Positions 1 through 25,311 of a stretch of DNA of 25,311 nt are shown here, in pieces; within the stretch, counting starts at the first letter, position 1, and each line of letters starts with the position of its first letter. Origin of the DNA: Planctomycetaceae bacterium (GTDB lineage Bacteria > Planctomycetota > Planctomycetia > Planctomycetales > Planctomycetaceae). The position numbers and the translations under genes were made by a program. The notes beneath the pieces are model-generated. The model did no database searches, had not been told where the DNA came from, and worked only from the letters and a program-made list of their open reading frames with translations. The stretch is taken from the NCBI GenBank assembly GCA_019636285.1, contig JAHBXV010000067.1, positions 1 to 25,311 of the forward strand, in the 5' to 3' direction.

Positions 1-1
1 G

Positions 2-80
2 AGGCTATAGGCTTGAGAAAGAATTGACGCGTCGCGTCTGATTGATTTCCTGCAGCCTCCAGTCTCCGGCCTACAGCCTG
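2..80 (+). repeat. Imperfect long inverted repeat GAGGCTATAGGCTTGAG ... CGGCCTACAGCCTG enclosing the perfect palindrome GACGCG-T-CGCGTC. First member of the GAGGCT..AGGCTTGAGG spacer-repeat family of the tRNA array.
   Basis: About 14 of 17 positions pair, including G-U pairs valid only in plus-strand RNA. Related copies at 255-300 and 485-580. Confidence 0.4.
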
Positions 81-84
81 ACAA

Positions 85-158
85 GACGCGGTACGCAATT
101 GGCAAAGCGGCGAAGCTCAAACCTTCGTGGTTTGTGGGTTCGACTCCCACTCGCGTCA
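85..158 (+). tRNA. tRNA-like gene, anticodon CAA (Leu codon UUG) but class I architecture with a short 6-nt variable region
   Basis: 7-bp acceptor stem GACGCGG/TCGCGTC (one G-U pair). Anticodon arm is CGAAG-CTCAAAC-CTTCG. T-arm is GTGGG-TTCGACT-CCCAC with a canonical T-loop. Discriminator is A and no CCA is encoded. Hand-folded. Confidence 0.5.
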
Positions 159-165
159 CTGCATT

Positions 166-251
166 GGGTCGTGTTCCCAACGGCGGCCTGTAAAGCCGTT
201 GTCTCAAAACAAGTGGGGTGGAGACGAGAGGTTCAATTCCTTCACGACCTA
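166..251 (+). tRNA. tRNA-like element, 86 nt, with a Tyr-like CUGUAAA loop (GTA) but aberrant D-arm spacing; possible pseudo-tRNA
   Basis: 7-bp acceptor GGGTCGT/ACGACCT. T-arm ends ..GG-TTCAATT-CC... The hairpin GCGGC-CTGTAAA-GCCGT lies about 9 nt too close to the acceptor stem. The variable region is about 27 nt. Confidence 0.3.
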
Positions 252-412
252 TTTGGAGAGGCTTGAGACTTGAGGCCGCAGGCTTGAGGAGGGAAATTCT
301 TCGCGTCTCAGTCTTTCTCTCCGGCCGGACACGACCAGTCGGGCTGGGTAGAAAGTCCAAAAGGGACAGCCAGAGAAGACTTCTGCTCGCCGCTGGTTGC
401 TGGCGGCTTCAT

Positions 413-482
413 GGCAGGCTGGGCAGGTGTCCGACCGGCTTTCATATGGCCGGCATGCCCGGATCGTTACCGGGGCCTGCTA
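413..482 (+). tRNA. Degenerate tRNA-like element, anticodon CAT (Met/Ile2-like); probable pseudogene
   Basis: Acceptor GGCAGGC/GCCTGCT pairs. Anticodon arm is CGGCT-TTCATAT-GGCCG. T-stem is CCCGG/CCGGG but the T-loop ATCGTTA is non-canonical. The D-arm is too short. Confidence 0.3.
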
Positions 483-484
483 TT

Positions 485-580
485 GCGGAGGCTTTAGACG
501 GGAGGCTGTAGGCCTGAGGAAGAAAGAGCTGCGAGATGCGTTCTTCCTCAAGGCTCCGGTCTCACGCCTCAAGCCTGAAC
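485..580 (+). repeat. Nested hairpin spacer element of the GAGGCTTTAGAC / AGGCCTGAGGAAGAA ... TTCTTCCTCAAGGCT / CCTCAAGCCTG family
   Basis: Two nested inverted repeats read directly. The motif GGCTTGAGG or its complement CCTCAAGCC recurs at 10-17, 259-267, 281-289 and 566-577. Confidence 0.4.
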
Positions 581-582
581 AC

Positions 583-653
583 GGGCGGCTCGTCCAATGG
601 GAAGACACCTGGTTTGCACCCAGGAAATCGGGGTTCGGCTCCCCGGCCGGTCC
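583..653 (+). tRNA. tRNA-Ala(TGC)-like, with an acceptor mismatch and a G58 T-loop; possibly a pseudogene
   Basis: Acceptor GGGCGGC/GCCGGTC has one G-G mismatch. Anticodon arm is CCTGG-TTTGCAC-CCAGG. T-arm is CGGGG-TTCGGCT-CCCCG. There is no G3-U70 pair. Confidence 0.4.
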
Positions 654-660
654 ACTTGAG

Positions 661-748
661 TGGTCGATGGTTGAGCGTTGATGGTTGAGAGACAGACACG
701 AAGACTTTTCTTCTTGCCATCAACCATCGACGCTCGACCATCGACCTG
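661..748 (+). repeat. About 27-bp imperfect palindrome GGTCGATGGTTGAGCGTTGATGG ... CCATCAACCATCGACGCTCGACCATCGACC. A long RNA hairpin between the Ala-like tRNA and tRNA-Ser.
   Basis: The arms are near-perfect reverse complements. Mismatches are T in the 5' arm opposite G in the 3' arm. These form U-G pairs in plus-strand RNA but A-C on the other strand, so the structure is used as plus-strand RNA. Confidence 0.5.
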
Positions 749-751
749 ACT

Positions 752-839
752 GGAAGGTAGCCGGATACGGTTGGCCGGGCCGCACTGCTAACGCGGCTCT
801 CCCGCAAGGGAGATGAGGGTTCGAATCCCTTGCTTTCCG
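752..839 (+). tRNA. tRNA-Ser(GCT), class II
   Basis: Acceptor GGAAGGT/GCTTTCC. D-stem CCGG/CCGG. Anticodon arm CCGCA-CTGCTAA-CGCGG. Long variable arm CTCCC-GCAA-GGGAG. T-arm GAGGG-TTCGAAT-CCCTT. Discriminator G. Confidence 0.7.
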
Positions 840-954
840 CTTATTCAGCGATCAGCCACCAGCGATCAGCAATCAGCAAAAAAGAACAAATCAGTCGGCA
901 TCCGCTCGGTTTGTCACACTGACTGCTGATTCCTGTTCGCTAATGGCGACCAAC

Positions 955-1027
955 GGCCTGATGGTGAAATGGATCATCACACCCGGCTTCTAACCGGGGG
1001 GTCCGGGTTCGAATCCTGGTCGGGCCA
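955..1027 (+). tRNA. tRNA-Arg(TCT)
   Basis: Acceptor GGCCTGA/TCGGGCC. D-stem GTGA/TCAC. Anticodon arm CCCGG-CTTCTAA-CCGGG. T-arm CCGGG-TTCGAAT-CCTGG. Discriminator A. Confidence 0.75.
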
Positions 1028-1029
1028 TT

Positions 1030-1135
1030 GAAGAAGTCGTAAGTCTGGAGATAAGAGTCCAGAGCCAGAGAAAGGCAGGAAAGAGCGAACTTCCAGTCTG
1101 GCTCTCGACTCTGGACTCTCGTCTCTCGACTTTCC
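1030..1135 (+). repeat. Structured spacer GAGTCCAGAGCCAGAG ... CAGTCTGGCTCTCGACTCTGGACTCTCGTCTCTCGAC with CTCTCGAC direct repeats
   Basis: Complementary segments of 8-10 bp and short direct repeats, read directly. Lies between tRNA-Arg(TCT) and tRNA-Ser(GGA). Confidence 0.35.
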
Positions 1136-1222
1136 GGAAGGGCCTCCCGATGGGTGCCGGGCGCCGGGTGGAAACCGGTTGGGGGCGCAAGCCCCTTGCG
1201 GGTTCGACTCCCGCTCCTTCCG
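1136..1222 (+). tRNA. tRNA-Ser(GGA), class II
   Basis: Acceptor GGAAGGG/TCCTTCC. Anticodon arm GCCGG-GTGGAAA-CCGGT. Long variable arm GGGGGC-GCAA-GCCCC. T-arm GCGGG-TTCGACT-CCCGC. Discriminator G. Confidence 0.7.
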
Positions 1223-1224
1223 CT

Positions 1225-1300
1225 GTGGCCGGATCCGGTGTTGGTGACCGGAAGCAGACTGTGACTCTGCCTGACGGCGGTTCGATTCCGCTCGGCCACC
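1225..1300 (+). tRNA. tRNA-His(GTG); the genomic -1 position is T, so G-1 is not encoded
   Basis: Perfect 7-bp acceptor GTGGCCG/CGGCCAC. Anticodon arm GCAGA-CTGTGAC-TCTGC. T-arm GGCGG-TTCGATT-CCGCT. Discriminator C. Starts 3 nt after the preceding tRNA. Confidence 0.7.
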
Positions 1301-1301
1301 T

Positions 1302-1565
1302 TCAGACTCGGCGGATGCAAAGGTCCCAAATTCGGAGCGCGATGGTACCGCATGTGTTGATCAGCGGAACGATGCTCAATGCGCCGATGAGCACTCCCAG
1401 AAAATACGCAAAGAGAATGAACATCCATCCCCCAAATACAAGCAACAAGGCAATGGCCATACCTCCTTCGCCGACGTTAGCCCCGAAGAGCGTCCGCTGA
1501 AAGTAGGCATGAACCATCAGGCCGCCAAGCACTCCGCCGGATATTCGCAGTAAGAAGACGAGCAT
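1302..1565 (-). CDS. Small hydrophobic membrane protein (87 aa, about 2 TM helices), hypothetical
   Basis: ATG-initiated ORF with hydrophobic segments and a G-rich stretch upstream of the ATG. Its stop abuts the 3' end of tRNA-His (convergent). Confidence 0.45.
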   Translation of the reverse strand: MLVFLLRISGGVLGGLMVHAYFQRTLFGANVGEGGMAIALLLVFGGWMFILFAYFLGVLIGALSIVPLINTCGTIALRIWDLCIRRV

Positions 1566-1651
1566 TTGTCGTCCACCCCCCTTTTCCGGGTAGGCGTCGA
1601 CGGCCTCGAAGTATCACACGGATTTCCGGTGTACCCGGAAGGAATTTGACA

Positions 1652-2245
1652 ATGACCTCGCTCCTGCATCGACCAGCACTCGTTCTGAACCGCAACTGGC
1701 AGCCGGTGGGTGTCGCCACGGTGGCCCGCTCGTTGACGCTGGTGGTCGCCGAACGGGCGAGGATCGTCGATCCCACCGACTTCCAACAGTACACGTGGGC
1801 CGATTGGGCCAGGCTGATGCCCGCCGTGGATGAGCCGTTCGTCCAGTCGGTAACGTTTCGGGTTCGCGTGCCGGAGGTGATCACGCTGACCGACTACGAC
1901 CGCGTTCCCACGAACTCGGTCGCCTTCAGTCGGCGGAACATCTTCAAGCGCGATCGCTATACCTGCCAGTTCTGCGGCGAGCAGCCAGGGAGCGAGGAGC
2001 TGACGATCGACCACGTGCTACCCCGCTCGCGCGGCGGCACCAGCACTTGGGAGAACTGCGTTCTGGCCTGCGTGGACTGCAACAAGCGCAAGGCAGACCG
2101 CACACCAGCCGAAGCCCACATGCCGCTACGGAAGGCACCAGTCCGACCAAAGTGGCGGCCGCTCTATGCCCGGCACGACGCGCGCATTGAAAGCTGGTCC
2201 AAGTTCGTCAGCGAGACGTACTGGAATGTCGAGTTGGATGAATGA
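1652..2245 (+). CDS. HNH endonuclease family protein
   Basis: C-terminal HNH motif ...CQFCGE...LTIDHVLPRSRGG...ENCVLACVDCNKRK. ATG at 1652 is preceded by GGAAGG. The ORF track starts at an in-frame TTG at 1646. Confidence 0.85.
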   Translation: MTSLLHRPALVLNRNWQPVGVATVARSLTLVVAERARIVDPTDFQQYTWADWARLMPAVDEPFVQSVTFRVRVPEVITLTDYDRVPTNSVAFSRRNIFKRDRYTCQFCGEQPGSEELTIDHVLPRSRGGTSTWENCVLACVDCNKRKADRTPAEAHMPLRKAPVRPKWRPLYARHDARIESWSKFVSETYWNVELDE

Positions 2246-2250
2246 CAATC

Positions 2251-2285
2251 GCCGCCGAGTCCTTTTCGGATGGCTCGGCGGCTTT
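2251..2285 (+). terminator. GC-rich hairpin (9-bp stem GCCGCCGAG/CTCGGCGGC) followed by TTT, immediately 3' of the HNH gene and 5' of tRNA-Trp. Possible weak intrinsic terminator or processing stem.
   Basis: Inverted repeat read directly. The U-tract is short. Confidence 0.35.
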
Positions 2286-2287
2286 AC

Positions 2288-2357
2288 ACGAGCGAGCTCC
2301 TGGGAGAGCGGGTGGTCTCCAAAGCCGCTGGATGGGGTTCAAATCCTCACGCTCGTG
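2288..2357 (+). tRNA. tRNA-Trp(CCA)
   Basis: Acceptor ACGAGCG/CGCTCGT with an A1-U72 pair. Anticodon arm GTGGT-CTCCAAA-GCCGC. T-arm TGGGG-TTCAAAT-CCTCA. D-arm slightly irregular. Confidence 0.6.
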
Positions 2358-2363
2358 CTGACT

Positions 2364-2437
2364 GCCGACGTGGCTCGACTGAGAAAGGCGTCCGTCTTGT
2401 AAGCGGAAGCATGCTGGTGCGAATCCAGTCGTCGGCC
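2364..2437 (+). tRNA. tRNA-Thr(TGT)
   Basis: Acceptor GCCGACG/CGTCGGC. Anticodon arm TCCGT-CTTGTAA-GCGGA. T-arm GCTGG-TGCGAAT-CCAGT. D-arm poorly formed. Confidence 0.55.
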
Positions 2438-2443
2438 CTGATT

Positions 2444-2515
2444 GTCCCGATGGTGTAGCGGATTGCATTGGACTCTCCGAAGGTCCAGGCCCTGGTTCAA
2501 TTCCAGGTCGGGATA
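2444..2515 (+). tRNA. tRNA-Arg(CCG)
   Basis: Acceptor GTCCCGA/TCGGGAT. D-stem GTGT/GCAT. Anticodon arm GGACT-CTCCGAA-GGTCC. Perfect T-arm CCTGG-TTCAATT-CCAGG. Confidence 0.7.
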
Positions 2516-2524
2516 TTGAGTGAT

Positions 2525-2595
2525 GCCCTGCGGGTGTGGAGGACGCATGACTGCCTTCGAAGCAGTCGGGCGAGGTTCGATTCCTCGGTGGGGTA
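2525..2595 (+). tRNA. tRNA-Arg(TCG)
   Basis: Acceptor GCCCTGC/GTGGGGT with three G-U pairs. D-stem GTGT/GCAT. Anticodon arm ACTGC-CTTCGAA-GCAGT. T-arm CGAGG-TTCGATT-CCTCG. Confidence 0.6.
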
Positions 2596-2602
2596 CTGAT
2601 TC

Positions 2603-2673
2603 GTCCTTGGAGTGTGGTGGATGCACGCGACTCTGCGAAGGTCGTAGACCAGGTTCGACTCCTGGCAGGGACA
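2603..2673 (+). tRNA. tRNA-Arg(GCG)
   Basis: Acceptor GTCCTTG/CAGGGAC. D-stem GTGT/GCAC. Anticodon arm CGACT-CTGCGAA-GGTCG. T-arm CCAGG-TTCGACT-CCTGG. Confidence 0.65.
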
Positions 2674-2684
2674 CTGATCTTGAC

Positions 2685-2756
2685 GACGCTGAAGTCACAC
2701 GGCGTGGCGGCGGCCTGCAAAGCCGTTTTGAGTGGGTTCGACTCCCACCAGCGTCT
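2685..2756 (+). tRNA. tRNA-Cys(GCA) with U73 discriminator
   Basis: Acceptor GACGCTG/CAGCGTC. Anticodon arm GCGGC-CTGCAAA-GCCGT. T-arm GTGGG-TTCGACT-CCCAC. Discriminator T is consistent with Cys identity. Confidence 0.7.
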
Positions 2757-2862
2757 CATTGAATGGAAGGTCGTTGATGTTGTCTGTCCAGCGGCATGCA
2801 GGTCACCCGGCAGGGTTTGGCTCTGCCTGTTCCGTGAATGGGATCTGACCAGGGAACATCGA

Positions 2863-2937
2863 CGTTGGTTAGCTCAATGGCAGAGCACCAGATTCTGGAT
2901 CTGGAAGTTGCGGGTTCGACTCCCGTACCAACACCCA
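2863..2937 (+). tRNA. tRNA-Gln(CTG), 3' CCA encoded (2935-2937)
   Basis: Acceptor CGTTGGT/ACCAACA with a C1-A72 mismatch. The TA-GCTC-AATGGCA-GAGC D-arm is canonical. Anticodon arm CCAGA-TTCTGGA-TCTGG. T-arm GCGGG-TTCGACT-CCCGT. Confidence 0.65.
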
Positions 2938-3414
2938 CGAGCCGGATCGTACCCGGCACCAGCCTGTTAAGCTGGCGACGCTGCATAGCGTCTCACAATG
3001 CCTGAAGGAGGCAGACGTCCGTTTTGATCGGCTGGAGCATGTGCTCGGGCACACCAACGCTTCACGAAAGTGGAACCAAGGTGTTGCTCGCAGACCATGT
3101 TCCAGCAGCATGCGGCGACGCCTTGTAGTGCGTGGATACCGCGCTCAGCCGGCAACGGCTGAAGGGAACGGAAGCGACGACGTTCACCGGACGGGACTCC
3201 CTCGGGAGTTCGGAAAGGGAACGTCGAAGCGGAAGGACCTGGACACCGTTGCCAGCGGGCGCTCAAGCGCACTCCGCGATTCGTCCATGTGATCGGCGAA
3301 CGCTCTGCCTTCGGACGGTGTCTCTTGAGGATTCATCGCGGTACTAATGCCGCGTTTTGCTTTCGCTCGGTGCGAAGGCTGTCAGGCCGGGGCGAGACTC
3401 CGGGGAGGTGAAGG

Positions 3415-4521
3415 ATGTTTCTATTCAAGAAGTACAAAATTCGCAGCTACGAAATGGGACTCTTGTTCCGGGATGGAGAATTCCGGGGCCTGGTCGAGGC
3501 TGGAACCCGCTGGTTTTTCGACCCGCTCGGCAAGGTCCGCGTGGATATCGCGTCCCAGCGCGATCCGTGGCTGGTTCATGAGAAGCTCGACCTGATCGTC
3601 AAGTCGGGTGCGCTCGCCGAGCGCGCTGTCGTCCTGGACCTGAAGGATCACGAGCGGGCACTCGTCTGGATCGAGAACCGGTTCAGCCATGTTCTGCCAG
3701 CCGGCTTGTATGCCTACTGGACGGGACAGAAGGATGTCCGGGTTGAAGTGGTCGATGCCCGCATCGTGCGGTTCGAACATGCCGAGTTGAAGGTGATCGC
3801 CCGGTCGCCGCTGGCGCAGCGCGTCCTGGATGTCTGCACGGTCAACCGTGACCGGGTAGGCGTTCTGTTCATCGACGGTCGCTACATCGAGACGCTGACT
3901 CCGGGCCTGTACGCCTTCTGGAAGGGACAGTCCGAAGCCAAGGTCGTGGAGATCGACCTGCGGGAGACGATGGTCGACGTTGGCGGTCAGGACATCATGA
4001 CGGCCGACAAGGTGACGCTGCGGCTGAACGCCGTCGTGACTTACAAGATTGTCGATGCCCGTAAGGCGGTCAGCCAGACGGATGACGTCCGGCAGGCGCT
4101 CTACCGCGACACGCAGCTCGTCCTGCGGAGCGTGGTGGGGGCCCGTGAACTCGATGCCTTCCTGACGGAAAAAGATGCCGTCGCGACAGAGATCGAGGAG
4201 AGCGTTCGTCGTCGGGCGGGTGAGCTGGGCCTGGAAATCGCTTCGGTTGGTATCCGGGATGTGATCCTGCCGGGCGATATGAAGGATCTGATGAACAAGG
4301 TCACGGAGGCTCGCAAGGCGGCCGAGGCGAACCTGATCTCGCGTCGCGAGGAAACGGCTGCCATGCGGTCGCAGGCCAACACGGCCAAACTGCTGGCGGA
4401 CAACCCGACTCTCATGCGGCTGCGGGAGCTCGAAGTCCTGGAAAAGATCGCCTCGAACGGCAAGCTCAACATCGTCCTCGGCGACAAGGGCTTGGCCGAC
4501 AAGGTGGTCAACCTGTTGTGA
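3415..4521 (+). CDS. SPFH/band-7 (stomatin/prohibitin-like) domain protein, cytoplasmic, with a triplicated N-terminal beta-hairpin motif
   Basis: 368-aa ORF with the strong RBS GGGGAGGTGAAGG before the ATG. The C-terminal half is a typical SPFH core followed by a coiled-coil. The N-terminal 200 aa carry three tandem copies of ..LF.DG.....L.PGLYAFW.GQ....V..VD.R.. No TM segment. Confidence 0.85.
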   Translation: MFLFKKYKIRSYEMGLLFRDGEFRGLVEAGTRWFFDPLGKVRVDIASQRDPWLVHEKLDLIVKSGALAERAVVLDLKDHERALVWIENRFSHVLPAGLYAYWTGQKDVRVEVVDARIVRFEHAELKVIARSPLAQRVLDVCTVNRDRVGVLFIDGRYIETLTPGLYAFWKGQSEAKVVEIDLRETMVDVGGQDIMTADKVTLRLNAVVTYKIVDARKAVSQTDDVRQALYRDTQLVLRSVVGARELDAFLTEKDAVATEIEESVRRRAGELGLEIASVGIRDVILPGDMKDLMNKVTEARKAAEANLISRREETAAMRSQANTAKLLADNPTLMRLRELEVLEKIASNGKLNIVLGDKGLADKVVNLL

Positions 4522-4821
4522 CCGCGAATGATGCGACGGCACCCCATAACGCCTCTGGTTCGAGCCATCGGACCAGGGGTGTTTTCGTTTCTGCGGCACG
4601 GTGAGACCCGCAAGAGACCGTGCCGTTAACCACGAGGGCGGCGTTCAAGAGAGAGTCCGAGAGTTTCGGCGGGATGTCCGTGGGCACCTTGGCCAGACGC
4701 GGCATTTGTCCACGGTGCCCGTATCGCGATCTCCAACCCGAGAGACGCCGGAAGCTCTGGGCGGAACGCGCCGCCTTGACGCAAAGGCTTTTGCGGACAC
4801 GGGATTTGCGTCAGCACATAA

Positions 4822-4857
4822 TAAAACGCCGAGAGGCAAACCTCTCGGCGTTTCGCG
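4822..4857. terminator. Bidirectional rho-independent terminator AAAACGCCGAGAGG-CAAA-CCTCTCGGCGTTTCGCGTTT
   Basis: 11-bp GC-rich stem with A-tract upstream and T-tract downstream, read directly. Lies between the SPFH gene and the HTH ORF. Confidence 0.6.
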
Positions 4858-4990
4858 TTTACCAGCGGGGAACGGATTTCCGTTCCTGTAAAAAAGGCTC
4901 CCCGTGCAAGGCACTTCCGGTTCCTTTCGGGGAAAAGTCCTGCGGCTTGAAAACCGCTACTACCACACGGTTTACGTCGACCGCGTGCGG

Positions 4991-5473
4991 ATGTACGTTC
5001 CGGGCCGATCTCCCGAGCCGCAGCGTAAGACGAACGTCCGGCGGTCACGGCTCCGGATTCGGGCGGACTATGCCCCGGTCCGGAACGTCATTGCGATTGC
5101 CCGTCAGTACGAGGCGTATTTGAAGGAACCGGGCATCTACACCTACCGGCAGGCGGCCGAGCACTTCAGCACTTCAAAGGTGACGGTGGGTTATCACCTG
5201 GCCTTACTGACTCGGTTGCCCGCCGATTTTGTGGCGTGGCTGGAAGGCTGCACCGAGGATTTGCCGATGACCTTCTTCAGCCTGCGGAGACTTCGACCCG
5301 TGACCATGATGCCAGAGCCGGAAAGGAAGGCTGCTCTGCTGGAACTGGCCCGGACACTGGTCCGGGAAATGGAAGGCCAGCCCTCCGAGGCCGTGCCCGA
5401 ACTGCTGTGGATGCTGGACGAAGAGCTTCACCAGATGCCACGACGTCTGCTCCGGTCGATCATGCTGGACTGA
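4991..5473 (+). CDS. Hypothetical protein with a predicted helix-turn-helix (..TYRQAAEHFSTSKVTVGYHLALL..)
   Basis: 189-aa ORF from GTG 4904, or 160 aa from ATG 4991. The start is uncertain. Convergent with abiEii. Confidence 0.4.
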   Translation: MYVPGRSPEPQRKTNVRRSRLRIRADYAPVRNVIAIARQYEAYLKEPGIYTYRQAAEHFSTSKVTVGYHLALLTRLPADFVAWLEGCTEDLPMTFFSLRRLRPVTMMPEPERKAALLELARTLVREMEGQPSEAVPELLWMLDEELHQMPRRLLRSIMLD

Positions 5474-5521
5474 CCGGACAATCTCAGGGAGAAGAGCGCT
5501 GCCCCTGGGGAGGTCCAATGA

Positions 5522-6448
5522 TCATTCCGACGTTAATTGCCACGGCCCGGATGGACGCCAGGTCAAGGCGAACTCCTGGCCCGTAGCGAGTGCTGCTGCC
5601 AGTGGTCCCAAGAACTGCCCGAGGGCCTCGACAACGACGTGGAATTCGGCGGGGGCGATCTCCAGTCGCGACTTTCGCACGAATCCCTTCCACTGCGTCT
5701 GTTTGATCGGATCGTTCGCGAAGGCGGCGGTCAGCGCGATTGGGACCGCACTCATGGCGGTCTTGCGATTCTCAAATGTTCTCGTGACTGCCTCAGACAA
5801 CAAACGGCCGTCGAATTCAAACTGCCGCGACAAGAGCCATAGATCGAAGAAGTCCTTCAGACGGCTGTTGAGTTGCCCGAGCTTGACCATTGCCTCGAAC
5901 TTCTCGGCGACCACGGTCTCCCTGGGGTACGCGCGGAGTCGGGGCTGGGCATGGTCCAGGATCGTGGGGTAGTCGGCGAACGCGGCTTCGGGCACGACCG
6001 TGTCACCGAACCCGATGTCAATCTGCATGGGAACACGGGCATTTTCCAGGGACGCCTGAAAGGTGACTCGCACACCCGAGTAGTCCGCGTCTTCCTTGAT
6101 TTGTTGCCCTGCCACGGTCTCGACGGCAAACACCAATCCATCCGGCTCGACCGCGCGCTGACAGACATCGCGAAATACCGGGACGAGGGCATCCACGCTG
6201 TTGTTGAGCCGGCCCAGCAGGTCAATATCGCGTGTCGGACGGGAAGACAGCGCACCCCACAGGTTGAACAGGAGCGCTCCTTTGAGGATGAACCGCTCGG
6301 CATGTGGCGACTGCGACAGACGGTACAGGAATCTCTCCATCGCGAAGTATTGGAGCACTTCCTGAAAGGGACGCCCCGAGGCTACGGCCGAATTCATCAG
6401 CCGCTGGCGAACTGAGGCTGCGACGTTTTTGAGAGGCCGCTCGGTCAC
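5522..6448 (-). CDS. abiEii: AbiEii/AbiGii-family nucleotidyltransferase toxin (type IV toxin-antitoxin / abortive-infection)
   Basis: N-terminal signature ASVRQRLMNSAVASGRPFQEVLQYFAMERFLYRLSQS...ILKGALLF...RPTRDIDLL. The GTG start at 6448 overlaps the upstream stop as GTGA. An alternative ATG lies at 6397. The ORF-track extension to 7150 is an Arg/Pro-rich artefact. Confidence 0.8.
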   Translation of the reverse strand: MTERPLKNVAASVRQRLMNSAVASGRPFQEVLQYFAMERFLYRLSQSPHAERFILKGALLFNLWGALSSRPTRDIDLLGRLNNSVDALVPVFRDVCQRAVEPDGLVFAVETVAGQQIKEDADYSGVRVTFQASLENARVPMQIDIGFGDTVVPEAAFADYPTILDHAQPRLRAYPRETVVAEKFEAMVKLGQLNSRLKDFFDLWLLSRQFEFDGRLLSEAVTRTFENRKTAMSAVPIALTAAFANDPIKQTQWKGFVRKSRLEIAPAEFHVVVEALGQFLGPLAAALATGQEFALTWRPSGPWQLTSE

Positions 6449-7071
6449 AGCACGGCCTCCAGATAAGGCTGGATGACTCGCTTCACCCGACAGATTCCCG
6501 CGTAATGAAGGAGCGACTCGACGTTGACGCGGCCTTGGCGGCGGTATGCCTTGAGCGCCTCCAGCACGGTGTCGAGGCCGATCCGATTCCGGTGTTTGAA
6601 GCAGTCCGCCAGCGTTTTTTCGCGGCTGTAGATACGAACGGGGACTCCGTCGACCGTGTGTGTTTCGATCCCTTCCGAATAGGCGGGGCCGCTGAACCAG
6701 AAATGCCGCACCGGCGGATAGGACAGCCGAGGCGGTTCTGCCCCTCGGGGAATGGCGACGCAGATTTCGTGGGGGATTTGGGTGGTGAGTTCGTGCCAGG
6801 CGAGCGCCGAGATCAGGCAAAGCACCCCGTTGGGAATTCTGAGAGCGACGGTGACCAGGTCTGGATTGCCAAGCGACGGAGCGTCCGCGAGTCGGTACAG
6901 CCCCCGACTGAGCAGTTCGATCCGACCCGAATCGCGGAGAGCGTACAGAGTCCGGGGATGGATACCGGCCTCCAGAGCATCGCGCGTGCGGAGCATCCCC
7001 CCGAGGGCGCGGAAATGGTCCAGCGCCGCCGAGATCGGTCGGGGTTCTTCGGGAGGGTGTTCGACGCTCAT
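6445..7071 (-). CDS. abiEi: AbiEi-family antitoxin / transcriptional regulator (winged-HTH N-domain plus C-terminal domain)
   Basis: 208-aa ORF. LRTRDALEAGIHPRTLYALRDSGRIELLSRGLYRL is a winged HTH. Positioned immediately upstream of, and overlapping, the nucleotidyltransferase toxin. Confidence 0.85.
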   Translation of the reverse strand: MSVEHPPEEPRPISAALDHFRALGGMLRTRDALEAGIHPRTLYALRDSGRIELLSRGLYRLADAPSLGNPDLVTVALRIPNGVLCLISALAWHELTTQIPHEICVAIPRGAEPPRLSYPPVRHFWFSGPAYSEGIETHTVDGVPVRIYSREKTLADCFKHRNRIGLDTVLEALKAYRRQGRVNVESLLHYAGICRVKRVIQPYLEAVL

Positions 7072-7078
7072 GTGGATA

Positions 7079-7084
7079 AATATA
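7079..7084 (-). promoter_or_regulatory. Candidate -10 hexamer TATATT located 7 nt upstream of the abiEi ATG, implying a leaderless or near-leaderless transcript. A weak -35 CTGGCA lies 18 nt upstream, next to the direct repeat ACGCC-ACGCC.
   Basis: Read from the reverse complement of 7072-7130. No SD sequence lies between the hexamer and the ATG. Confidence 0.3.
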
Positions 7085-7569
7085 CCAGCACGGCGTGGCG
7101 TGTGCCAGTTTTTCTATCCAGGCGAGGCAGTTTTGGTAGAGGGCCAACACGGATGGGGGCTCGGCTTCCGAATGCCACGATGGACGGTGGCGGCAAGGCC
7201 ATGCGGCAAAACCGCTACAGCCGGACCGGAGATCGTGAGGGCCAACTCCCCGTAGGGCAGATTGGGATTCTCAGGGGCGGCCTCCGGGGTGCAAAAATGA
7301 GATCGACCCTCATTTACCCGCGAATTGCCGAGTCTATCACGATGAAGAACCTGTTTCAGCCCCTGTCGCTGCCGATCCTGGCGAAGCCGAGCGCCCAAGA
7401 GGTTTGTTGAAATCGCCCGTCGAGGCCTATCGCTCCGCCACGACTAACGATGTTCAGAAACGTCTCGTGGACATCCTTGATCCTCCGGAGTTACACCGGA
7501 TACAGCCCGGTGAGTGTGCGATAGGACCGAGTGAAGCTGCTTACAATCGCTCAGCAAACAACGCTTCAC

Positions 7570-10500
7570 TTACTGTTTGTGGATTGTCGTGGCAGCTTCT
7601 TCGACCATGACCGGGGATGGATTCAGTGTTGGATCGCTGGTTGGTTGCGATCCGGCCAACGGCGTCGGCATACCGGCTGATATCGGATTTGAAGGCGGTT
7701 GAATTCCGTCGGAGTGGGGCTGCTTATGTTCGTAAACCTTGCGGCCAAACTTGAAGAACAATGCAGGCGTGACGACTTGGTCGAGGATCGTCGACGTGAG
7801 CATTCCGCCGAAGACAACCAACGCCAGCGGATACAGAATCTCCTTGCCAGTCTGGCCTGCTCCGAACAGCAGTGGCAAGAGGCCGATGAAACTGGTCATC
7901 GCGGTCATCATCACGGGGGCGAGGCGTTCCAGGCTGCCACGCACGATCATCTGTTCGGAGAAGGCTTCACCTTCATGCTGCATCAGGTGAATGTAGTGTG
8001 TGATCATCATGATGCCGTTGCGACTCACGACGCCGATGAGCGTGATGAAGCCAACCCAGTGCGCGACGGACAGACTGGTGGCACTGACCCACACACGGGG
8101 CCAGTCCCACCAGGGGGCGGCTTGCAATGCGGACCACTCGGGGCGATTGACGATCAACAGCGTCAGCACCGAACCGAATGCAGCGAGAGGGATGTTGACT
8201 AGGACTTGTACAGCGGCCCTCCACGAATCGAGCGCTTTGCAGAGCAGCAGGAAGACCCCAAGGATGCTGAGCGTGCCGAGTATTGCCAAGCGGCGGTTGG
8301 CTTGCTGCTGGGCCTCAAACTGTCCGCTGAATTCGACGTAGTAGCTGCCGGGAAGTTGTTGGAGACTCTCTTCAACAGGGGCGACAGCCGCCTTGATATC
8401 CCTCACCACACTGGCGAGGTCACGCCCCTGCACGTTGCAGAAGACAACGATCCGACGTTGGACATTCTCGCGGTTGAGCGTGTTCGGGCCGGTGGTGTCC
8501 AGCACTTCCGCGACTTGTCCCAGCGCAACGCGGCGGCCGGAGGGAGTCTCCAGAATCGTCTCATTGATGGTTTCGGGATCGCTGCGCGAGGCTTCGTCGT
8601 ACCAGACGACGAGTCCAAAATAGCGGTCTTCGTCTAGCACTTGCGAGACGACTTGCCCCCGGTAGGCCGTCTCCAACAGATCCGCGACATCGCCCGGAGC
8701 GAGTCCGTAGCGGGCGGCCTCGTCACGCTTGACTCGCAGGCGAATCTGCGAAATCTCGATCTGCGGCTCGATCTGCAAATCGACGATGCCAGGGATCGTC
8801 TGCATTCGCTCCTGCATGTTGCTGGCGGCGGTCCGCAACTCGCGCAGGTCTTGCCCGAAAATCTTCACGGCGATCTGGGCGCGGATGCCCGACATCATGT
8901 GGTCCAGTCGGTGCGAGATCGGCTGACCGATATTGACCGCCGCGCCGGGGATGTTTGAGATGCGGTCGCGCACGTCGGCGATCACCTCGGCGCGCGGACG
9001 CCCCACGGAATCGAAACCCCACAAATGGACGATCGGGATCAGCCGCAGGGCCGCATAACCCCAGCCAGATTTCGGCGGATGGTGTTCGGCGAGTCGTACA
9101 TCGATCTCGGACGAATTGACTCCCTCGGCGTGTTCGTCCAGTTCCGCCCGACCTGTTCGGCGAGAGACCGACAACACTTCGGGAACATCGAGGATCAACC
9201 CCTCGGCGCGTGCGGCGATGCGCTGGCTTTCGTCGAGGCTCGTCCCCGGTTCCATACGCAGGCTGATTGTCAACGTCCCTTCATTGAATGGCGGCAGAAA
9301 CTCGCCGCCCATCCACAGGATGCTGGCACAGGAGAGCGTAACCAAAACGGCGACACCACTCAGAACCAGCGTTGCGTGACGTAACGTGAACCTCAATACC
9401 ATCTCATCCAGTCGCTTGAGCCAGCGAAGGACCAGCGGGTCGGCTCCTTCGTCCAGCAACTTGGCTTTCGACAGCAGTACCGAACCGAATGCGGGAGTGA
9501 AGGTCAGTGACACGACTAGCGAACAGAGCAGAGCGGTGATGTAGGCTACGCCCAGCGGAGCGAACATACGGCCTTCCAACCCGGCCATCGAAAACAACGG
9601 GAACATGACCAGAATGACAATCAGTGTGGCATAGACAATCGAATTGCGCACTTCGCACGAGGCGTCGTAGATCACGTCCAAAGGTGAACGCTGCTGGCTA
9701 ACTGGCAGGTGCCGATTTTCCTTCAAACGGCGATAGATGTTCTCGATGTCGACGATGGAATCGTCCACCAGATCGCCGATCGCCACCGCGATGCCTCCCA
9801 GCGTCATCGTGTTGATCGTGATGCCAAACCAGTGGAACACCAGAATCGTGAGCAGGATCGACAGTGGCATCGACGTGAGCGAACTGACGCTCGTGCGGAA
9901 ATTGCCCATCATCAGGAACAGGATGACGACCACCCACAAGGCCCCGTCACGCACCGCTTCGGTGACGTTTTCCACGGCGGCTGCGATGAAGTCGGCCTGC
10001 TTGAAGATGCGACGCTCGATGACGACATCGGGCGGCAATTCTTTCTGCAACGATTCCAGAACGTCGTCGATCATGCGGTCCAAAGCCAGCGTGTCGGCGT
10101 TGGGTTGTTTCTGCACCGTGATGATGACGGCCGGGCCACCGCTGACTTTTGTTGTCGCATGTACCTCTTCGGGCTGGTCGCCGCCGTCATGCCCATGGGC
10201 TGCCGGTACCGGAGTGTGCGGATGGGGCGACTGCTCGTCGTGACTCCCGTTCGAGTGTCCGTCCTCGCCGTGACTTTCGTCGTGTGCAGAGGAGTCTGGA
10301 TGTTCGTGCGGCAGTGATTCGCGAACGGCAGCGTTCACATCGGGTTCGAGCTTCACCCACGCGCTGCCATCTCCCCGTTTGACCGGCCCGCCGAAGCGGA
10401 CTTCGGCCACGTCCTTGATCCGGACCGGCATCGGGTCACGCCACAGAACGGGCGTGTTTTCAATCTCCTCCAGCGTGAGGCTCTGCCCATTGATGCGTAA

Positions 10501-11211
10501 CAGAGACTCTTTCGGTGAGCGGACTACGATGCCACCACCGGCGATCACGTTCGCCTTCTTCGCGGCCGTGACAAGTTGTTCCAGCGTCACGTTCTGAGCG
10601 GCCAACCGCGCTGGGGACGTGACGATCTGATACTGTTTGAAGATCCCGCCCATGACCGTGACCTGCGACACGCCACCCACTGCCAACAGCCGGTTCCGCA
10701 GCGTGAACTCTCCCAGCGTGCGTAGCTCCATCGCCTTGGCGTTTTGTTCTTCGGGGGTCTTCAACTCCGCGCTGGAGCGCAGGCCGAGCAACATGATCTC
10801 GCCCATGATCGACGAGATCGGTGCCATCACCGGATTCGTTCCTGCGGGCAGTCGCTCGCGGGCGAGTTGCAACTTCTCGGACACAATTTGCCGGTCGCGA
10901 AAGATGTCGGTGCCCCAATCGAACTCGACCCACACGATCGACAGTCCGATTCCCGATGCCGACCGGACTCGTTTCACGTCGGTTGCGCCGTTCAGCAGGA
11001 ACTCAAGAGGTCGGGTGACCAGCACCTCGACCTCTTCGGGGGCCAGACCAGTGGCTTCGGTCATGATTGTGACCGTCGGGCGGTTCAAATCCGGAAACAC
11101 ATCGACTGGCATCTCGCGCAGCTGGATGGCTCCCAATACCATGACGACGAGCGCCCCGATCAACACCAGGGCTCGGTTTTTCAGCGAGAAGGAAATGATT
11201 CCATTCAGCAT
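7570..11211 (-). CDS. Heavy-metal efflux RND transporter, CusA/CzcA (HME) family, with a His-rich periplasmic insertion
   Basis: Starts MLNGIISFSLKNRALVLIGALVVMVLG (ATG 11211). 12-TM RND architecture with the HME-type TM4 segment VAIGDLVDDSIVDIENI. The roughly 50-aa His/Asp/Glu-rich segment HEHPDSSAHDESHGEDGHSNGSHDEQSPHPHTPVPAAHGHDGG maps to 10162-10311. Confidence 0.9.
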   Translation of the reverse strand: MLNGIISFSLKNRALVLIGALVVMVLGAIQLREMPVDVFPDLNRPTVTIMTEATGLAPEEVEVLVTRPLEFLLNGATDVKRVRSASGIGLSIVWVEFDWGTDIFRDRQIVSEKLQLARERLPAGTNPVMAPISSIMGEIMLLGLRSSAELKTPEEQNAKAMELRTLGEFTLRNRLLAVGGVSQVTVMGGIFKQYQIVTSPARLAAQNVTLEQLVTAAKKANVIAGGGIVVRSPKESLLRINGQSLTLEEIENTPVLWRDPMPVRIKDVAEVRFGGPVKRGDGSAWVKLEPDVNAAVRESLPHEHPDSSAHDESHGEDGHSNGSHDEQSPHPHTPVPAAHGHDGGDQPEEVHATTKVSGGPAVIITVQKQPNADTLALDRMIDDVLESLQKELPPDVVIERRIFKQADFIAAAVENVTEAVRDGALWVVVILFLMMGNFRTSVSSLTSMPLSILLTILVFHWFGITINTMTLGGIAVAIGDLVDDSIVDIENIYRRLKENRHLPVSQQRSPLDVIYDASCEVRNSIVYATLIVILVMFPLFSMAGLEGRMFAPLGVAYITALLCSLVVSLTFTPAFGSVLLSKAKLLDEGADPLVLRWLKRLDEMVLRFTLRHATLVLSGVAVLVTLSCASILWMGGEFLPPFNEGTLTISLRMEPGTSLDESQRIAARAEGLILDVPEVLSVSRRTGRAELDEHAEGVNSSEIDVRLAEHHPPKSGWGYAALRLIPIVHLWGFDSVGRPRAEVIADVRDRISNIPGAAVNIGQPISHRLDHMMSGIRAQIAVKIFGQDLRELRTAASNMQERMQTIPGIVDLQIEPQIEISQIRLRVKRDEAARYGLAPGDVADLLETAYRGQVVSQVLDEDRYFGLVVWYDEASRSDPETINETILETPSGRRVALGQVAEVLDTTGPNTLNRENVQRRIVVFCNVQGRDLASVVRDIKAAVAPVEESLQQLPGSYYVEFSGQFEAQQQANRRLAILGTLSILGVFLLLCKALDSWRAAVQVLVNIPLAAFGSVLTLLIVNRPEWSALQAAPWWDWPRVWVSATSLSVAHWVGFITLIGVVSRNGIMMITHYIHLMQHEGEAFSEQMIVRGSLERLAPVMMTAMTSFIGLLPLLFGAGQTGKEILYPLALVVFGGMLTSTILDQVVTPALFFKFGRKVYEHKQPHSDGIQPPSNPISAGMPTPLAGSQPTSDPTLNPSPVMVEEAATTIHKQ

Positions 11212-11227
11212 GACGAACTTTCTGGCA

Positions 11228-13420
11228 TCAGCGCACGGCCGCATAGGCGGTTTGCAATTGTGGAACTCCGCCGGTGGCAATGTTCTCGCCGCGGGAGAGA
11301 CCGCTTTTCACCTCGAAAAACCGATCGTCGGCCCGTCCCAACTCGATACGACGCCGCTCGAATGTGCCGTCTGGCTTCCGGACGAAGACAAAGCTCCGCA
11401 GCCCATCGCGAATGACGGCCTCCAACGGGACGGCCAGGGTCGCGGGGGGCCGGTCGGTAGTCAGGGTGACTCGCGCCGCCATGTTGTGTTGCAGAGCCAC
11501 GGGTGGCAGCGACTGGAATTCGAGCCACGCGGCTTGTGTGCGACTGTCGGCCCCCACCACCGCTCCAATCCGCGTCACGGTTCCCTCGGCCGTGAGATCG
11601 GGATACGCCACCAATCGGATGCGGGCTTTCTGCCCCGGTTGGACGAGAACCGAGTCCCGTTCTCCAACAAACACCTGGACTCGCATTTGCGAGACGTCGT
11701 GAATCTCGAACAGCGGTTCGTCGGCTCGCACGACCTGACCGAACTTCCGATCCAGGTCTGCGACCAGTCCGTCAATCGGCGCTCGCACGGGCAATGTGTC
11801 GATCACGCGGCCCGTTTCGAGCACCTCCTCAATCTGCGTCGTTGTGACACCCAGCGTGAGCAGTTTCTGCCGCAAACCGGCAATCTGAGTGTCGAACGTC
11901 TTCACTTGCCCCTCCGTTTCGAGAATCGTCCGACGTGGGATCGCATCGCCCACGCCACGGCGACGGACCAGTGTGTCACGCCACATCACACCATCGAGAT
12001 GTGCCTGTAACAGCCCCAGTTGAATGTCCCGTAGTTCGAGGCTGGCAATTTCGGCGAGTACGTCTCCGGCTTTGACAGACTGTCCACGGTCGACGTGAAT
12101 GCCGACTAGCTTGCCCCCGAGTTGAGACGATGCCTGCGTGCGATGATCGGACGGGATGTCGAGTCCGCCATCAAAACTCTGGATGCGCTCGACGACATGC
12201 TCGGAGACGGGCTCCACCTTCAGTCCGATCGTCCGTGCCGTCTCTGGTCCGATGCGCAGCACACCGAGAAAGAACAGGCTCGACAGGGAGTGCCCGCCCC
12301 GCGTGACCACGCGATCCCCTGGCAGTAACTTGCCCGCCAGAATTTCCACCTGACCTGACCACTGTCGTCCGACAACAACTGCGACCTTCTGATATTGCGA
12401 GCCGCCCTTCAGTTCGGATTCTTCGATCAGGACATAGCGTTCTGCTCCGTCGCTTTGCACCGCTTCCGTCGGCACGGACATGACCGACTTGCGACTGATC
12501 CAGGTCACTTCTGCCTGCCCGTTCATGCCCGGTCGAAACACGGGCGAGTCCTTTGGGTTTTGGACCGCAGCCCAGGCGGTGCTTTGATGAGTGAGCGGGT
12601 CGAGCATCGCGCCGAGTTTGTCGATCCTCGTCTCAAACACCCGACCCGGCAGTCCGCTCAGCGATAACCGCACCGATTGGCCAATCGCCACCCGATGCCA
12701 GTCCCGTTCGAGGACACCAATTTTCACCCACACGGTCGAGAGATCGACGACCTCCATCAGATGTTCGGTCGGTTCGACGAATTTGCCGATCGCCAGGTCC
12801 GAATGCACAACCACGCCACTCACCAGACTTTGTACCGGCAGCCGCAAAGGTTCTTTCTGATCGGTCGTCAACAAGCCCTCGGCCACACCCAGTGCAGCCG
12901 CCTTGGATTGCAAGACACGCAATGCGTTCAAGTTCTGCTGGTGGGCCAGTTGCGCTTCAAGCAATCGCTGTCCCGCAACAGCCCCCACTTTGGCTGCCGG
13001 TTCCAAGCCTTCGAGGATTTTTCCAGAGAGGTCGATGTCGTTCTGAGCCTGTTGATAGTCCAACCGCAGCGTGTGCAGATCGAGACTGTCGAGTTCAGCC
13101 ACAATCTGTCCCGCCTCCACGACATCACCGGGACGCACCAGCAGAGTGACCACCCGTCCCGCCAGTCGCGATGTGACGACGGCGTACTTAGTCCACGGAG
13201 CGACAAGCGTCGCGTAGGCCCGCAACCGCTCGGTTCCCTCGCGCTGCTCAACCTCCACCGTCCGCACGTCGATCAGATCGCGAGCGGCCTTGCTCAGTAT
13301 GATCCGCCCTTGGGCGAGGTCCACCTGAACACCCTTGGTCGGCAACGGTTGATGCCCTTCGTGCCCAAACGCCGAGGCAGTCAACGCACCAACGAGCACC
13401 AAACAGACAACCCGCTTCAT
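11228..13420 (-). CDS. Tandem-fused double membrane-fusion protein (two complete CusB/CzcB-like periplasmic adaptor modules in one 731-aa polypeptide)
   Basis: Signal peptide MKRVVCLVLVGALTASAFG followed by HEGH. Both halves contain lipoyl/beta-hairpin (..PGDVVEAGQIVAELDS.. and ..AGDVLAEIASLE..), coiled-coil and C-terminal beta-barrel/MP segments. Continuous ORF without an internal stop. Confidence 0.85.
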   Translation of the reverse strand: MKRVVCLVLVGALTASAFGHEGHQPLPTKGVQVDLAQGRIILSKAARDLIDVRTVEVEQREGTERLRAYATLVAPWTKYAVVTSRLAGRVVTLLVRPGDVVEAGQIVAELDSLDLHTLRLDYQQAQNDIDLSGKILEGLEPAAKVGAVAGQRLLEAQLAHQQNLNALRVLQSKAAALGVAEGLLTTDQKEPLRLPVQSLVSGVVVHSDLAIGKFVEPTEHLMEVVDLSTVWVKIGVLERDWHRVAIGQSVRLSLSGLPGRVFETRIDKLGAMLDPLTHQSTAWAAVQNPKDSPVFRPGMNGQAEVTWISRKSVMSVPTEAVQSDGAERYVLIEESELKGGSQYQKVAVVVGRQWSGQVEILAGKLLPGDRVVTRGGHSLSSLFFLGVLRIGPETARTIGLKVEPVSEHVVERIQSFDGGLDIPSDHRTQASSQLGGKLVGIHVDRGQSVKAGDVLAEIASLELRDIQLGLLQAHLDGVMWRDTLVRRRGVGDAIPRRTILETEGQVKTFDTQIAGLRQKLLTLGVTTTQIEEVLETGRVIDTLPVRAPIDGLVADLDRKFGQVVRADEPLFEIHDVSQMRVQVFVGERDSVLVQPGQKARIRLVAYPDLTAEGTVTRIGAVVGADSRTQAAWLEFQSLPPVALQHNMAARVTLTTDRPPATLAVPLEAVIRDGLRSFVFVRKPDGTFERRRIELGRADDRFFEVKSGLSRGENIATGGVPQLQTAYAAVR

Positions 13421-13467
13421 AATCGAGCTTCCTGTCAGCGCTGCGTTCCTATTGTCATGTGGAAATG

Positions 13468-16092
13468 TCACAGCTTGACCCTCCTCAAGCGGAGTGCGTT
13501 GCCCACCACGGACAAGGAACTAAAGCTCATGGCCACACTGGCCCAGACTGGTGAGATCAAGAGGCCGAAAACCGGGTAGAGTAATCCGGCTGCCACAGGG
13601 ACGCTGGCCACGTTGTAGACAAACGCCAGGAACAAGTTCTGGCGGATGTTGGCCATCGTGGCGCGGCTCAACCGGAGCGCACGAACCAGCGACCGCAGGT
13701 CGCCGTGAACCAGGGTGATTCCGGCGCTCTCCATCGCCACATCCGTCCCCGAACCCATCGCGATACCGATGTGGGCCTGAGCGAGCGCAGGGGCGTCGTT
13801 GATTCCGTCTCCGGCCATCGCGACCACACGCCCCTCAGCTTGCAGACGCTTCACCACGTCGAGCTTTTGATTCGGCAGCACCTCGGCAATCACTTCGTCG
13901 ATGCCCAGCGATTTTGCCACCGCATCCGCTGTGCGGCGACTGTCGCCTGTCAACATGATGATTCTCAATCCCGCCTCTTGGAGCGCGCGGATCGCGTCTG
14001 CCGTGGTGGGCTTGATCCGATCCGCCACGCCAATCATCCCCGCGAGGCGTCCGTCGATGGCGACACACATCACGGTCTGCCCTTCGCCACGCAGTTCGTC
14101 CATGCGAGCGGCATGGTCCGCGAGGTCGATCGCGTGATCGGCCATCAGCCCTGCATTTCCCAAGGCGACGGACACTCCCTCGACGACACCGGTAACGCCC
14201 TTGCCGGTGACGGACTGAAACTCATCCGTTTGGGCCAGTGTCACACCACGTTCATTGGCCCCCTTAATGATGGCATCGGCCAGTGGATGCTCGCTGCCTC
14301 GTTCCAGAGACGCTGCCAGCCGCAGCACCTCGTCCGCCGTGAAGCCTGGAGTTGGTTCGACATTGATCAGACGCGGCTTGCCTTCGGTCAGTGTCCCGGT
14401 CTTGTCCACAACGAGCGTGTCGGCACGTTGCAGGACTTCCAGTGATTCTGCATTTTTGATGAGGACACCGTTCTCCGCACCGCGGCCCACTCCCACCATG
14501 ATCGACATCGGTGTCGCCAGCCCCAACGCACACGGACAGGCGATAATTAGAACCGCGACGGCATTCACAAGAGCATGTGCGAGCCGTGGCTCGGCTCCGA
14601 AAAGACTCCAGGCGATGAACGTCAGGGCGCTCACACCAATGACAACCGGGACGAAGTACCGCGACGCCTGATCGACGACGCGTTCAATGGGAGCACGGGT
14701 CCGCTGGGCGTCACCCACCATGCGGACGATCTGTGCGAGCAACGTGTCGGAGCCAACTTTTTCAGCTCGGATCAGCAAACTGCCTGTGCCGTTGATGGTG
14801 GCCGAGATCACCTTGTCATCCAACTGCTTCTCGACCGGCAACGGCTCGCCCGAGATCATAGACTCATCGACGGAACTGCGTCCCTCGACAACGATGCCGT
14901 CTGCGGTGACTTTCTCGCCGGGGCGGACGCGGAGCAGGTCACCATGCCGAATCAACTCCAGCGGTACATCCTCTTCCTTTCCGTCAGCAGTGACTCGTCG
15001 GGCCATCTTTGGAGCGAGGCCCAGCAACCGTTTGATCGCTCCACTCGTCTGGCTCCGAGCTTTCAACTCCAGGACCTGTCCGAGCAGGATCAGCACCGTG
15101 ACGACGACGGCCGTATCGAAATAGGGCATCACCGAACCGTTTGCATGGCGAAAGCCTTCAGGAAAGACGTCTGGAGCGACGGTGGCAATCAGGCTGTAGA
15201 GATAGGCTGAGCCAACACCCAGCGCGATCAGGGTGAACATGTTCGGGCTGAGGTTCCGAATCGACAGCCAGGCCCGCTCGAAGAAGGGCCAGCCGCACCA
15301 GAAAACGATCGGAGTTGCGAGGAGCAGTTGTCCCCAGTTCAGCCCAGCCGCCCAGTGGTGAAGCGGATTGTTGGGGAGCATATCGGCCATCGCCACCACG
15401 AACACCGGCAGCCCCAGGATCAGACCCACCCAGAATCGTCGCGTCATATCTGCTTGTTCGTGGCTTGGTCCGTCTTGTAACTCGACAGTGCGCGGCTCCA
15501 GAGCCATCCCGCATTTCGAGCAGGAGCCGGGATGATCGCTCACCACTTCCGGGTGCATCGGACAGACATACTCCACTTTCAAGGTCGCAGGCTGATCGAT
15601 CGGTTCCAGCCCCATGCCACATTTCGGACAGACGCCGGGGCCAACCTGTCGCACCTCGGGGTGCATCGGACAGGTGTACTCGGCACCGTCCTTCCCAGCC
15701 ACAACCAGGGCGACGTCCTTCAAGTATTGCGAGGGATCGGCCACAAACTTCTGCTGGCAATGCGTACTGCAAAAATAGTACGCCCGCCCGGCATGATTCG
15801 CGGTTGCTACCGCTTTGCCGGGATCAACCGTCATGCCACACACCGGATCATGTGACGCCATCACATCGTGCGACTGGTGTGCGCAGCACGAATGTTCTGC
15901 CTGTGGATTCAAGAATCGCTCGGGTGCCACGCTGAACTGTTGCTGACACGACATCGAGCAAAAAAAGTAAGCGGTCCCATCATGGAGATGCGAACCAGCC
16001 GCGTGAGCCGGGTCGACGGTCATGCCGCACACGGGGTCAATCGCGGGCATTGAGCCTGCATCAAGGATGGGAAGAGCGGAGCCGATGTTCAT
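13468..16092 (-). CDS. copA: Copper(I)-translocating P1B-type ATPase with four N-terminal metal-binding modules (2x TRASH/YHS-like, 2x CPMHPE..CxxCGM HMBD-like)
   Basis: CPC motif ([13 protein letters not shown]), DKTGTLT phosphorylation site and GDGINDAP hinge. The N-terminus has DPVCGMTVD...YFFCS..C twice and CPMHPEV...CPKCGM / CPMHPEV...CSKCGM. Confidence 0.9.
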
Positions 16093-16128
16093 GACACTGC
16101 CTTAAAGAGAGTTCTTCTTCAGCCCGAA

Positions 16129-16974
16129 TCAATCCACTTGCAGGACCGCCGGGATCGTGAAGACCTGCCCTTGGTGCTGAAACTGTCCCCAAGCCTTGTA
16201 GATACCGGGCCGGGCGATGTGAGCCGCGAATCTCACCTGTCCATCGGTTGCCGACTCTGTTTCCGCATGAGCGTGGATGTACTCGCCCGTCCCCGCACCG
16301 ATCACCACCAGATGACCCATCGCGCCGAGATACGGCTCCAGATCCGTCACCGCTTGACCGTCGGGATGGCGGTGTGAGAACGTCACCTGCCACTCACCTT
16401 CACCCTGCTGCGCGAAGACTTCCGTTTTCACATTGCCTGCGGTGACGACCACCGGCACGTTCGCCTTCAGTTCGGGCGCGGCAGGCGGGTCTCCAGTGAC
16501 ACGTAGCTCATACCGAATGGTCTGTTGCTCCTCTCCTTTGGCTTGGCAATCCACAAAGAGCCAGTATGTTCCGGCCGTGGGAAAGGCGATCTCAATCGTA
16601 GCCTGACCGTCATTGGCCACGGTCGGATGCAGATGTTGAAACTCGTCGAGGGCATCTCGCACCACAATGAGGTGCATGACTCGTTCGTGTAGCAGGTCGA
16701 ACTCGCGCAGCGTCTTGCCATCTCGCTCCAGATGAAATTGGAGCTTCGTGGGCACGCCGGGCTTCAGATTGTCACCACCGGCGTCTATCACGAATGTTGC
16801 AGGCGCGGCTATGCCACTCATCCCCGAGATTTCCATATGCCCGCCATGATTGCCAGACGGAGTTGTTGGTCCGCCGTGTGAGGAATGGTCTGTGGATGGC
16901 GTAACCGGCGTAGTCGTTTGTTGTCCACATCCGAGCAAGCTCAGAACGATGAGTGCCACACAGGAACGAAACAT
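16129..16974 (-). CDS. Periplasmic lipoprotein with a His/Gly-rich N-terminal region (putative metal-binding), function unknown
   Basis: ATG 16974 is preceded by AGGAG. Lipobox LSLLGC. HSSHGGPTTPSGNHGGHMEISGMSG follows the lipidated Cys. 36 nt upstream of copA. Confidence 0.75.
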   Translation of the reverse strand: MFRSCVALIVLSLLGCGQQTTTPVTPSTDHSSHGGPTTPSGNHGGHMEISGMSGIAAPATFVIDAGGDNLKPGVPTKLQFHLERDGKTLREFDLLHERVMHLIVVRDALDEFQHLHPTVANDGQATIEIAFPTAGTYWLFVDCQAKGEEQQTIRYELRVTGDPPAAPELKANVPVVVTAGNVKTEVFAQQGEGEWQVTFSHRHPDGQAVTDLEPYLGAMGHLVVIGAGTGEYIHAHAETESATDGQVRFAAHIARPGIYKAWGQFQHQGQVFTIPAVLQVD

Positions 16975-17016
16975 GAAATGACTCCTGGCCTGAAGATAAG
17001 GACCAAACATTTGGCA

Positions 17017-18159
17017 TTAGCGGGACTTCGGTTTGCCGACATCAATGCGGGCGGCCAACACCACGGGTTGCCCATTGAGTTTGGACTCCCAGCAGGCGAT
17101 GACCGGTCCCTCACCATTAGTAGTGGAACTGACCATCGGATCGCGCGCGGCTCCGGCCAGTTTTTGTGGCTGATTCGAGGCGGGACTCTGTACGAGCAAA
17201 TCGCCTTCGCGACTGGTGGTCCAGACGATGACTGGTCCATTGGACGAGGAAGCGATCCACGGTTGCTCGCCGCGTCCCAGCAACTGTTCACGCCCGCCTG
17301 TGCTGACGGCGGAATAGACCTCGCCATTCCTGCGCCAAACGGTAACGAGCGAGCCATTGGGACCTGCGGCCAGCATCCCACCGTCCATCGGGCAGGCGTT
17401 GAGCTTCCAGCTTCCTTGACCGGCTTTTTTCGCAGTTGCAAACGTCTTACCGTCGTCTTTGGACGTGGCCACATACATGTCCCGGTTTCCCGCCAGCGAA
17501 TTGCGAAACATGACATGCACGGCATCGTCGCTCACCAGGATCGATGGATGGCAGCATTCGCAGACGTTGCCATCCGGAGAACGATAGACCCGCACATTGG
17601 GCTGCCAAGTCTCGCCACCATCGGTGGATTTCGACGCATAGACCTCGGATCGCTTCTCGCGCAGATCGAGCCAGGTCGCCCACACTGAGCCATCGGGACC
17701 GGATGCCATGCCGTGCAGTCCCTCACGCGCGGAGTCGGCCGCGTCGTTGACTCGCACCGGTCCCTGCCATGTCGCACCGCTATCGGTAGAGCGCCAGGCG
17801 AGCACATCTCCATCGCGGCCTTTTCCCTGCATTCCGCCCACGGCTGTCACCACCACGGCATTTCCCGCAACACTGATGCGCGGCCCGCGTCGCATCCCCA
17901 GCGACATGTTCGAGATACGAAATGCCTCTTGAGGTTTCGTGAACGTGGCCCCGGCATCCGTCGATTGGCAGTGAAATACCGCGTCACCCGATCCGTAAAT
18001 GAGATGAACAGTACCATCCGTGGCCACCGCAGCCTGCGGCTGTTTGGGGGACTGTCCAGCACCACTGGTTGCAATCACGACCGGCTCGGCGGCCAACACG
18101 GGCATGGTCAGAAGGACAACAACCCAGCAGGTCAGACTTCGATAGAGACGTGTCTTCAT
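17017..18159 (-). CDS. Secreted BNR/Asp-box repeat beta-propeller protein (sialidase-like fold) containing a CECCH cysteine cluster
   Basis: Signal peptide MKTRLYRSLTCWVVVLLTMPVLAAEP. Asp-box motifs STDAGATF, STDSGATW and STDGGETW. The motif DGNVCECCHPS is present. Confidence 0.8.
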   Translation of the reverse strand: MKTRLYRSLTCWVVVLLTMPVLAAEPVVIATSGAGQSPKQPQAAVATDGTVHLIYGSGDAVFHCQSTDAGATFTKPQEAFRISNMSLGMRRGPRISVAGNAVVVTAVGGMQGKGRDGDVLAWRSTDSGATWQGPVRVNDAADSAREGLHGMASGPDGSVWATWLDLREKRSEVYASKSTDGGETWQPNVRVYRSPDGNVCECCHPSILVSDDAVHVMFRNSLAGNRDMYVATSKDDGKTFATAKKAGQGSWKLNACPMDGGMLAAGPNGSLVTVWRRNGEVYSAVSTGGREQLLGRGEQPWIASSSNGPVIVWTTSREGDLLVQSPASNQPQKLAGAARDPMVSSTTNGEGPVIACWESKLNGQPVVLAARIDVGKPKSR

Positions 18160-18280
18160 AGTGATCGCCTTGGAGGAAATGAGTGCTTGCCAATGTGCGT
18201 TTGCAGTAGAGCCAGCCATTTCAGAGAACCGATCCGATACCTGCTCCCACGCTTCTGACTTCGACGAAATCGCACCGCGG

Positions 18281-18673
18281 CTACTGATCCGCCGTGTTGC
18301 CGGCCTTCAATGCCGCGACCTTCGCCAGCGTCTCGTCGGGATTCTTGAGGGCCTTCGCCTTGCAGCCGGAACAGCAGACGAAGACGGGTTCGCCTTTGAT
18401 CTCGAACTTGATGGGTGTTCCCATCGAACCCAGACGGGACTGATTCATCACGGCACAGAACTGCTGGGCCTTCGCCAAGGCCTGGTCCTGCGGGCTCAGC
18501 TTGGCCAGCAAGACCGAGACTTTGGAATCGTCAGCTTCAGCAGAATGATCGTCGTGACTGGCCTGCGCTGACGAAGCCGGTGTCGTGGGTGGAGTCTGTG
18601 TCTGACAGCCCACAGCCAGCGCAACAGCGACAAGTGGTAAGAATGTGATGGCCAACTTCCGCGAATGAAACAT
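18281..18673 (-). CDS. Small lipoprotein with a C-terminal TRASH/YHS-like metal-binding domain
   Basis: Lipobox LAVGC. C-terminal FCAVMNQ...GEPVFVCCSGCKAKALKNPDE matches the TRASH pattern C..M....G..YFCS..C...NP. Confidence 0.75.
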   Translation of the reverse strand: MFHSRKLAITFLPLVAVALAVGCQTQTPPTTPASSAQASHDDHSAEADDSKVSVLLAKLSPQDQALAKAQQFCAVMNQSRLGSMGTPIKFEIKGEPVFVCCSGCKAKALKNPDETLAKVAALKAGNTADQ

Positions 18674-18726
18674 GATTTGGTCTCCGATGAATGGTCTTTG
18701 TGTCGGTACCGCAAGAAGGACGGAAA

Positions 18727-19644
18727 TTACTTGATGTAGGTATCCGGGGTCTTGACTTCCTCGGGATGCTCTTTGGCGAGCTTCACAAACTCATCCACGC
18801 AGGGTGGGCAGCAGAACTGGTACGGCAGTCCACCGATGATCCAGGTGAAGTTGGGATTGGCCCTGGTCATCGAGATGGGACATATCTTGTCACCGGGATT
18901 TGGCTTTGCGTTGTGCGACGACATCAAGCCCTTGAACTTCTGCGAGGCGGTCACTTTGCCGTTGGCCGCGATGTCAGCTTCCGTGTACTTGCCACCCGGT
19001 GTCAGATACAGCGCCTGCTCCTCAGCGGCTGGCAAACTGGCGGGCATTTCTTCCTGATGGGTCTCCGTCTGCGTCGTAAATCCCACGCGGAATCGCTCGC
19101 CATTGATTCGGATGTTCGGAATCGTGATTTCCAGAGGCTTGCCCCTCAGGTCCTCCGGCAACTCCCCTAAGAACTGAGAGGTCTGGCCTGGCCTGTCCCC
19201 CTCCTGCGGCGTCGCGATTAAATCCACCGGTACAGCATCGGGCTGTCCGACAACTTTGACATACGCCTTGATCGGCTGCTCGTCGACTTCTTGTATCCGC
19301 GACTCATCCTTGCCGAGCGTGAGCAGTCGGAACGCTCCCCCCTTCTCAATCACCGCCTCAGCGTGATAGCTGTCCGTTCCGATGGGGACGATGATTCCAC
19401 CATGCGAGCCCGGCTTGTGTGCGTGATCACTCTCGGCTGGCATGGCGACCCCACCGGGGTTGCTGGTGACCGTGGCAGGGTTTGGATTTGCTGGCGCGGT
19501 TGCCGCTGCCCCCTGCGAAGACGCGGTTGCTTGAGACGTGGCGTCAGTCCGTCGAGCCTGGTTCTGGCCGCAGCCGATCGCGAACAGAAACGAAATGCTC
19601 AGCAGCGCAAAGCCGGTGAGAGAAAGCGAGTTGCGTGTAGACAT
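18727..19644 (-). CDS. Lipoprotein with an N-terminal H-x-H..GG..YHAE motif region and a C-terminal TRASH-like domain (CPISM...YQFCCPPCVDEF)
   Basis: ATG 19644 is preceded by GGAGGAA. Lipobox FAIGC. HAHKPGSHGGIIVPIGTDSYHAEAV is a paralogous motif to the 21270-21776 protein. Confidence 0.75.
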   Translation of the reverse strand: MSTRNSLSLTGFALLSISFLFAIGCGQNQARRTDATSQATASSQGAAATAPANPNPATVTSNPGGVAMPAESDHAHKPGSHGGIIVPIGTDSYHAEAVIEKGGAFRLLTLGKDESRIQEVDEQPIKAYVKVVGQPDAVPVDLIATPQEGDRPGQTSQFLGELPEDLRGKPLEITIPNIRINGERFRVGFTTQTETHQEEMPASLPAAEEQALYLTPGGKYTEADIAANGKVTASQKFKGLMSSHNAKPNPGDKICPISMTRANPNFTWIIGGLPYQFCCPPCVDEFVKLAKEHPEEVKTPDTYIK

Positions 19645-19817
19645 GGTTGAGTTCCTCCGTTTCGCTCGCGCAGCATCAAGCAGCGGTCGAAACAGCCAAA
19701 TTGCATTGGGAAAGCAAGCGACAGCACGGCGAACTGCCGAACAATCACTACTGCAAAGCCAGAACTGTTTGGGCTACCACTCTGCTCAGCAGAGGAGCCT
19801 GACAGGGCGAGAAGAGA

Positions 19818-20261
19818 TCAGCAGCGGAGTGAGTTCACCGCGCGCAAAATGCCAACGCCATCCAAGCGAGGAAAGGCAGTGGGCCAGCAGAAGGTTGCCT
19901 TCAATGGAGCAACTTCTACCAAGGACGGCCATTCATGATGTGGCGCAACGATAAGCTGGCGTGCCCATCCGTCGTGCGAAATGGATGGAACGACCACGTC
20001 ACTGGCCAGGTTGGCCGAATTGATTTTCCCGTTCTTACAGGGGCATTCGTGTCCAGACCCATCCGAGGAATTGGGGGATTGGTCCGTCGAATCGTTTGAA
20101 GTATGACAACAGCACGAATCGGGCGCTGTCTCGCAAGCCTCGACTGGTCCCAAGGCCGCAAGCGTGCAACAACAGAACGACTGCCCGAAGAGCGTCGTTA
20201 CCATCAACAGCAGCGAAAGAGCCTTGCGTCCCACAATTGTTGTCCCTTGGGGCGAGTTCAA
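19818..20261 (-). CDS. Candidate secreted Cys/His-rich small protein (CCC..CETAPDSCCCH..HECPC); coding status uncertain
   Basis: 147-aa ORF starting at TTG. Signal-peptide-like N-terminus with an AXA site (VEA-CE). GC3 is lower than in neighbouring genes. Adjacent to an IS remnant. Confidence 0.3.
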   Translation of the reverse strand: MNSPQGTTIVGRKALSLLLMVTTLFGQSFCCCTLAALGPVEACETAPDSCCCHTSNDSTDQSPNSSDGSGHECPCKNGKINSANLASDVVVPSISHDGWARQLIVAPHHEWPSLVEVAPLKATFCWPTAFPRLDGVGILRAVNSLRC

Positions 20262-20337
20262 ACTCGCCTGATCGAACTTCTTTCATTCTATCGATGACCA
20301 GTCAAGGCGGGAAGAGCAGATTCATTCCAGACTGCTG

Positions 20338-20600
20338 ATGTACGACCGGGATACGAAGTTTACGAATGCGTTTGATGCGATCTTCGACCAGGAGGGAGCG
20401 GAAGGAGAACAGACGGCATTTCGGTCGCCGAGCACCAACGCTTTCGTTGAGCGGTTCATCCAGACATTGCAGCAGGAAGTCCTGGATCACTTCGTCGTTT
20501 TCGGTGAGCAGCACATGGACCACTTGGTGTCGGAAACCGTCGAGCACTACCACGATGAGAGGCCACTCCAGTCATTGGGGAATGAGCCACCGGTGAATCG
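20338..20600 (+). pseudogene. Truncated remnant of a DDE transposase/integrase (C-terminal about 85 aa of an rve-type core: [10 protein letters not shown]...[22 protein letters not shown]...[16 protein letters not shown])
   Basis: The reading frame has no upstream continuation, so the N-terminal catalytic region is absent. Opposite orientation to the surrounding operon. The tandem repeat CGGTTAAGCG-CGGTTAAGCG lies at 20664-20683. Confidence 0.55.
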
Positions 20601-20819
20601 CCAGACGACGGAAACCCCAGACAGCGATACCGACGAGACCAAGCTGCGGATCGTCCGCCGCGAGCGGTTAAGCGCGGTTAAGCGGGTGGCTCAATCGCTA
20701 TTCCTTGAGAGCGGCATGAGTTCTCCGTCGTACGTTTATTGGCAGTGGGAAGCCATGGTGCGGAACGCAGCTGTGCATCCAGGTACTGGTCTGCTTCCTC
20801 GGATGATCCGAGATGGTCG

Positions 20820-21161
20820 TCAGATGGCTTTCGGGCCAAACGCCAGCCAGAGTCCAATGGCCATACTTGCCAACAGCAGTCCCAACCCGATTGCCGACCA
20901 GAAGTCGAGATTGAGTCGCTCGGCGAACGCGAGCGGCACAAAGAAGGGCAGGCCGAGGGGAACGAGGATCAGCGTTTCTCGCGCCATGGTCGAGAGACTT
21001 TTCAGGTCGTGATCGCGAAACCAGGCAGCTCCGAAGGCGAGAATGCTGACCAGCGGTAGACTCAGCAGCAACGCCCCGGCCCTGGGCATCCGGCGGGAGA
21101 GTTCAGAGACGGCCAGGATGATGCACCCCGGCACGACGACGCGGAGCACGAATGACACCAT
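20820..21161 (-). CDS. Small integral membrane protein (about 113 aa, 3-4 TM), hypothetical
   Basis: Hydrophobic ORF. ATG 21161 has GAGGA about 13 nt upstream. An alternative upstream ATG lies at 21206. Confidence 0.5.
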
Positions 21162-21269
21162 CGCTGGAACATCCTCTGTGGAATCGCCACTTGGCAGACG
21201 AAGCATTCGCCCCTCTCAGCTCGCGCCGACGAGGGGCCAACGCCGTAAACCGTTTTGCTTGAGAATCGG

Positions 21270-21776
21270 CTATTCCTTGAACGTCCCCTGCGAGGGCTTG
21301 CCGTCAATTTCGCCGAGAACCGTGCCTTCGAAGTCAGCGACATTGCCAATTCCGGGGTCCGTCCCCACGAACTTGGCCGTCTTGCCCTCCTGCGCATCCA
21401 CCGGAGTGAGCTTGACTGTCATTGGCGCGACCACGGTGCCGTCCGCCGTCTTGGTTTCCTTAGTCGTCAGCGTGAGTTCCGTAGCGGAAACGGGAAGCGG
21501 CTTGGCATCTGTCGCATCTCCGGTCACGAACAGGACCGTGCATTCCTTCTTGGGGTGATCCACGGTGAATTCTGCGTGGTACTTGCCCATGTCAAACACC
21601 ACGCCGCCATTCGGTCCACTGCCGTGGGAGTGTCCTGCCTCTTCAGGCTTCGCGGCGTTGCTCGTGGTAGCCGGTGGTGCTGTCGCTGGGGCAGGCGCGT
21701 TAGGCTGCCCGCCACAACCCGCCATCGTCAGAGCAGCGGTCACCAGGCACAGATGGGCGATCTTCTTGAACATCAT
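21270..21776 (-). CDS. Periplasmic lipoprotein with the H-x-H..GG..YHAE motif (putative metal-binding), paralogous to the N-domain of the 18727-19644 protein
   Basis: SD AAGGAGA lies 6 nt before ATG 21776. The ORF-track GTG start at 21791 falls inside the SD. Lipobox TMAGC. Motif GHSHGSGPNGGVVFDMGKYHAEF. Confidence 0.7.
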   Translation of the reverse strand: MMFKKIAHLCLVTAALTMAGCGGQPNAPAPATAPPATTSNAAKPEEAGHSHGSGPNGGVVFDMGKYHAEFTVDHPKKECTVLFVTGDATDAKPLPVSATELTLTTKETKTADGTVVAPMTVKLTPVDAQEGKTAKFVGTDPGIGNVADFEGTVLGEIDGKPSQGTFKE

Positions 21777-21808
21777 CTCATTCTCCTTCACTCGGAAACA
21801 CAGATCAT

Positions 21809-24800
21809 CTACATCCCTGACACAGGGCGACTGGTCCGCAGCAGTTCTTCGTCAGAAACTTGGCTGTGAGCCAGTCGGTCGGCATCCTTGCCGGAAAACT
21901 TCCAGAACAGACCGGGGTGAATCAGGAACTCGCAGAAGGTCGAGGTCACCAATCCCCCCAGGATCACGGTGGCAACGGGATACAGGATCTCCAGGCCGGG
22001 CTTCTTGCCGCCGACGACCAGTGGAATCAGTGCAATTCCCGCCGTGAGGGCCGTCATCAGCACCGGAGCCAATCGTTCGAGGCTGCCGCGCAGGACCATC
22101 TCCTTCGAGAAGCCCTCCCCCTCTTCCTTCATCAGGTGGAAATAGTGGGTGACCAGCAGAATGCCATTGCGAACGGCGATCCCTCCCAACGACACGAACC
22201 CCACTAAACTGGCCACTGTCAAAGTCTGATTGGTCAGTACCAGGGCCAAGACCCCGCCAATGAATGCCGTCGGGATGGCGTTGAGAATCTGGAGCGTGAT
22301 CCGCACGGACGGATAGAGCATCATCAAGACGATGAAGACTCCCGCCAGCGAGACTCCCGCCAGGACTGTAATCAATCGCGTGGCAGAGCGTTGGGCTTCA
22401 AACTGGCCGCCGAACTCCACGAAGTAGCCGGTCGGCATCGCGACCTGTCCACGCACCCGCTGTTCGATCTCCACCACGGCACTTTCGAGGTCGCGACCCG
22501 TGACGTTGCAACGGATGGTCTGTCGTCGACGGACGTTTTCCCGGTTTACCAGGTTGGGGCCGCTCGCGGCTTCGGGGAAATCGGCGACTTCCCGCAGTCG
22601 AATTTGACCCCGCCCCTCGGGAAGATCGAGTCGCAACTCGCCCAGGTTGTAGGCGTCCGACCGGTACGGTTCCTTGAGCTTGATGACGAGGTCGAACCGC
22701 CGCTGTCCCTCCAGCACCTGGGACACGGCTTCTCCCTTGAGAGCTGTCTGCACGAAGTCCGCAACGTACTCGCGGCTCAGCCCAAAGAACGCTAGGTCAT
22801 CAGGGCGGAGCACCACGTGCAGTTCATCCACGCGCTCCTGCGGGTCGACGATCGGTGGCGTCACACCGGGAACCGCCGCGATGACATCGCGAACCTGTCC
22901 AGCGAGCTGACGCAACTTGTCGAGATCGTCGCCATAGAGCTTGATGGCGAGCTGAGCGTTGACTCCGGACAGCATATGACTAATGAGGTGCGACAGCGGC
23001 TGCTCCGCTTCGATCTCTACGCCGGGGACGTTGGAACGCAAGTCGGCCAGCAGTGTCTTCAGGAATTCGTCCCGGCGATAGCGAGCGTCAGGGTTCATGG
23101 TCAGGATGTACTCGCCGACGTTGACCGGCTGCGCATGTTCATCCAGTTCGGCCCGCCCCGTCCGTCGCGCGAAATGCAGGATCGGGGCGTCGAGTTGTTG
23201 CGGCGATTTCTGCATCGTCATCAGTCGGGCATCAATCAATGCGGAAACCTGATTCGATGCCTTCAGCGACGAGCCGCCGGGCAAGGCCACGTTGATTTGA
23301 ACAGACCCCTCATCGAACTTGGGGAGGAAATCCGCTCCCAGTCGGGAGAGTTGCCAGACACTGAATCCGACGCAGAGCCAAGTCAGCAGCAGCAAGAGTC
23401 CCGGCACCCGCATGCTGAACCGAATCAAAAACCCCGCCGCCCACTTCAGTCCCCGCAGGAGCAGACCGTCGTGATGGCCATGCGCGGCCTGCGACTGCGG
23501 CAGCAGGTAATACGACAACACGGGGGTGACCGTCAGTGAGACCACCAGGGACGCCAGAATCGACACGATGTAGGCGATGCCCAGCGGCGCGAACAAGCGG
23601 CCTTCGACGCCCGACAGAGCGAACAGCGGGACGAACGCCAAGACAACGACGGCCGTGCCGAACACGATCGCCGAGCGAATCTCCATGCTGGCTTCATACA
23701 CCACCACAATGTCCGGTCGCGGATGCGGGGCGGCGCTGTTCTCCGCCAGTCTGCGGAAAATGTTCTCGACATCGACGATGGCGTCGTCCACCAGCTCACC
23801 GATGGCGACCGCGATGCCTCCCAATGTCATGACGTTGATCGAGAGTTCGGTGCCGGTCAGCAACCCGACTAGGCGAAACACCAGCGTCGTGATCACCAGC
23901 GAGAGCGGAATGGCCGTCAGCGTGATGAACGTCGTGCGGAGATTGAGCAGAAACAGAAACAGCACGATGACCACCAGCACGGCCCCGATCAACAGGGCTT
24001 CTTCGACATAGTAGATCCCGCGATCGATGAAGCTCTTGAGCTGGAACAGGTCCGTATTGATGACCATATCGGCGGGCAGTGCTGCTTCGGTCTCCCGGAG
24101 CGCAGTTTTGACTTCGTCCGTGAGCTTGCGCGTATCGGCGTGCGGCTGCTTCACGATCGTGATGACCACACCCGCATGGCCGTCGATGCTGGCATCCCCC
24201 CGCTTGGGAGCGGGGCCTTCCTCGATCTGGGCAACATGGCGCAATAAAACGGGACGATCCTCGTTCACATCCACGGGAACTTTGCGGAGATCCTCGATCA
24301 CCTTGTCCCGGTTCGGCCCCAGTCGGCCAATGATTCGGACCGGCCGCTCCGTCTGATCTTCTTCGAGAAATCCGCCGCTCGTGTTCAGGTTGTTGGCCTG
24401 AATGGCAGTTTCGACCTGTTGCAGCGAGACGTTGTACTCCTGCAATTTCTGGGGATCGACCAGTACCTGATACTGTTTCTTGTCACCCCCCATCACGATC
24501 ACTTCCGCGATGCCGGGGAGCTTCAGCAGACGAGGACGGATGAGCCAGTCGGCGGTTGTCCGCACGTCCATTCGCTCTTCCAAGGGTGTCAGGAACCGCC
24601 CTTCGTAAGTTCGCTCGTTCCAGACAAAAGCAGCAGTTCGCCCCGATTCCACCCACTGCAAGCGGCTCACTTCCACCCGTTCCCAAGTCGCCAGATCGTT
24701 TCGATTCCGGGGTCGCCAGACGGTCAAAGCAGGGCTGCTGTCTGGTCCGGTTCTCTCGACCAGCAAATTCGTGGTCGCGATCGAAGCCAGTTCCCCCCCT

Positions 24801-25246
24801 TGCGGTCCCTGACGACGATGAATGCCGACATGGAGGATCTGTCCCATGATCGACGCGGTCGGCGTCATCAGTGGACGGACACCGGGCGGCATGGGCAGCG
24901 CGGCCAACCGTTCCATGACAACCTGTCGCGCGGCCCGCACATCCGTCTTCCAACTGAACTCGACATAGATGACGTTCATTCCCTGACTGGACTGGCTCCG
25001 GACCGCCTCGACGCCGGAAGCCCCCAGAATCGCCGTCTCGATGGGAAAGGTGACCAGCGTCTCGACCTCTTCCGAGGAGAGACCGGGGCATTCGGTCAGG
25101 ATGACGACCCGTGGACGGTCCAGATCGGGAAAGACATCGATCGGCAGCGTCGTCGAAAGGTATCCCCCATAAGCGAGCACGACCGCGCACGCGGCCAGAA
25201 TCAGCGCGCGATTCGTCAACGAGAATCGAATCAGAGCATTCAGCAT
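21809..25246 (-). CDS. Second heavy-metal efflux RND transporter (CusA/CzcA family), with an inserted segment of roughly 70-100 aa in the first periplasmic loop
   Basis: Starts MLNALIRFSLTNRALILAA. HME-type TM4 segment AIGELVDDAIVDVENI. The inserted segment HRRQGPQGG...TTADWLI maps to about 24529-24832 and is absent from the paralog at 7570-11211. Confidence 0.9.
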   Translation of the reverse strand: MLNALIRFSLTNRALILAACAVVLAYGGYLSTTLPIDVFPDLDRPRVVILTECPGLSSEEVETLVTFPIETAILGASGVEAVRSQSSQGMNVIYVEFSWKTDVRAARQVVMERLAALPMPPGVRPLMTPTASIMGQILHVGIHRRQGPQGGELASIATTNLLVERTGPDSSPALTVWRPRNRNDLATWERVEVSRLQWVESGRTAAFVWNERTYEGRFLTPLEERMDVRTTADWLIRPRLLKLPGIAEVIVMGGDKKQYQVLVDPQKLQEYNVSLQQVETAIQANNLNTSGGFLEEDQTERPVRIIGRLGPNRDKVIEDLRKVPVDVNEDRPVLLRHVAQIEEGPAPKRGDASIDGHAGVVITIVKQPHADTRKLTDEVKTALRETEAALPADMVINTDLFQLKSFIDRGIYYVEEALLIGAVLVVIVLFLFLLNLRTTFITLTAIPLSLVITTLVFRLVGLLTGTELSINVMTLGGIAVAIGELVDDAIVDVENIFRRLAENSAAPHPRPDIVVVYEASMEIRSAIVFGTAVVVLAFVPLFALSGVEGRLFAPLGIAYIVSILASLVVSLTVTPVLSYYLLPQSQAAHGHHDGLLLRGLKWAAGFLIRFSMRVPGLLLLLTWLCVGFSVWQLSRLGADFLPKFDEGSVQINVALPGGSSLKASNQVSALIDARLMTMQKSPQQLDAPILHFARRTGRAELDEHAQPVNVGEYILTMNPDARYRRDEFLKTLLADLRSNVPGVEIEAEQPLSHLISHMLSGVNAQLAIKLYGDDLDKLRQLAGQVRDVIAAVPGVTPPIVDPQERVDELHVVLRPDDLAFFGLSREYVADFVQTALKGEAVSQVLEGQRRFDLVIKLKEPYRSDAYNLGELRLDLPEGRGQIRLREVADFPEAASGPNLVNRENVRRRQTIRCNVTGRDLESAVVEIEQRVRGQVAMPTGYFVEFGGQFEAQRSATRLITVLAGVSLAGVFIVLMMLYPSVRITLQILNAIPTAFIGGVLALVLTNQTLTVASLVGFVSLGGIAVRNGILLVTHYFHLMKEEGEGFSKEMVLRGSLERLAPVLMTALTAGIALIPLVVGGKKPGLEILYPVATVILGGLVTSTFCEFLIHPGLFWKFSGKDADRLAHSQVSDEELLRTSRPVSGM

Positions 25247-25252
25247 GACGGC

Positions 25253-25311
25253 TACTTCCCTTCGTCTTCGTTTTTGTGAAGGCTGCCGTCCGCATGCACG
25301 TGATAACCCTT
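25253..25311 (-). CDS. 3' end (last 19 codons ..KGYHVHADGSLHKNEDEGK*) of an upstream minus-strand gene. By operon context probably the membrane-fusion protein partner of HME-RND #2. Partial, runs off the window.
   Basis: In-frame TAG at 25253-25255. Ends 6 nt before the RND ATG at 25246. Confidence 0.35.

Follow-up and report, generated by a model that had tools for sequence, protein, structure and literature searches.

A planctomycete window carries the 3' third of a conserved, patchily distributed tRNA array with a resident HNH gene

Our analyses indicate that a 25,311-nt stretch of Planctomycetaceae DNA (the window, at its full length) begins within a conserved array of about 43 tRNA genes, of which it holds the 3' third. 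We consider it probable that this segment is the distal part of a widespread but patchy accessory module of the L-array kind, which may provide a stress backup for decoding and whose expression in relatives seems to be under the control of a leader. L-arrays, defined as 20 or more tRNA genes at two or more per kb (Tran et al. 2016), comprise up to 43 genes, are spread by horizontal gene transfer (HGT), are supernumerary and have a linked HNH gene that is co-induced under translational stress; Planctomycetes are among the phyla that carry them (PMC8421152; PMC4758250). A complete module of the present family reads, in order, leader, about 37 tRNAs from Phe to His, HNH gene and six tRNAs from Trp to Cys; a structured spacer then leads to a terminal tRNA-like unit, and an SPFH gene closes the series.

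In the window, ARAGORN called 14 tRNA genes, all on the plus strand within 85-2937 (Table 1), and a 15th, Tyr(GUA)-like unit accompanies them; the dense array of about 15 tRNA or tRNA-like genes described in the first-pass annotation is thereby borne out, automated detection having returned 14 genes and not five or fewer. With Rfam, nine of the 14 reached the gathering score over the whole window, and 13 were recovered with relaxed filters on 1-3400, Met-CAT (412-483) being the sole miss. The close packing also noted there holds for the second half, where tRNAs lie 4-10 nt apart; in the first half they are separated by hairpins of 85-114 nt, which had been overlooked. All 14 genes share one orientation with spacers of 1-114 nt, close enough for co-transcription, the exceptions being the HNH segment and a 252-nt gap in which the Tyr-like unit lies without an ARAGORN call. 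No terminator-like site was found within the array, the one at 26-38 corresponding to the apex of the spacer 1-84 hairpin. Since that spacer is cut by the window start, the array extends upstream of the window, and the count of 15 units, at 5 per kb over 2.94 kb, is a lower bound, the window being cut in the array interior. What had been taken for a 15-gene array corresponds to the 3' third of a conserved one of about 43 genes, relatives with the same order having 20-43; likewise, the reported bias towards minor isoacceptors is only apparent and arises from where the window was cut. The complete array covers all 20 amino acids.

Table 1. Features of the array and its downstream neighbours (window positions)
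Feature	Position	Strand	Evidence and remarks
GAGGCTN-heptamer hairpin spacer, cut by window start	1-84	+	fold z = -2.0
tRNA-Leu(CAA)	85-159	+	ARAGORN; Rfam 49.7 bits; short variable arm (class-I length), A73
Non-canonical Tyr(GUA)-like unit	166-251	+	no ARAGORN call; Rfam tRNA-Sec model, 27 bits at 167-249
Degenerate spacer	252-411	+	in place of Glu-CTC, Leu-CAG of complete arrays
tRNA-Met(CAT) 'type A'	412-483	+	ARAGORN; missed by Rfam; conserved type
Heptamer-repeat hairpin spacer	489-576		z = -3.4; lag-7 identity 0.55
tRNA-Ala(TGC)	583-655	+	ARAGORN; Rfam 41 bits; G3:U70 present
Heptamer-repeat hairpin spacer, GGTCGAT/GGTTGAG units	662-746		z = -10.5; lag-7 identity 0.58
tRNA-Ser(GCT)	752-840	+	ARAGORN; 38.3 bits to Rfam tRNA-Sec model (gathering score 47)
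Heptamer-repeat hairpin spacer, GCGATCA units	848-947		z = -5.2
tRNA-Arg(TCT)	955-1027	+	ARAGORN; Rfam 63 bits
Heptamer-repeat hairpin spacer, GAGTCNA units	1041-1132		z = -4.2
tRNA-Ser(GGA)	1137-1223	+	ARAGORN, Rfam
tRNA-His(GTG)	1225-1300	+	ARAGORN, Rfam; minor type, 5-bp D-stem common to L029
Lineage-specific insert between His and HNH (350 nt)	1301-1651		with 87-codon ORF 1302-1565 on minus strand
HNH protein, 197 aa	1652-2245	+	Pfam HNH/HNH_5, E about 1e-14
tRNAs Trp-CCA, Thr-TGT, Arg-CCG, Arg-TCG, Arg-GCG, Cys-GCA, in this order	2288-2757	+	ARAGORN, Rfam; spacers 4-10 nt; CCA not encoded
Conserved structured spacer element, Cys to terminal unit	2758-2862	+	74-92% identity in L007, L008, L010, L029, L051
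Terminal tRNA-like unit, read as Gln-CTG	2863-2937	+	ARAGORN; Rfam 62 bits
SPFH/Band-7 protein	3415-4521	+	Pfam Band_7, E = 1e-27
AbiEii toxin	about 5522-6440	-	padloc E = 1e-112
AbiEi antitoxin	6445-7071	-	Pfam AbiEi_4

Through the HNH protein we assembled 83 distinct Planctomycetota loci, of which 38 have at least five tRNA genes and 22 at least 20; the largest array has 43. Gene order is conserved, 763 adjacent pairs following the reference order and 68 not (92%), and the full set provides G34, U34 and C34 anticodons for four-codon boxes. Several of these properties would suit a core tRNA operon, that is, the only copies of each isoacceptor, inherited vertically under an unusual genome organization of Planctomycetota: the span of all 20 amino acids, the synteny of the HNH and SPFH flanks across families, the agreement in GC content between array and surroundings, and an HNH tree in which array-linked and array-free copies are interleaved, as from many losses of an ancient module. 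We nevertheless regard a core operon as very improbable, given that the HNH gene occurs without any tRNA within 10 kb in 34 of the 83 loci, that arrays are duplicated within single genomes (L040/L050, L030/L032, L036/L047), that His, Trp, Cys or Tyr is missing from different arrays, single-isoacceptor members included, and that the array tRNAs are structurally idiosyncratic. Moreover, stand-alone canonical tRNAs with the same anticodon and strongly different sequence adjoin some arrays (Ser-GCT in L074, Arg-TCG in L028, Asn-GTT in L008, Leu-CAA in L033). Close sisters differ as widely as 43 tRNAs (L018) and none (L012), and distant paralogs may be array-linked in one case and array-free in the other (L053/L054, L038/L064).

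Considering the patchy distribution, the in-genome duplicates, the nearby stand-alone canonical tRNAs and the phage or recombinase neighbours described below, we argue for an accessory array and against a core operon, in line with the mobile-type array first proposed; from the relatives, rather than from the source genome, we infer that its tRNAs are supernumerary to the housekeeping set. The sporadic distribution (38 loci with arrays, 34 without) is consistent with horizontal spread; the interleaved HNH tree is also compatible with an old, vertically inherited module that was lost many times, as against frequent transfer. Taken together, the data support an accessory, horizontally spreading L-array of a known kind, accompanied by an HNH gene and, close by, an Abi pair.

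The HNH gene is a fixed, strongly conserved component of the array. Pfam confirms the endonuclease gene reported earlier, which lies intact between tRNA-His and tRNA-Trp; the array had been described as split by it, but it is no intruder, and its flanks are conserved: 28 of 36 arrays have His upstream of it, and 30 of 34 have Trp downstream. The protein has an N-terminal domain of about 95 aa, itself conserved, ahead of a Cas9/IscB-like HNH core with the beta-beta-alpha-metal nuclease fold, homologs across Planctomycetota are 64-93% identical (93% for the nearest relative), and the alignment has 73 invariant columns, N-terminal domain included. Selfish homing-endonuclease dynamics were considered for this gene and rejected: it is free-standing between two tRNA genes, with that identity range and number of invariant columns. 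It also occurs as array-free paralogs. The His-to-Trp gap is 653-683 nt in 22 of the 31 arrays in which the gene lies between a called His and a called Trp, corresponding to the 594-nt HNH gene plus about 65 nt, and 987 nt here. The ORF on the minus strand of the insert ahead of HNH, initially presented as a small membrane-protein gene, lacks support as such: it has no Pfam or NCBIfam match and no homolog in about 120 related loci, and its GC3 is 0.65 as against 0.71-0.81 in real genes. Downstream, the SPFH gene is a conserved partner of the array, found in synteny at 70-94% identity in 14 genome loci as well as in L092 (94% to L007). The Abi toxin-antitoxin pair noticed further on was recovered, AbiEii by padloc and AbiEi by Pfam; it neighbours the module but is not among its constant components.

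Same-order arrays are also found on IMG/VR contigs, where L092 has a terminase at a distance of 8 kb and L093 a serine recombinase and ParB nearby, and HNH-linked arrays of other tRNA orders lie on viral contigs. Together with the precedent of phage tRNA clusters and SegB in the literature, this would accord with a phage-derived cluster, carried as (pro)phage cargo for codon usage or against tRNA cleavage, the HNH enzyme acting as a SegB-like homing drive. We think such an origin unlikely, since the 25-kb window contains no phage gene and the search of 50,697 phage records gave no match, since most arrays sit in ordinary chromosomal contexts, and since the HNH gene exists without arrays and is conserved, its invariant N-terminal domain included, above what a cycling selfish endonuclease would lead one to expect. 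The island features proposed for inspection, flanking direct repeats and a nearby integrase, were not found in the window, nor were att repeats, and GC content is uniform around the array, with no shift in the window.

Four units had been singled out as defective, a description that applies to Ala-TGC, which has two derived defects relative to 21 orthologs (A58G and a 1-nt insertion where the T-stem meets the acceptor), and not to Leu-CAA, Met-CAT and the Tyr-like unit. The last three are not decayed but structurally conserved, with compensatory covariation in their helices: at 16 of 21 pairs for the Leu-CAA type with short variable arm (22 sequences), which is a conserved type of the array family, at 10 of 21 pairs for Met-CAT type A, with its 3-bp D-stem, 4-nt D-loop and T-loop ATCGTTA, and at 8 of 25 pairs for the Tyr-like unit (six sequences). 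The Tyr-like unit combines an acceptor stem of 8 bp with an anticodon hairpin and a T-arm; a 6-bp long-range helix around the anticodon arm replaces the D-arm, and units after Leu-CAA in L045, L046, L053, L062 and L077 are 81-88% identical to it. Three of the four odd units are therefore conserved non-canonical tRNAs, and lineage-specific defects are confined to Ala-TGC. The terminal unit combines a conserved body with a hypervariable 7-nt anticodon loop, a C1xA72 mismatch and an encoded CCA; the structured spacer before it shows compensatory changes at 9 of 32 pairs and has no Rfam match.

The spacer at the window start matches the hairpin arms of L007 at 96% over 28 nt; the degenerate one (252-411) contains a weak GAGGCTT-heptamer hairpin at about 255-322 and no detectable tRNA remnant. 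The hairpin at 489-576 occupies the place of the second Met, Leu-GAG, Val-GAC and Thr-GGT; that at 662-746, with 27-nt arms that are 93% complementary, occupies the place of Ala-GGC, and that at 848-947 is inserted at a junction only 4-23 nt long in most relatives. The hairpin at 1041-1132 is the ortholog of L007 1721-1819 (91% identity), with substitutions that fall mostly in the 5' arm and are uncompensated. Heptamer repeats are confined to tRNA-array spacers (35-fold enrichment) and the unit changes from hairpin to hairpin. Integron attC sites or REP-type elements were rejected as their identity, the ends having no common motif (such as the attC R''/R' GTTRRRY), and neither an integron integrase nor an HUH transposase (RAYT) occurs in the window or the flanks examined. 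In the literature searched, such array-specific heptamer hairpins and the hypervariable anticodon loop of the terminal unit are not described. Mazel et al. are said to have reported, in 1990, heptanucleotide tandem repeats of cyanobacteria (STRR). Both are tandem 7-nt units in non-coding DNA, and the L038 hairpin consists of (TTGGTCA)n, the STRR2 unit; however, the planctomycete repeats form the two complementary arms of a long hairpin, are limited to tRNA-array spacers and use a heptamer that varies per hairpin.

The window copy is partly eroded, with about eight tRNAs fewer than its close relatives (L008-L010) and a damaged Ala-TGC. One may ask whether the whole is a decaying relic, a non-functional array being lost, whose hairpins are junk palindromes produced by slippage or fold-back repair. 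The 350-nt insert ahead of HNH, the position of hairpins where tRNAs were lost, the uncompensated substitutions in the orthologous pair and the lack of RNA-strand asymmetry in hairpin stability all point that way. Yet the HNH gene (93% to its nearest relative) and the SPFH gene (94% to L007) are intact, at least 11 tRNAs keep good scores and the unusual units keep covarying structures, and we find a relic doubtful. The preferred reading remains an accessory decoding module, with spacers that heptamer-repeat hairpins have expanded in the window copy.

How such a module may work is suggested by the leaders of complete arrays in relatives, outside the window. An intrinsic terminator before the first tRNA is conserved in at least 21 arrays, at a distance of 3-110 nt (156 nt in L032). 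Ahead of it runs a predicted leader ORF of about 33 codons, conserved in length and position; in 18 of 19 loci its stop and the end of the T-run are a near-constant 60-72 nt apart, and a predicted anti-terminator pairs with the 5' arm of the terminator in all 13 of 13 loci, the UGA stop being its first triplet in 12. The 32-39 codons of the ORF specify 14-18 different amino acids, with no run of a single regulatory codon, and its coding signal is moderate to weak (9 of 15 loci have frame +2 open as well, and variability at third positions is raised only slightly). Complete arrays are thus apparently gated by a putative translation-sensing terminator/anti-terminator leader. A ribosome at the leader stop would favour termination and keep the array off, and slowed leader translation would favour read-through and turn it on. 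By analogy with known bacterial tRNA maturation, one would expect a single long same-strand transcript of the whole array, in which RNase P would cut the 5' ends of the tRNAs and RNase Z their 3' ends (because CCA is not encoded), the CCA-adding enzyme finishing the tRNAs; cuts at the flanking tRNAs would free the HNH mRNA. The product may be a second, nearly complete decoding set for use when translation is impaired or the housekeeping tRNAs are compromised. Codon-usage buffering and replacement of cleaved tRNAs, as first put forward, are candidate roles. The trpL, hisL and pheL attenuators (PMC3082878) likewise have a short ORF, an anti-terminator near its end and a terminator before the regulated genes; however, they precede amino-acid biosynthesis genes, whereas the array leader precedes tRNAs, has no single-codon run, and its predicted anti-terminator begins at the stop codon itself. 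A terminator/anti-terminator leader that overlaps a small ORF's stop codon in this way is not described in the literature searched.

Finally, the planctomycete family may be set beside known tRNA clusters. Mycobacterial and phage clusters (Morgado & Vicente 2018, PMC5966550; T4 SegB, PMC2330249) are similarly dense, with an embedded or adjacent nuclease, and lie on mobile DNA, but SegB is a GIY-YIG enzyme and the planctomycete protein an HNH enzyme that is highly conserved phylum-wide and also found array-free, and the window has no phage context. Known L-arrays are of the same kind: these too are long, same-strand, patchy and, as is probable for the planctomycete arrays, supernumerary, are found on plasmids, mobile elements or chromosomes, and are linked to the same HNH family (all8564 type), as in the trn operon of Anabaena PCC 7120 with its HNH gene all8564 (Santamaria-Gomez et al. 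2021, PMC8421152; Tran et al. 2016, PMC4758250). In agreement, tblastn aligned the window HNH protein with those of Nostoc and Acidiphilium at 33-40% identity over 80-99% of the protein, the homologs lying beside a Nostoc 24-tRNA array and inside a 37-tRNA array of an Acidiphilium plasmid. The differences are that gene order is unrelated, that the planctomycete HNH gene is internal to the array, with His before it and Trp after it, rather than upstream, that SPFH is a constant partner in the planctomycete family, and that the Nostoc and Acidiphilium arrays are without heptamer hairpins. Further, the Anabaena array has promoter direct repeats bound by the repressor TrcR (PMC8421152), whereas planctomycete arrays have the predicted terminator/anti-terminator leader instead. 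The kind is thus already known as the L-array, and to it the planctomycete family adds odd conserved tRNAs, hairpin spacers and an apparent leader switch.

We regard the region as quite probably an accessory tRNA array of the L type, a known kind, with a linked HNH gene; the window copy is partly eroded and only its distal third is visible. ARAGORN called 14 tRNA genes in the window, every one on the + strand and together spanning 85–2937, in agreement with the dense array described in the first-pass annotation. Nine of the 14 reached the Rfam gathering score over the entire window, and 13 were recovered with relaxed filters on 1–3400, the sole miss being Met-CAT (412–483). The Tyr-like unit that had been counted as a fifteenth tRNA gave a 27-bit match (167–249) in that relaxed Rfam search. 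The array tRNAs lack an encoded CCA. The HNH gene and the Abi toxin–antitoxin pair seen in the first pass were both matched by protein models (Table), and the proposed small membrane-protein gene at 1302–1565 (−) is unsupported, having no family match, no homolog in related loci and a GC3 below that of real genes.

Table. Positions of array-associated features in the window and in related loci (L-numbers)
Feature	Locus	Position	Strand	Basis or remark
tRNAs 5' of HNH gene: Leu-CAA, Met-CAT, Ala-TGC, Ser-GCT, Arg-TCT, Ser-GGA, His-GTG	window		+	ARAGORN
tRNAs 3' of HNH gene: Trp-CCA, Thr-TGT, Arg-CCG, Arg-TCG, Arg-GCG, Cys-GCA, Gln-CTG	window		+	ARAGORN
Strong hairpins	window	489–576; 662–746; 848–947; 1041–1132		fold z −3.4 to −10.5
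Weaker hairpins	window	1–84; ~255–322		
HNH gene	window	1652–2245	+	Pfam
Structured element 3' of Cys	window	2758–2862		105 nt
Terminal unit	window; L007; L092; L051; L040	2863–2937; 4107–4180; 11245–11314; 2222–2294; 11421–11489		ten more loci
Conserved blocks 5' of SPFH gene	window	~3120–3171; 3260–3326		
SPFH gene	window	3415–4521	+	
AbiEii	window	~5522–6440	−	PADLOC and Pfam for AbiE pair
AbiEi	window	6445–7071	−	PADLOC and Pfam for AbiE pair
AbiE-type genes near arrays	window; L007; L093	5522–7071; 4585–5386; 19701–20408	− (window)	
Heavy-metal cluster	window	7570–16092	−	
Transposase fragment	window	20338–21012	+	
Second RND pump	window	21809–25246	−	
Leader, 5' of tRNA-Phe	L036; L040; L092	6690–6867; 6470–6647; 6485–6662		
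Array remnant	L003	6383–10594		
Inserts at Ser-GGA/His junction	L053; L014	9000–10000; 2040–3090		protein-coding
Ro60/TROVE gene	L093	11233–12891		

Homologs of the HNH protein number thousands, and the best 120, 69–93% identical, come from Planctomycetota. Scanning one genome per species with an alignment of HNH proteins gave 80 loci, and an ARAGORN census covered 83 distinct loci, with at least five tRNAs around the HNH gene in 38, at least 20 in 22, and a maximum of 43 (L018). Adjacent tRNA pairs fit one reference order in 763 cases against 68 that do not; tRNA-His lies immediately 5' of HNH in 28 of 36 arrays and tRNA-Trp immediately 3' in 30 of 34. The order reads Phe-GAA, Glu-TTC, Pro-GGG, Pro-TGG, Ile-GAT, Lys-TTT, Ile-TAT, Lys-CTT, Thr-CGT, Gly-GCC, Pro-CGG, Asn, Ser-CGA, Gly-TCC, Gln-TTG, Gln-CTG, Ser-TGA, Ala-TGC, Val-TAC, Leu-TAA, Leu-TAG, Asp, Leu-CAA, Tyr, Glu-CTC, Leu-CAG, Met, Met, Leu-GAG, Val-GAC, Thr-GGT, Ala-CGC, Ala-GGC, Ser-GCT, Arg-TCT, Ser-GGA, Arg-CCT, His, [HNH], Trp, Thr-TGT, Arg-CCG, Arg-TCG, Arg-GCG, Cys. 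The full set serves all 20 amino acids, and its four-codon boxes have G34, U34 and C34 anticodons. Comparison with this order shows that the window starts mid-array at Leu-CAA and keeps the last third only, so that the bias to minor isoacceptors perceived earlier is an artefact of the window cut. Relative to its close relatives L008–L010, the window lacks Glu-CTC, Leu-CAG, the second Met, Leu-GAG, Val-GAC, Thr-GGT, Ala-GGC and Arg-CCT. With dozens of genomes sharing a single fixed gene order, the family is large enough for comparative analysis; complete genomes with the array include OY970273.1 and CAVPPL010000005.1.

Several variants of this layout were seen. In Planctomyces sp. SH-PL14 (L003) an EF-Tu gene stands after a remnant with Glu, Gln, Glu, Leu-CAG, Met and Leu-GAG, and Arg-TCG, an ORF, His and HNH come next in that order; the conserved terminator is still present before the first tRNA of the remnant. 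Protein-coding inserts of 1.0–1.5 kb occupy the Ser-GGA/His junction in L053 and L014, where the window has 1 nt. A second large HNH clade (P0121–P0240, labelled Planctomycetota) is ~50% identical, and its IMG/VR members L094–L096 have arrays of 35–38 tRNAs in another conserved order, with HNH at the 3' end.

Accessory status was judged from these relatives. The HNH gene stands without any tRNA within 10 kb at 34 of the 83 loci, and close sisters may be quite unlike, L018 having 43 tRNAs and L012 none. Three genomes hold two sister arrays each (L040/L050, L030/L032, L036/L047), and two pair an array-linked HNH with a distant array-free paralog (L053/L054, L038/L064). His, Trp, Cys or Tyr is absent from different arrays, a loss that would be lethal if those were the only copies. 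Stand-alone canonical genes beside arrays share an anticodon with an array copy and yet are strongly unlike it in sequence (Ser-GCT at L074, Arg-TCG at L028, Asn-GTT at L008, Leu-CAA at L033). Reference-order arrays also occur on IMG/VR contigs, adjoining a phage terminase on L092 and a serine recombinase, ParB-like genes and a Ro60/TROVE gene on L093. The patchy loci, the duplicated arrays and the stand-alone canonical copies nearby in relatives together support the accessory reading proposed in the first pass. On L093, a viral-labelled contig, the Ro60/TROVE (RNA quality-control) gene lies directly 3' of the array.

Outside the array the window is ordinary bacterial DNA, with two RND efflux pumps, a CusB-like fusion protein, a copper P-type ATPase and a transposase fragment. 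The genes 3' of the array module encode a CusA-like RND pump, the CusB-like protein and the ATPase (YHS/HMBD), and the same downstream stretch holds the transposase fragment (truncated, rve_3) and the second RND pump; this content suggests a variable, island-like neighbourhood. GC is uniform (0.57–0.62) along the window, with no compositional island signal, and DNA similarity gives no support for a phage origin of 1–8000, where megablast against phage records returned no match. AbiE-type toxin–antitoxin genes lie near arrays in three loci, those of L007 belonging to different subfamilies. AbiEii/MenT-family nucleotidyltransferases are able to inactivate tRNA acceptor ends, and the AbiE–array linkage could be meaningful.

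Four units had been described as defective. This holds for Ala-TGC, which against 21 orthologs shows derived defects (A58G, and one extra nucleotide where the T-stem meets the acceptor stem), and fails for Leu-CAA, Met-CAT and the Tyr-like unit, which by their conservation and covariation are maintained types, not products of decay. Class-I length is the rule for Leu tRNAs with CAA, GAG, TAA and TAG anticodons (median 74–77 nt), Leu-CAG being the only long one (84 nt); A73 is retained in the Leu-CAA group, whose 22 sequences have compensatory double changes at 16 of 21 pairs. The window Met-CAT is of a conserved type, A, recognised by a D-stem of 3 bp, a D-loop of 4 nt and the T-loop ATCGTTA, with covariation at 10 of 21 pairs, and in complete arrays it adjoins a second Met type with a 1:72 mismatch. 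The Tyr-like unit lacks a D-arm, unlike the Tyr genes that ARAGORN detects; the sequences of this type support a fold in which a long-range helix of 6 bp replaces that arm, alongside a T-arm, a hairpin with the GUA anticodon and an acceptor stem of 8 bp, with compensatory changes at eight of 25 pairs among only six sequences. That it is a pseudogene is overturned by five conserved, covarying homologs, 81–88% identical, immediately 3' of Leu-CAA in other arrays. Standard tRNA finders thus overlook conserved members of these arrays, which matters for annotation, and class-rule-breaking tRNAs kept by selection are relevant to substrate recognition by LeuRS and TyrRS and to resistance against tRNA-cleaving toxins.

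The 3' end of the array carries two further structured elements. The one directly 3' of Cys is conserved (74–92% identical in five loci), has compensatory changes at nine of 32 pairs (six sequences) and found no match in Rfam. The window Gln-CTG is one copy of a terminal tRNA-like unit found in 15 loci, whose D-arm, anticodon stem and T-arm are ~100% conserved and whose 7-nt anticodon loop has 11 distinct forms among 13 lineages (readings CTG, GAG, GTG, ATG, AAT, TTG, ACA, TGG, ATC and ACC), often without U33. Its acceptor stem is often broken, being near-intact only in the window, L007 and L029, and the window copy encodes CCA and has a C1xA72 mismatch. The loops do not echo the hairpin heptamers of their own locus (mean match 5.0/7, against 5.13 for other loci). 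That the fold is retained although the anticodon is not fixed suggests a non-decoding role; the unit might, for instance, signal processing where the array transcript meets the SPFH mRNA. A tRNA-shaped element with a freely varying anticodon loop is in any case open to experiment.

The SPFH (Band-7) gene is a constant partner 3' of the array: 14 genome loci and the viral contig L092 have it on the same strand, 70–94% identical, and it is present at both copies of a duplicated array. The window protein has an unassigned N-terminal extension of ~140 aa, and the short conserved blocks 5' of its gene recur in several loci. Among 23 aligned HNH proteins 73 columns are invariant, a large share of them within the N-terminal 95 residues, and the gene is free-standing and occurs also without arrays; such conservation is far too high for a typical cycling homing endonuclease, and that label is probably too simple. 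Among defence-system models, PADLOC matches HNH through its generic core only (best PtuB, E = 1e-9) and has none for SPFH.

Long, near-perfect hairpins of 85–114 nt, overlooked in the first-pass annotation, separate tRNAs in the first half of the window array. Their arms are tandem 7-nt repeats, each hairpin with its own heptamer; the unit in L038, (TTGGTCA)n, is that of cyanobacterial STRR2. The class was defined by energy per nucleotide together with lag-7 periodicity, the only combination that separated it: a seed-based finder missed the window hairpins, an ungapped one was too strict and a plain RNAfold scan was lax (1249 candidates). Over all loci there are 37 hairpins in 121 kb of array (0.31 per kb) and 10 in 1,139 kb elsewhere (0.009 per kb); of these 10, four directly adjoin an array end or the HNH gene, and the others are mostly probable false positives in GC-rich coding sequence. 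Heptamer hairpins occur in 18 loci. A single junction may hold unrelated hairpins in different lineages and a 4–20-nt spacer in others, and close relatives have their hairpins at different positions. One array carries two hairpins, in separate spacers, that are 86% identical, and the window hairpin 1041–1132 shares 91% identity with its L007 ortholog. With 66% purines in the 5' arm, the hairpins all point the same way. Selection on the tRNA-strand RNA is unsupported, because both strands fold equally well (in 24 of 45 the plus strand is the more stable one, and G:U makes up 6% of pairs) and most differences between the window and L007 orthologs are uncompensated changes in one arm. Neither the Nostoc and Acidiphilium arrays nor any viral-contig array, planctomycete-order ones included, contains the hairpins, which are therefore no general L-array trait. 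We infer fast-turnover insertions or fold-back duplications peculiar to array spacers; a processing or insulation role, by-products of HNH breaks and small mobile palindromes are all candidates. Literature searches on heptamer or palindromic spacers in tRNA arrays gave nothing relevant, and palindromes built of heptamers that arise almost only between tRNA genes offer a testable lead.

Complete arrays outside the window have a conserved leader. An intrinsic terminator, GCCCGGTGTCAC-loop-GACACCGGGC-T5–8, precedes the first tRNA in at least 21 arrays, at a distance of 3–110 nt (156 nt in L032); in several arrays it is 3–4 nt, which leaves no space for a promoter. Leader and terminator have no match to any known RNA family in Rfam. 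A leader ORF was found in 19 loci, and in 18 of them it ends in TGA-C at a near-constant distance (60–72 nt) ahead of the T-run's end; it has 32–33 codons in 13 of these 18, three of the longer versions align end to end, and the peptide follows the pattern M.S.R.S..FAGQPAN.LP..PLRL*. When transcripts of 13 loci were folded after truncation 5' of the terminator's 3' arm, the 5' arm re-paired with a nearby upstream segment in all 13 (10–12 of 12 nt). This anti-terminator strand, UGACNCCGGC, begins exactly at the UGA in 12 of 13 and 5 nt downstream of it in L003. The predicted alternative pairings are well supported, and translation of the putative ORF moderately so, since frame +2 is also open in nine of 15 loci and third-position variability is just slightly raised. 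The layout looks like a candidate for ribosome-mediated attenuation: with a ribosome on the stop codon, the anti-terminator strand would be occluded and the array kept off, and slow translation would let it form, with read-through switching the array on. The Anabaena L-array is likewise induced by translational stress, which fits the attenuator idea, although the mechanism differs, control there being exerted by the repressor TrcR (PMC8421152). Our literature search on leader-peptide control of tRNA operons found no earlier account of such a leader, and a plausible cis-acting switch tying array expression to translation speed invites direct testing.

It is plausible, at slightly less than an even chance, that the array may serve as a stress-inducible backup decoding set; to our knowledge, functional data on long tRNA arrays exist only for Anabaena. 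A more ambitious joint reading, which we consider unlikely, would make the locus a self-contained emergency decoding system. Here the ribosome-sensing attenuator would turn on ~43 unorthodox tRNAs as translation falters; their odd shapes (class-I-length Leu, D-arm-less Tyr-like, mini-D-loop Met) would evade toxins or nucleases that attack tRNA, among them the AbiEii/MenT-type enzymes with genes close by, and HNH, SPFH and the heptamer hairpins would each have a function in the system, perhaps in maintenance, processing or insulation. The family is a distinct variant of the L-array, and we found no description of the fixed array–HNH–SPFH layout across the phylum, the conserved rule-breaking tRNAs, the array-specific hairpins, the free-loop terminal unit or the candidate translation-sensing leader, all of which are apparently undescribed.

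Finally, considering known systems, L-arrays have been reported to contain up to 43 genes, to be patchy, horizontally spread, supernumerary and HNH-linked, and to occur in phyla including Planctomycetes, and in Anabaena translational stress induces the HNH gene together with the array (PMC8421152; PMC4758250). HNH homologs with 27–50% identity also accompany yet other array orders on viral contigs. The window HNH protein has nearly full-length homologs, each at 33–40% identity, directly upstream of the 24-tRNA array of Nostoc and inside the 37-tRNA array of an Acidiphilium plasmid, whose tRNA orders are unrelated to the planctomycete order. The planctomycete array family resembles the published L-arrays in length, patchiness, spread and linkage to HNH and, judged from the relatives, probably also in being supernumerary.

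What the first reader, a model, noticed from the sequence alone, without database searches (positions are those of the whole stretch)
85..158. tRNA with Leu anticodon CAA on a short-variable-arm (class I) scaffold
All bacterial tRNA-Leu genes carry a long variable arm. This unit folds cleanly with a 5-bp anticodon stem, a 7-nt loop CTCAAAC (U33, A37) and a canonical T-loop and acceptor stem. Its variable region is only 6 nt. It has an A73 discriminator, which is a Leu identity element. It may be non-chargeable, charged with a non-Leu amino acid, or a regulatory tRNA-like RNA.
Basis: seen in the sequence. Interest (0 to 1): 0.6.

Follow-up and report, generated by a model that had tools for sequence, protein, structure and literature searches.

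The report
Leucine tRNA without its long arm
This is a real leucine tRNA gene that lacks the usual long extra arm. It is one ordinary copy of a type common in phage tRNA sets and in the spare "tRNA arrays" of bacteria such as Planctomycetes, so it is unusual by the textbook but not a new kind of molecule.

Summary
Window 85-158 (+) is a well-formed 74-nt tRNA with anticodon CAA, a 6-nt variable region and A73 (ARAGORN; Rfam tRNA 49.7 bits against a threshold of 29).

It is not an isolated oddity. It is the first gene of the 3' half of a long tRNA array (window 1-2940, with an HNH endonuclease ORF). The array is syntenic with arrays in 71 genome loci, almost all Planctomycetota. The closest is a Fuerstiella sp. 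MAG, 96% identical over the tRNA.

Short-arm tRNA-Leu genes with all six Leu anticodons also fill phage tRNA clusters, for example mycobacteriophage Wildcat (88% identical). The Anabaena 7120 tRNA operon carries four of them.

With the anticodon masked and the variable region removed, the body scores best against long-arm tRNA-Leu models. It aligns with E. coli tRNA-Leu(CAA) except for a gap at the arm. The family keeps A73, U8, A14, G18G19, U48 and a 3-bp D stem, with many compensatory stem changes.

Bacterial LeuRS is reported to need neither the arm nor the anticodon. The most likely reading is therefore a supernumerary, leucine-accepting tRNA-Leu(CAA). Decay into a pseudogene is the main rival. 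Charging was not tested here. Novelty is low: a new member of a known but little-discussed kind.

The parts
85..158 (+). tRNA-Leu(CAA), class I size (74 nt, no encoded CCA)
   Evidence: ARAGORN; Rfam RF00005 49.7 bits; parse
85..91 (+). acceptor stem, 5' strand (pairs with 151-157)
   Evidence: 7/7 pairs; compensatory changes at 2-71 and 4-69 across relatives
94..109 (+). D arm: 3-bp stem CGC/GCG, A13.A22 mismatch, 10-nt loop AAUUGGCAAA (family norm is 11 nt)
   Evidence: aligns with the E. coli leuX D loop AAAUCGGUAGA
111..127 (+). anticodon arm: stem CGAAG/CUUCG, loop CUCAAAC, anticodon CAA at 118-120
   Evidence: the same loop in the MFE fold
128..133 (+). short variable region UGGUUU (6 nt), ending in U48
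   Evidence: the gap relative to class II tRNA-Leu lies exactly here
134..150 (+). T arm GUGGG-UUCGACU-CCCAC
151..158 (+). acceptor stem 3' strand and discriminator A73 (position 158)
   Evidence: A73 in 62/62 array relatives and 154/154 phage class I tRNA-Leu
1..2940 (+). 3' half of a long tRNA array: 14 ARAGORN tRNAs plus a Tyr-like gene, cut off by the window edge
   Evidence: synteny with 71 genome loci; BLAST to L182 and others
167..249 (+). class II tRNA-Tyr(GUA)-like gene missed by ARAGORN; it occupies the Tyr slot next to Leu(CAA) in related arrays
   Evidence: Rfam evalue mode, 27 bits; 85-253 is 96% identical to L182; Tyr(gta) follows Leu(caa) in many arrays
1646..2245 (+). HNH endonuclease ORF embedded in the array
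   Evidence: Pfam HNH_5/HNH, E = 1e-14; tblastn homologues in 36 genome-array loci and 17 phage loci; HNH linkage to L-arrays is reported in PMC8421152

Best explanation
Window 85-158 encodes a genuine leucine tRNA for UUG codons that descends from an ordinary long-arm (class II) tRNA-Leu by loss of the variable arm. It is one gene of a supernumerary long tRNA array (an 'L-array' or 'tRNA array unit') on the chromosome of a planctomycete related to Fuerstiella. Inferred mechanism: the array is transcribed as a polycistron. RNase P and 3' processing release the tRNA, and the CCA-adding enzyme adds CCA because none is encoded. The host leucyl-tRNA synthetase then charges it with leucine. In bacteria that enzyme is reported to read the discriminator A73 and the D-loop/T-loop elbow (U8:A14, 15:48, G18G19, A20a), not the long arm or the anticodon. 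The tRNA then reads UUG alongside a canonical housekeeping tRNA-Leu(CAA). Shown here: the gene, its fold, its family, its Leu-type body and selection on its structure. Inferred, not shown: expression, leucylation and use in translation.
For: (1) It is a real tRNA. (2) It sits in the Leu(CAA) slot of a conserved array order (...Leu(taa)-Leu(tag)-Asp-Leu(caa)-Tyr-Glu-Leu(cag)-Met-Leu(gag)...) in 71 genome loci, nearly all Planctomycetota. (3) Structure is under selection. Among 62 unique array copies every stem pair is at least 95% paired, with compensatory swaps at 4-69 (A-U 33, G-C 26), 28-42 (G-C 32, C-G 30) and 50-64 (C-G 31, U-A 28). Among 154 unique phage class I tRNA-Leu all 20 Watson-Crick stem pairs are at least 95% paired, against 39-99% (mostly 40-60%) in shuffles. 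The tRNA is 96% identical to the closest genome (L182), while the flanking spacers cannot be aligned. L185 shares the window's shortened D loop but differs by a compensatory 2-71 change. (4) The body is Leu-type. A73 is present in 100% of copies. U8, the 13.22 mismatch on a 3-bp D stem, the 11-nt D loop NAAYYGGYANA and U48 match class II tRNA-Leu. Isotype HMMs with the anticodon masked and the V region removed put the window tRNA in class II Leu (34.9 against 22.0 bits; 29.8 against 23.2). All 71 planctomycete Leu(CAA) copies do the same. (5) It aligns with the verified E. coli leuX tRNA-Leu(CAA) with a gap only at the V arm. (6) A natural arm deletion is caught in the act: the L156 Leu(CAG) keeps the class II scaffold of its array orthologues but has a 5-nt V region. 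(7) The D-arm motif plus a short V region is tied to Leu anticodons: 95 of 126 unconstrained matches in viral contigs. (8) In the same loci Ser stays long (115/117) and Tyr mostly long (53/57), while Leu is mostly short. In the loci picked without reference to Leu the counts are Ser 0 short/12 long and Tyr 3/9. This is what the synthetase rules predict. (9) Established biochemistry: E. coli LeuRS needs A73 and the elbow, not the arm or the anticodon, and arm-less variants are still charged (review PMC9976931). (10) The Anabaena 7120 trn array has four tRNA-Leu genes, all short. 23 of its 26 tRNAs were aminoacylated in vivo and were found on polysomes (PMC8421152), so at least one short tRNA-Leu is charged.
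Against: There are no expression or charging data for this gene or for any planctomycete array. Planctomycete clusters were described as degenerate, fast-evolving and probably dispensable (PMC4807772). This window's array has lost several genes that its closest relative keeps, and it carries ~100-nt hairpins between genes. This copy has a 10-nt D loop (2 of 62 relatives) and U at position 15, where E. coli LeuRS prefers the A15:U48 pair. C38 breaks the A36A37A38 motif used by the i6A37/Cm34 modification enzymes. Acid gels in Anabaena show charging, not which amino acid. Phage Gaia must replace a disrupted host tRNA-Leu(CAA), and it uses an 83-nt class II gene.
Confidence: 0.65

Rival explanations
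1. It is an inactive relic: a structurally intact but unexpressed or poorly charged gene in a decaying, dispensable tRNA cluster.
For: The clusters are described as degenerate with low Cove scores, and only tRNA-Ile(UAU) is exclusive to them, so Leu(CAA) is redundant (PMC4807772 and its S2 text). Neighbouring genes are poor: Met 412-483 has no canonical T loop and is missed by Rfam. Genes have been lost relative to L182. This copy has a 1-nt D-loop deletion and U15. No promoter-like site was found in 1-3500.
Against: All stems and invariant bases are intact, and it is the third best Rfam score in the window. It is 96% conserved while the spacers have diverged beyond alignment. The shortened D-loop variant has persisted across a compensatory 2-71 change (L185). 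Phage Wildcat carries a similarly shortened D loop.
Confidence: 0.25
2. It is a class I tRNA of another identity that acquired a CAA anticodon, so UUG would be misread as another amino acid.
For: Its size fits class I. Natural anticodon-switched, mistranslating tRNAs exist elsewhere (my own knowledge, not tested here).
Against: The body classifies as Leu with the anticodon masked. It has A73 and a Leu-type D arm. There is no G3:U70: the pair is C3-G70. The same scaffold carries all six Leu anticodons and almost no others. A class II to class I deletion intermediate was observed.
Confidence: 0.04
3. It is not primarily a translation substrate. It would act as a decoy or resistant spare against tRNA-targeting toxins or nucleases, or as a regulatory tRNA-like RNA.
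For: A DUF1814/AbiEii-family toxin (MenT3) uses the long variable loop as an anchor and does not modify an arm-less tRNA-Ser (PMC11541572). Phage tRNAs are proposed to escape anticodon nucleases (PMC10264068). An AbiEii-family gene lies at 5522-7150. C38 is invariant in the planctomycete copies.
Against: The AbiEii gene has no homologue in the related array loci held here, although those loci have short flanks. tRNA-Leu was not a preferred MenT3 target. Nothing distinguishes this gene from a working tRNA, and resistance would add to translation rather than replace it.
Confidence: 0.06

Closest known systems
Short (73-75 nt) tRNA-Leu genes of mycobacteriophages, e.g. Wildcat genes 113 (UAG) and 114 (CAA), and Bxz2 gene 9
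   Same: Class I size, A73, D arm xGC-AAAxxGGCAAA-GCx, anticodon loop CUCAAAC. Wildcat gene 114 is 87.7% identical over 65 nt and has compensatory differences in all four stems. A related query found 186 phage records, and almost all of those listed are annotated tRNA-Leu.
   Different: Those genes sit in lytic or temperate phage genomes of Actinobacteria. This one is chromosomal in a planctomycete array. As far as the searched literature shows, none has been tested biochemically.
tRNA-Leu genes of the Anabaena sp. PCC 7120 trn operon (L-array, delta plasmid; Santamaria-Gomez et al. 2021, PMC8421152)
   Same: A long array with an HNH endonuclease. All four tRNA-Leu genes (UAA, GAG, UAG, CAA) are short. 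The operon's tRNAs are inducible, aminoacylated and polysome-associated.
   Different: The gene order and the D-arm subtype (GCC-CAAUUGGCAGA-GGC) differ, and CCA is encoded. The array is plasmid-borne in a cyanobacterium. The paper's main text does not mention tRNA-Leu or a short arm.
Cluster-encoded tRNA-Leu(UAG) with a short variable loop in Mycobacterium mucogenicum/phocaicum (Behra et al. 2019, PMC6582537)
   Same: This is the one explicit published remark found that an array tRNA-Leu has a short variable loop while the housekeeping isoacceptor has the normal long one. That cluster also has an HNH gene.
   Different: Different anticodon and host. The remark is made in passing and no function was tested.
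Engineered E. coli tRNA-Leu variants lacking the variable arm (Larkin et al. 2002; Asahara et al. 1993, 1998, as summarised in PMC9976931)
   Same: They show that LeuRS charges arm-less tRNA-Leu provided A73 and the D/T-loop elbow are kept. The natural family keeps these features.
   Different: These are laboratory constructs, and their kinetics are usually reduced. The window copy has U15 and a shorter D loop, which those studies suggest could matter.
Animal mitochondrial tRNA-Leu(UUR)
   Same: A natural class I-sized tRNA-Leu whose identity rests on A73 and A14.
   Different: It has an unrelated origin, an A/U-rich degenerate structure and a dedicated mitochondrial LeuRS. No homology is claimed.
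Degenerate tRNA gene clusters of Planctomycetes (Kim et al. 2016, PMC4807772; Tran et al. 2016, PMC4758250)
   Same: Same phylum and the same kind of locus. The clusters are supernumerary and evolve fast.
   Different: In the text searched, neither paper comments on the shape of the tRNA-Leu genes. The conserved order across 71 loci and the conserved Band 7 neighbour seen here suggest more stability than 'degenerate' implies.

Membership tests
tRNA (Rfam RF00005) | Cloverleaf with conserved U8, A14, G18G19, U33, GTTCRA T loop and 7-bp acceptor stem; score above the gathering threshold | tested here: met
   49.7 bits against 29, full-length match 1-71; ARAGORN
Bacterial tRNA-Leu (identity set for E. 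coli-type LeuRS) | Discriminator A73 | tested here: met
   A at 158; 62/62 array and 154/154 phage relatives
Bacterial tRNA-Leu (identity set for E. coli-type LeuRS) | Elbow elements U8:A14, G18G19, A20a and T-loop partners U54-U55-C56...A58 | tested here: met
   U8; D loop AAUUGGCAAA aligned with leuX AAAUCGGUAGA; T loop UUCGACU
Bacterial tRNA-Leu (identity set for E. coli-type LeuRS) | A15:U48 pair and the position of G18G19 in an 11-nt D loop | tested here: inconclusive
   U48 is present. The family consensus has A15 and an 11-nt loop, but this copy and its sub-clade read A14-U15, and this copy's loop is 10 nt. The requirement of the planctomycete LeuRS is unknown.
Bacterial tRNA-Leu (identity set for E. 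coli-type LeuRS) | Leu anticodon (NAG or YAA); needed for decoding, not a LeuRS identity element | tested here: met
   CAA at 118-120
Bacterial tRNA-Leu (identity set for E. coli-type LeuRS) | Body resembles tRNA-Leu rather than other isotypes when the anticodon is hidden | tested here: met
   Home-made isotype HMMs: LeuII 34.9 against Tyr 22.0; LeuII 29.8 against Tyr 23.2. The tRNAscan-SE isotype models were not available.
Bacterial tRNA-Leu (identity set for E. coli-type LeuRS) | Actual aminoacylation with leucine | not testable with these tools
   Indirect only: arm-less E. coli variants are charged (PMC9976931), and the Anabaena array tRNAs are charged (PMC8421152)
Class II (long variable arm) tRNA | Variable arm of 10 nt or more forming a stem-loop | tested here: not met
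   Variable region of 6 nt. It is therefore not a class II tRNA, although it descends from one.
Long tRNA array / tRNA array unit (Tran 2016: at least 20 tRNA genes, at least 2 per kb; Santamaria-Gomez 2021 L-array) | High density of tRNA genes on one strand | tested here: met
   14-15 tRNA genes in 2.9 kb, all on the + strand
Long tRNA array / tRNA array unit (Tran 2016: at least 20 tRNA genes, at least 2 per kb; Santamaria-Gomez 2021 L-array) | At least 20 genes in the unit | tested here: inconclusive
   The window starts inside the array. Syntenic arrays in relatives hold up to about 40 genes, with about 20 more upstream of Leu(caa).
Long tRNA array / tRNA array unit (Tran 2016: at least 20 tRNA genes, at least 2 per kb; Santamaria-Gomez 2021 L-array) | Associated HNH homing endonuclease gene | tested here: met
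   ORF 1646-2245; homologues in 36 array loci and 17 phage loci; linkage reported in PMC8421152
Long tRNA array / tRNA array unit (Tran 2016: at least 20 tRNA genes, at least 2 per kb; Santamaria-Gomez 2021 L-array) | Supernumerary: redundant with housekeeping genes | not tested
   The rest of the genome is not available. Kim 2016 S2 text reports that only tRNA-Ile(UAU) is exclusive to the clusters in the planctomycetes they studied.

The most novel reading that the evidence does not exclude
Loss of the long arm is adaptive rather than neutral. Phage and array tRNA-Leu genes would shed the arm because it is the one class II feature their synthetase does not need. An arm-less tRNA-Leu would escape host toxins or nucleases that grip class II tRNAs by that arm (MenT/AbiEii-type nucleotidyltransferases are a precedent). 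The arrays would then act as toxin-proof spare tRNA sets during phage attack or translational stress. By-products that are not excluded: about half of all phage tRNA-Leu genes belong to this little-described class, and several array isoacceptors conserve a non-U8 core.
Probability: 0.15. Interest if true: 0.65.

Novelty: new member of a known kind. Interest (0 to 1): 0.3.

Why it matters
For this locus, little: it is one more copy of a tRNA type that is already annotated as tRNA-Leu in about 190 phage records found here and was noted once in a mycobacterial array. The wider pattern is more useful. In mobile tRNA sets, tRNA-Leu often lacks the long arm, while tRNA-Ser and mostly tRNA-Tyr keep it. 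This is a natural replication of the biochemical rule that LeuRS, unlike SerRS and bacterial TyrRS, does not read the arm. It also warns annotators, and anyone hunting for genetic-code anomalies, that a class I tRNA with a Leu anticodon in a phage or array context is expected and is not evidence of recoding. Finally, it points to planctomycete arrays as an untested system for asking whether such spare tRNAs are expressed, charged or resistant to tRNA-targeting toxins.

Tried and rejected
- **Source contig:** exact-protein look-ups of the HNH ORF from both possible starts found nothing on record. The window's contig and the upstream half of the array could not be retrieved.
- **Plasmids:** BLAST of 60-260 against PLSDB plasmids gave no match.
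- **Anabaena plasmid:** the first 50 kb of the delta plasmid hold no tRNAs. The array is in the last 6 kb.
- **Anabaena supplements:** these are not held. I could not read which 3 of the 26 genes were the pseudogenes, so only the argument that at least one short Leu is charged is available.
- **Phage Gaia:** it must supply tRNA-Leu(CAA) after disrupting the host gene. I checked it as possible genetic proof that a short tRNA-Leu works, but its gene is 83 nt and class II.
- **Promoters and terminators:** a scan of 1-3500 gave no promoter-like site and no more terminator-like sites than shuffles.
- **Alternative fold:** a fold with a different anticodon is rejected, because three methods agree on the loop.
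- **AbiEii linkage:** a link between the downstream AbiEii gene and the arrays is not supported by the loci held.
- **Literature:** searches for an explicit description of class I tRNA-Leu in phages or bacteria found only the passing remark in PMC6582537.
- I could not scan a complete planctomycete genome for its housekeeping tRNA-Leu(CAA).

Full report
**1. The observation**

Window 85-158 (+) is a tRNA. ARAGORN reports tRNA-Leu(caa) at 85-159. Rfam's tRNA model matches 85-158 over its full length at 49.7 bits, against a gathering score of 29 (E = 4.8e-08), and this is the third best tRNA in the window.

My parse gives these parts:
- acceptor stem GACGCGG/UCGCGUC, 7 of 7 pairs
- U8 A9
- D arm CGC-AAUUGGCAAA-GCG
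- G26
- anticodon stem CGAAG/CUUCG
- loop CUCAAAC, with anticodon at 118-120
- a 6-nt variable region, UGGUUU
- T arm GUGGG-UUCGACU-CCCAC
- discriminator A73
- no encoded CCA

The unconstrained MFE fold keeps the acceptor, anticodon and T arms and the same 7-nt loop. Every structural statement in the finding is correct.

**2. Context in the window**

The gene is not isolated. Window 1-2940 holds 14 ARAGORN tRNAs on the + strand. There is also a class II tRNA-Tyr(GUA)-like gene at 167-249 that only a permissive Rfam search detects, and an HNH endonuclease ORF at 1646-2245.

The rest of the window encodes ordinary bacterial proteins: an SPFH/Band 7 protein, an AbiEii-family protein, two AcrB-type transporters, a HlyD-type adaptor and a P-type ATPase. 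G+C content is about 60%.

**3. Relatives elsewhere**

BLAST against phage genomes found mycobacteriophage Wildcat gene 114, annotated tRNA-Leu. It is 87.7% identical over 65 nt. Wildcat has two short tRNA-Leu genes, UAG and CAA, in a tRNA cluster: 24 ARAGORN genes including a tmRNA in the stretch fetched.

I scanned viral contigs for the D-arm motif plus a short variable region plus an NAR anticodon. This returned 116 loci. ARAGORN finds 187 short and 59 long tRNA-Leu in them, with all six Leu anticodons on the short scaffold.

With the anticodon left free, 95 of 126 matches still carry Leu anticodons. In less biased subsets about half of phage-contig tRNA-Leu genes are short: 12 short against 8 long, and 59 against 56. 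In the first of these subsets tRNA-Ser is 0 short against 12 long and tRNA-Tyr 3 against 9.

One scan of 185,579 species genomes with a Leu(CAA)-specific pattern gave 71 loci. Almost all are Planctomycetota, plus one Granulicella and one Nitrospira. In every locus the short Leu(CAA) lies in a long array of tRNA genes with a conserved order: Phe-Glu-Pro-Pro-Ile-Lys-Ile-Lys-Thr-Gly-Pro-Asn-Ser-Gly-Gln-Gln-Ser-Val-Leu(taa)-Leu(tag)-Asp-Leu(caa)-Tyr-Glu-Leu(cag)-Met-Leu(gag)-Val-Thr-Ala-Ala-Ser-Arg-Ser-His-Trp-Thr-Arg-Arg-Arg-Cys. The window is the 3' half of such an array.

The closest locus is L182, a Fuerstiella sp. MAG. It is 96% identical over 85-253 and about 88% over the last tRNAs and the Band 7 gene, but the spacers do not align. 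The Band 7 gene follows the array in 12 loci, and the HNH gene recurs in 36 genome loci and 17 phage loci.

**4. Is it a leucine tRNA?**

Four lines of evidence say yes.

(a) Shared features. The family shares the specific marks of long-arm tRNA-Leu from the same loci:

| Feature | Short tRNA-Leu | Long-arm (class II) tRNA-Leu |
|---|---|---|
| A73 | 62/62 array copies, 154/154 phage copies | 87/87 |
| D stem | 3 bp with an unpaired 13.22 | same |
| D loop of 11 nt (NAAYYGGYANA) | 58/62 and 101/154 | 66/87 |
| Last variable base U (U48) | 61/62 and 149/154 | 86/87 |

(b) Isotype models. I built HMMs per isotype with the anticodon masked and the variable region removed. They place the window tRNA in class II Leu at 34.9 bits against 22.0 for the runner-up, and 236 of 324 short Leu tRNAs go the same way; other held-out isotypes were assigned correctly in 57-93% of cases. 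With models trained only on phage contigs the window scores 29.8 against 23.2. All 71 planctomycete Leu(CAA) copies and all 49 Leu(GAG) copies go to class II Leu.

(c) Alignment with E. coli. The E. coli leuX tRNA-Leu(CAA) sequence was verified against 5,425 genomes. It aligns with the window tRNA along its whole length, with a gap only at the arm.

(d) A deletion caught in the act. Array Leu(CAG) is normally class II, with a 13-15 nt arm. In L156 the orthologous gene, in the same slot and on the same scaffold, has a 5-nt variable region.

**5. Is it under selection?**

- Among 62 unique planctomycete copies every stem pair is at least 95% paired. Frequent two-sided changes occur at 4-69, 28-42 and 50-64.
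- Among 154 unique phage copies all 20 Watson-Crick stem pairs are at least 95% paired, against 39-99% (mostly 40-60%) after shuffling. Position 13-22 is a conserved mismatch, as in class II tRNA-Leu.
- The gene is 96% conserved against L182 while the adjacent spacers have diverged beyond alignment.
- The window's unusual 10-nt D loop is shared with L185, which differs by a compensatory A2-U71/G2-C71 change. Phage Wildcat also has a 10-nt loop.

**6. How it most likely works**

Established biochemistry is summarised in PMC9976931. E. coli LeuRS requires A73 and the elbow (U8:A14, A15:U48, G18G19, A20a and the D/T-loop contacts). It does not require the anticodon or the long arm, and variants lacking both arms are still charged. 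SerRS, by contrast, needs the arm.

The natural distribution found here fits this rule: Leu often loses the arm, Ser does not, and Tyr rarely does. The same scaffold also switches freely among Leu anticodons.

The Anabaena 7120 trn array has four tRNA-Leu genes, all short. In that system 23 of 26 array tRNAs were aminoacylated in vivo, tRNAs were found on polysomes, and the operon is induced by translational stress (PMC8421152). Since only three genes were undetected, at least one short tRNA-Leu is charged.

I therefore infer that this gene is a supernumerary, leucine-accepting tRNA-Leu(CAA). For planctomycetes, Kim et al. report that only tRNA-Ile(UAU) is exclusive to such clusters, so a canonical Leu(CAA) is expected elsewhere in the genome.

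**7. Caveats and rivals**

- There are no expression or charging data for any planctomycete array. The clusters were called degenerate, with low Cove scores.
- The window's array is eroded compared with L182. Glu(ctc), Leu(cag), Leu(gag), Val, Thr and some Ala genes are missing, and the Met gene has no canonical T loop.
- This copy reads A14-U15 and has a shorter D loop. For E. coli LeuRS both changes touch identity elements.
- C38 breaks the A36A37A38 motif used by the i6A37/Cm34 modification enzymes.

I give the relic reading 0.25. A foreign identity gets 0.04, because the body, A73, the C3-G70 pair and the anticodon spectrum all argue against it. A decoy or regulatory role gets 0.06. The MenT3 precedent for arm-dependent targeting is real, but that toxin prefers tRNA-Ser, and the window's AbiEii gene is not linked to arrays in the loci held.

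**8. Comparison with what is known, and novelty**

Long tRNA arrays are described in Planctomycetes (PMC4758250, PMC4807772, PMC8421152), in mycobacteria and in phages (PMC5966550, PMC6409571). Short tRNA-Leu genes are routinely annotated as tRNA-Leu in phage records: a related query found 186 records. One paper remarks that a cluster-encoded tRNA-Leu(UAG) has a short variable loop (PMC6582537).

A 2020 review of non-canonical tRNAs and the 2023 identity review do not describe a bacterial or phage tRNA-Leu of this shape in the passages searched. The kind is therefore known at the level of annotation but little discussed. This gene is a new member of it. It is not a class II tRNA, because that defining feature was tested and not met, but it works like, and descends from, tRNA-Leu.

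**9. Verdict**

Interest is 0.3. The most novel reading not excluded is adaptive loss of the arm to evade arm-reading toxins (probability about 0.15).

Noticed in passing
window 167-249 (+): A class II tRNA-Tyr(GUA)-like gene missed by ARAGORN. It has acceptor GGUCGUG/CACGACC, anticodon loop CUGUAAA and C8 instead of U8. It scores only 27 bits (against the tRNA-Sec model) in permissive Rfam mode. It is 96% conserved with L182 and sits in the Tyr slot of related arrays.
   Followed up: partly
window 1-84, 484-582, 654-751, 841-954, 1028-1136 (probably also 254-411, not folded): Spacers between the first tRNA genes are ~85-115-nt hairpins (z = -2.0 for 1-84; -3.4 to -10.5 for the other four). 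Their arms look like short imperfect tandem repeats, and three share a GAGGCU..UAGGC..UGAGGA motif by eye. The closest relative L182 has ~10-nt spacers and extra tRNA genes at these places, and the median gap in related arrays is 17 nt. Origin and role are unexplained.
   Followed up: partly
L148-L218 (planctomycete arrays); window 752-840, 1137-1223, 2525-2596, 2603-2674, 2685-2757: Several array isoacceptors consistently lack the near-universal U8 while keeping perfect acceptor stems. Examples: Arg(gcg) and Arg(tcg) have mostly G8; Cys has G8 or A8; Lys(ctt) has A8; Thr(ggt) has A8; all four Ser have A8 or C8; Met has mostly G8 or C8 and a non-canonical T loop. Because this is conserved across genomes, it looks like a maintained non-canonical core rather than random decay.
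   Followed up: partly
L156:812-886 (-): A Thermoguttaceae MAG carries a Leu(CAG) gene on the usual class II array scaffold, but with the 13-15-nt arm replaced by UAUUU. This is a recent natural conversion from class II to class I.
   Followed up: yes
viral loci L132, L135, L141 and other matches: Class I-sized tRNAs with a GGCAAAGC D arm also carry GUA (Tyr, 8 matches) and UUA (ochre-suppressor type, 10 matches) anticodons in viral contigs. Short-arm tRNA-Tyr would be unusual for bacteria. The UUA ones may be suppressors.
   Followed up: no
window 1136-1221 (+): The tRNA-Ser(GGA) gene just reaches the gathering score of Rfam's selenocysteine tRNA model (47.5 against 47). The anticodon is GGA, not UCA, so this is a false Sec call on a G+C-rich class II tRNA.
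   Followed up: no
window 5522-7150 (-): A 542-aa protein with an AbiEii/DUF1814 nucleotidyltransferase toxin domain at residues 273-500, and a long N-terminal extension, lies 2.6 kb downstream of the array. Relatives of this family (MenT) inactivate tRNA 3' ends. No homologue was found in the short flanks of the related array loci.
   Followed up: partly
window 3415-4521 (+): The SPFH/Band 7 gene directly follows the array in 12 of the related planctomycete loci (74-88% nucleotide identity in the best-matching loci). This suggests a stable chromosomal position for the array within the phylum rather than repeated recent insertion.
   Followed up: partly
window 116-122; L148-L218: All 62 unique planctomycete Leu(CAA) copies have C38 (loop CUCAAAC). 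E. coli leuX and most phage short tRNA-Leu have A38. C38 breaks the A36A37A38 motif required for i6A37 and Cm34 formation.
   Followed up: no
window 2863-2937 (+): The last tRNA, Gln(CUG), is the only one with an encoded CCA. It has a C1-A72 mismatch, is among the most canonical by Rfam (62.1 bits), and stands ~105 nt after the Cys gene. It may not belong to the array proper.
   Followed up: no

Follow-up and report, generated by a model that had tools for sequence, protein, structure and literature searches.

Bacteria normally read the CGN arginine codons with an ICG tRNA plus a CCG tRNA, and tRNA-Arg with a GCG anticodon is uncommon among them (PMC3711424), as the sequence-only reading of this locus had rightly pointed out. 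Why, then, does the 25,311-nt stretch of Planctomycetaceae DNA analysed here (the window) carry three adjacent genes for tRNA-Arg(CCG), tRNA-Arg(UCG) and tRNA-Arg(GCG), and no ACG gene that ARAGORN can find? The answer that we consider probable is that the trio are functional-looking isoacceptors forming a conserved block of a horizontally mobile tRNA array that is specific to Planctomycetota and is also carried by at least one phage.

To establish the genes themselves we relied on ARAGORN and on the Rfam tRNA model RF00005 (gathering score 29). All lie on the + strand: tRNA-Arg(CCG) at 2444-2516 (ARAGORN start 2443; 49.1 bits in Rfam at 2444-2515), tRNA-Arg(UCG) at 2525-2596 (36.1 bits at 2525-2595, in an E-value search only), tRNA-Arg(GCG) at 2603-2674 (46.8 bits at 2603-2673) and, further upstream, a tRNA-Arg(UCU) of the array type, with a GTGA D-stem, at 955-1027 (63.2 bits). 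ARAGORN scores of the window's Arg tRNAs are 107.6-123. The four genes first recognised by eye are thereby upheld as real, their coordinates having been right to within one base, and ARAGORN agrees on the anticodons CCG, TCG and GCG. The trio have in common a GTGT D-stem, a 4-nt variable loop and CTNCGAA anticodon loops; the D-stem and the loops had been correctly picked out as visible in the sequence, and the D-arm of all three is unusual. We then compared each gene with its orthologues in related array loci (numbered with an L below). The CCG gene shows 97% identity and compensatory changes in 7 of 21 pairs; the UCG gene is 100% identical to those of L004, L007, L010, L014 and L025, with 9/21 pairs compensatory; and the GCG gene shows 99% identity, again with 9/21 compensatory pairs, and an anticodon that is invariant in 32/32 orthologues. 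For the window's tRNA-Arg(UCU) the corresponding identity is 78-89%. Standard pairs fill 99.8% of the pair cells across orthologues of the GCG tRNA and 99.0% across those of the UCG tRNA. None of 500 shuffles matched the pairing and covariation values of these two, and displacing their structures by 1-3 columns brought pairing down to 30-49%. All four helices of the Arg tRNAs are backed by covariation, and the cloverleaves of the trio are far beyond chance.

The trio also look like arginine acceptors. Identity elements for arginyl-tRNA synthetase in E. coli and T. thermophilus are A20 in the D-loop, C35, G36 or U36, and A or G at position 73. G18-G19-A20, C35-G36 and A73 are present in all three genes and kept in their orthologues, and the canonical Arg anticodon loop of E. 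coli is the same as the trio loop CUNCGAA except at position 34. The genes differ in the tertiary core: tRNA-Arg(CCG) has U8 and A14, whereas the canonical core (the U8-A14 pair and A21) is absent from the UCG and GCG tRNAs, which have G/A at position 8, G/A at 14 and U/C at 21, a core that is atypical for cellular tRNAs. The acceptor stem of the UCG tRNA contains three G-U pairs.

The trio sits in a run of 14 ARAGORN-called tRNA genes at 85-2937, all on the + strand, accompanied by a degenerate Tyr-like gene. With 14 called genes in 2.9 kb the density is 4.9 per kb, and the window start truncates the array. The run opens with tRNA-Leu(CAA) at 85-159, 75 nt long and with a short, class-I-like variable loop (Rfam 49.7 bits). 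The Tyr(GTA)-like gene at 167-249 (+ strand) follows; it has a weak Rfam match (27 bits, E 0.02) and no ARAGORN call, and it fills the Tyr slot of intact arrays while being divergent from their Tyr genes. ARAGORN further calls tRNA-Met(CAT) at 412-483, tRNA-Ala(TGC) at 583-653 (Rfam 41.2 bits), tRNA-Ser(GCT) at 752-840 (97% identity to the L004, L005 and L016 orthologues), tRNA-Ser(GGA) at 1137-1223 (94% to the L004 orthologue), tRNA-His(GTG) at 1225-1300 (nearest His type in L176, L058 and L072), tRNA-Trp(CCA) at 2288-2358 (99% to orthologues), tRNA-Thr(TGT) at 2364-2438 (100% to L004, L005 and L007) and, just after the trio, tRNA-Cys(GCA) at 2685-2757 (Rfam 45.5 bits). The window holds the 3' part of an array, eroded by the loss of at least seven tRNAs and with hairpin repeats in its spacers, and of mosaic ancestry. 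Given this erosion, the array may be decaying in this genome.

The spacers between the tRNA genes are heptad-repeat hairpins, given here on the + strand. That at 1-81, cut by the window start, folds at -27.8 kcal/mol (z -2.0), and its repeat GAGGCTNNAGGCTTGAG is also found in the spacers at 258-288 and 488-518. As judged by the fold and by the gene order of L004 and L025, two hairpin spacers at 258-400 replace the Glu(CTC) and Leu(CAG) genes of intact arrays. The spacer at 489-576 (36-nt arms, 78% complementary; -45.8 kcal/mol, z -3.4) replaces Leu(GAG)-Val(GAC)-Thr(GGT), and the one at 661-746 (27-nt arms, 93% complementary; -56.9 kcal/mol, z -10.5), which has relatives in L016 and L010, replaces Ala(GGC). 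GATCAGC heptad repeats make up the hairpin at 848-947 (-38.1 kcal/mol, z -5.2), and the hairpin at 1034-1132 (-49.6 kcal/mol, z -4.2) belongs to a palindromic repeat family of many related arrays, with many copies in both orientations in L010, L016, L018, L003, L068 and L063. Finally, the non-coding spacer that leads from the Cys gene to the terminal tRNA-like element (2758-2862) is conserved, at 74-82% identity in L004, L007, L008, L014, L034 and L058, and contains the conserved motifs CCAGCGGC and ATGGGTTCTGAC.

To place this array among its relatives, we gathered array loci through their HNH protein and added metagenome loci. A common order, Ser-Arg(UCU)-Ser-Arg(CCU)-His-[HNH]-Trp-Thr-Arg(CCG)-Arg(UCG)-Arg(GCG)-Cys-tRNA-like-SPFH, is repeated across dozens of contigs from Planctomycetota, and one phage genome of 94 kb has it too. 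Orthologous arrays comprise 34-43 genes within about 5 kb (43 in L025), in non-periodic order and on a single strand; for a tRNA array unit, Tran et al. 2016 ask for 20 or more tRNA genes and a density of 2 or more per kb. Eroded and minimal versions exist as well. Among cultured Planctomycetes, Schlesneria sp. T3-172 and Planctopirus hydrillae carry relatives. Array-type Arg genes in 209 loci comprise 81 with gcg, 60 with tcg, 53 with ccg, 58 with tct, 26 with cct and 10 with acg anticodons, so that ACG accounts for 10 of about 290 genes and the GCG slot is filled by GCG in 81 cases vs 3 with ACG. In about 10 arrays an ACG anticodon sits on the body of a UCG or GCG tRNA, so that A34 is not avoided without exception. 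Immediately after N73, C is found at +1 in 75% and U at +2 in 84% of 1060 distinct array tRNAs, and CCA is encoded in 0.7% of them.

Two protein genes accompany the tRNAs. The HNH endonuclease gene (1652-2245, + strand; Pfam HNH/HNH_5, E 1e-14) lies inside the array, always between His and Trp, and its 197-aa product is 70-93% identical to those in Planctomycetota arrays; an exact-sequence look-up of this protein returned no record, and searches of PDB and NCBIfam with it gave generic HNH-domain matches only. The SPFH/Band 7 gene (3415-4521, + strand; Pfam Band_7, E 1e-27) is the conserved downstream partner of the array, found with 70-87% identity at the equivalent place in 16 loci, phage L209 among them, and neither the SPFH protein nor the small ORFs had a match in PADLOC. 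Synteny stops after the SPFH gene. The 22 kb downstream of the window array hold SPFH, AbiEii, RND/Cus and P-type ATPase genes and no phage structural or packaging genes; the AbiEii-family toxin gene, 2.6 kb downstream, is a genuine hit and has a counterpart near the L085 array, but it is not syntenic with the arrays. Upstream of the arrays, conservation is confined to about 300 nt of non-coding DNA, with neither an integrase nor any other gene in common, and no sigma-70-like promoter was found in 1-3500 of the window. The phage copy is a full array in a 94-kb IMG/VR contig (L088/L209), where a terminase large subunit (phrog_675, E 4e-89) and a phage topoisomerase-like gene (phrog_6247, E 1e-99) are encoded in the L209 flanks. 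It was found only via the terminal tRNA pattern and the HNH protein. A blastn search of 1-3400 against plasmids and phages gave no matches beyond the HNH core and the Leu(CAA) gene, indicating that those collections hold no close array, and viral contigs scanned for the exact pattern of the Arg(GCG) core yielded nothing.

A tRNA-like element with a highly variable anticodon loop and a conserved body closes the array; in the window it lies at 2863-2937 (+ strand; Rfam 62.1 bits) and reads as 'Gln(CTG)'. The D arm, anticodon stem and T arm are strongly conserved and position 33 is often C, while the 14 homologues obtained from the HNH-based search bear different anticodons and 33 different triplets occur among 108 distinct copies. 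Covariation was not seen in the acceptor stem, whose paired positions are distributed just as in the shuffled null; in most copies the element is therefore no conventional chargeable tRNA. When we looked within 1.5 kb for a partner complementary to the loop, there was no enrichment over shuffled loops (40 complements of loop 6-mers observed, 43.4 +/- 5.7 expected). Ongoing rapid switching of the loop was also considered and rejected, since copies less than 2% diverged have identical loops.

The anticodons of the arrays follow a simple scheme. Across arrays the wobble base is G in 567, U in 382, C in 379 and A in 13 genes, so that G, U and C make up 99%. Of the possible non-A34 anticodons, 44/45 recur, CCC being the sole sense exception; a single array has up to 41 distinct anticodons, and the largest cover 18-20 amino acids. 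Ile(tat) occurs 16 times. The array encodes a nearly full decoding set, with G34 anticodons in nearly every codon box, and hence the unusual Arg(GCG) is found in it. By standard wobble rules, tRNA-Arg(GCG) would read CGC and CGU, tRNA-Arg(UCG) CGA and possibly CGG, tRNA-Arg(CCG) CGG, and tRNA-Arg(UCU) AGA plus, by wobble, AGG. The earlier statement that the set covers Arg codons holds good in this respect, but its count of five of the six was too low, as wobble gives all six. CGN makes up 93% of the Arg codons in the window's genes, and CGY 49%. GCG is thus the Arg case of an array-wide non-A34 scheme, for which A-to-I editing by TadA should be unneeded; the Ile(UAU) of intact arrays would similarly replace the TilS-dependent Ile(CAU).

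Several known systems are similar in part. The trn array on plasmid delta of Anabaena PCC 7120 (PMC8421152) likewise consists of dozens of packed same-strand tRNA genes in non-periodic order, is supernumerary to the host tRNAs, patchy and horizontally spread, contains short class-I-like tRNA-Leu genes of 75-78 nt, has frequent pseudogenes and insertions, and is linked to an HNH gene homologous to ours (33.5% identity, E 2e-21). Scored on the L-array criteria of Santamaria-Gomez et al. 2021, the Planctomycete arrays are non-periodic, same-strand and supernumerary, patchy in distribution and horizontally transferred, and HNH-linked. Its further criteria for an L-array are silence in standard growth, induction by translational stress and use of the tRNAs in translation. 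HNH is conserved at L-operons, and the Anabaena array is induced under translational stress (PMC8421152); in the few earlier cases that this source mentions, array tRNAs were poorly transcribed. The Anabaena array has 24 ARAGORN-called genes with a sparing anticodon set, the Planctomycete arrays up to 43; it uses Arg(ACG) plus Arg(UCU), where they have Arg(GCG), (UCG), (CCG), (UCU) and (CCU), often Ile(UAU), and G34/U34/C34 in nearly every box. The Anabaena HNH gene is upstream of the array rather than inside it, regulation there involves TrcR repeats, and, unlike that array, the Planctomycete ones end in a tRNA-like element and an SPFH gene. The tRNA array units of Mycobacterium (Morgado and Vicente 2018, PMC5966550; Tran et al. 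2016, PMC4758250) resemble ours in their high density, in their presence in chromosomes, plasmids and phages, and in having HNH as the commonest associated and most widespread gene (PMC5966550). The window's tRNA-Leu(CAA) is 87.7% identical to a tRNA-Leu of Mycobacterium phage Wildcat. They differ in host phylum and gene order, Wildcat uses Arg(ACG), and the Planctomycete arrays showed no tmRNA.

As regards decoding, the likeness is to the Mollicutes (Yokobori et al. 2013, PMC3711424): those without tadA read CGN with Arg(GCG) plus Arg(UCG) instead of ICG, and Mycoplasma mobile, which has no tilS, uses Ile(UAU) in place of the TilS-dependent Ile(CAU). In Mollicutes, however, a reduced genome without tadA or tilS depends on this system alone for its housekeeping decoding, while here the set is accessory and mobile, and CCG is kept. 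Finally, the tRNA cluster of phage T4 also has a free-standing homing-type endonuclease gene among phage tRNA genes, SegB, which promotes inheritance of the T4 tRNA region (PMC2330249); SegB belongs to the GIY-YIG and not the HNH family, and the T4 cluster has 8 tRNAs.

Taken as a mobile array, the full element consists of a conserved leader of about 300 nt, then about 40 same-strand tRNA genes with the embedded HNH gene, and a 3' end made up of Trp-Thr-Arg(CCG)-Arg(UCG)-Arg(GCG)-Cys, the terminal tRNA-like element and the SPFH gene. A promoter lying before the window start probably drives it as a single operon, and processing may proceed by an endonucleolytic 3' cut at the conserved N73-C-U trailer followed by CCA addition. 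By analogy, the array would be a self-sufficient reserve tRNA supply, sustaining translation when the host's own tRNA pool falls short, is under stress or is cut by tRNA-targeting nucleases, as in phage infection. From the cyanobacterial, mycobacterial and phage systems we infer a back-up, takeover or anti-defence role for this supply. The HNH endonuclease, going by its predicted activity, would aid persistence and spread of the array by homing-type gene conversion.

Other explanations of the trio have to be weighed against this one. The sequence-only reading proposed local duplication and looked for an arginine oddity of a metal-resistance island; put in full, one Arg gene would have been recently triplicated in the island, anticodon mutations then yielding an island-specific set. 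The genes are indeed adjacent and alike in D-stem, variable loop and anticodon loops, they are slightly closer to each other (0.56-0.64 identity) than to the UCU and CCU tRNAs (0.50-0.57), and anticodons do switch on a constant body, from CCG to CCT and UCG to ACG in L076 and from GCG to ACG in L124, L153 and L199. We nevertheless regard such a recent event as hardly credible. Within-class identity of array Arg tRNAs is 0.78-0.86 and between-class identity 0.56-0.64, and the trio members share 56-64% identity among themselves but 97-100% with their own orthologues, which stand in the same order in many contigs and in the phage. With paralogues about 40% different and orthologues this close, any duplication must be ancient and predate the spread of the array; related arrays do not lack the trio. 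The metal genes are not conserved beside the arrays, synteny ending past SPFH, and the supposed island feature is a block of a mobile array of about 40 genes. It is also very unlikely that the trio are simply the lineage's ordinary housekeeping Arg genes, with CGN read by GCG, UCG and CCG from a normal tRNA operon. The array is widespread in the phylum and covers up to all 20 amino acids, and no Arg(ACG) of the host's own was seen in the DNA examined; yet canonical host-type Arg(UCU), Arg(UCG) and Arg(CCG), with the standard AGCTC D-arm, are found outside arrays in L049, L054 and L059. Moreover, the number of tRNA genes beside homologous HNH genes varies from 0 to 43 among close relatives, some MAGs hold two or three arrays, a phage carries one, and in surveys arrays of this kind count as supernumerary and gained by horizontal transfer (PMC8421152, PMC4758250).

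Could the trio be pseudogenes in decay, left over from an old insertion and without function in this genome today? Low scores had been named as a possible sign of this, and the Rfam scores of 36-49 bits are low to moderate, positions 8 and 14 are non-canonical, the window array lacks at least seven tRNAs, its Tyr-like gene is degenerate and its spacers contain hairpin repeats, and arrays are eroded in many loci. The trio is nonetheless the best-preserved part: compensatory changes keep its helices at 99-99.8% pairing, which shows selection on structure, the anticodon and Arg identity positions are invariant and the 3' trailer is conserved. In addition, no Arg gene is retained more often than Arg(GCG), which persists even in arrays reduced to His-HNH-Trp-Arg(GCG), and we consider decay of the trio improbable. 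We think it similarly unlikely that the array tRNAs act mainly outside decoding, as decoys or replacements directed against anticodon nucleases of the host or as a source of regulatory fragments, with the Arg trio present because Arg tRNAs are a nuclease target. For phage tRNAs, a role against defences that target tRNAs has been proposed and sometimes shown, Arg-specific colicin D being among these defences (PMC10264068); two further reports set phage tRNAs against such defences (PMC11555353, PMC11464382), and mycobacterial arrays are described as putative anti-defence systems in another (PMC12803027). The array is carried by a phage, and AbiEii-family genes lie near two arrays, in the window and in L085. 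On the other hand, the AbiEii gene is not conserved with the array, which spans all amino acids and not chosen targets, and the CUNCGAA loops, canonical except at position 34, give no sign of nuclease-evading loop mutations. A nuclease-related role overlaps with the explanation that we favour rather than excluding it. A bolder version is rather doubtful at present: the array would be an autonomous phage translation-takeover or anti-defence kit, a near-complete A34-free anticodon set (Arg GCG and Ile UAU included) with which newly made tRNAs could read every codon independently of the host's TadA and TilS, and its terminal element would be a fast-evolving decoy or specificity element against anticodon-directed nucleases rather than a decaying gene.

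Long accessory tRNA arrays were already known, their purpose is poorly understood, and surveys have up to now done no more than list them for Planctomycetes. Seen as part of a mobile array, the Arg(GCG) tRNA is no quirk of a metal-resistance island, and an apparent anomaly is removed. The heptad-repeat hairpins and the terminal tRNA-like element may have a part in RNA processing or recombination. This is a large family, with syntenic copies numbering in the dozens and another on a phage, and its design is unusually explicit: G34, U34 and C34 in nearly every box, Arg(GCG), (UCG) and (CCG) standing in for ICG, and Ile(UAU) for the lysidine tRNA. With a design this explicit, the independence of a mobile tRNA set from the anticodon-editing enzymes of its host becomes a testable idea.

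ARAGORN called 14 tRNA genes in the window, all on the forward strand and within 85–2937: Leu(caa), Met, Ala(tgc), Ser(gct), Arg(tct) (955–1027), Ser(gga) and His, followed by the gene for a 197-aa HNH endonuclease (1652–2245; Pfam HNH, E = 1e-14) and then by Trp, Thr(tgt), Arg(ccg) (2443–2516), Arg(tcg) (2525–2596), Arg(gcg) (2603–2674), Cys and, at the end, a gene read as Gln(ctg). The Rfam tRNA model, whose gathering score is 29, gave 49.1, 36.1, 46.8 and 63.2 bits for Arg(ccg), (tcg), (gcg) and (tct), and together with the ARAGORN calls this shows that the coordinates and anticodons assigned in the sequence-only reading are correct. A fifteenth gene, a degenerate Tyr(GTA)-like one at 167–249 that ARAGORN missed, combines a truncated D arm with an unusual, long variable arm; it diverges from the Tyr genes found in related arrays and is a probable pseudogene. 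The window starts inside the cluster, which is therefore cut on its 5' side. Bacterial tRNA-Leu normally carries a long variable loop; the tRNA-Leu(CAA) at 85–159, 75 nt in length, has a short one and shares 87.7% identity with a tRNA-Leu from Mycobacterium phage Wildcat. Short, class-I-like genes account for four of the five Leu genes of the array, a trait also seen in the Anabaena array, and Leu(taa), (tag) and (gag) are equally short in related arrays and in the Anabaena trn operon.

The HNH protein has more than 5000 relatives, the best of them 70–93% identical, and those that bear a name come nearly all from Planctomycetota. Scanning 80 genomic loci retrieved through this protein for tRNAs revealed a conserved, syntenic long array: Phe-Glu-Pro-Pro-Ile-Lys-(Ile tat)-Lys-Thr-Gly-Pro-Asn-Ser-Gly-Asn-Gln-Gln-Ser-Ala-Val-Leu-Leu-Asp-Leu(caa)-Tyr-Glu-Leu-Met-(Met)-Leu-Val-Thr-Ala-Ala-Ser(gct)-Arg(tct)-Ser(gga)-Arg(cct)-His-[HNH]-Trp-Thr(tgt)-Arg(ccg)-Arg(tcg)-Arg(gcg)-Cys. 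As many as 43 genes are packed into about 5 kb in the largest example (locus L025), some MAGs hold two or three arrays, and many loci are eroded, down to His-HNH-Trp-Arg(gcg) or to HNH alone. Downstream of Cys follows a module of a conserved spacer of ~100 nt, a tRNA-like element and an SPFH/Band 7 gene; the latter (368 aa, 3415–4521 in the window) is 70–87% identical in 16 loci, is the constant downstream partner of the array, also in a phage genome, and gave no PADLOC match. A terminator-like hairpin lies just upstream of it at 3337–3354. On the other side, the sequence shared 5' of the first array tRNA amounts to only about 300 nt of non-coding DNA, and no integrase is shared among these upstream flanks.

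Genes of the related locus L004 with no counterpart in the window copy are Glu(ctc), Leu(cag), Leu(gag), Val(gac), Thr(ggt), Ala(ggc) and Arg(cct). From Trp to Cys, the window tRNAs are 93–100% identical to those of L004 and of a second relative, L007, a lineage that the window HNH gene matches too; for His, Ala(tgc) and Arg(tct), the nearer lineages are those of four other loci (L058, L072, L176 and L188). The array is thus of mosaic ancestry (85–1300 versus 1652–4521), which fits recombination between arrays. The gap between His and HNH (1301–1651) measures ~350 nt in the window versus ~20–100 nt in intact related arrays; it bears an 87-aa ORF on the reverse strand (1302–1565) with no homologue in any related locus, and is probably an insertion. 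Spacers of about 75–130 nt between the tRNA genes form long, near-perfect hairpins at five or six positions (1–81, 258–400, 489–576, 661–746, 848–947 and 1034–1132), with arms made of runs of heptad-like repeats such as GGATGAA, GATCAGC and GAGTCGA/GAGCCAG and with stabilities down to -56.9 kcal/mol (z = -10.5). Related arrays show the same architecture, partly with the same repeat families, in gaps of 75–130 nt and in both orientations, often at the site of a missing tRNA gene; the remaining 22 kb of the window contain no such hairpin.

How the three adjacent Arg genes came to lie side by side was addressed with a joint alignment of 105 Arg genes. All three combine a GTGT D-stem with a variable loop of 4 nt and CUNCGAA loops, features that fit a common origin; the D-stem and the anticodon loops had been read as the mark of a local duplication. 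The alignment does not bear this out: the CCG, UCG and GCG genes of the window share 97%, 100% and 99% identity with the orthologues of L004, L007 and L025, whereas the three classes are only 0.56–0.64 identical to one another, against 0.78–0.86 within a class. Any duplication is thus older than the spread of the array family, and the trio forms an ancient and conserved part of a long Planctomycete tRNA array associated with phages. In an extended set of 209 loci, array-type Arg genes numbered 81 for gcg, 60 for tcg, 53 for ccg, 58 for tct, 26 for cct and 10 for acg. The ACG cases, 11 sequences when listed individually, result from single-base switches of the anticodon: eight have a UCG-type body and three a GCG-type one. 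One locus (L076) has a CCG-type body with a CCT anticodon. Switches on a constant body are seen in L076 (10872–10944 and 11025–11098), L124 (4351–4426), L153 and L199. Host-type Arg tRNAs with a standard AGCTC D-arm are present in the flanks of L049 (tct), L054 (tcg) and L059 (ccg), outside the arrays, and the array Arg genes therefore represent a distinct accessory lineage.

The alternative that these genes are low-scoring pseudogenes finds some footing in their irregularities: the U8-A14 pair is absent from the UCG and GCG tRNAs, three G-U pairs occur in the UCG acceptor stem, and the Rfam scores of the trio are modest, all of which count against full normality. It is contradicted by the way the helices have been kept. 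Among 32 GCG orthologues, 99.8% of pair cells are standard and 9 of 21 pairs have changed on both sides, values reached by none of 500 shuffles, and slid structures drop to 30–49% pairing; the anticodon is invariant. The 19 UCG-type genes have 99.0% standard pair cells and again 9 of 21 pairs with changes on both sides, and compensatory change is found in 7 of 21 pairs of the 14 CCG-type genes. Conserved in the trio are G18-G19-A20, C35, G36 and A73, which are the positions known to determine ArgRS identity in E. coli and T. thermophilus. Among 1060 distinct array tRNAs, C directly follows the discriminator in 75% and U stands at the next position in 84%, while CCA is encoded in only 0.7%; this pattern suggests a uniform 3' processing signal that would be followed by CCA addition. 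Examples of such flanks in the window are 2597–2600 and 2675–2678 (ACTGA).

The GCG anticodon is likewise part of a wider scheme. In arrays of at least 10 genes the wobble base is G in 567 cases, U in 382, C in 379 and A in 13; 44 anticodons recur, that is, all non-A34 sense anticodons except CCC, with up to 41 distinct ones in a single array. The array design thus avoids A34 throughout, and since the same G/U/C triple is carried for Ala, Pro, Thr, Val, Ser and Leu, Arg(GCG)/(UCG)/(CCG) is not a peculiarity of Arg. Ile(UAU) is rare in bacteria, where AUA is normally read by a lysidine-modified CAU tRNA; it was found 16 times in these arrays and stands between two Lys genes in many intact ones (L017 6819–6891, L025 2026–2097, L209 7277–7350 and others). 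Most bacteria use a TadA-made tRNA-Arg(ICG) for CGU, CGC and CGA and a CCG tRNA for CGG; Mollicutes that have lost tadA use GCG plus UCG, and Mycoplasma mobile, which has lost tilS, uses Ile(UAU) (PMC3711424). The Planctomycete arrays share both features with those Mollicutes, and we infer that they constitute a decoding set independent of the host's two anticodon-editing enzymes. Unlike them, the Anabaena trn operon and phage Wildcat use Arg(ACG), showing that the editing-free scheme is not common to all long arrays. Arg codons in the window's genes are dominated by CGN (CGU 65, CGC 121, CGA 74, CGG 97, AGA 10, AGG 16).

The last element, read as Gln(ctg) at 2863–2937, always lies between the ~100-nt spacer and the SPFH gene (homologues: L004 3136–3212, L008 8262–8338, L034 5017–5093, L209 11242–11314); its D arm is canonical, in contrast to those of the other array tRNAs. 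In 14 homologues found independently of the element's sequence, the D arm, anticodon stem and T arm show about 90–100% majority identity, and the anticodon differs nearly every time. In a metagenome scan, the 108 distinct copies recovered showed 33 different triplets, among them CTA and TTA, which would read stop codons; position 33 is C in about 42% of the copies. The loop is close to random: positions 33–36 have an entropy of 1.5–1.8 bits, near the flank level. Copies with less than 2% divergence have identical loops, and at 5–10% divergence the loops differ by about 34%. The upper four acceptor pairs pair no better than shuffled controls, so that the upper stem is not maintained, and a search nearby for a complementary partner of the variable loop found none. 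The non-coding spacer between Cys and the element (2758–2862) is 74–82% conserved in at least 6 related loci, with the invariant motifs CCAGCGGC and ATGGGTTCTGAC; a common fold is weakly supported, and Rfam gave no match to it.

Further downstream, the window encodes an AbiEii-family nucleotidyltransferase toxin on the reverse strand (542 aa, 5522–7150; ~237-aa N-terminal extension), 2.6 kb from the array. Members of this family (MenT) act by modifying the acceptor ends of tRNAs. In L085, a further AbiEii gene (12936–13514) separates the array from SPFH. As a rule, the gene shows no synteny with arrays. The regions 7570–16092 and 20338–25246, with a CusA-like RND pump, a CusB-like adaptor, a second RND pump, a P-type ATPase with YHS/HMBD metal-binding domains and an rve_3 integrase fragment (20338–21012), are an ordinary metal-efflux island with a transposase remnant. 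As the AbiEii, RND/CusB and P-type ATPase genes are not conserved next to arrays, the island is a neighbour and not part of the element, and the link once drawn between the trio and metal resistance falls away.

A vehicle for the array is found among viruses. A 94-kb IMG/VR contig, UViG_3300007072_000340 (L088/L209), carries a full array of 36 genes with HNH, Arg trio, terminal tRNA-like element and SPFH, flanked by a terminase large subunit (phrog_675, E = 4e-89; Pfam GpA_ATPase) and a phage topoisomerase-like protein (phrog_6247, E = 1e-99). A second large viral contig (L213; IMGVR_UViG_3300025930_000007, 266 kb) has Arg cct/ccg/gcg/tcg and HNH genes interspersed at 7004–8145; its Arg(GCG) shares the GTGT-type D arm and body of the array type but has an encoded CCA, and this kind of body therefore appears to represent a tRNA lineage of phages. 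The window HNH is also homologous to the one adjoining the Anabaena PCC 7120 trn operon on plasmid delta (33.5% identity, E = 2e-21) and to those on array-bearing plasmids of Acaryochloris, Tolypothrix, Acidiphilium, Rhodococcus and Tsukamurella. Such elements have been defined as tRNA array units or L-arrays, with Planctomycetes among the phyla that carry them (PMC4758250; PMC8421152), and their commonest companion is reported to be an HNH gene (PMC8421152; PMC5966550). The Anabaena array is described as induced by translational stress, its tRNAs aiding survival (PMC8421152), and phage tRNAs have been proposed or shown to counter tRNA-targeting defences (PMC10264068). The kind of element is thus already known, and the Planctomycete array is a new representative of it. 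By analogy with these systems, it would serve as a reserve or takeover tRNA supply, and its maintenance and spread may be helped by the HNH endonuclease.

Follow-up and report, generated by a model that had tools for sequence, protein, structure and literature searches.

The 25,311-bp contig JAHBXV010000067.1 of a Planctomycetaceae metagenome-assembled genome (MAG), which in its entirety is the window analyzed here, carries two independent metal-efflux modules placed side by side. The reading that we consider probable is that a 13-kb mobile copper/metal-efflux island (module B) stands beside a second, unrelated efflux operon (module A), and that both specify tripartite pumps whose outer-membrane factor (OMF) is encoded off the contig or elsewhere in the genome. 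This is a real, fairly ordinary planctomycete metal-resistance region whose substrate is probably copper. An earlier sequence-only reading was right about its Planctomycetota origin and about its functional labels (metal resistance, two HME-type RND pumps, a CopA ATPase and periplasmic lipoproteins); its inventory, which also included the fused double adaptor (MFP) and the BNR propeller, overlooked the gene for a Cys-rich 147-aa protein. The ORF list has a minus-strand gene run from 7570 to 25311 (Table 1), and the earlier statement that all genes lie on the minus strand is true of the intact genes but not of a plus-strand transposase remnant. From left to right the intergenic gaps, taken with gene starts that are backed by homologues, are 16, 47, 36, 42, 121, 53, 173, 558, 63, 17 and 5 bp, so that "mostly under 50 bp" fits six of the eleven, the other five being 53–558 bp.

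Table 1. Features of the metal-resistance region (window coordinates)
Feature	Position	Strand	Basis or remark
Metal-resistance island, 13.2 kb	7513..20719	.	common to other genomes at ~94% identity
RND1, HME-type RND permease, 1213 aa, His-rich periplasmic insertion	7570..11211	-	TIGR00914
MFP2x, fused double periplasmic adaptor, 730 aa (ORF to 13471)	11228..13420	-	TIGR01730, both halves
CopA, P1B-1 Cu(I)-exporting ATPase, N-terminal 2xYHS + 2xHMBD	13468..16092	-	TIGR01511, Pfam
His-rich lipoprotein, 281 aa (ORF to 17010)	16129..16974	-	lipobox LLGC
Secreted BNR/Asp-box beta-propeller, 380 aa (ORF to 18219)	17017..18159	-	PF13088 BNR_2 1.1e-12
130-aa lipoprotein, C-terminal Cys motif C-x26-CC-x2-C	18281..18673	-	translation
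305-aa lipoprotein, HxH-HGG-YHAE beta-sandwich + C-terminal TRASH/YHS-like Cys4 ribbon	18727..19644	-	AF2, homologues
Cys-rich small protein, 147 aa, 11 Cys, hydrophobic N-terminal segment	19818..20261	-	translation
Truncated IS481-family transposase, last ~90 residues	20338..20719	+	PF13683 rve_3 2.1e-10; NF033577 IS481
128-aa membrane protein, PRK09272-like, last gene of RND2 module	20820..21206	-	NF006749 3.5e-17, below cut-off
173-aa lipoprotein, HxH-GG-YHAE motif	21270..21791	-	partner of RND2
RND2, HME-like RND permease, 1145 aa	21809..25246	-	TIGR00914 full length
Adaptor (MFP) gene end, 19 codons + stop, cut by contig end	25252..25311	-	tail KGYHVHADGSLHKNEDEGK, then stop

Comparison with other genomes (whose loci are given L numbers here) sets the limits of module B. 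A single collinear blastn block joins window positions 7513–20669 to positions 15906–2752 of locus L081 (94.2% identity, 13,161 bp), and window 8729–20719 matches locus L167 (93.7% identity) precisely as far as the transposase stop (the left end of this match is set by the limit of the L167 locus). The genes past the transposase end are different in all three genomes, and those past RND1 differ between the window and L081. Homology thus breaks off, at 20669/20719, at the edge of the transposase remnant, which corresponds to positions 194–283 of the 284-position NF033577 (IS481) profile, sits in the 558-bp gap on the strand opposite to its flanking genes, and is found at the same island edge in L081, L167 and L168. 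No terminal inverted repeats were found in a scan of 19600–20850, and only the last ~90 residues of the transposase are left; the island does not qualify as an IS-bounded mobile element (a composite transposon or IS-mobilized island), for which an intact transposase, terminal inverted repeats and a target-site duplication would be expected. Because identical content is present in three contexts, the island appears to be moving horizontally between genomes; module B (7513–20719) would then be a mobile island with a dead IS481-type transposase at one of its ends. It encodes the Cys-rich protein, two Cys-motif lipoproteins, the BNR propeller, the His-rich lipoprotein, CopA, MFP2x and RND1.

The adaptor of the island is MFP2x, and profiles and an AF2 model agree with the earlier description of a double MFP in that a single ORF contains two complete adaptor units. 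It is an RND periplasmic adaptor by its match to TIGR01730 (239.7 bits, cut-off 94.9, both halves matched), and it matches HlyD_D23 in two stretches (1.9e-61). The model (pLDDT 86, pTM 0.73) has a TM helix at residues 17–35 and, in each of its two full adaptor units, an alpha-hairpin predicted at high pLDDT (130–193, formed by helices 130–161 and 167–193, and 478–540, formed by helices 478–510 and 513–540). The closest folds are those of ZneB and CusB, which are best, and of MexA and AcrA, and the predicted hairpins should be able to dock an OMF, as tripartite assembly demands. H37 and H40 are invariant, and a HEGH motif lies near the adaptor N-terminus. The two halves are 27% identical over 332 aa and appear to be old paralogues. 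The best 120 homologue clusters are 697–762 aa long and nearly all cover at least 95% of the query, so the fused adaptor represents a large planctomycete family (at least 120 full-length clusters; 80 metagenome loci), of which no experimental study was found in the literature searched. Two adaptor units likewise make one functional dimer in DSY0927 of Desulfitobacterium hafniense, TriABC and the engineered AcrA-AcrA, and natural fused dimeric adaptors are known that fit a trimer-of-dimers (3:6:3) model (PMC4446572); unlike in those cases, the fusion here defines a large family whose members go with an HME pump and a TRASH-like lipoprotein.

CopA is a P1B-1 copper ATPase (601.8 bits against TIGR01511, cut-off 397) with the motifs CPC of TM4 (ACPCALG), YN of TM5 (FVYN) and MxxSS of TM6 (MSFSS) in its translation. 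Lipoboxes (L-L-G-C, A-V-G-C, A-I-G-C and M-A-G-C) can be read from the translations of four proteins of the region. The 305-aa lipoprotein has 1704 homologues; in 38 of them the residues H74, H76, C255, C278, C279 and C282 and the motif C-x22-CC-x2-C do not vary, and in nearly all of 86 loci its gene is directly upstream of, or near, that of MFP2x. Both this protein and the 130-aa lipoprotein had been labeled TRASH proteins. Profiles give this label weak support for the 305-aa protein (PF24273, E=0.006, 17.1 bits against a cut-off of 27), which has the invariant Cys motif and a small C-terminal ribbon in its AF2 model and whose relatives are named "YHS domain-containing protein" by JGI, and none for the 130-aa protein, which matches no Pfam or NCBIfam profile; the 130-aa gene is conserved in many loci, where it follows that of the 305-aa protein. 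The propeller assignment holds, since the 400-aa ORF matches BNR_2; its translation has a signal peptide, and it recurs within the module in relatives. The His-rich lipoprotein (17 His in a 293-aa ORF) has no Pfam, NCBIfam or PDB sequence match, and occupies the same slot in L081-L084, L086, L088, L096, L101, L110, L120, L125 and L151. Homologues of the Cys-rich 147-aa protein are encoded upstream of the 305-aa gene in L034, L081-L084, L097, L104, L108, L117-L119, L131 and L155.

RND1 is an HME-type permease, scoring 714.6 bits against TIGR00914 (cut-off 701.45) and lower against multidrug models. Its top PDB sequence match is CusA (4.9e-120; CusA and ZneA are both ~1e-120, the multidrug pumps ~1e-60); the CusA alignment begins at residue 24 of the longer ORF, and a length of 1213 aa is called identically in L082 and L167. 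It is 39% identical to RND2, and its TM4 motif is AIGDLVDDSIVDIEN. In the HMMER alignment to CusA (3K07) the methionine triad M573/M623/M672 is replaced by S/S/H, so RND1 lacks the three-Met cluster of a CusA-type Cu(I)/Ag(I) pump (HME4). Because this triad is missing and its motifs resemble those of a putatively nickel-related HME clade, the substrate of RND1 may not be copper. We therefore entertain, as a tentative and rather unlikely alternative, that the metal exported by the RND pumps is divalent (Ni, Co or Zn) and is not Cu(I), CopA being a separately acting passenger of the island. Besides the S/S/H substitution, the acidic TM4 motif AIGxLVDDxIVDxEN, the His-rich loop of RND1 and the adaptor's HEGH motif point this way; the OMF of L001 and the adaptor weakly match NCBIfam "divalent metal ion exporter" Ihp models, and many loci have no CopA in the module. 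The Cys4 motifs of the TRASH/YHS type are, on the other hand, typical of copper handling, and CopA-type ATPases recur beside both modules in relatives, with an HMA-domain protein (L083/L084) and a MerR regulator (L086) nearby. The motifs of RND1 cut both ways: its EHAEGVN and exact HRLDH match, at the level of published motifs, the HAEGVH and HRLDH of the HME5-type NieA of Cupriavidus, which are proposed to bind Ni in NieA-type pumps (PMC7060636), but the HME5 class includes the copper pump CopBAC of Synechocystis (PMC7060636, PMC4894872).

Module A lies outside the 13.2-kb island. RND2 scores 697.3 bits against TIGR00914, only ~4 under the cut-off of 701.45, over its full length and ~240 bits above the best multidrug model, and in the PDB it is closest to ZneA and CusA (near 1e-119, compared with about 1e-60 for multidrug pumps). 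The 173-aa lipoprotein gene follows RND2 in 75 of 80 loci and its product has an N-terminal motif in common with the 305-aa lipoprotein (pairwise E=1e-5), and the 128-aa membrane protein is encoded downstream of this pair in 25 of the 80 relatives. The partial MFP gene that had been noted at the right edge is genuine: its tail, KGYHVHADGSLHKNEDEGK and a stop, matches the C-terminal end of the adaptors encoded ahead of RND2 orthologues, being identical in those of L007 and L013 and near-identical in ~25 loci (these adaptors are confirmed by Pfam). Module A (20820–25311 and beyond) would thus be the 3' part of an operon with the order adaptor, RND2, lipoprotein, small membrane protein, headed by an OMF gene in some relatives. 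In the closest relatives, L001, L002, L010, L015 and L016, the gene directly upstream of the adaptor is of the OEP/TolC family, which gives the classical CBA order (confirmed by Pfam in L001 and L016). OMF linkage is variable: with a profile built from the relatives' OMFs, such a gene is found ahead of the adaptor in 5 of the 15 close-clade loci that could be evaluated, but in none of 26 distant loci, and full-length orthologues of the RND2-type adaptors occur with or without an adjoining OMF gene. Since the window is the whole contig and only the last 19 codons of the adaptor gene fall within it, the absence of an OMF gene is uninformative for RND2, and the OMF of module A may sit just past the contig end, the position at which an OMF gene would, by the earlier reading's own terms, count against that reading. 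CzcCBA and ZneCAB resemble the region in the C-B-A order found in close relatives of the RND2 operon, in that ZneA is the best PDB match of RND2, and in that ZneB is the best fold match of the island adaptor. They differ from it in TM4, AIGxLVDDxIVDxEN here standing against DFGIIVDGAIVVMEN at the aligned position of ZneA, and in the extra periplasmic insertions that are present in both RND1 and RND2.

The earlier description of a single 18-kb supercluster, perhaps one polycistron, does not survive these comparisons, since the island (7513–20669/20719) is self-contained, is ~94% identical in two genomes with other flanks, and excludes RND2. A single co-regulated operon of 18 kb, with its parts evolving together, is accordingly improbable. 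The common strand of the intact genes, six of eleven gaps under 50 bp, and the presence of both modules within 10 kb of each other in L034 and L072 are compatible with it, but in those two loci the modules are convergent, not tandem, and so are not co-transcribed there. The island boundary at 20669–20719, with its 94% identical copies in two unrelated contexts, also argues against it, as do the 558-bp gap with its opposite-strand transposase remnant, a further gap of 173 bp, and the divergent MerR regulator that the island core has as its own in L086. Terminator-like signals are not above chance, which would suit a single operon, but the consensus scans are uninformative (promoter-like sites, 3 against 3.9 expected; terminator-like sites, 14 against 13.2). 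The transcription units are putative, and read-through from module A into module B is possible.

The window contains no OMF gene, which bears out what had been observed for the 18 kb: none of the 20 largest candidate ORFs gives an OEP hit, the best match to the relatives' OMF profile in six frames has an E of 0.76, and so the OEP gene (PF02321) of a classical tripartite CBA operon is missing from it. In the fused-adaptor pump family the cis OMF gene is really missing across many loci, as none of 86 has an OMF gene adjoining the fused adaptor-RND1 pair and only 10 of the 86 have one within 10 kb. Well-known pumps that borrow an unlinked TolC show the same pattern. The names of the Synechocystis operons copBAC and nrsBACD likewise include no OMF component, and a tolC (slr1270) mutant of that organism is Cu-sensitive (PMC4894872); unlike the island, the CopBAC, NrsBACD and NieA systems have ordinary single adaptors, and the nie operon has an OMF gene, nieC (PMC7060636). 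CusCFBA of E. coli and SilCFBA share with the region an HME-type RND permease, a CusB/ZneB-like adaptor fold, small periplasmic metal-binding partners in the operon and an association with a CopA ATPase. Unlike them, the region has no cis OMF gene and has S/S/H for the CusA Met triad; and in comparison with CusCFBA the island adaptor, a fused dimer, has a TM helix at its N-terminus and a HEGH motif in place of Met residues, and the partners, which combine an HxH/YHAE sandwich with a Cys4 ribbon, are lipoproteins rather than CusF.

It is doubtful that the TRASH-like lipoprotein, fused adaptor and HME5-like RND form a distinct class of pump that is channel-free or relies on a shared or non-canonical partner; if they did, the lipoproteins and BNR propeller would be obligatory periplasmic hand-over components, and three fused adaptors per RND trimer could possibly dock on an outer-membrane partner. 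A very remote prospect is the one raised earlier, that these are two-component pumps (adaptor and RND without OMF) that release metal into an enlarged planctomycete periplasm where lipoproteins sequester it, even though the window has no OMF gene, the fused-adaptor module has none adjoining it in 86 loci and always travels with periplasmic lipoproteins bearing conserved His and Cys motifs, and no OMF gene accompanies the 13.2-kb island as it moves between genomes. RND pumps such as CusA and AcrB take their substrate from the periplasm or the inner-membrane leaflet, so periplasmic release would gain nothing, and an OMF encoded at an unlinked site is normal for many RND systems. Furthermore, RND2 orthologues have in-operon OMFs in five loci, and both MFP2x halves keep, in the AF2 model, the alpha-hairpins that are the OMF-docking element and that the OMF-atypical adaptor BesA does not have (PMC4446572). 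The special planctomycete envelope that was invoked is an outdated notion, as the planctomycete cell plan is Gram-negative, with an outer membrane and a putative TolC homologue (PMC5394234), and planctomycetes encode and express OMFs, heavy-metal types included (PMC3422733).

The missing channel gene is best explained by the early end of the contig or by an OMF encoded elsewhere, and the two modules most likely specify ordinary tripartite pumps; for MFP2x-RND1 we assume an OMF in trans. As we infer the RND substrate, the metal hand-over route and this use of a trans OMF, CopA would export cytoplasmic Cu(I) to the periplasm, where metal would be captured by the lipoproteins and by the adaptor's N-terminal His motif and then handed on to the RND pump. 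The RND trimer would be joined to a TolC-family channel by the alpha-hairpins of three fused adaptors, which amount to six adaptor units; for the island pump this channel would be encoded elsewhere in the genome.

The minus strand of the window carries a series of genes from 25311 down to 7570, whose features are collected in the table below. ORF listing and profile searches bear out the sequence-only reading of the region as a metal-resistance locus and its gene inventory, from which the Cys-rich 147-aa gene was absent. Its statement that every gene is on the minus strand is roughly true, the exception being a plus-strand transposase remnant, and the statement that the gaps are mostly under 50 bp is also only roughly so: with homologue-supported starts they are 16, 47, 36, 42, 121, 53, 173, 558, 63, 17 and 5 bp, those of 121, 53, 173, 558 and 63 bp being exceptions. 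The window is an entire MAG contig: its 305-aa protein has the same sequence as MBX3452515.1 (KF777_23440) of a Planctomycetaceae bacterium MAG, which is encoded on a contig of exactly 25,311 bp. The window's right edge is an assembly break within the adaptor gene; exact-protein look-ups with RND2, CopA and the 305-aa protein, and a 34-base exact search of metagenome contigs, gave no record that extends past it. The left flank (1–7500) encodes HNH, SPFH and AbiEii proteins that have no relation to metals: an HNH endonuclease (1646–2245, plus strand), an SPFH/Band-7 protein (3415–4521, plus strand) and a 542-aa protein (5522–7150, minus strand) with an AbiEii nucleotidyltransferase toxin domain at residues 273–500 and an N-terminal half without assignment. 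This content resembles defence or mobile-element genes.

Features of the metal-resistance region, in order of transcription
Feature	Coordinates	Strand	Remarks
Adaptor (MFP) gene, last 19 codons	25252–25311	-	First in transcription order
RND2	21809–25246	-	TIGR00914 697.3 bits (cut-off 701.45)
173-aa lipoprotein	21270–21791	-	
128-aa membrane protein	20820–21206	-	
Gap, 558 bp	20262–20819		Between 128-aa gene and Cys-rich gene
Truncated IS481-family transposase, last ~90 residues	20338–20719	+	rve_3 2.1e-10; NF033577 profile positions 194–283 of 284
Cys-rich 147-aa gene	19818–20261	-	
305-aa lipoprotein	18727–19644	-	
130-aa lipoprotein	18281–18673	-	
BNR_2 propeller	17017–18159	-	
His-rich lipoprotein, without family	16129–16974	-	
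CopA	13468–16092	-	TIGR01511 601.8 bits; 2 YHS and 2 HMBD domains; CPC, YN and MSFSS motifs
Fused double adaptor (MFP2x)	11228–13420	-	
RND1	7570–11211	-	TIGR00914 714.6 bits; top PDB match CusA

The region is best read as a mobile island (module B, with RND1) beside a truncated classical operon (module A, with RND2). The single 18-kb polycistron or supercluster of the sequence-only reading is not supported, given the edge of the island, the transposase remnant and the convergent modules of loci L034 and L072. The contigs (L081 and L082) of P0001, an MFP2x homologue that is 96% identical, match window 7513–20669 in a single collinear block of 13,161 bp at 94.2% identity, whose left limit is 57 bp beyond the stop codon of RND1 and whose other limit falls within the 3' end of the transposase remnant. 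The flanks of the block in L081 hold glyoxalase, CCP_MauG and amino-acid permease genes on one side and a gene for an HD-domain response regulator on the other, and neither set neighbours the island in the window. A 174,768-bp JGI contig (L167) matches window 8729–20719 at 93.7% (on the left the match is limited by the extent of the locus); this match ends exactly at the transposase stop codon, and the adjoining genes are ArsR, rhodanese and TauE. Because a block with ~94% identity thus has different neighbours in the window, L081 and L167, the 13.2-kb segment is a separate island, inserted in no fewer than three places. It does not include RND2 and the genes that go with RND2, and since the two modules are both present but convergent in L034 and L072, they form no obligatory transcription unit.

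In those two planctomycete MAGs the modules are adjacent (L034 78–13450, L072 10001–23477) and are accompanied by neither CopA nor the His-rich lipoprotein; co-location of the modules recurs, in orientations that differ from that of the window. Scans of the window for consensus promoters and terminators gave chance-level results, not above shuffled expectation, and such consensus is uninformative for this phylum in either direction. A search of 19600–20850 for inverted repeats or MerR-type operators found two short pairs only, with no clear meaning. In a complete genome (L086, CP197413.1; coordinates of interest 4327–4749 and 16708–17949) a divergent MerR-family regulator lies upstream of the fused-adaptor module, a phage-type integrase lies directly downstream and IS genes are nearby, which again suggests a mobile module under regulation of its own.

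RND2 is most like ZneA and CusA in a PDB sequence search (~1e-119; multidrug pumps ~1e-60). Relative to these two proteins it has an insertion of ~85 residues, not low-complexity, between the first periplasmic segments (residues ~140–225, window 24572–24829). A scan of representative genomes gave 80 RND2 loci, nearly all labelled Planctomycetota (the best 82% identical), and in 75 of them the 173-aa lipoprotein gene is 3' of RND2. The adaptors encoded ahead of RND2 orthologues end in a conserved C-terminal sequence, which the 19-residue tail at the window's edge represents; the contig stops 19 codons into this gene, so that an outer-membrane factor (OMF) gene upstream of it would lie beyond the window. 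Pfam places an OEP gene next to the adaptor, on its upstream side, in L001 (1.4e-35) and L016 (2.2e-37). With a profile built from these OMFs, an OMF gene was found directly upstream of the adaptor in five evaluable loci of the window's clade (defined at ≥74% identity) and not in that slot in ten, and it is adjacent in 0 of 26 loci of a distant clade. Blindness of the profile to divergent OMFs was considered and rejected, as a Pfam scan of 104 other ORFs (380–620 aa) in the neighbourhoods recognized OEP in no more than one. Whether or not an OMF gene is linked, the adaptors are full-length orthologues with 46–71% identity from end to end. Judged from these relatives, the chance that an OMF gene would lie upstream of the adaptor beyond the contig end is about one in three. 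Many RND2-type operons also have a conserved ORF of ~160–180 aa without Pfam match that precedes the OMF/adaptor genes (L001 657–1160, L016 6441–6968, L009 7938–8429); here it would fall off the contig's end.

Within the window no OMF gene is present, as had been claimed: Pfam found OEP in none of the 20 largest candidate ORFs, and the relatives' OMF profile, run over all six frames, gave a best E of 0.76. In module B this lack is a genuine family-wide trait. The fused adaptor is a large family; the best-scoring 120 clusters listed span 697–762 aa, nearly all cover ≥95% of the query, and there are 80 further metagenome loci. A constant core is found in 86 loci, in the order 305-aa-type lipoprotein; 130-aa lipoprotein, BNR propeller and His-rich lipoprotein, these three optional; fused adaptor and RND1. 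In 0 of these 86 does an OMF gene directly adjoin the fused adaptor or RND1, and in only 10 is one within 10 kb, mostly divergent or several genes distant. Missed OMFs hardly alter this count, since Pfam analysis of 94 other ORFs (380–620 aa) added at most one.

The sequence-only reading tied the missing OMF to a special planctomycete envelope, and this is not supported. The planctomycete envelope follows the Gram-negative plan: it has an outer membrane, and the membrane proteome includes a putative TolC homologue (PMC5394234). Kuenenia encodes and expresses many OMFs, heavy-metal types among them (PMC3422733). The AlphaFold model of MFP2x (pLDDT 86, pTM 0.73) shows a TM helix at the N-terminus and, in full, two adaptor units that each include a predicted α-hairpin of ~60 residues (130–193 and 478–540), and its best matches in a fold search are ZneB and CusB. 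The α-hairpin of an adaptor is its OMF-docking element, and unlinked OMFs are common in RND systems. The HME5 copper pump of Synechocystis is encoded by an operon with the name copBAC, and mutation of tolC (slr1270) makes that organism Cu-sensitive (PMC4894872). BesA is named as the adaptor without a hairpin (PMC4446572). On these grounds the module B pump is probably not one that works without an OMF. A natural fused dimeric adaptor, DSY0927, exists and is consistent with a trimer-of-dimers model (PMC4446572). The double adaptor is not taken to have arisen by recent tandem duplication, as its halves are only 27% identical. Directly after the TM helix, an H-E-G-H motif (H37, G39, H40, then P42-L43-P44; window 13300–13320, the residues being numbered from a GTG at 13471) is invariant in 49 homologues; its placement recalls that of the metal-binding Met residues near the CusB N-terminus, with His in place of Met.

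The 305-aa lipoprotein family has 1704 homologues. Its motifs are an invariant lipobox Cys, H74-x-H76...HGG...YHAE and C255...C278-C279-P-P-C282. Its model (pLDDT 74) is a β-sandwich with a small C-terminal ribbon, and the weak β-sandwich matches of a fold search (best E=0.012), among them the copper proteins CrdA, P19 and PcoC, are a hint only. The His-rich, 173-aa and 305-aa lipoproteins have no significant PDB sequence match. Because the 173-aa lipoprotein shares the N-terminal His motif of the 305-aa protein, and a 305-aa-type protein takes its place in two loci (L041 and L053), each pump has its own lipoprotein partner from a single superfamily, plausibly a metal chaperone of the periplasm.

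By profile score and motifs CopA is clearly a Cu(I) exporter; the substrates of the RND pumps are less certain. RND1 does not have the Met triad of CusA, the three positions of which align to S, S and H. NieA-type HME5-like pumps, for which nickel is the suggested cargo, are reported to have HAEGVH and HRLDH (PMC7060636), where RND1 has EHAEGVN and HRLDH. RND1 and RND2 have in common the TM4 motif AIGxLVDDxIVDxEN. The HME5 class also holds a copper pump. Unlike CusA, RND1 has a His/Asp/Glu-rich low-complexity periplasmic insertion of ~70 residues (~285–355, window 10147–10359; ...HEHPDSSAHDESHGEDGHSNGSHDEQSPHPHTPVPAAHGHDGG...), which may be a metal-capturing loop. BLAST matches to the homologues of RND1 from L034 and L072 split in two, which suggests that the insertion region is variable there. 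The recurrence of CopA-type ATPases, an HMA-domain protein, a MerR regulator and Cys4 motifs with the modules favours copper as the RND substrate; a divalent metal is a less likely alternative. In 14 of the 80 loci, CopA-like P-type ATPases, 37–40% identical to the window's CopA, are encoded no more than a few kb from the RND2 orthologue (for example L001 8399–10273, L075 3452–5665, L004 1628–4402 and L031 16703–18868), a hint of a copper role for module A as well.

Since the data favour ordinary tripartite HME-RND pumps and a contig-end artefact, an OMF-less super-operon tied to a special envelope matters little. What does matter is that a precisely bounded 13.2-kb copper/metal-resistance island circulates among planctomycetes at ~94% identity. 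The fused-adaptor module, of which we found no description in the literature on planctomycete heavy-metal RND systems, is a form of HME-RND system particular to this lineage and so far uncharacterised. The 305-aa-type family (~1700 homologues, with invariant His and Cys4), almost always found with the fused-adaptor pump, offers a candidate periplasmic metal chaperone, and the fused dimeric adaptors are a large, experimentally untouched natural family that could test the 3:6:3 stoichiometry model.

Follow-up and report, generated by a model that had tools for sequence, protein, structure and literature searches.

The functional unit of periplasmic adaptors is a dimer, and both natural and engineered fusions of two adaptors exist (PMC4338810, PMC4446572, PMC5404916, PMC13450314). 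TriA and TriB of the Pseudomonas aeruginosa TriABC-OpmH pump are two diverged adaptors that occupy non-equivalent positions of one RND protomer, and they are 36% identical to each other (PMC4338810, PMC13450314). In the stretch of planctomycetal DNA analysed here (the window, 25,311 nucleotides), a comparable pair of adaptor modules is encoded in one chain, with 27% identity between them over 311 residues (E 2e-19). The engineered TriA-TriB fusion (PDB 6VEJ chain P, 695 aa) has nearly the same length and order as this protein, whose module 2 matches 6vej_P. However, TriA and TriB are naturally encoded by separate genes, serve a drug (HAE-1) pump and lack a metal-binding tail, whereas the planctomycetal protein is a natural and ancient fusion with a heavy-metal RND partner.

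One natural precedent is DSY0927 of Desulfitobacterium hafniense, which is described as a single polypeptide with two different membrane-fusion protein (MFP) modules and has been taken as natural evidence for a dimeric adaptor unit (Zgurskaya et al. 2009; PMC4338810, PMC4446572). As far as that description goes, naturally fused adaptors are already known, and the planctomycetal family is new within that kind. DSY0927 is described as working with an ABC-type transporter in a Gram-positive host and as having an N-terminal half that lacks a coiled-coil (PMC4338810). The protein considered here, in contrast, has hairpins in both halves, an HME-RND partner, diderm hosts and a large phylum-wide family. 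Hairpin, transporter partner and host all differ from what is described for DSY0927, and the planctomycetal gene would therefore represent an independent fusion event.

Engineered tandem AcrA-AcrA, a covalent adaptor dimer, is reported to complement an adaptor deletion, so a fused dimer can build a working pump (Xu et al. 2011; PMC4446572, PMC4338810). The AcrA construct is a man-made homodimer of a drug pump, whereas the fusion considered here is a natural, diverged heterodimer.

Taken one at a time, the two modules find their best sequence and fold matches in ZneB and CusB (PDB 3LNN, 3NE5). These single-module proteins share the order of domains, and their partners are of the CusA/ZneA type. 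Two non-equivalent CusB molecules sit on each CusA protomer, and CusB carries a metal-binding N-terminal tail. For Cu(I)/Ag(I), the ligands of the CusB tail and of the CusA site are methionines, whereas the tail of the fused adaptor has the pattern His1-x-x-His4 and no methionine. An invariant histidine that comes first after the signal peptide is also typical of histidine-brace proteins (CopC, LPMO, YcnI and the 'anglerases'), where the amino terminus and imidazole of this His1 coordinate Cu(II) or Ni(II) (PMC12537917, PMC10952591, PMC8424229). Their His1 lies in a folded domain or is joined to a permease. In the fused adaptor, it would instead head a disordered 11-residue tail on an efflux adaptor, which makes it a candidate metal site.

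Two adaptor modules in one chain

The features of the gene and its neighbours are collected in Table 1. A sequence-only reading of this DNA had placed the adaptor reading frame correctly, but its length of 731 aa counted the stop as a residue; from the ATG at 13420 there are 731 codons, encoding 730 aa and the stop. An AGGAAG Shine-Dalgarno sequence lies 7 nt upstream of this ATG. Starting instead at the GTG at 13471 would yield 747 aa (11228..13471, minus strand), and this GTG shares bases with the stop of the upstream ATPase gene (GTGA). The mature protein is identical from either start.

Table 1. Positions in the window of the fused adaptor gene, its parts and its neighbours
Feature	Residues	Position	Strand	Remarks
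Heavy-metal RND transporter	1213 aa from ATG 11211	7570..11211	-	ACR_tran 1.6e-230
Fused double adaptor gene	730 aa + stop	11228..13420	-	
Adaptor module 2, CzcB/ZneB-like	389-730	11231..12256	-	AF2, TIGR01730, Pfam, ZneB match
Module 2 alpha-helical hairpin region	461-537	11810..12040	-	AF2 helices 461-489, 496-523, 527-536
Junction TRGGHSLSSLFFLGVL	373-388	12257..12304	-	Continuous reading frame
Adaptor module 1	31-372	12305..13330	-	AF2, TIGR01730, Pfam, ZneB match
Module 1 alpha-helical hairpin region	113-186	12863..13084	-	AF2 helices 113-144, 150-176, 181-185
Tail HEGHQPLPTKG	20-30	13331..13363	-	Putative metal-binding mature N-terminus (His1-x-x-His4)
Signal peptide MKRVVCLVLVGALTASAFG	1-19	13364..13420	-	Read directly from sequence
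Cu(I)-type P1B ATPase		13468..16092	-	Two YHS/TRASH and two HMBD domains; upstream, stop abuts adaptor gene
His-rich lipoprotein w293, conserved		16129..17010	-	No Pfam family
Secreted BNR_2 beta-propeller-like protein		17017..18219	-	Conserved cluster member, in 25/80 loci
Lipoprotein w305		18727..19644	-	His-rich stretch and C-terminal Cys-x(n)-Cys-Cys-x2-Cys domain

The gene encodes two complete MFP modules in one chain, as had been read from the sequence, and analysis of each half on its own bears this out. Pfam HlyD_D23, HlyD_3 and Biotin_lipoyl_2 each match the protein twice. The NCBIfam RND_mfp profile (TIGR01730, curated cut-off 94.9 bits) scores 239.9 bits for the whole protein and, when the halves are scanned apart, 127.1 bits for module 1 and 125.3 bits for module 2, both of which pass. 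Module 1 alone spans positions 1-314 of this 322-position profile. HlyD_D23 matches each half separately at about 3e-30, and ZneB is the best solved homologue of both halves (2e-17 for module 1 and 4e-21 for module 2). The E-values for the two-module architecture are far beyond chance.

In the AlphaFold2 (AF2) model of the fused adaptor (pLDDT 88.9, pTM 0.77), each module has two long helices together with beta-rich lipoyl, barrel and membrane-proximal segments. Both modules as modelled thus have the four-part MFP architecture of membrane-proximal, beta-barrel, lipoyl and alpha-hairpin parts, and the fold matches ZneB, CusB, MacA, AcrA and MexA. Module 1 runs from membrane-proximal strands through barrel and lipoyl segments to the hairpin, then back through lipoyl and barrel segments to the membrane-proximal domain. 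Module 2 has the same order.

Across 88 diverse members of the family, every protein has a hairpin in module 1 (80-105 aa) and in module 2 (87-107 aa). The lengths of the two hairpins do not co-vary among these members (r = 0.07), and thus give no independent sign that both act in one barrel. The canonical RLS motif of the hairpin tip is not evident when the sequence is inspected by eye.

The protein falls short of the curated thresholds of both CzcB and CusB. The CzcB/NccB profile (TIGR00999) gives 196.3 bits for the whole protein and 97.4 and 104 bits for the modules, below its cut-off of 319.3 bits, so the protein is related to this curated subfamily but stands outside it. The CusB profile (NF007303) gives 77.3 bits against a cut-off of 390. 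The combination by which CusB is recognised, a methionine-based N-terminal Cu(I) site with an M573/M623/M672 triad in the RND transporter, was not found in this system.

Partner transporter, N-terminal tail and metal context

The RND gene begins 16 nt after the adaptor stop codon. Its product scores 714.6 bits with the CusA/CzcA profile TIGR00914 and matches CusA at 1e-119 and ZneA at 3e-113. An RND gene lies directly downstream of the fused adaptor in 47 of 71 loci, and the transporters are 73-83% identical across loci whose adaptors are 47-62% identical. Eight residues, E690, D692, E693, H694, E696, H767, D770 and H771, are invariant in 47/47 partners, and the positions of the CusA triad (M573/M623/M672) are taken in these proteins by S or N, by S and by H. 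Such histidine and carboxylate ligands would suit Zn, Ni or Co no less than Cu(II). The window also contains a second RND gene; the gene upstream of it enters the window only by its last 19 residues, and an exact-sequence look-up for the partner of this second RND returned no match.

At the other end of the adaptor, the HEGH sequence that had been noticed after the signal peptide does stand there, at aa 20-23, directly following the hydrophobic signal sequence. Cleavage by SPase I is predicted after G19 by the -3/-1 rule. Of 226 full-length homologues, 215 carry the tail motif, and all 215 have histidine at +1 after the inferred cleavage site. In 213 of them A or G stands at position -1, and position -3 is mostly A, L or V. 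Alignments A1 and A2 show no variation at H20, E21, G22, H23, P25, L26, P27 and G30, and the tail is the most conserved segment of the protein (0.74, against 0.38-0.55 elsewhere). Residues 19-24 are disordered in the AF2 model.

These patterns indicate that HEGH probably becomes the mature N-terminus. Metal chelation by a conserved histidine right behind a signal peptide is established (PMC12537917, PMC10952591). Since HEGH is extremely conserved and is a probable mature N-terminus, the tail suggests His-based binding of a divalent metal, with His4 as a plausible second ligand beside His1. The earlier proposal of metal binding in the manner of CusB therefore survives in part: the extreme constraint fits metal binding, but the likeness would be functional only, with histidine and not methionine as the ligand. 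Reading HEGH as an HExxH metalloprotease motif was rejected, as the spacing is H-E-x-H and not H-E-x-x-H. Together, the histidine motif and the His/carboxylate site of the transporter point to a metal hand-off chemistry that differs from that of the Cus system.

The genes around the adaptor have a partial link to copper, since 21 of 80 related loci have a linked CopA-like gene and 5 of 80 a linked multicopper oxidase. The w293 gene is immediately upstream of the fused adaptor in 19/71 loci. Its product has a confident AF2 model, for which Foldseek returned generic tandem Ig-like matches only. The family of w305 is the most widespread accessory neighbour (51/80 loci), and its C-terminal domain resembles TRASH with a match below threshold (E 0.0011). 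Sequence searches with w293 and w305 found no match in the PDB. These uncharacterised periplasmic lipoproteins may feed the pump.

Proposed assembly with the transporter and the outer membrane

The gene probably encodes a naturally fused heterodimeric periplasmic adaptor for the RND transporter that follows it by 16 nt, with three chains per trimer and a metal-binding tail. The adaptor would be exported and its signal peptide removed. Three single chains would then ring the RND trimer and supply six adaptor positions. Modules 1 and 2 of each chain would take the two non-equivalent positions on one RND protomer, equivalent to those of CusB molecules 1 and 2, AcrA protomers I and II, or TriA and TriB. 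The six helical hairpins would form a funnel that docks a separately encoded outer-membrane factor (OMF). One flexible His1-Glu-Gly-His4 tail per chain would chelate a divalent transition metal, most likely Cu(II), although Zn(II) or Ni(II) is possible, and would hand the metal to the pump or gate it. The invariant His/carboxylate cluster of the pump would sit where CusA has its methionine triad.

We infer this 3:3 assembly together with the division of labour between modules, the binding of metal by the tail and the identity of the metal. Analogy and the pTM of 0.77 are the basis for placing the modules side by side and for the 3:3 stoichiometry. RND pumps normally have a stoichiometry of 3:6:3, which already places two adaptors on each RND protomer. 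The idea that a covalent dimer enforces a 2:1 stoichiometry thus has to be amended: the heterodimer would be hard-wired, but no new ratio results. A built-in second adaptor, which had also been proposed, fits the paired and engineered fused adaptors (PMC4338810, PMC4446572; TriA-TriB 6vej_P).

A further reading is offered tentatively and is on balance doubtful. The family may represent a Planctomycetota-specific type of heavy-metal pump that combines single-chain adaptor asymmetry with a histidine-brace-like Cu(II) tail, which would capture periplasmic copper and load it onto the RND His/carboxylate site. The adjacent CopA-type ATPase would export this copper beforehand, and the linked multicopper oxidase would oxidise it. 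In that event, the system would be a Cu(II)-selective RND exporter whose hand-off chemistry departs from the methionine relay of CusCFBA, and the conserved His-rich and TRASH-like lipoproteins nearby would be periplasmic feeders.

SilB carries a CusF-like domain and provides a model for a tethered chaperone. By this model, module 2 would be the sole structural adaptor, present as six chains round the RND transporter, and module 1 with the HEGH tail would act as a tethered metallochaperone or regulator. Such an arrangement is unlikely. Module 1 retains all four adaptor domains and a full-length hairpin, passes TIGR01730 alone over positions 1-314 of 322, and is as conserved as module 2. In its favour, the candidate metal-binding tail belongs to module 1, the CusB and ZneB scores are better for module 2, and H206 and H220 of module 1 are conserved in close relatives but not at the equivalent positions of module 2. 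However, the conserved junction of about 16 residues would keep the membrane-proximal domains adjacent, as in the side-by-side dimer.

An OMF-free pump is a similarly improbable alternative to the docking of a separate OMF in the preferred assembly. In a two-component pump of this type, the fused trimer would cap the RND transporter, with metal released or sequestered in the periplasm, or would by itself reach the planctomycetal envelope. The window has no OMF/OEP gene. An OEP gene lies within 10 kb in 9 of 80 related loci and is absent from the other 71; of the 27 loci with 8 kb or more on each side, 6 have one. Planctomycetal envelopes are atypical, which also favours this reading. However, many RND operons without a linked OMF borrow one; the mexJK operon, for example, encodes no outer-membrane protein (PMC13450314). 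OEP genes recur near fused-adaptor clusters, and a linked OMF can stand in the canonical arrangement, as in the complete genome of Planctomicrobium sp. SH527 (L031), where the order is MFP2, RND, OEP with 80 nt between the RND and OEP genes. Both OMF-docking hairpins are kept in 88/88 diverse members, and nothing anywhere in the fused adaptor resembles a beta-barrel or a TolC-like tunnel. The sequence-only reading had suggested that the covalent dimer could replace an outer-membrane channel; with both hairpins kept and OEP genes linked in some loci, this suggestion is not supported.

Distribution and conservation of the fusion

A search for the same fusion in related genomes, which had been proposed as a check, found it in more than 220 full-length homologues (28-96% identity, all with the same fusion) and in 269 loci of GTDB species-representative genomes. 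The best 120 homologues are 697-762 aa long with a coverage of 92-100%. Among the 150 best cluster representatives (50% identity clusters), 106 are full length, down to 28% identity. The named sources of homologues are nearly all Planctomycetota, and the genomes with fused loci include Schlesneria, Planctomicrobium, Gemmata, Fimbriiglobus, Isosphaera and Pirellula as well as MAGs labelled Ca. Kuenenia. The homologues come from NCBI, JGI, ENA and Logan assemblies, complete genomes included. No unfused relatives were found: within the best 150 representatives, every hit under 640 aa had the look of a gene fragment, with a module 2 piece that lacks a signal peptide, a non-ATG start or scrambled ends.

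At the junction, the N-terminal strand of module 2 follows immediately on the C-terminal end of module 1. G375, F383 and L388 are invariant in alignment A1, and the conservation of this segment (0.54) exceeds the mean of either module. At 0.46 for module 1 and 0.44 for module 2, the modules themselves appear about equally constrained. A missed stop or frameshift that artificially fuses two adjacent MFP genes can be dismissed with near certainty on this evidence, as a single reading frame of about 730 aa recurs in independent sequences, complete genomes among them, the junction residues are conserved at the protein level, and the hits contain no unfused pair. The single-chain double adaptor of an RND pump read from the DNA is thus genuine. 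Wherever a source name was retrieved for a database entry, the entry describes an ordinary adaptor or MFP subunit and leaves the fusion unrecorded. A literature search found no paper on planctomycetal fused adaptors.

When the modules of the 88 diverse members are compared with one another, the nearest neighbour is of the same module type for 88/88 copies of module 1 and 87/88 copies of module 2. The median score is 143 bits within a module type and 87 bits across types. Because nearest neighbours and scores sort in this way, module order is, on these comparisons, fixed, the fusion is of single origin and the modules are non-equivalent. Its spread over homologues and loci shows an old fusion that has been conserved throughout the phylum Planctomycetota.

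The trimer-of-dimers model of adaptor assembly has rested largely on engineered fusions, one paired system (TriAB) and one anecdotal natural fusion. The planctomycetal family adds independent evidence from nature that the adaptors of each RND protomer have two non-equivalent roles, since evolution has fused diverged adaptors and kept their order, hairpins and junction fixed. It is a natural counterpart of the hand-built adaptor fusions of efflux pumps. It also offers a convenient single-chain system in which the channel-opening position might be separated from the transporter-stimulating position. With regard to internal duplication versus fusion of paralogues, the two modules score 75 bits against each other, which makes them as distant as each is from ZneB, at 67-79 bits.

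One reading frame with two adaptor modules

The adaptor gene is an uninterrupted frame with two potential start codons. An AGGAAG ribosome-binding site lies 7 nt 5' of the ATG (13420), and the alternative GTG (13471) and the stop of the ATPase gene 5' of it overlap in the sequence GTGA; the mature protein is identical from either start. The sequence-only reading had placed a single ORF of 731 aa here. Its location stands, but that count included the stop codon, and the ATG-started product has 730 aa.

The further claim that this chain holds two adaptor modules is borne out. HlyD_D23, HlyD_3 and Biotin_lipoyl_2 each match the protein twice in Pfam, and module 1 (residues 31-372) aligns with module 2 (residues 389-730) at 27% identity over 311 residues (E 2e-19). 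When the halves are searched separately, as had been suggested, both pass TIGR01730 (127.1 and 125.3 bits; curated cut-off 94.9), either half matches HlyD_D23 at about 3e-30, and ZneB is the top solved homologue of both (2e-17 and 4e-21). Because each module reaches the curated threshold, these profile matches place the fused adaptor in the RND adaptor superfamily. The protein matches the RND_mfp and CzcB/NccB models of NCBIfam; by the curated family models, applied to the whole protein and to its halves, it is neither CusB nor a curated CzcB. A search with module 2 also hits 6vej_P, the 695-aa single-chain TriA-TriB with which the TriABC structure was made.

A sequencing error that joined two adjacent genes had been the main caveat, and a search for the same fusion in related genomes the proposed check. 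Homologues, loci across species and a conserved junction exclude such an artefact. The 120 best homologues in the database have lengths of 697-762 aa, with query coverage of 92-100% and identity down to 47%. When 1.84 billion cluster representatives were searched exhaustively with a profile, 221 matched at E <= 1e-30; among the best 150 of these, 106 are full-length in a single stretch, at identities down to 28%. Shorter matches resemble truncated or frameshifted gene calls, not free-standing modules. Scanning one genome per species found 269 fused-adaptor loci, of which the best 80 are full-length. Complete genomes with the fusion include Planctomicrobium sp. SH527 and Planctomycetaceae bacterium SH248, which has two copies. 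In the junction, G375, F383 and L388 do not vary among close relatives, and its conservation score across the diverse set (0.54) exceeds the mean of either module. A degenerate intergenic remnant would look different.

Named sources are nearly all Planctomycetota (Planctomycetaceae, Gemmataceae, Isosphaera, Pirellulaceae and MAGs labelled Ca. Kuenenia). Four fused-adaptor contigs (L050, L060, L063 and L065) belong to MAGs labelled as uncultured Alcaligenaceae or Chitinophaga; mis-binning of planctomycete contigs is probable, the alternative being horizontal transfer.

To compare the modules by nearest neighbour, 88 diverse fused adaptors were cut at the junction. The nearest neighbour of module 1 is another module 1 in all 88 cases, and that of module 2 is another module 2 in 87 of 88; median scores are 143 bits within a type versus 87 bits across types. 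This pattern places one ancient fusion before the diversification of the family, with a module order that was never shuffled, and suggests different roles for the two modules. Constraint is nearly equal (0.46 for module 1, 0.44 for module 2). The distance between the modules is about that of either to proteobacterial ZneB, which is compatible with an origin by internal duplication as well as by fusion of two neighbouring paralogues.

Adaptors fused in nature have been recorded before, and one of them, DSY0927 of Desulfitobacterium hafniense, has been taken to support dimeric units (PMC4338810, PMC4446572). DSY0927 is described as having an ABC transporter partner, a Gram-positive host and a first half that lacks the coiled-coil (PMC4338810), and on that description the present fusion is independent of it. 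A search of the open-access literature found nothing on planctomycetal fused adaptors, and every source name retrieved was that of an ordinary adaptor or MFP subunit. The concept of fusion is anticipated; what is new is the size and age of the family, its fixed asymmetry and its N-terminal histidine motif. The finding should be useful and pleasing to the specialist, rather than astonishing.

Proposed assembly with the transporter and the outer-membrane channel

Of 71 loci whose adaptor ORF is complete, 47 have an RND gene immediately 3' of the fused adaptor. Where both proteins were compared in the same loci, the RND partner is the more conserved, with 73-83% identity versus 47-62% for the adaptor.

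The functional unit of adaptors is a dimer, and six adaptors ring an RND trimer (PMC5404916). The two adaptors on each RND protomer are non-equivalent: AcrA protomers I and II contact AcrB and TolC differently, and CusB pairs on CusA behave likewise (PMC5404916). The TriABC pump needs TriA as well as TriB, which occupy distinct sites on TriC (PMC4338810, PMC13450314). Deletion of AcrA can be complemented by tandem AcrA fusions (PMC4446572). By analogy, three fused chains would most likely supply six modules around the RND trimer, with modules 1 and 2 hard-wired into the two adaptor positions. Module 1 ends, and module 2 begins, in a membrane-proximal domain, and we read this, together with a junction of about 16 residues, as an arrangement that would keep the modules side by side.

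The suggestion that the fusion might replace an outer-membrane channel finds no support. Adaptor hairpins contact the outer-membrane factor (OMF) tip to tip (PMC5404916), and a hairpin region of 80-107 residues is kept in both modules of all 88 diverse members. In SH527 the gene order is fused adaptor, RND and, after an 80-nt gap, OEP, the outer-membrane factor gene family; of 27 loci flanked by at least 8 kb on both sides, 6 have OEP genes within 10 kb. Hairpin retention and linked OEP genes argue against substitution. A pump that works without any OMF is a minor possibility. Such a pump would fit the window, where a scan of its whole length found no OEP gene, but RND operons without their own OMF are common, and mexJK encodes none (PMC13450314).

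Probable metal sites of the tail and the transporter

Of 226 full-length homologues, 215 carry the motif HEGHxPLPTKG after the signal peptide, and the remaining 11 either are truncated at the N-terminus or show a variant such as HDDH, HGDH or HENH. In 213 of the 215 the residue at -1 is Ala or Gly; A, L or V predominate at -3. Natural signal-peptidase cleavage would leave His as residue 1 of the mature adaptor, to judge from these residues. No part of the protein is more conserved than the tail (score 0.74 versus 0.38-0.55 elsewhere), which is nonetheless disordered in the predicted model.

When an invariant His comes straight after a signal peptide, it is known to chelate transition metals with its amino terminus and its imidazole as ligands, as the histidine brace of CopC, YcnI and 'anglerases' shows (PMC12537917, PMC10952591, PMC8424229). 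For this reason the tail probably binds metal and acts as the CusB N-terminus does, and His4 could be a further nitrogen ligand. The proposed likeness to CusB extends to a probable role but not to the chemistry, since the CusB tail is Met-based and this one His-based.

The nearest solved relatives of the RND partner are CusA (1e-119) and ZneA (3e-113). At the CusA triad positions (M573/M623/M672) the partners have S or N, S and H, and all 47 share E690, D692, E693, H694, E696, H767, D770 and H771. Judged from these residues, the metal site differs from the Cus-type Cu(I)/Ag(I) site. The TM4 motif AIGDLVDDSIVDIEN contains an Asp-Asp pair like that of AcrB. The partners look like a distinct HME clade. 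With a His-based tail and a His/carboxylate RND site, the metal would be a divalent ion; given the linkage to CopA and multicopper oxidase, Cu(II) is the leading candidate, and Zn, Ni or Co are also possible. The histidine-rich insertion of this RND (Table) is lineage-specific, the median insert among 48 aligned RND sequences being 9.5 residues without histidines.

Gene neighbourhood

Features of the window
Feature	Position (nt)	Strand	Remarks
ORF, 542 aa, AbiEii nucleotidyltransferase toxin domain	5522-7150	-	domain at residues 273-500; directly 3' of RND
RND, CusA/CzcA family, 1213 aa	7570-11211	-	starts 16 nt past adaptor stop
Periplasmic insertion, RND residues ~282-354	10150-10370		73 residues, 11 histidines (…HEHPDSSAHDESHGEDGHSNGSHDEQSPHPH…)
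Fused adaptor	11228-13471 (GTG) or 11228-13420 (ATG)	-	single frame
Junction, aa 373-388	12257-12304	-	conserved at protein level
CopA-type ATPase	13468-16092	-	unusually rich N-terminus: two YHS/TRASH, then two HMBD (CxxC…C) domains
His-rich lipoprotein	16129-17010	-	disordered N-terminus (…HSSHGG…NHGGHMEISGMSG), two Ig-like beta-sandwich domains
Secreted BNR_2 sialidase-like beta-propeller protein	17017-18219	-	conserved member of metal cluster
Lipoprotein, 130 aa	18281-18673	-	C-terminal Cys-x(n)-Cys-Cys-x2-Cys domain
Lipoprotein, 305 aa	18727-19644	-	same C-terminal domain
Secreted protein, 147 aa	19818-20261	-	Cys clusters CCCTL…CETAPDSCCCH…GHECPC
Lipoprotein, 173 aa	21270-21791	-	after second RND (…HSHGSGPNGGVVFDMGKYHAE…)
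Second HME-type RND, 1145 aa	21809-25246	-	TM4 motif AIGELVDDAIVDVEN

Neighbours were counted in 80 loci by calling ORFs de novo and clustering them with BLAST. Lipoproteins with the Cys-x(n)-Cys-Cys-x2-Cys domain, a sub-threshold TRASH match, occur in 51 loci, often in two or three copies. His-rich lipoproteins without a Pfam family (29 loci), BNR_2 proteins (25), CopA-like P1B ATPases (21), ECF sigma/anti-sigma pairs (13 and 9), OEP outer-membrane factors (9) and multicopper oxidases (5) follow.

The ATPase gene of the window sits between the His-rich lipoprotein and adaptor genes. Inspection finds CPC, YN and MxxSS motifs, which we take to be marks of Cu(I) pumps (Arguello classification), and NCBIfam shares this assignment. 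A domain scan of the ATPase found no classical ferredoxin-like HMA domain.

Among the 71 loci whose adaptor ORF is complete, 19 have a His-rich lipoprotein directly 5' of the fused adaptor. The one in the window has 821 homologues, no Pfam or NCBIfam family and eight invariant histidines (H96, H101, H114, H116, H221, H234, H236 and H252); it is a candidate periplasmic metal-binding partner. In the 130- and 305-aa lipoproteins, His-rich stretches follow the lipobox, and TRASH and ATPase-cat_bd matches are weak and sub-threshold. The 147-aa protein has no Pfam match and has homologues in 14 related loci.

About 13 kb (7370-20325), from the RND gene to just short of an IS fragment, is 94-95% identical in DNA to two planctomycete MAG contigs (L008 and L009). 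At one end the similarity breaks off next to the AbiEii toxin gene, at the other next to an rve_3 integrase fragment, so the metal cluster may move as a cassette. AbiEii belongs to type IV toxin-antitoxin, or abortive infection, systems, and its ORF may represent an AbiEi-AbiEii pair that is fused or was wrongly called. The gene 5' of the second RND runs past the window edge, and its C-terminus reads …HVHADGSLHKNEDEGK.
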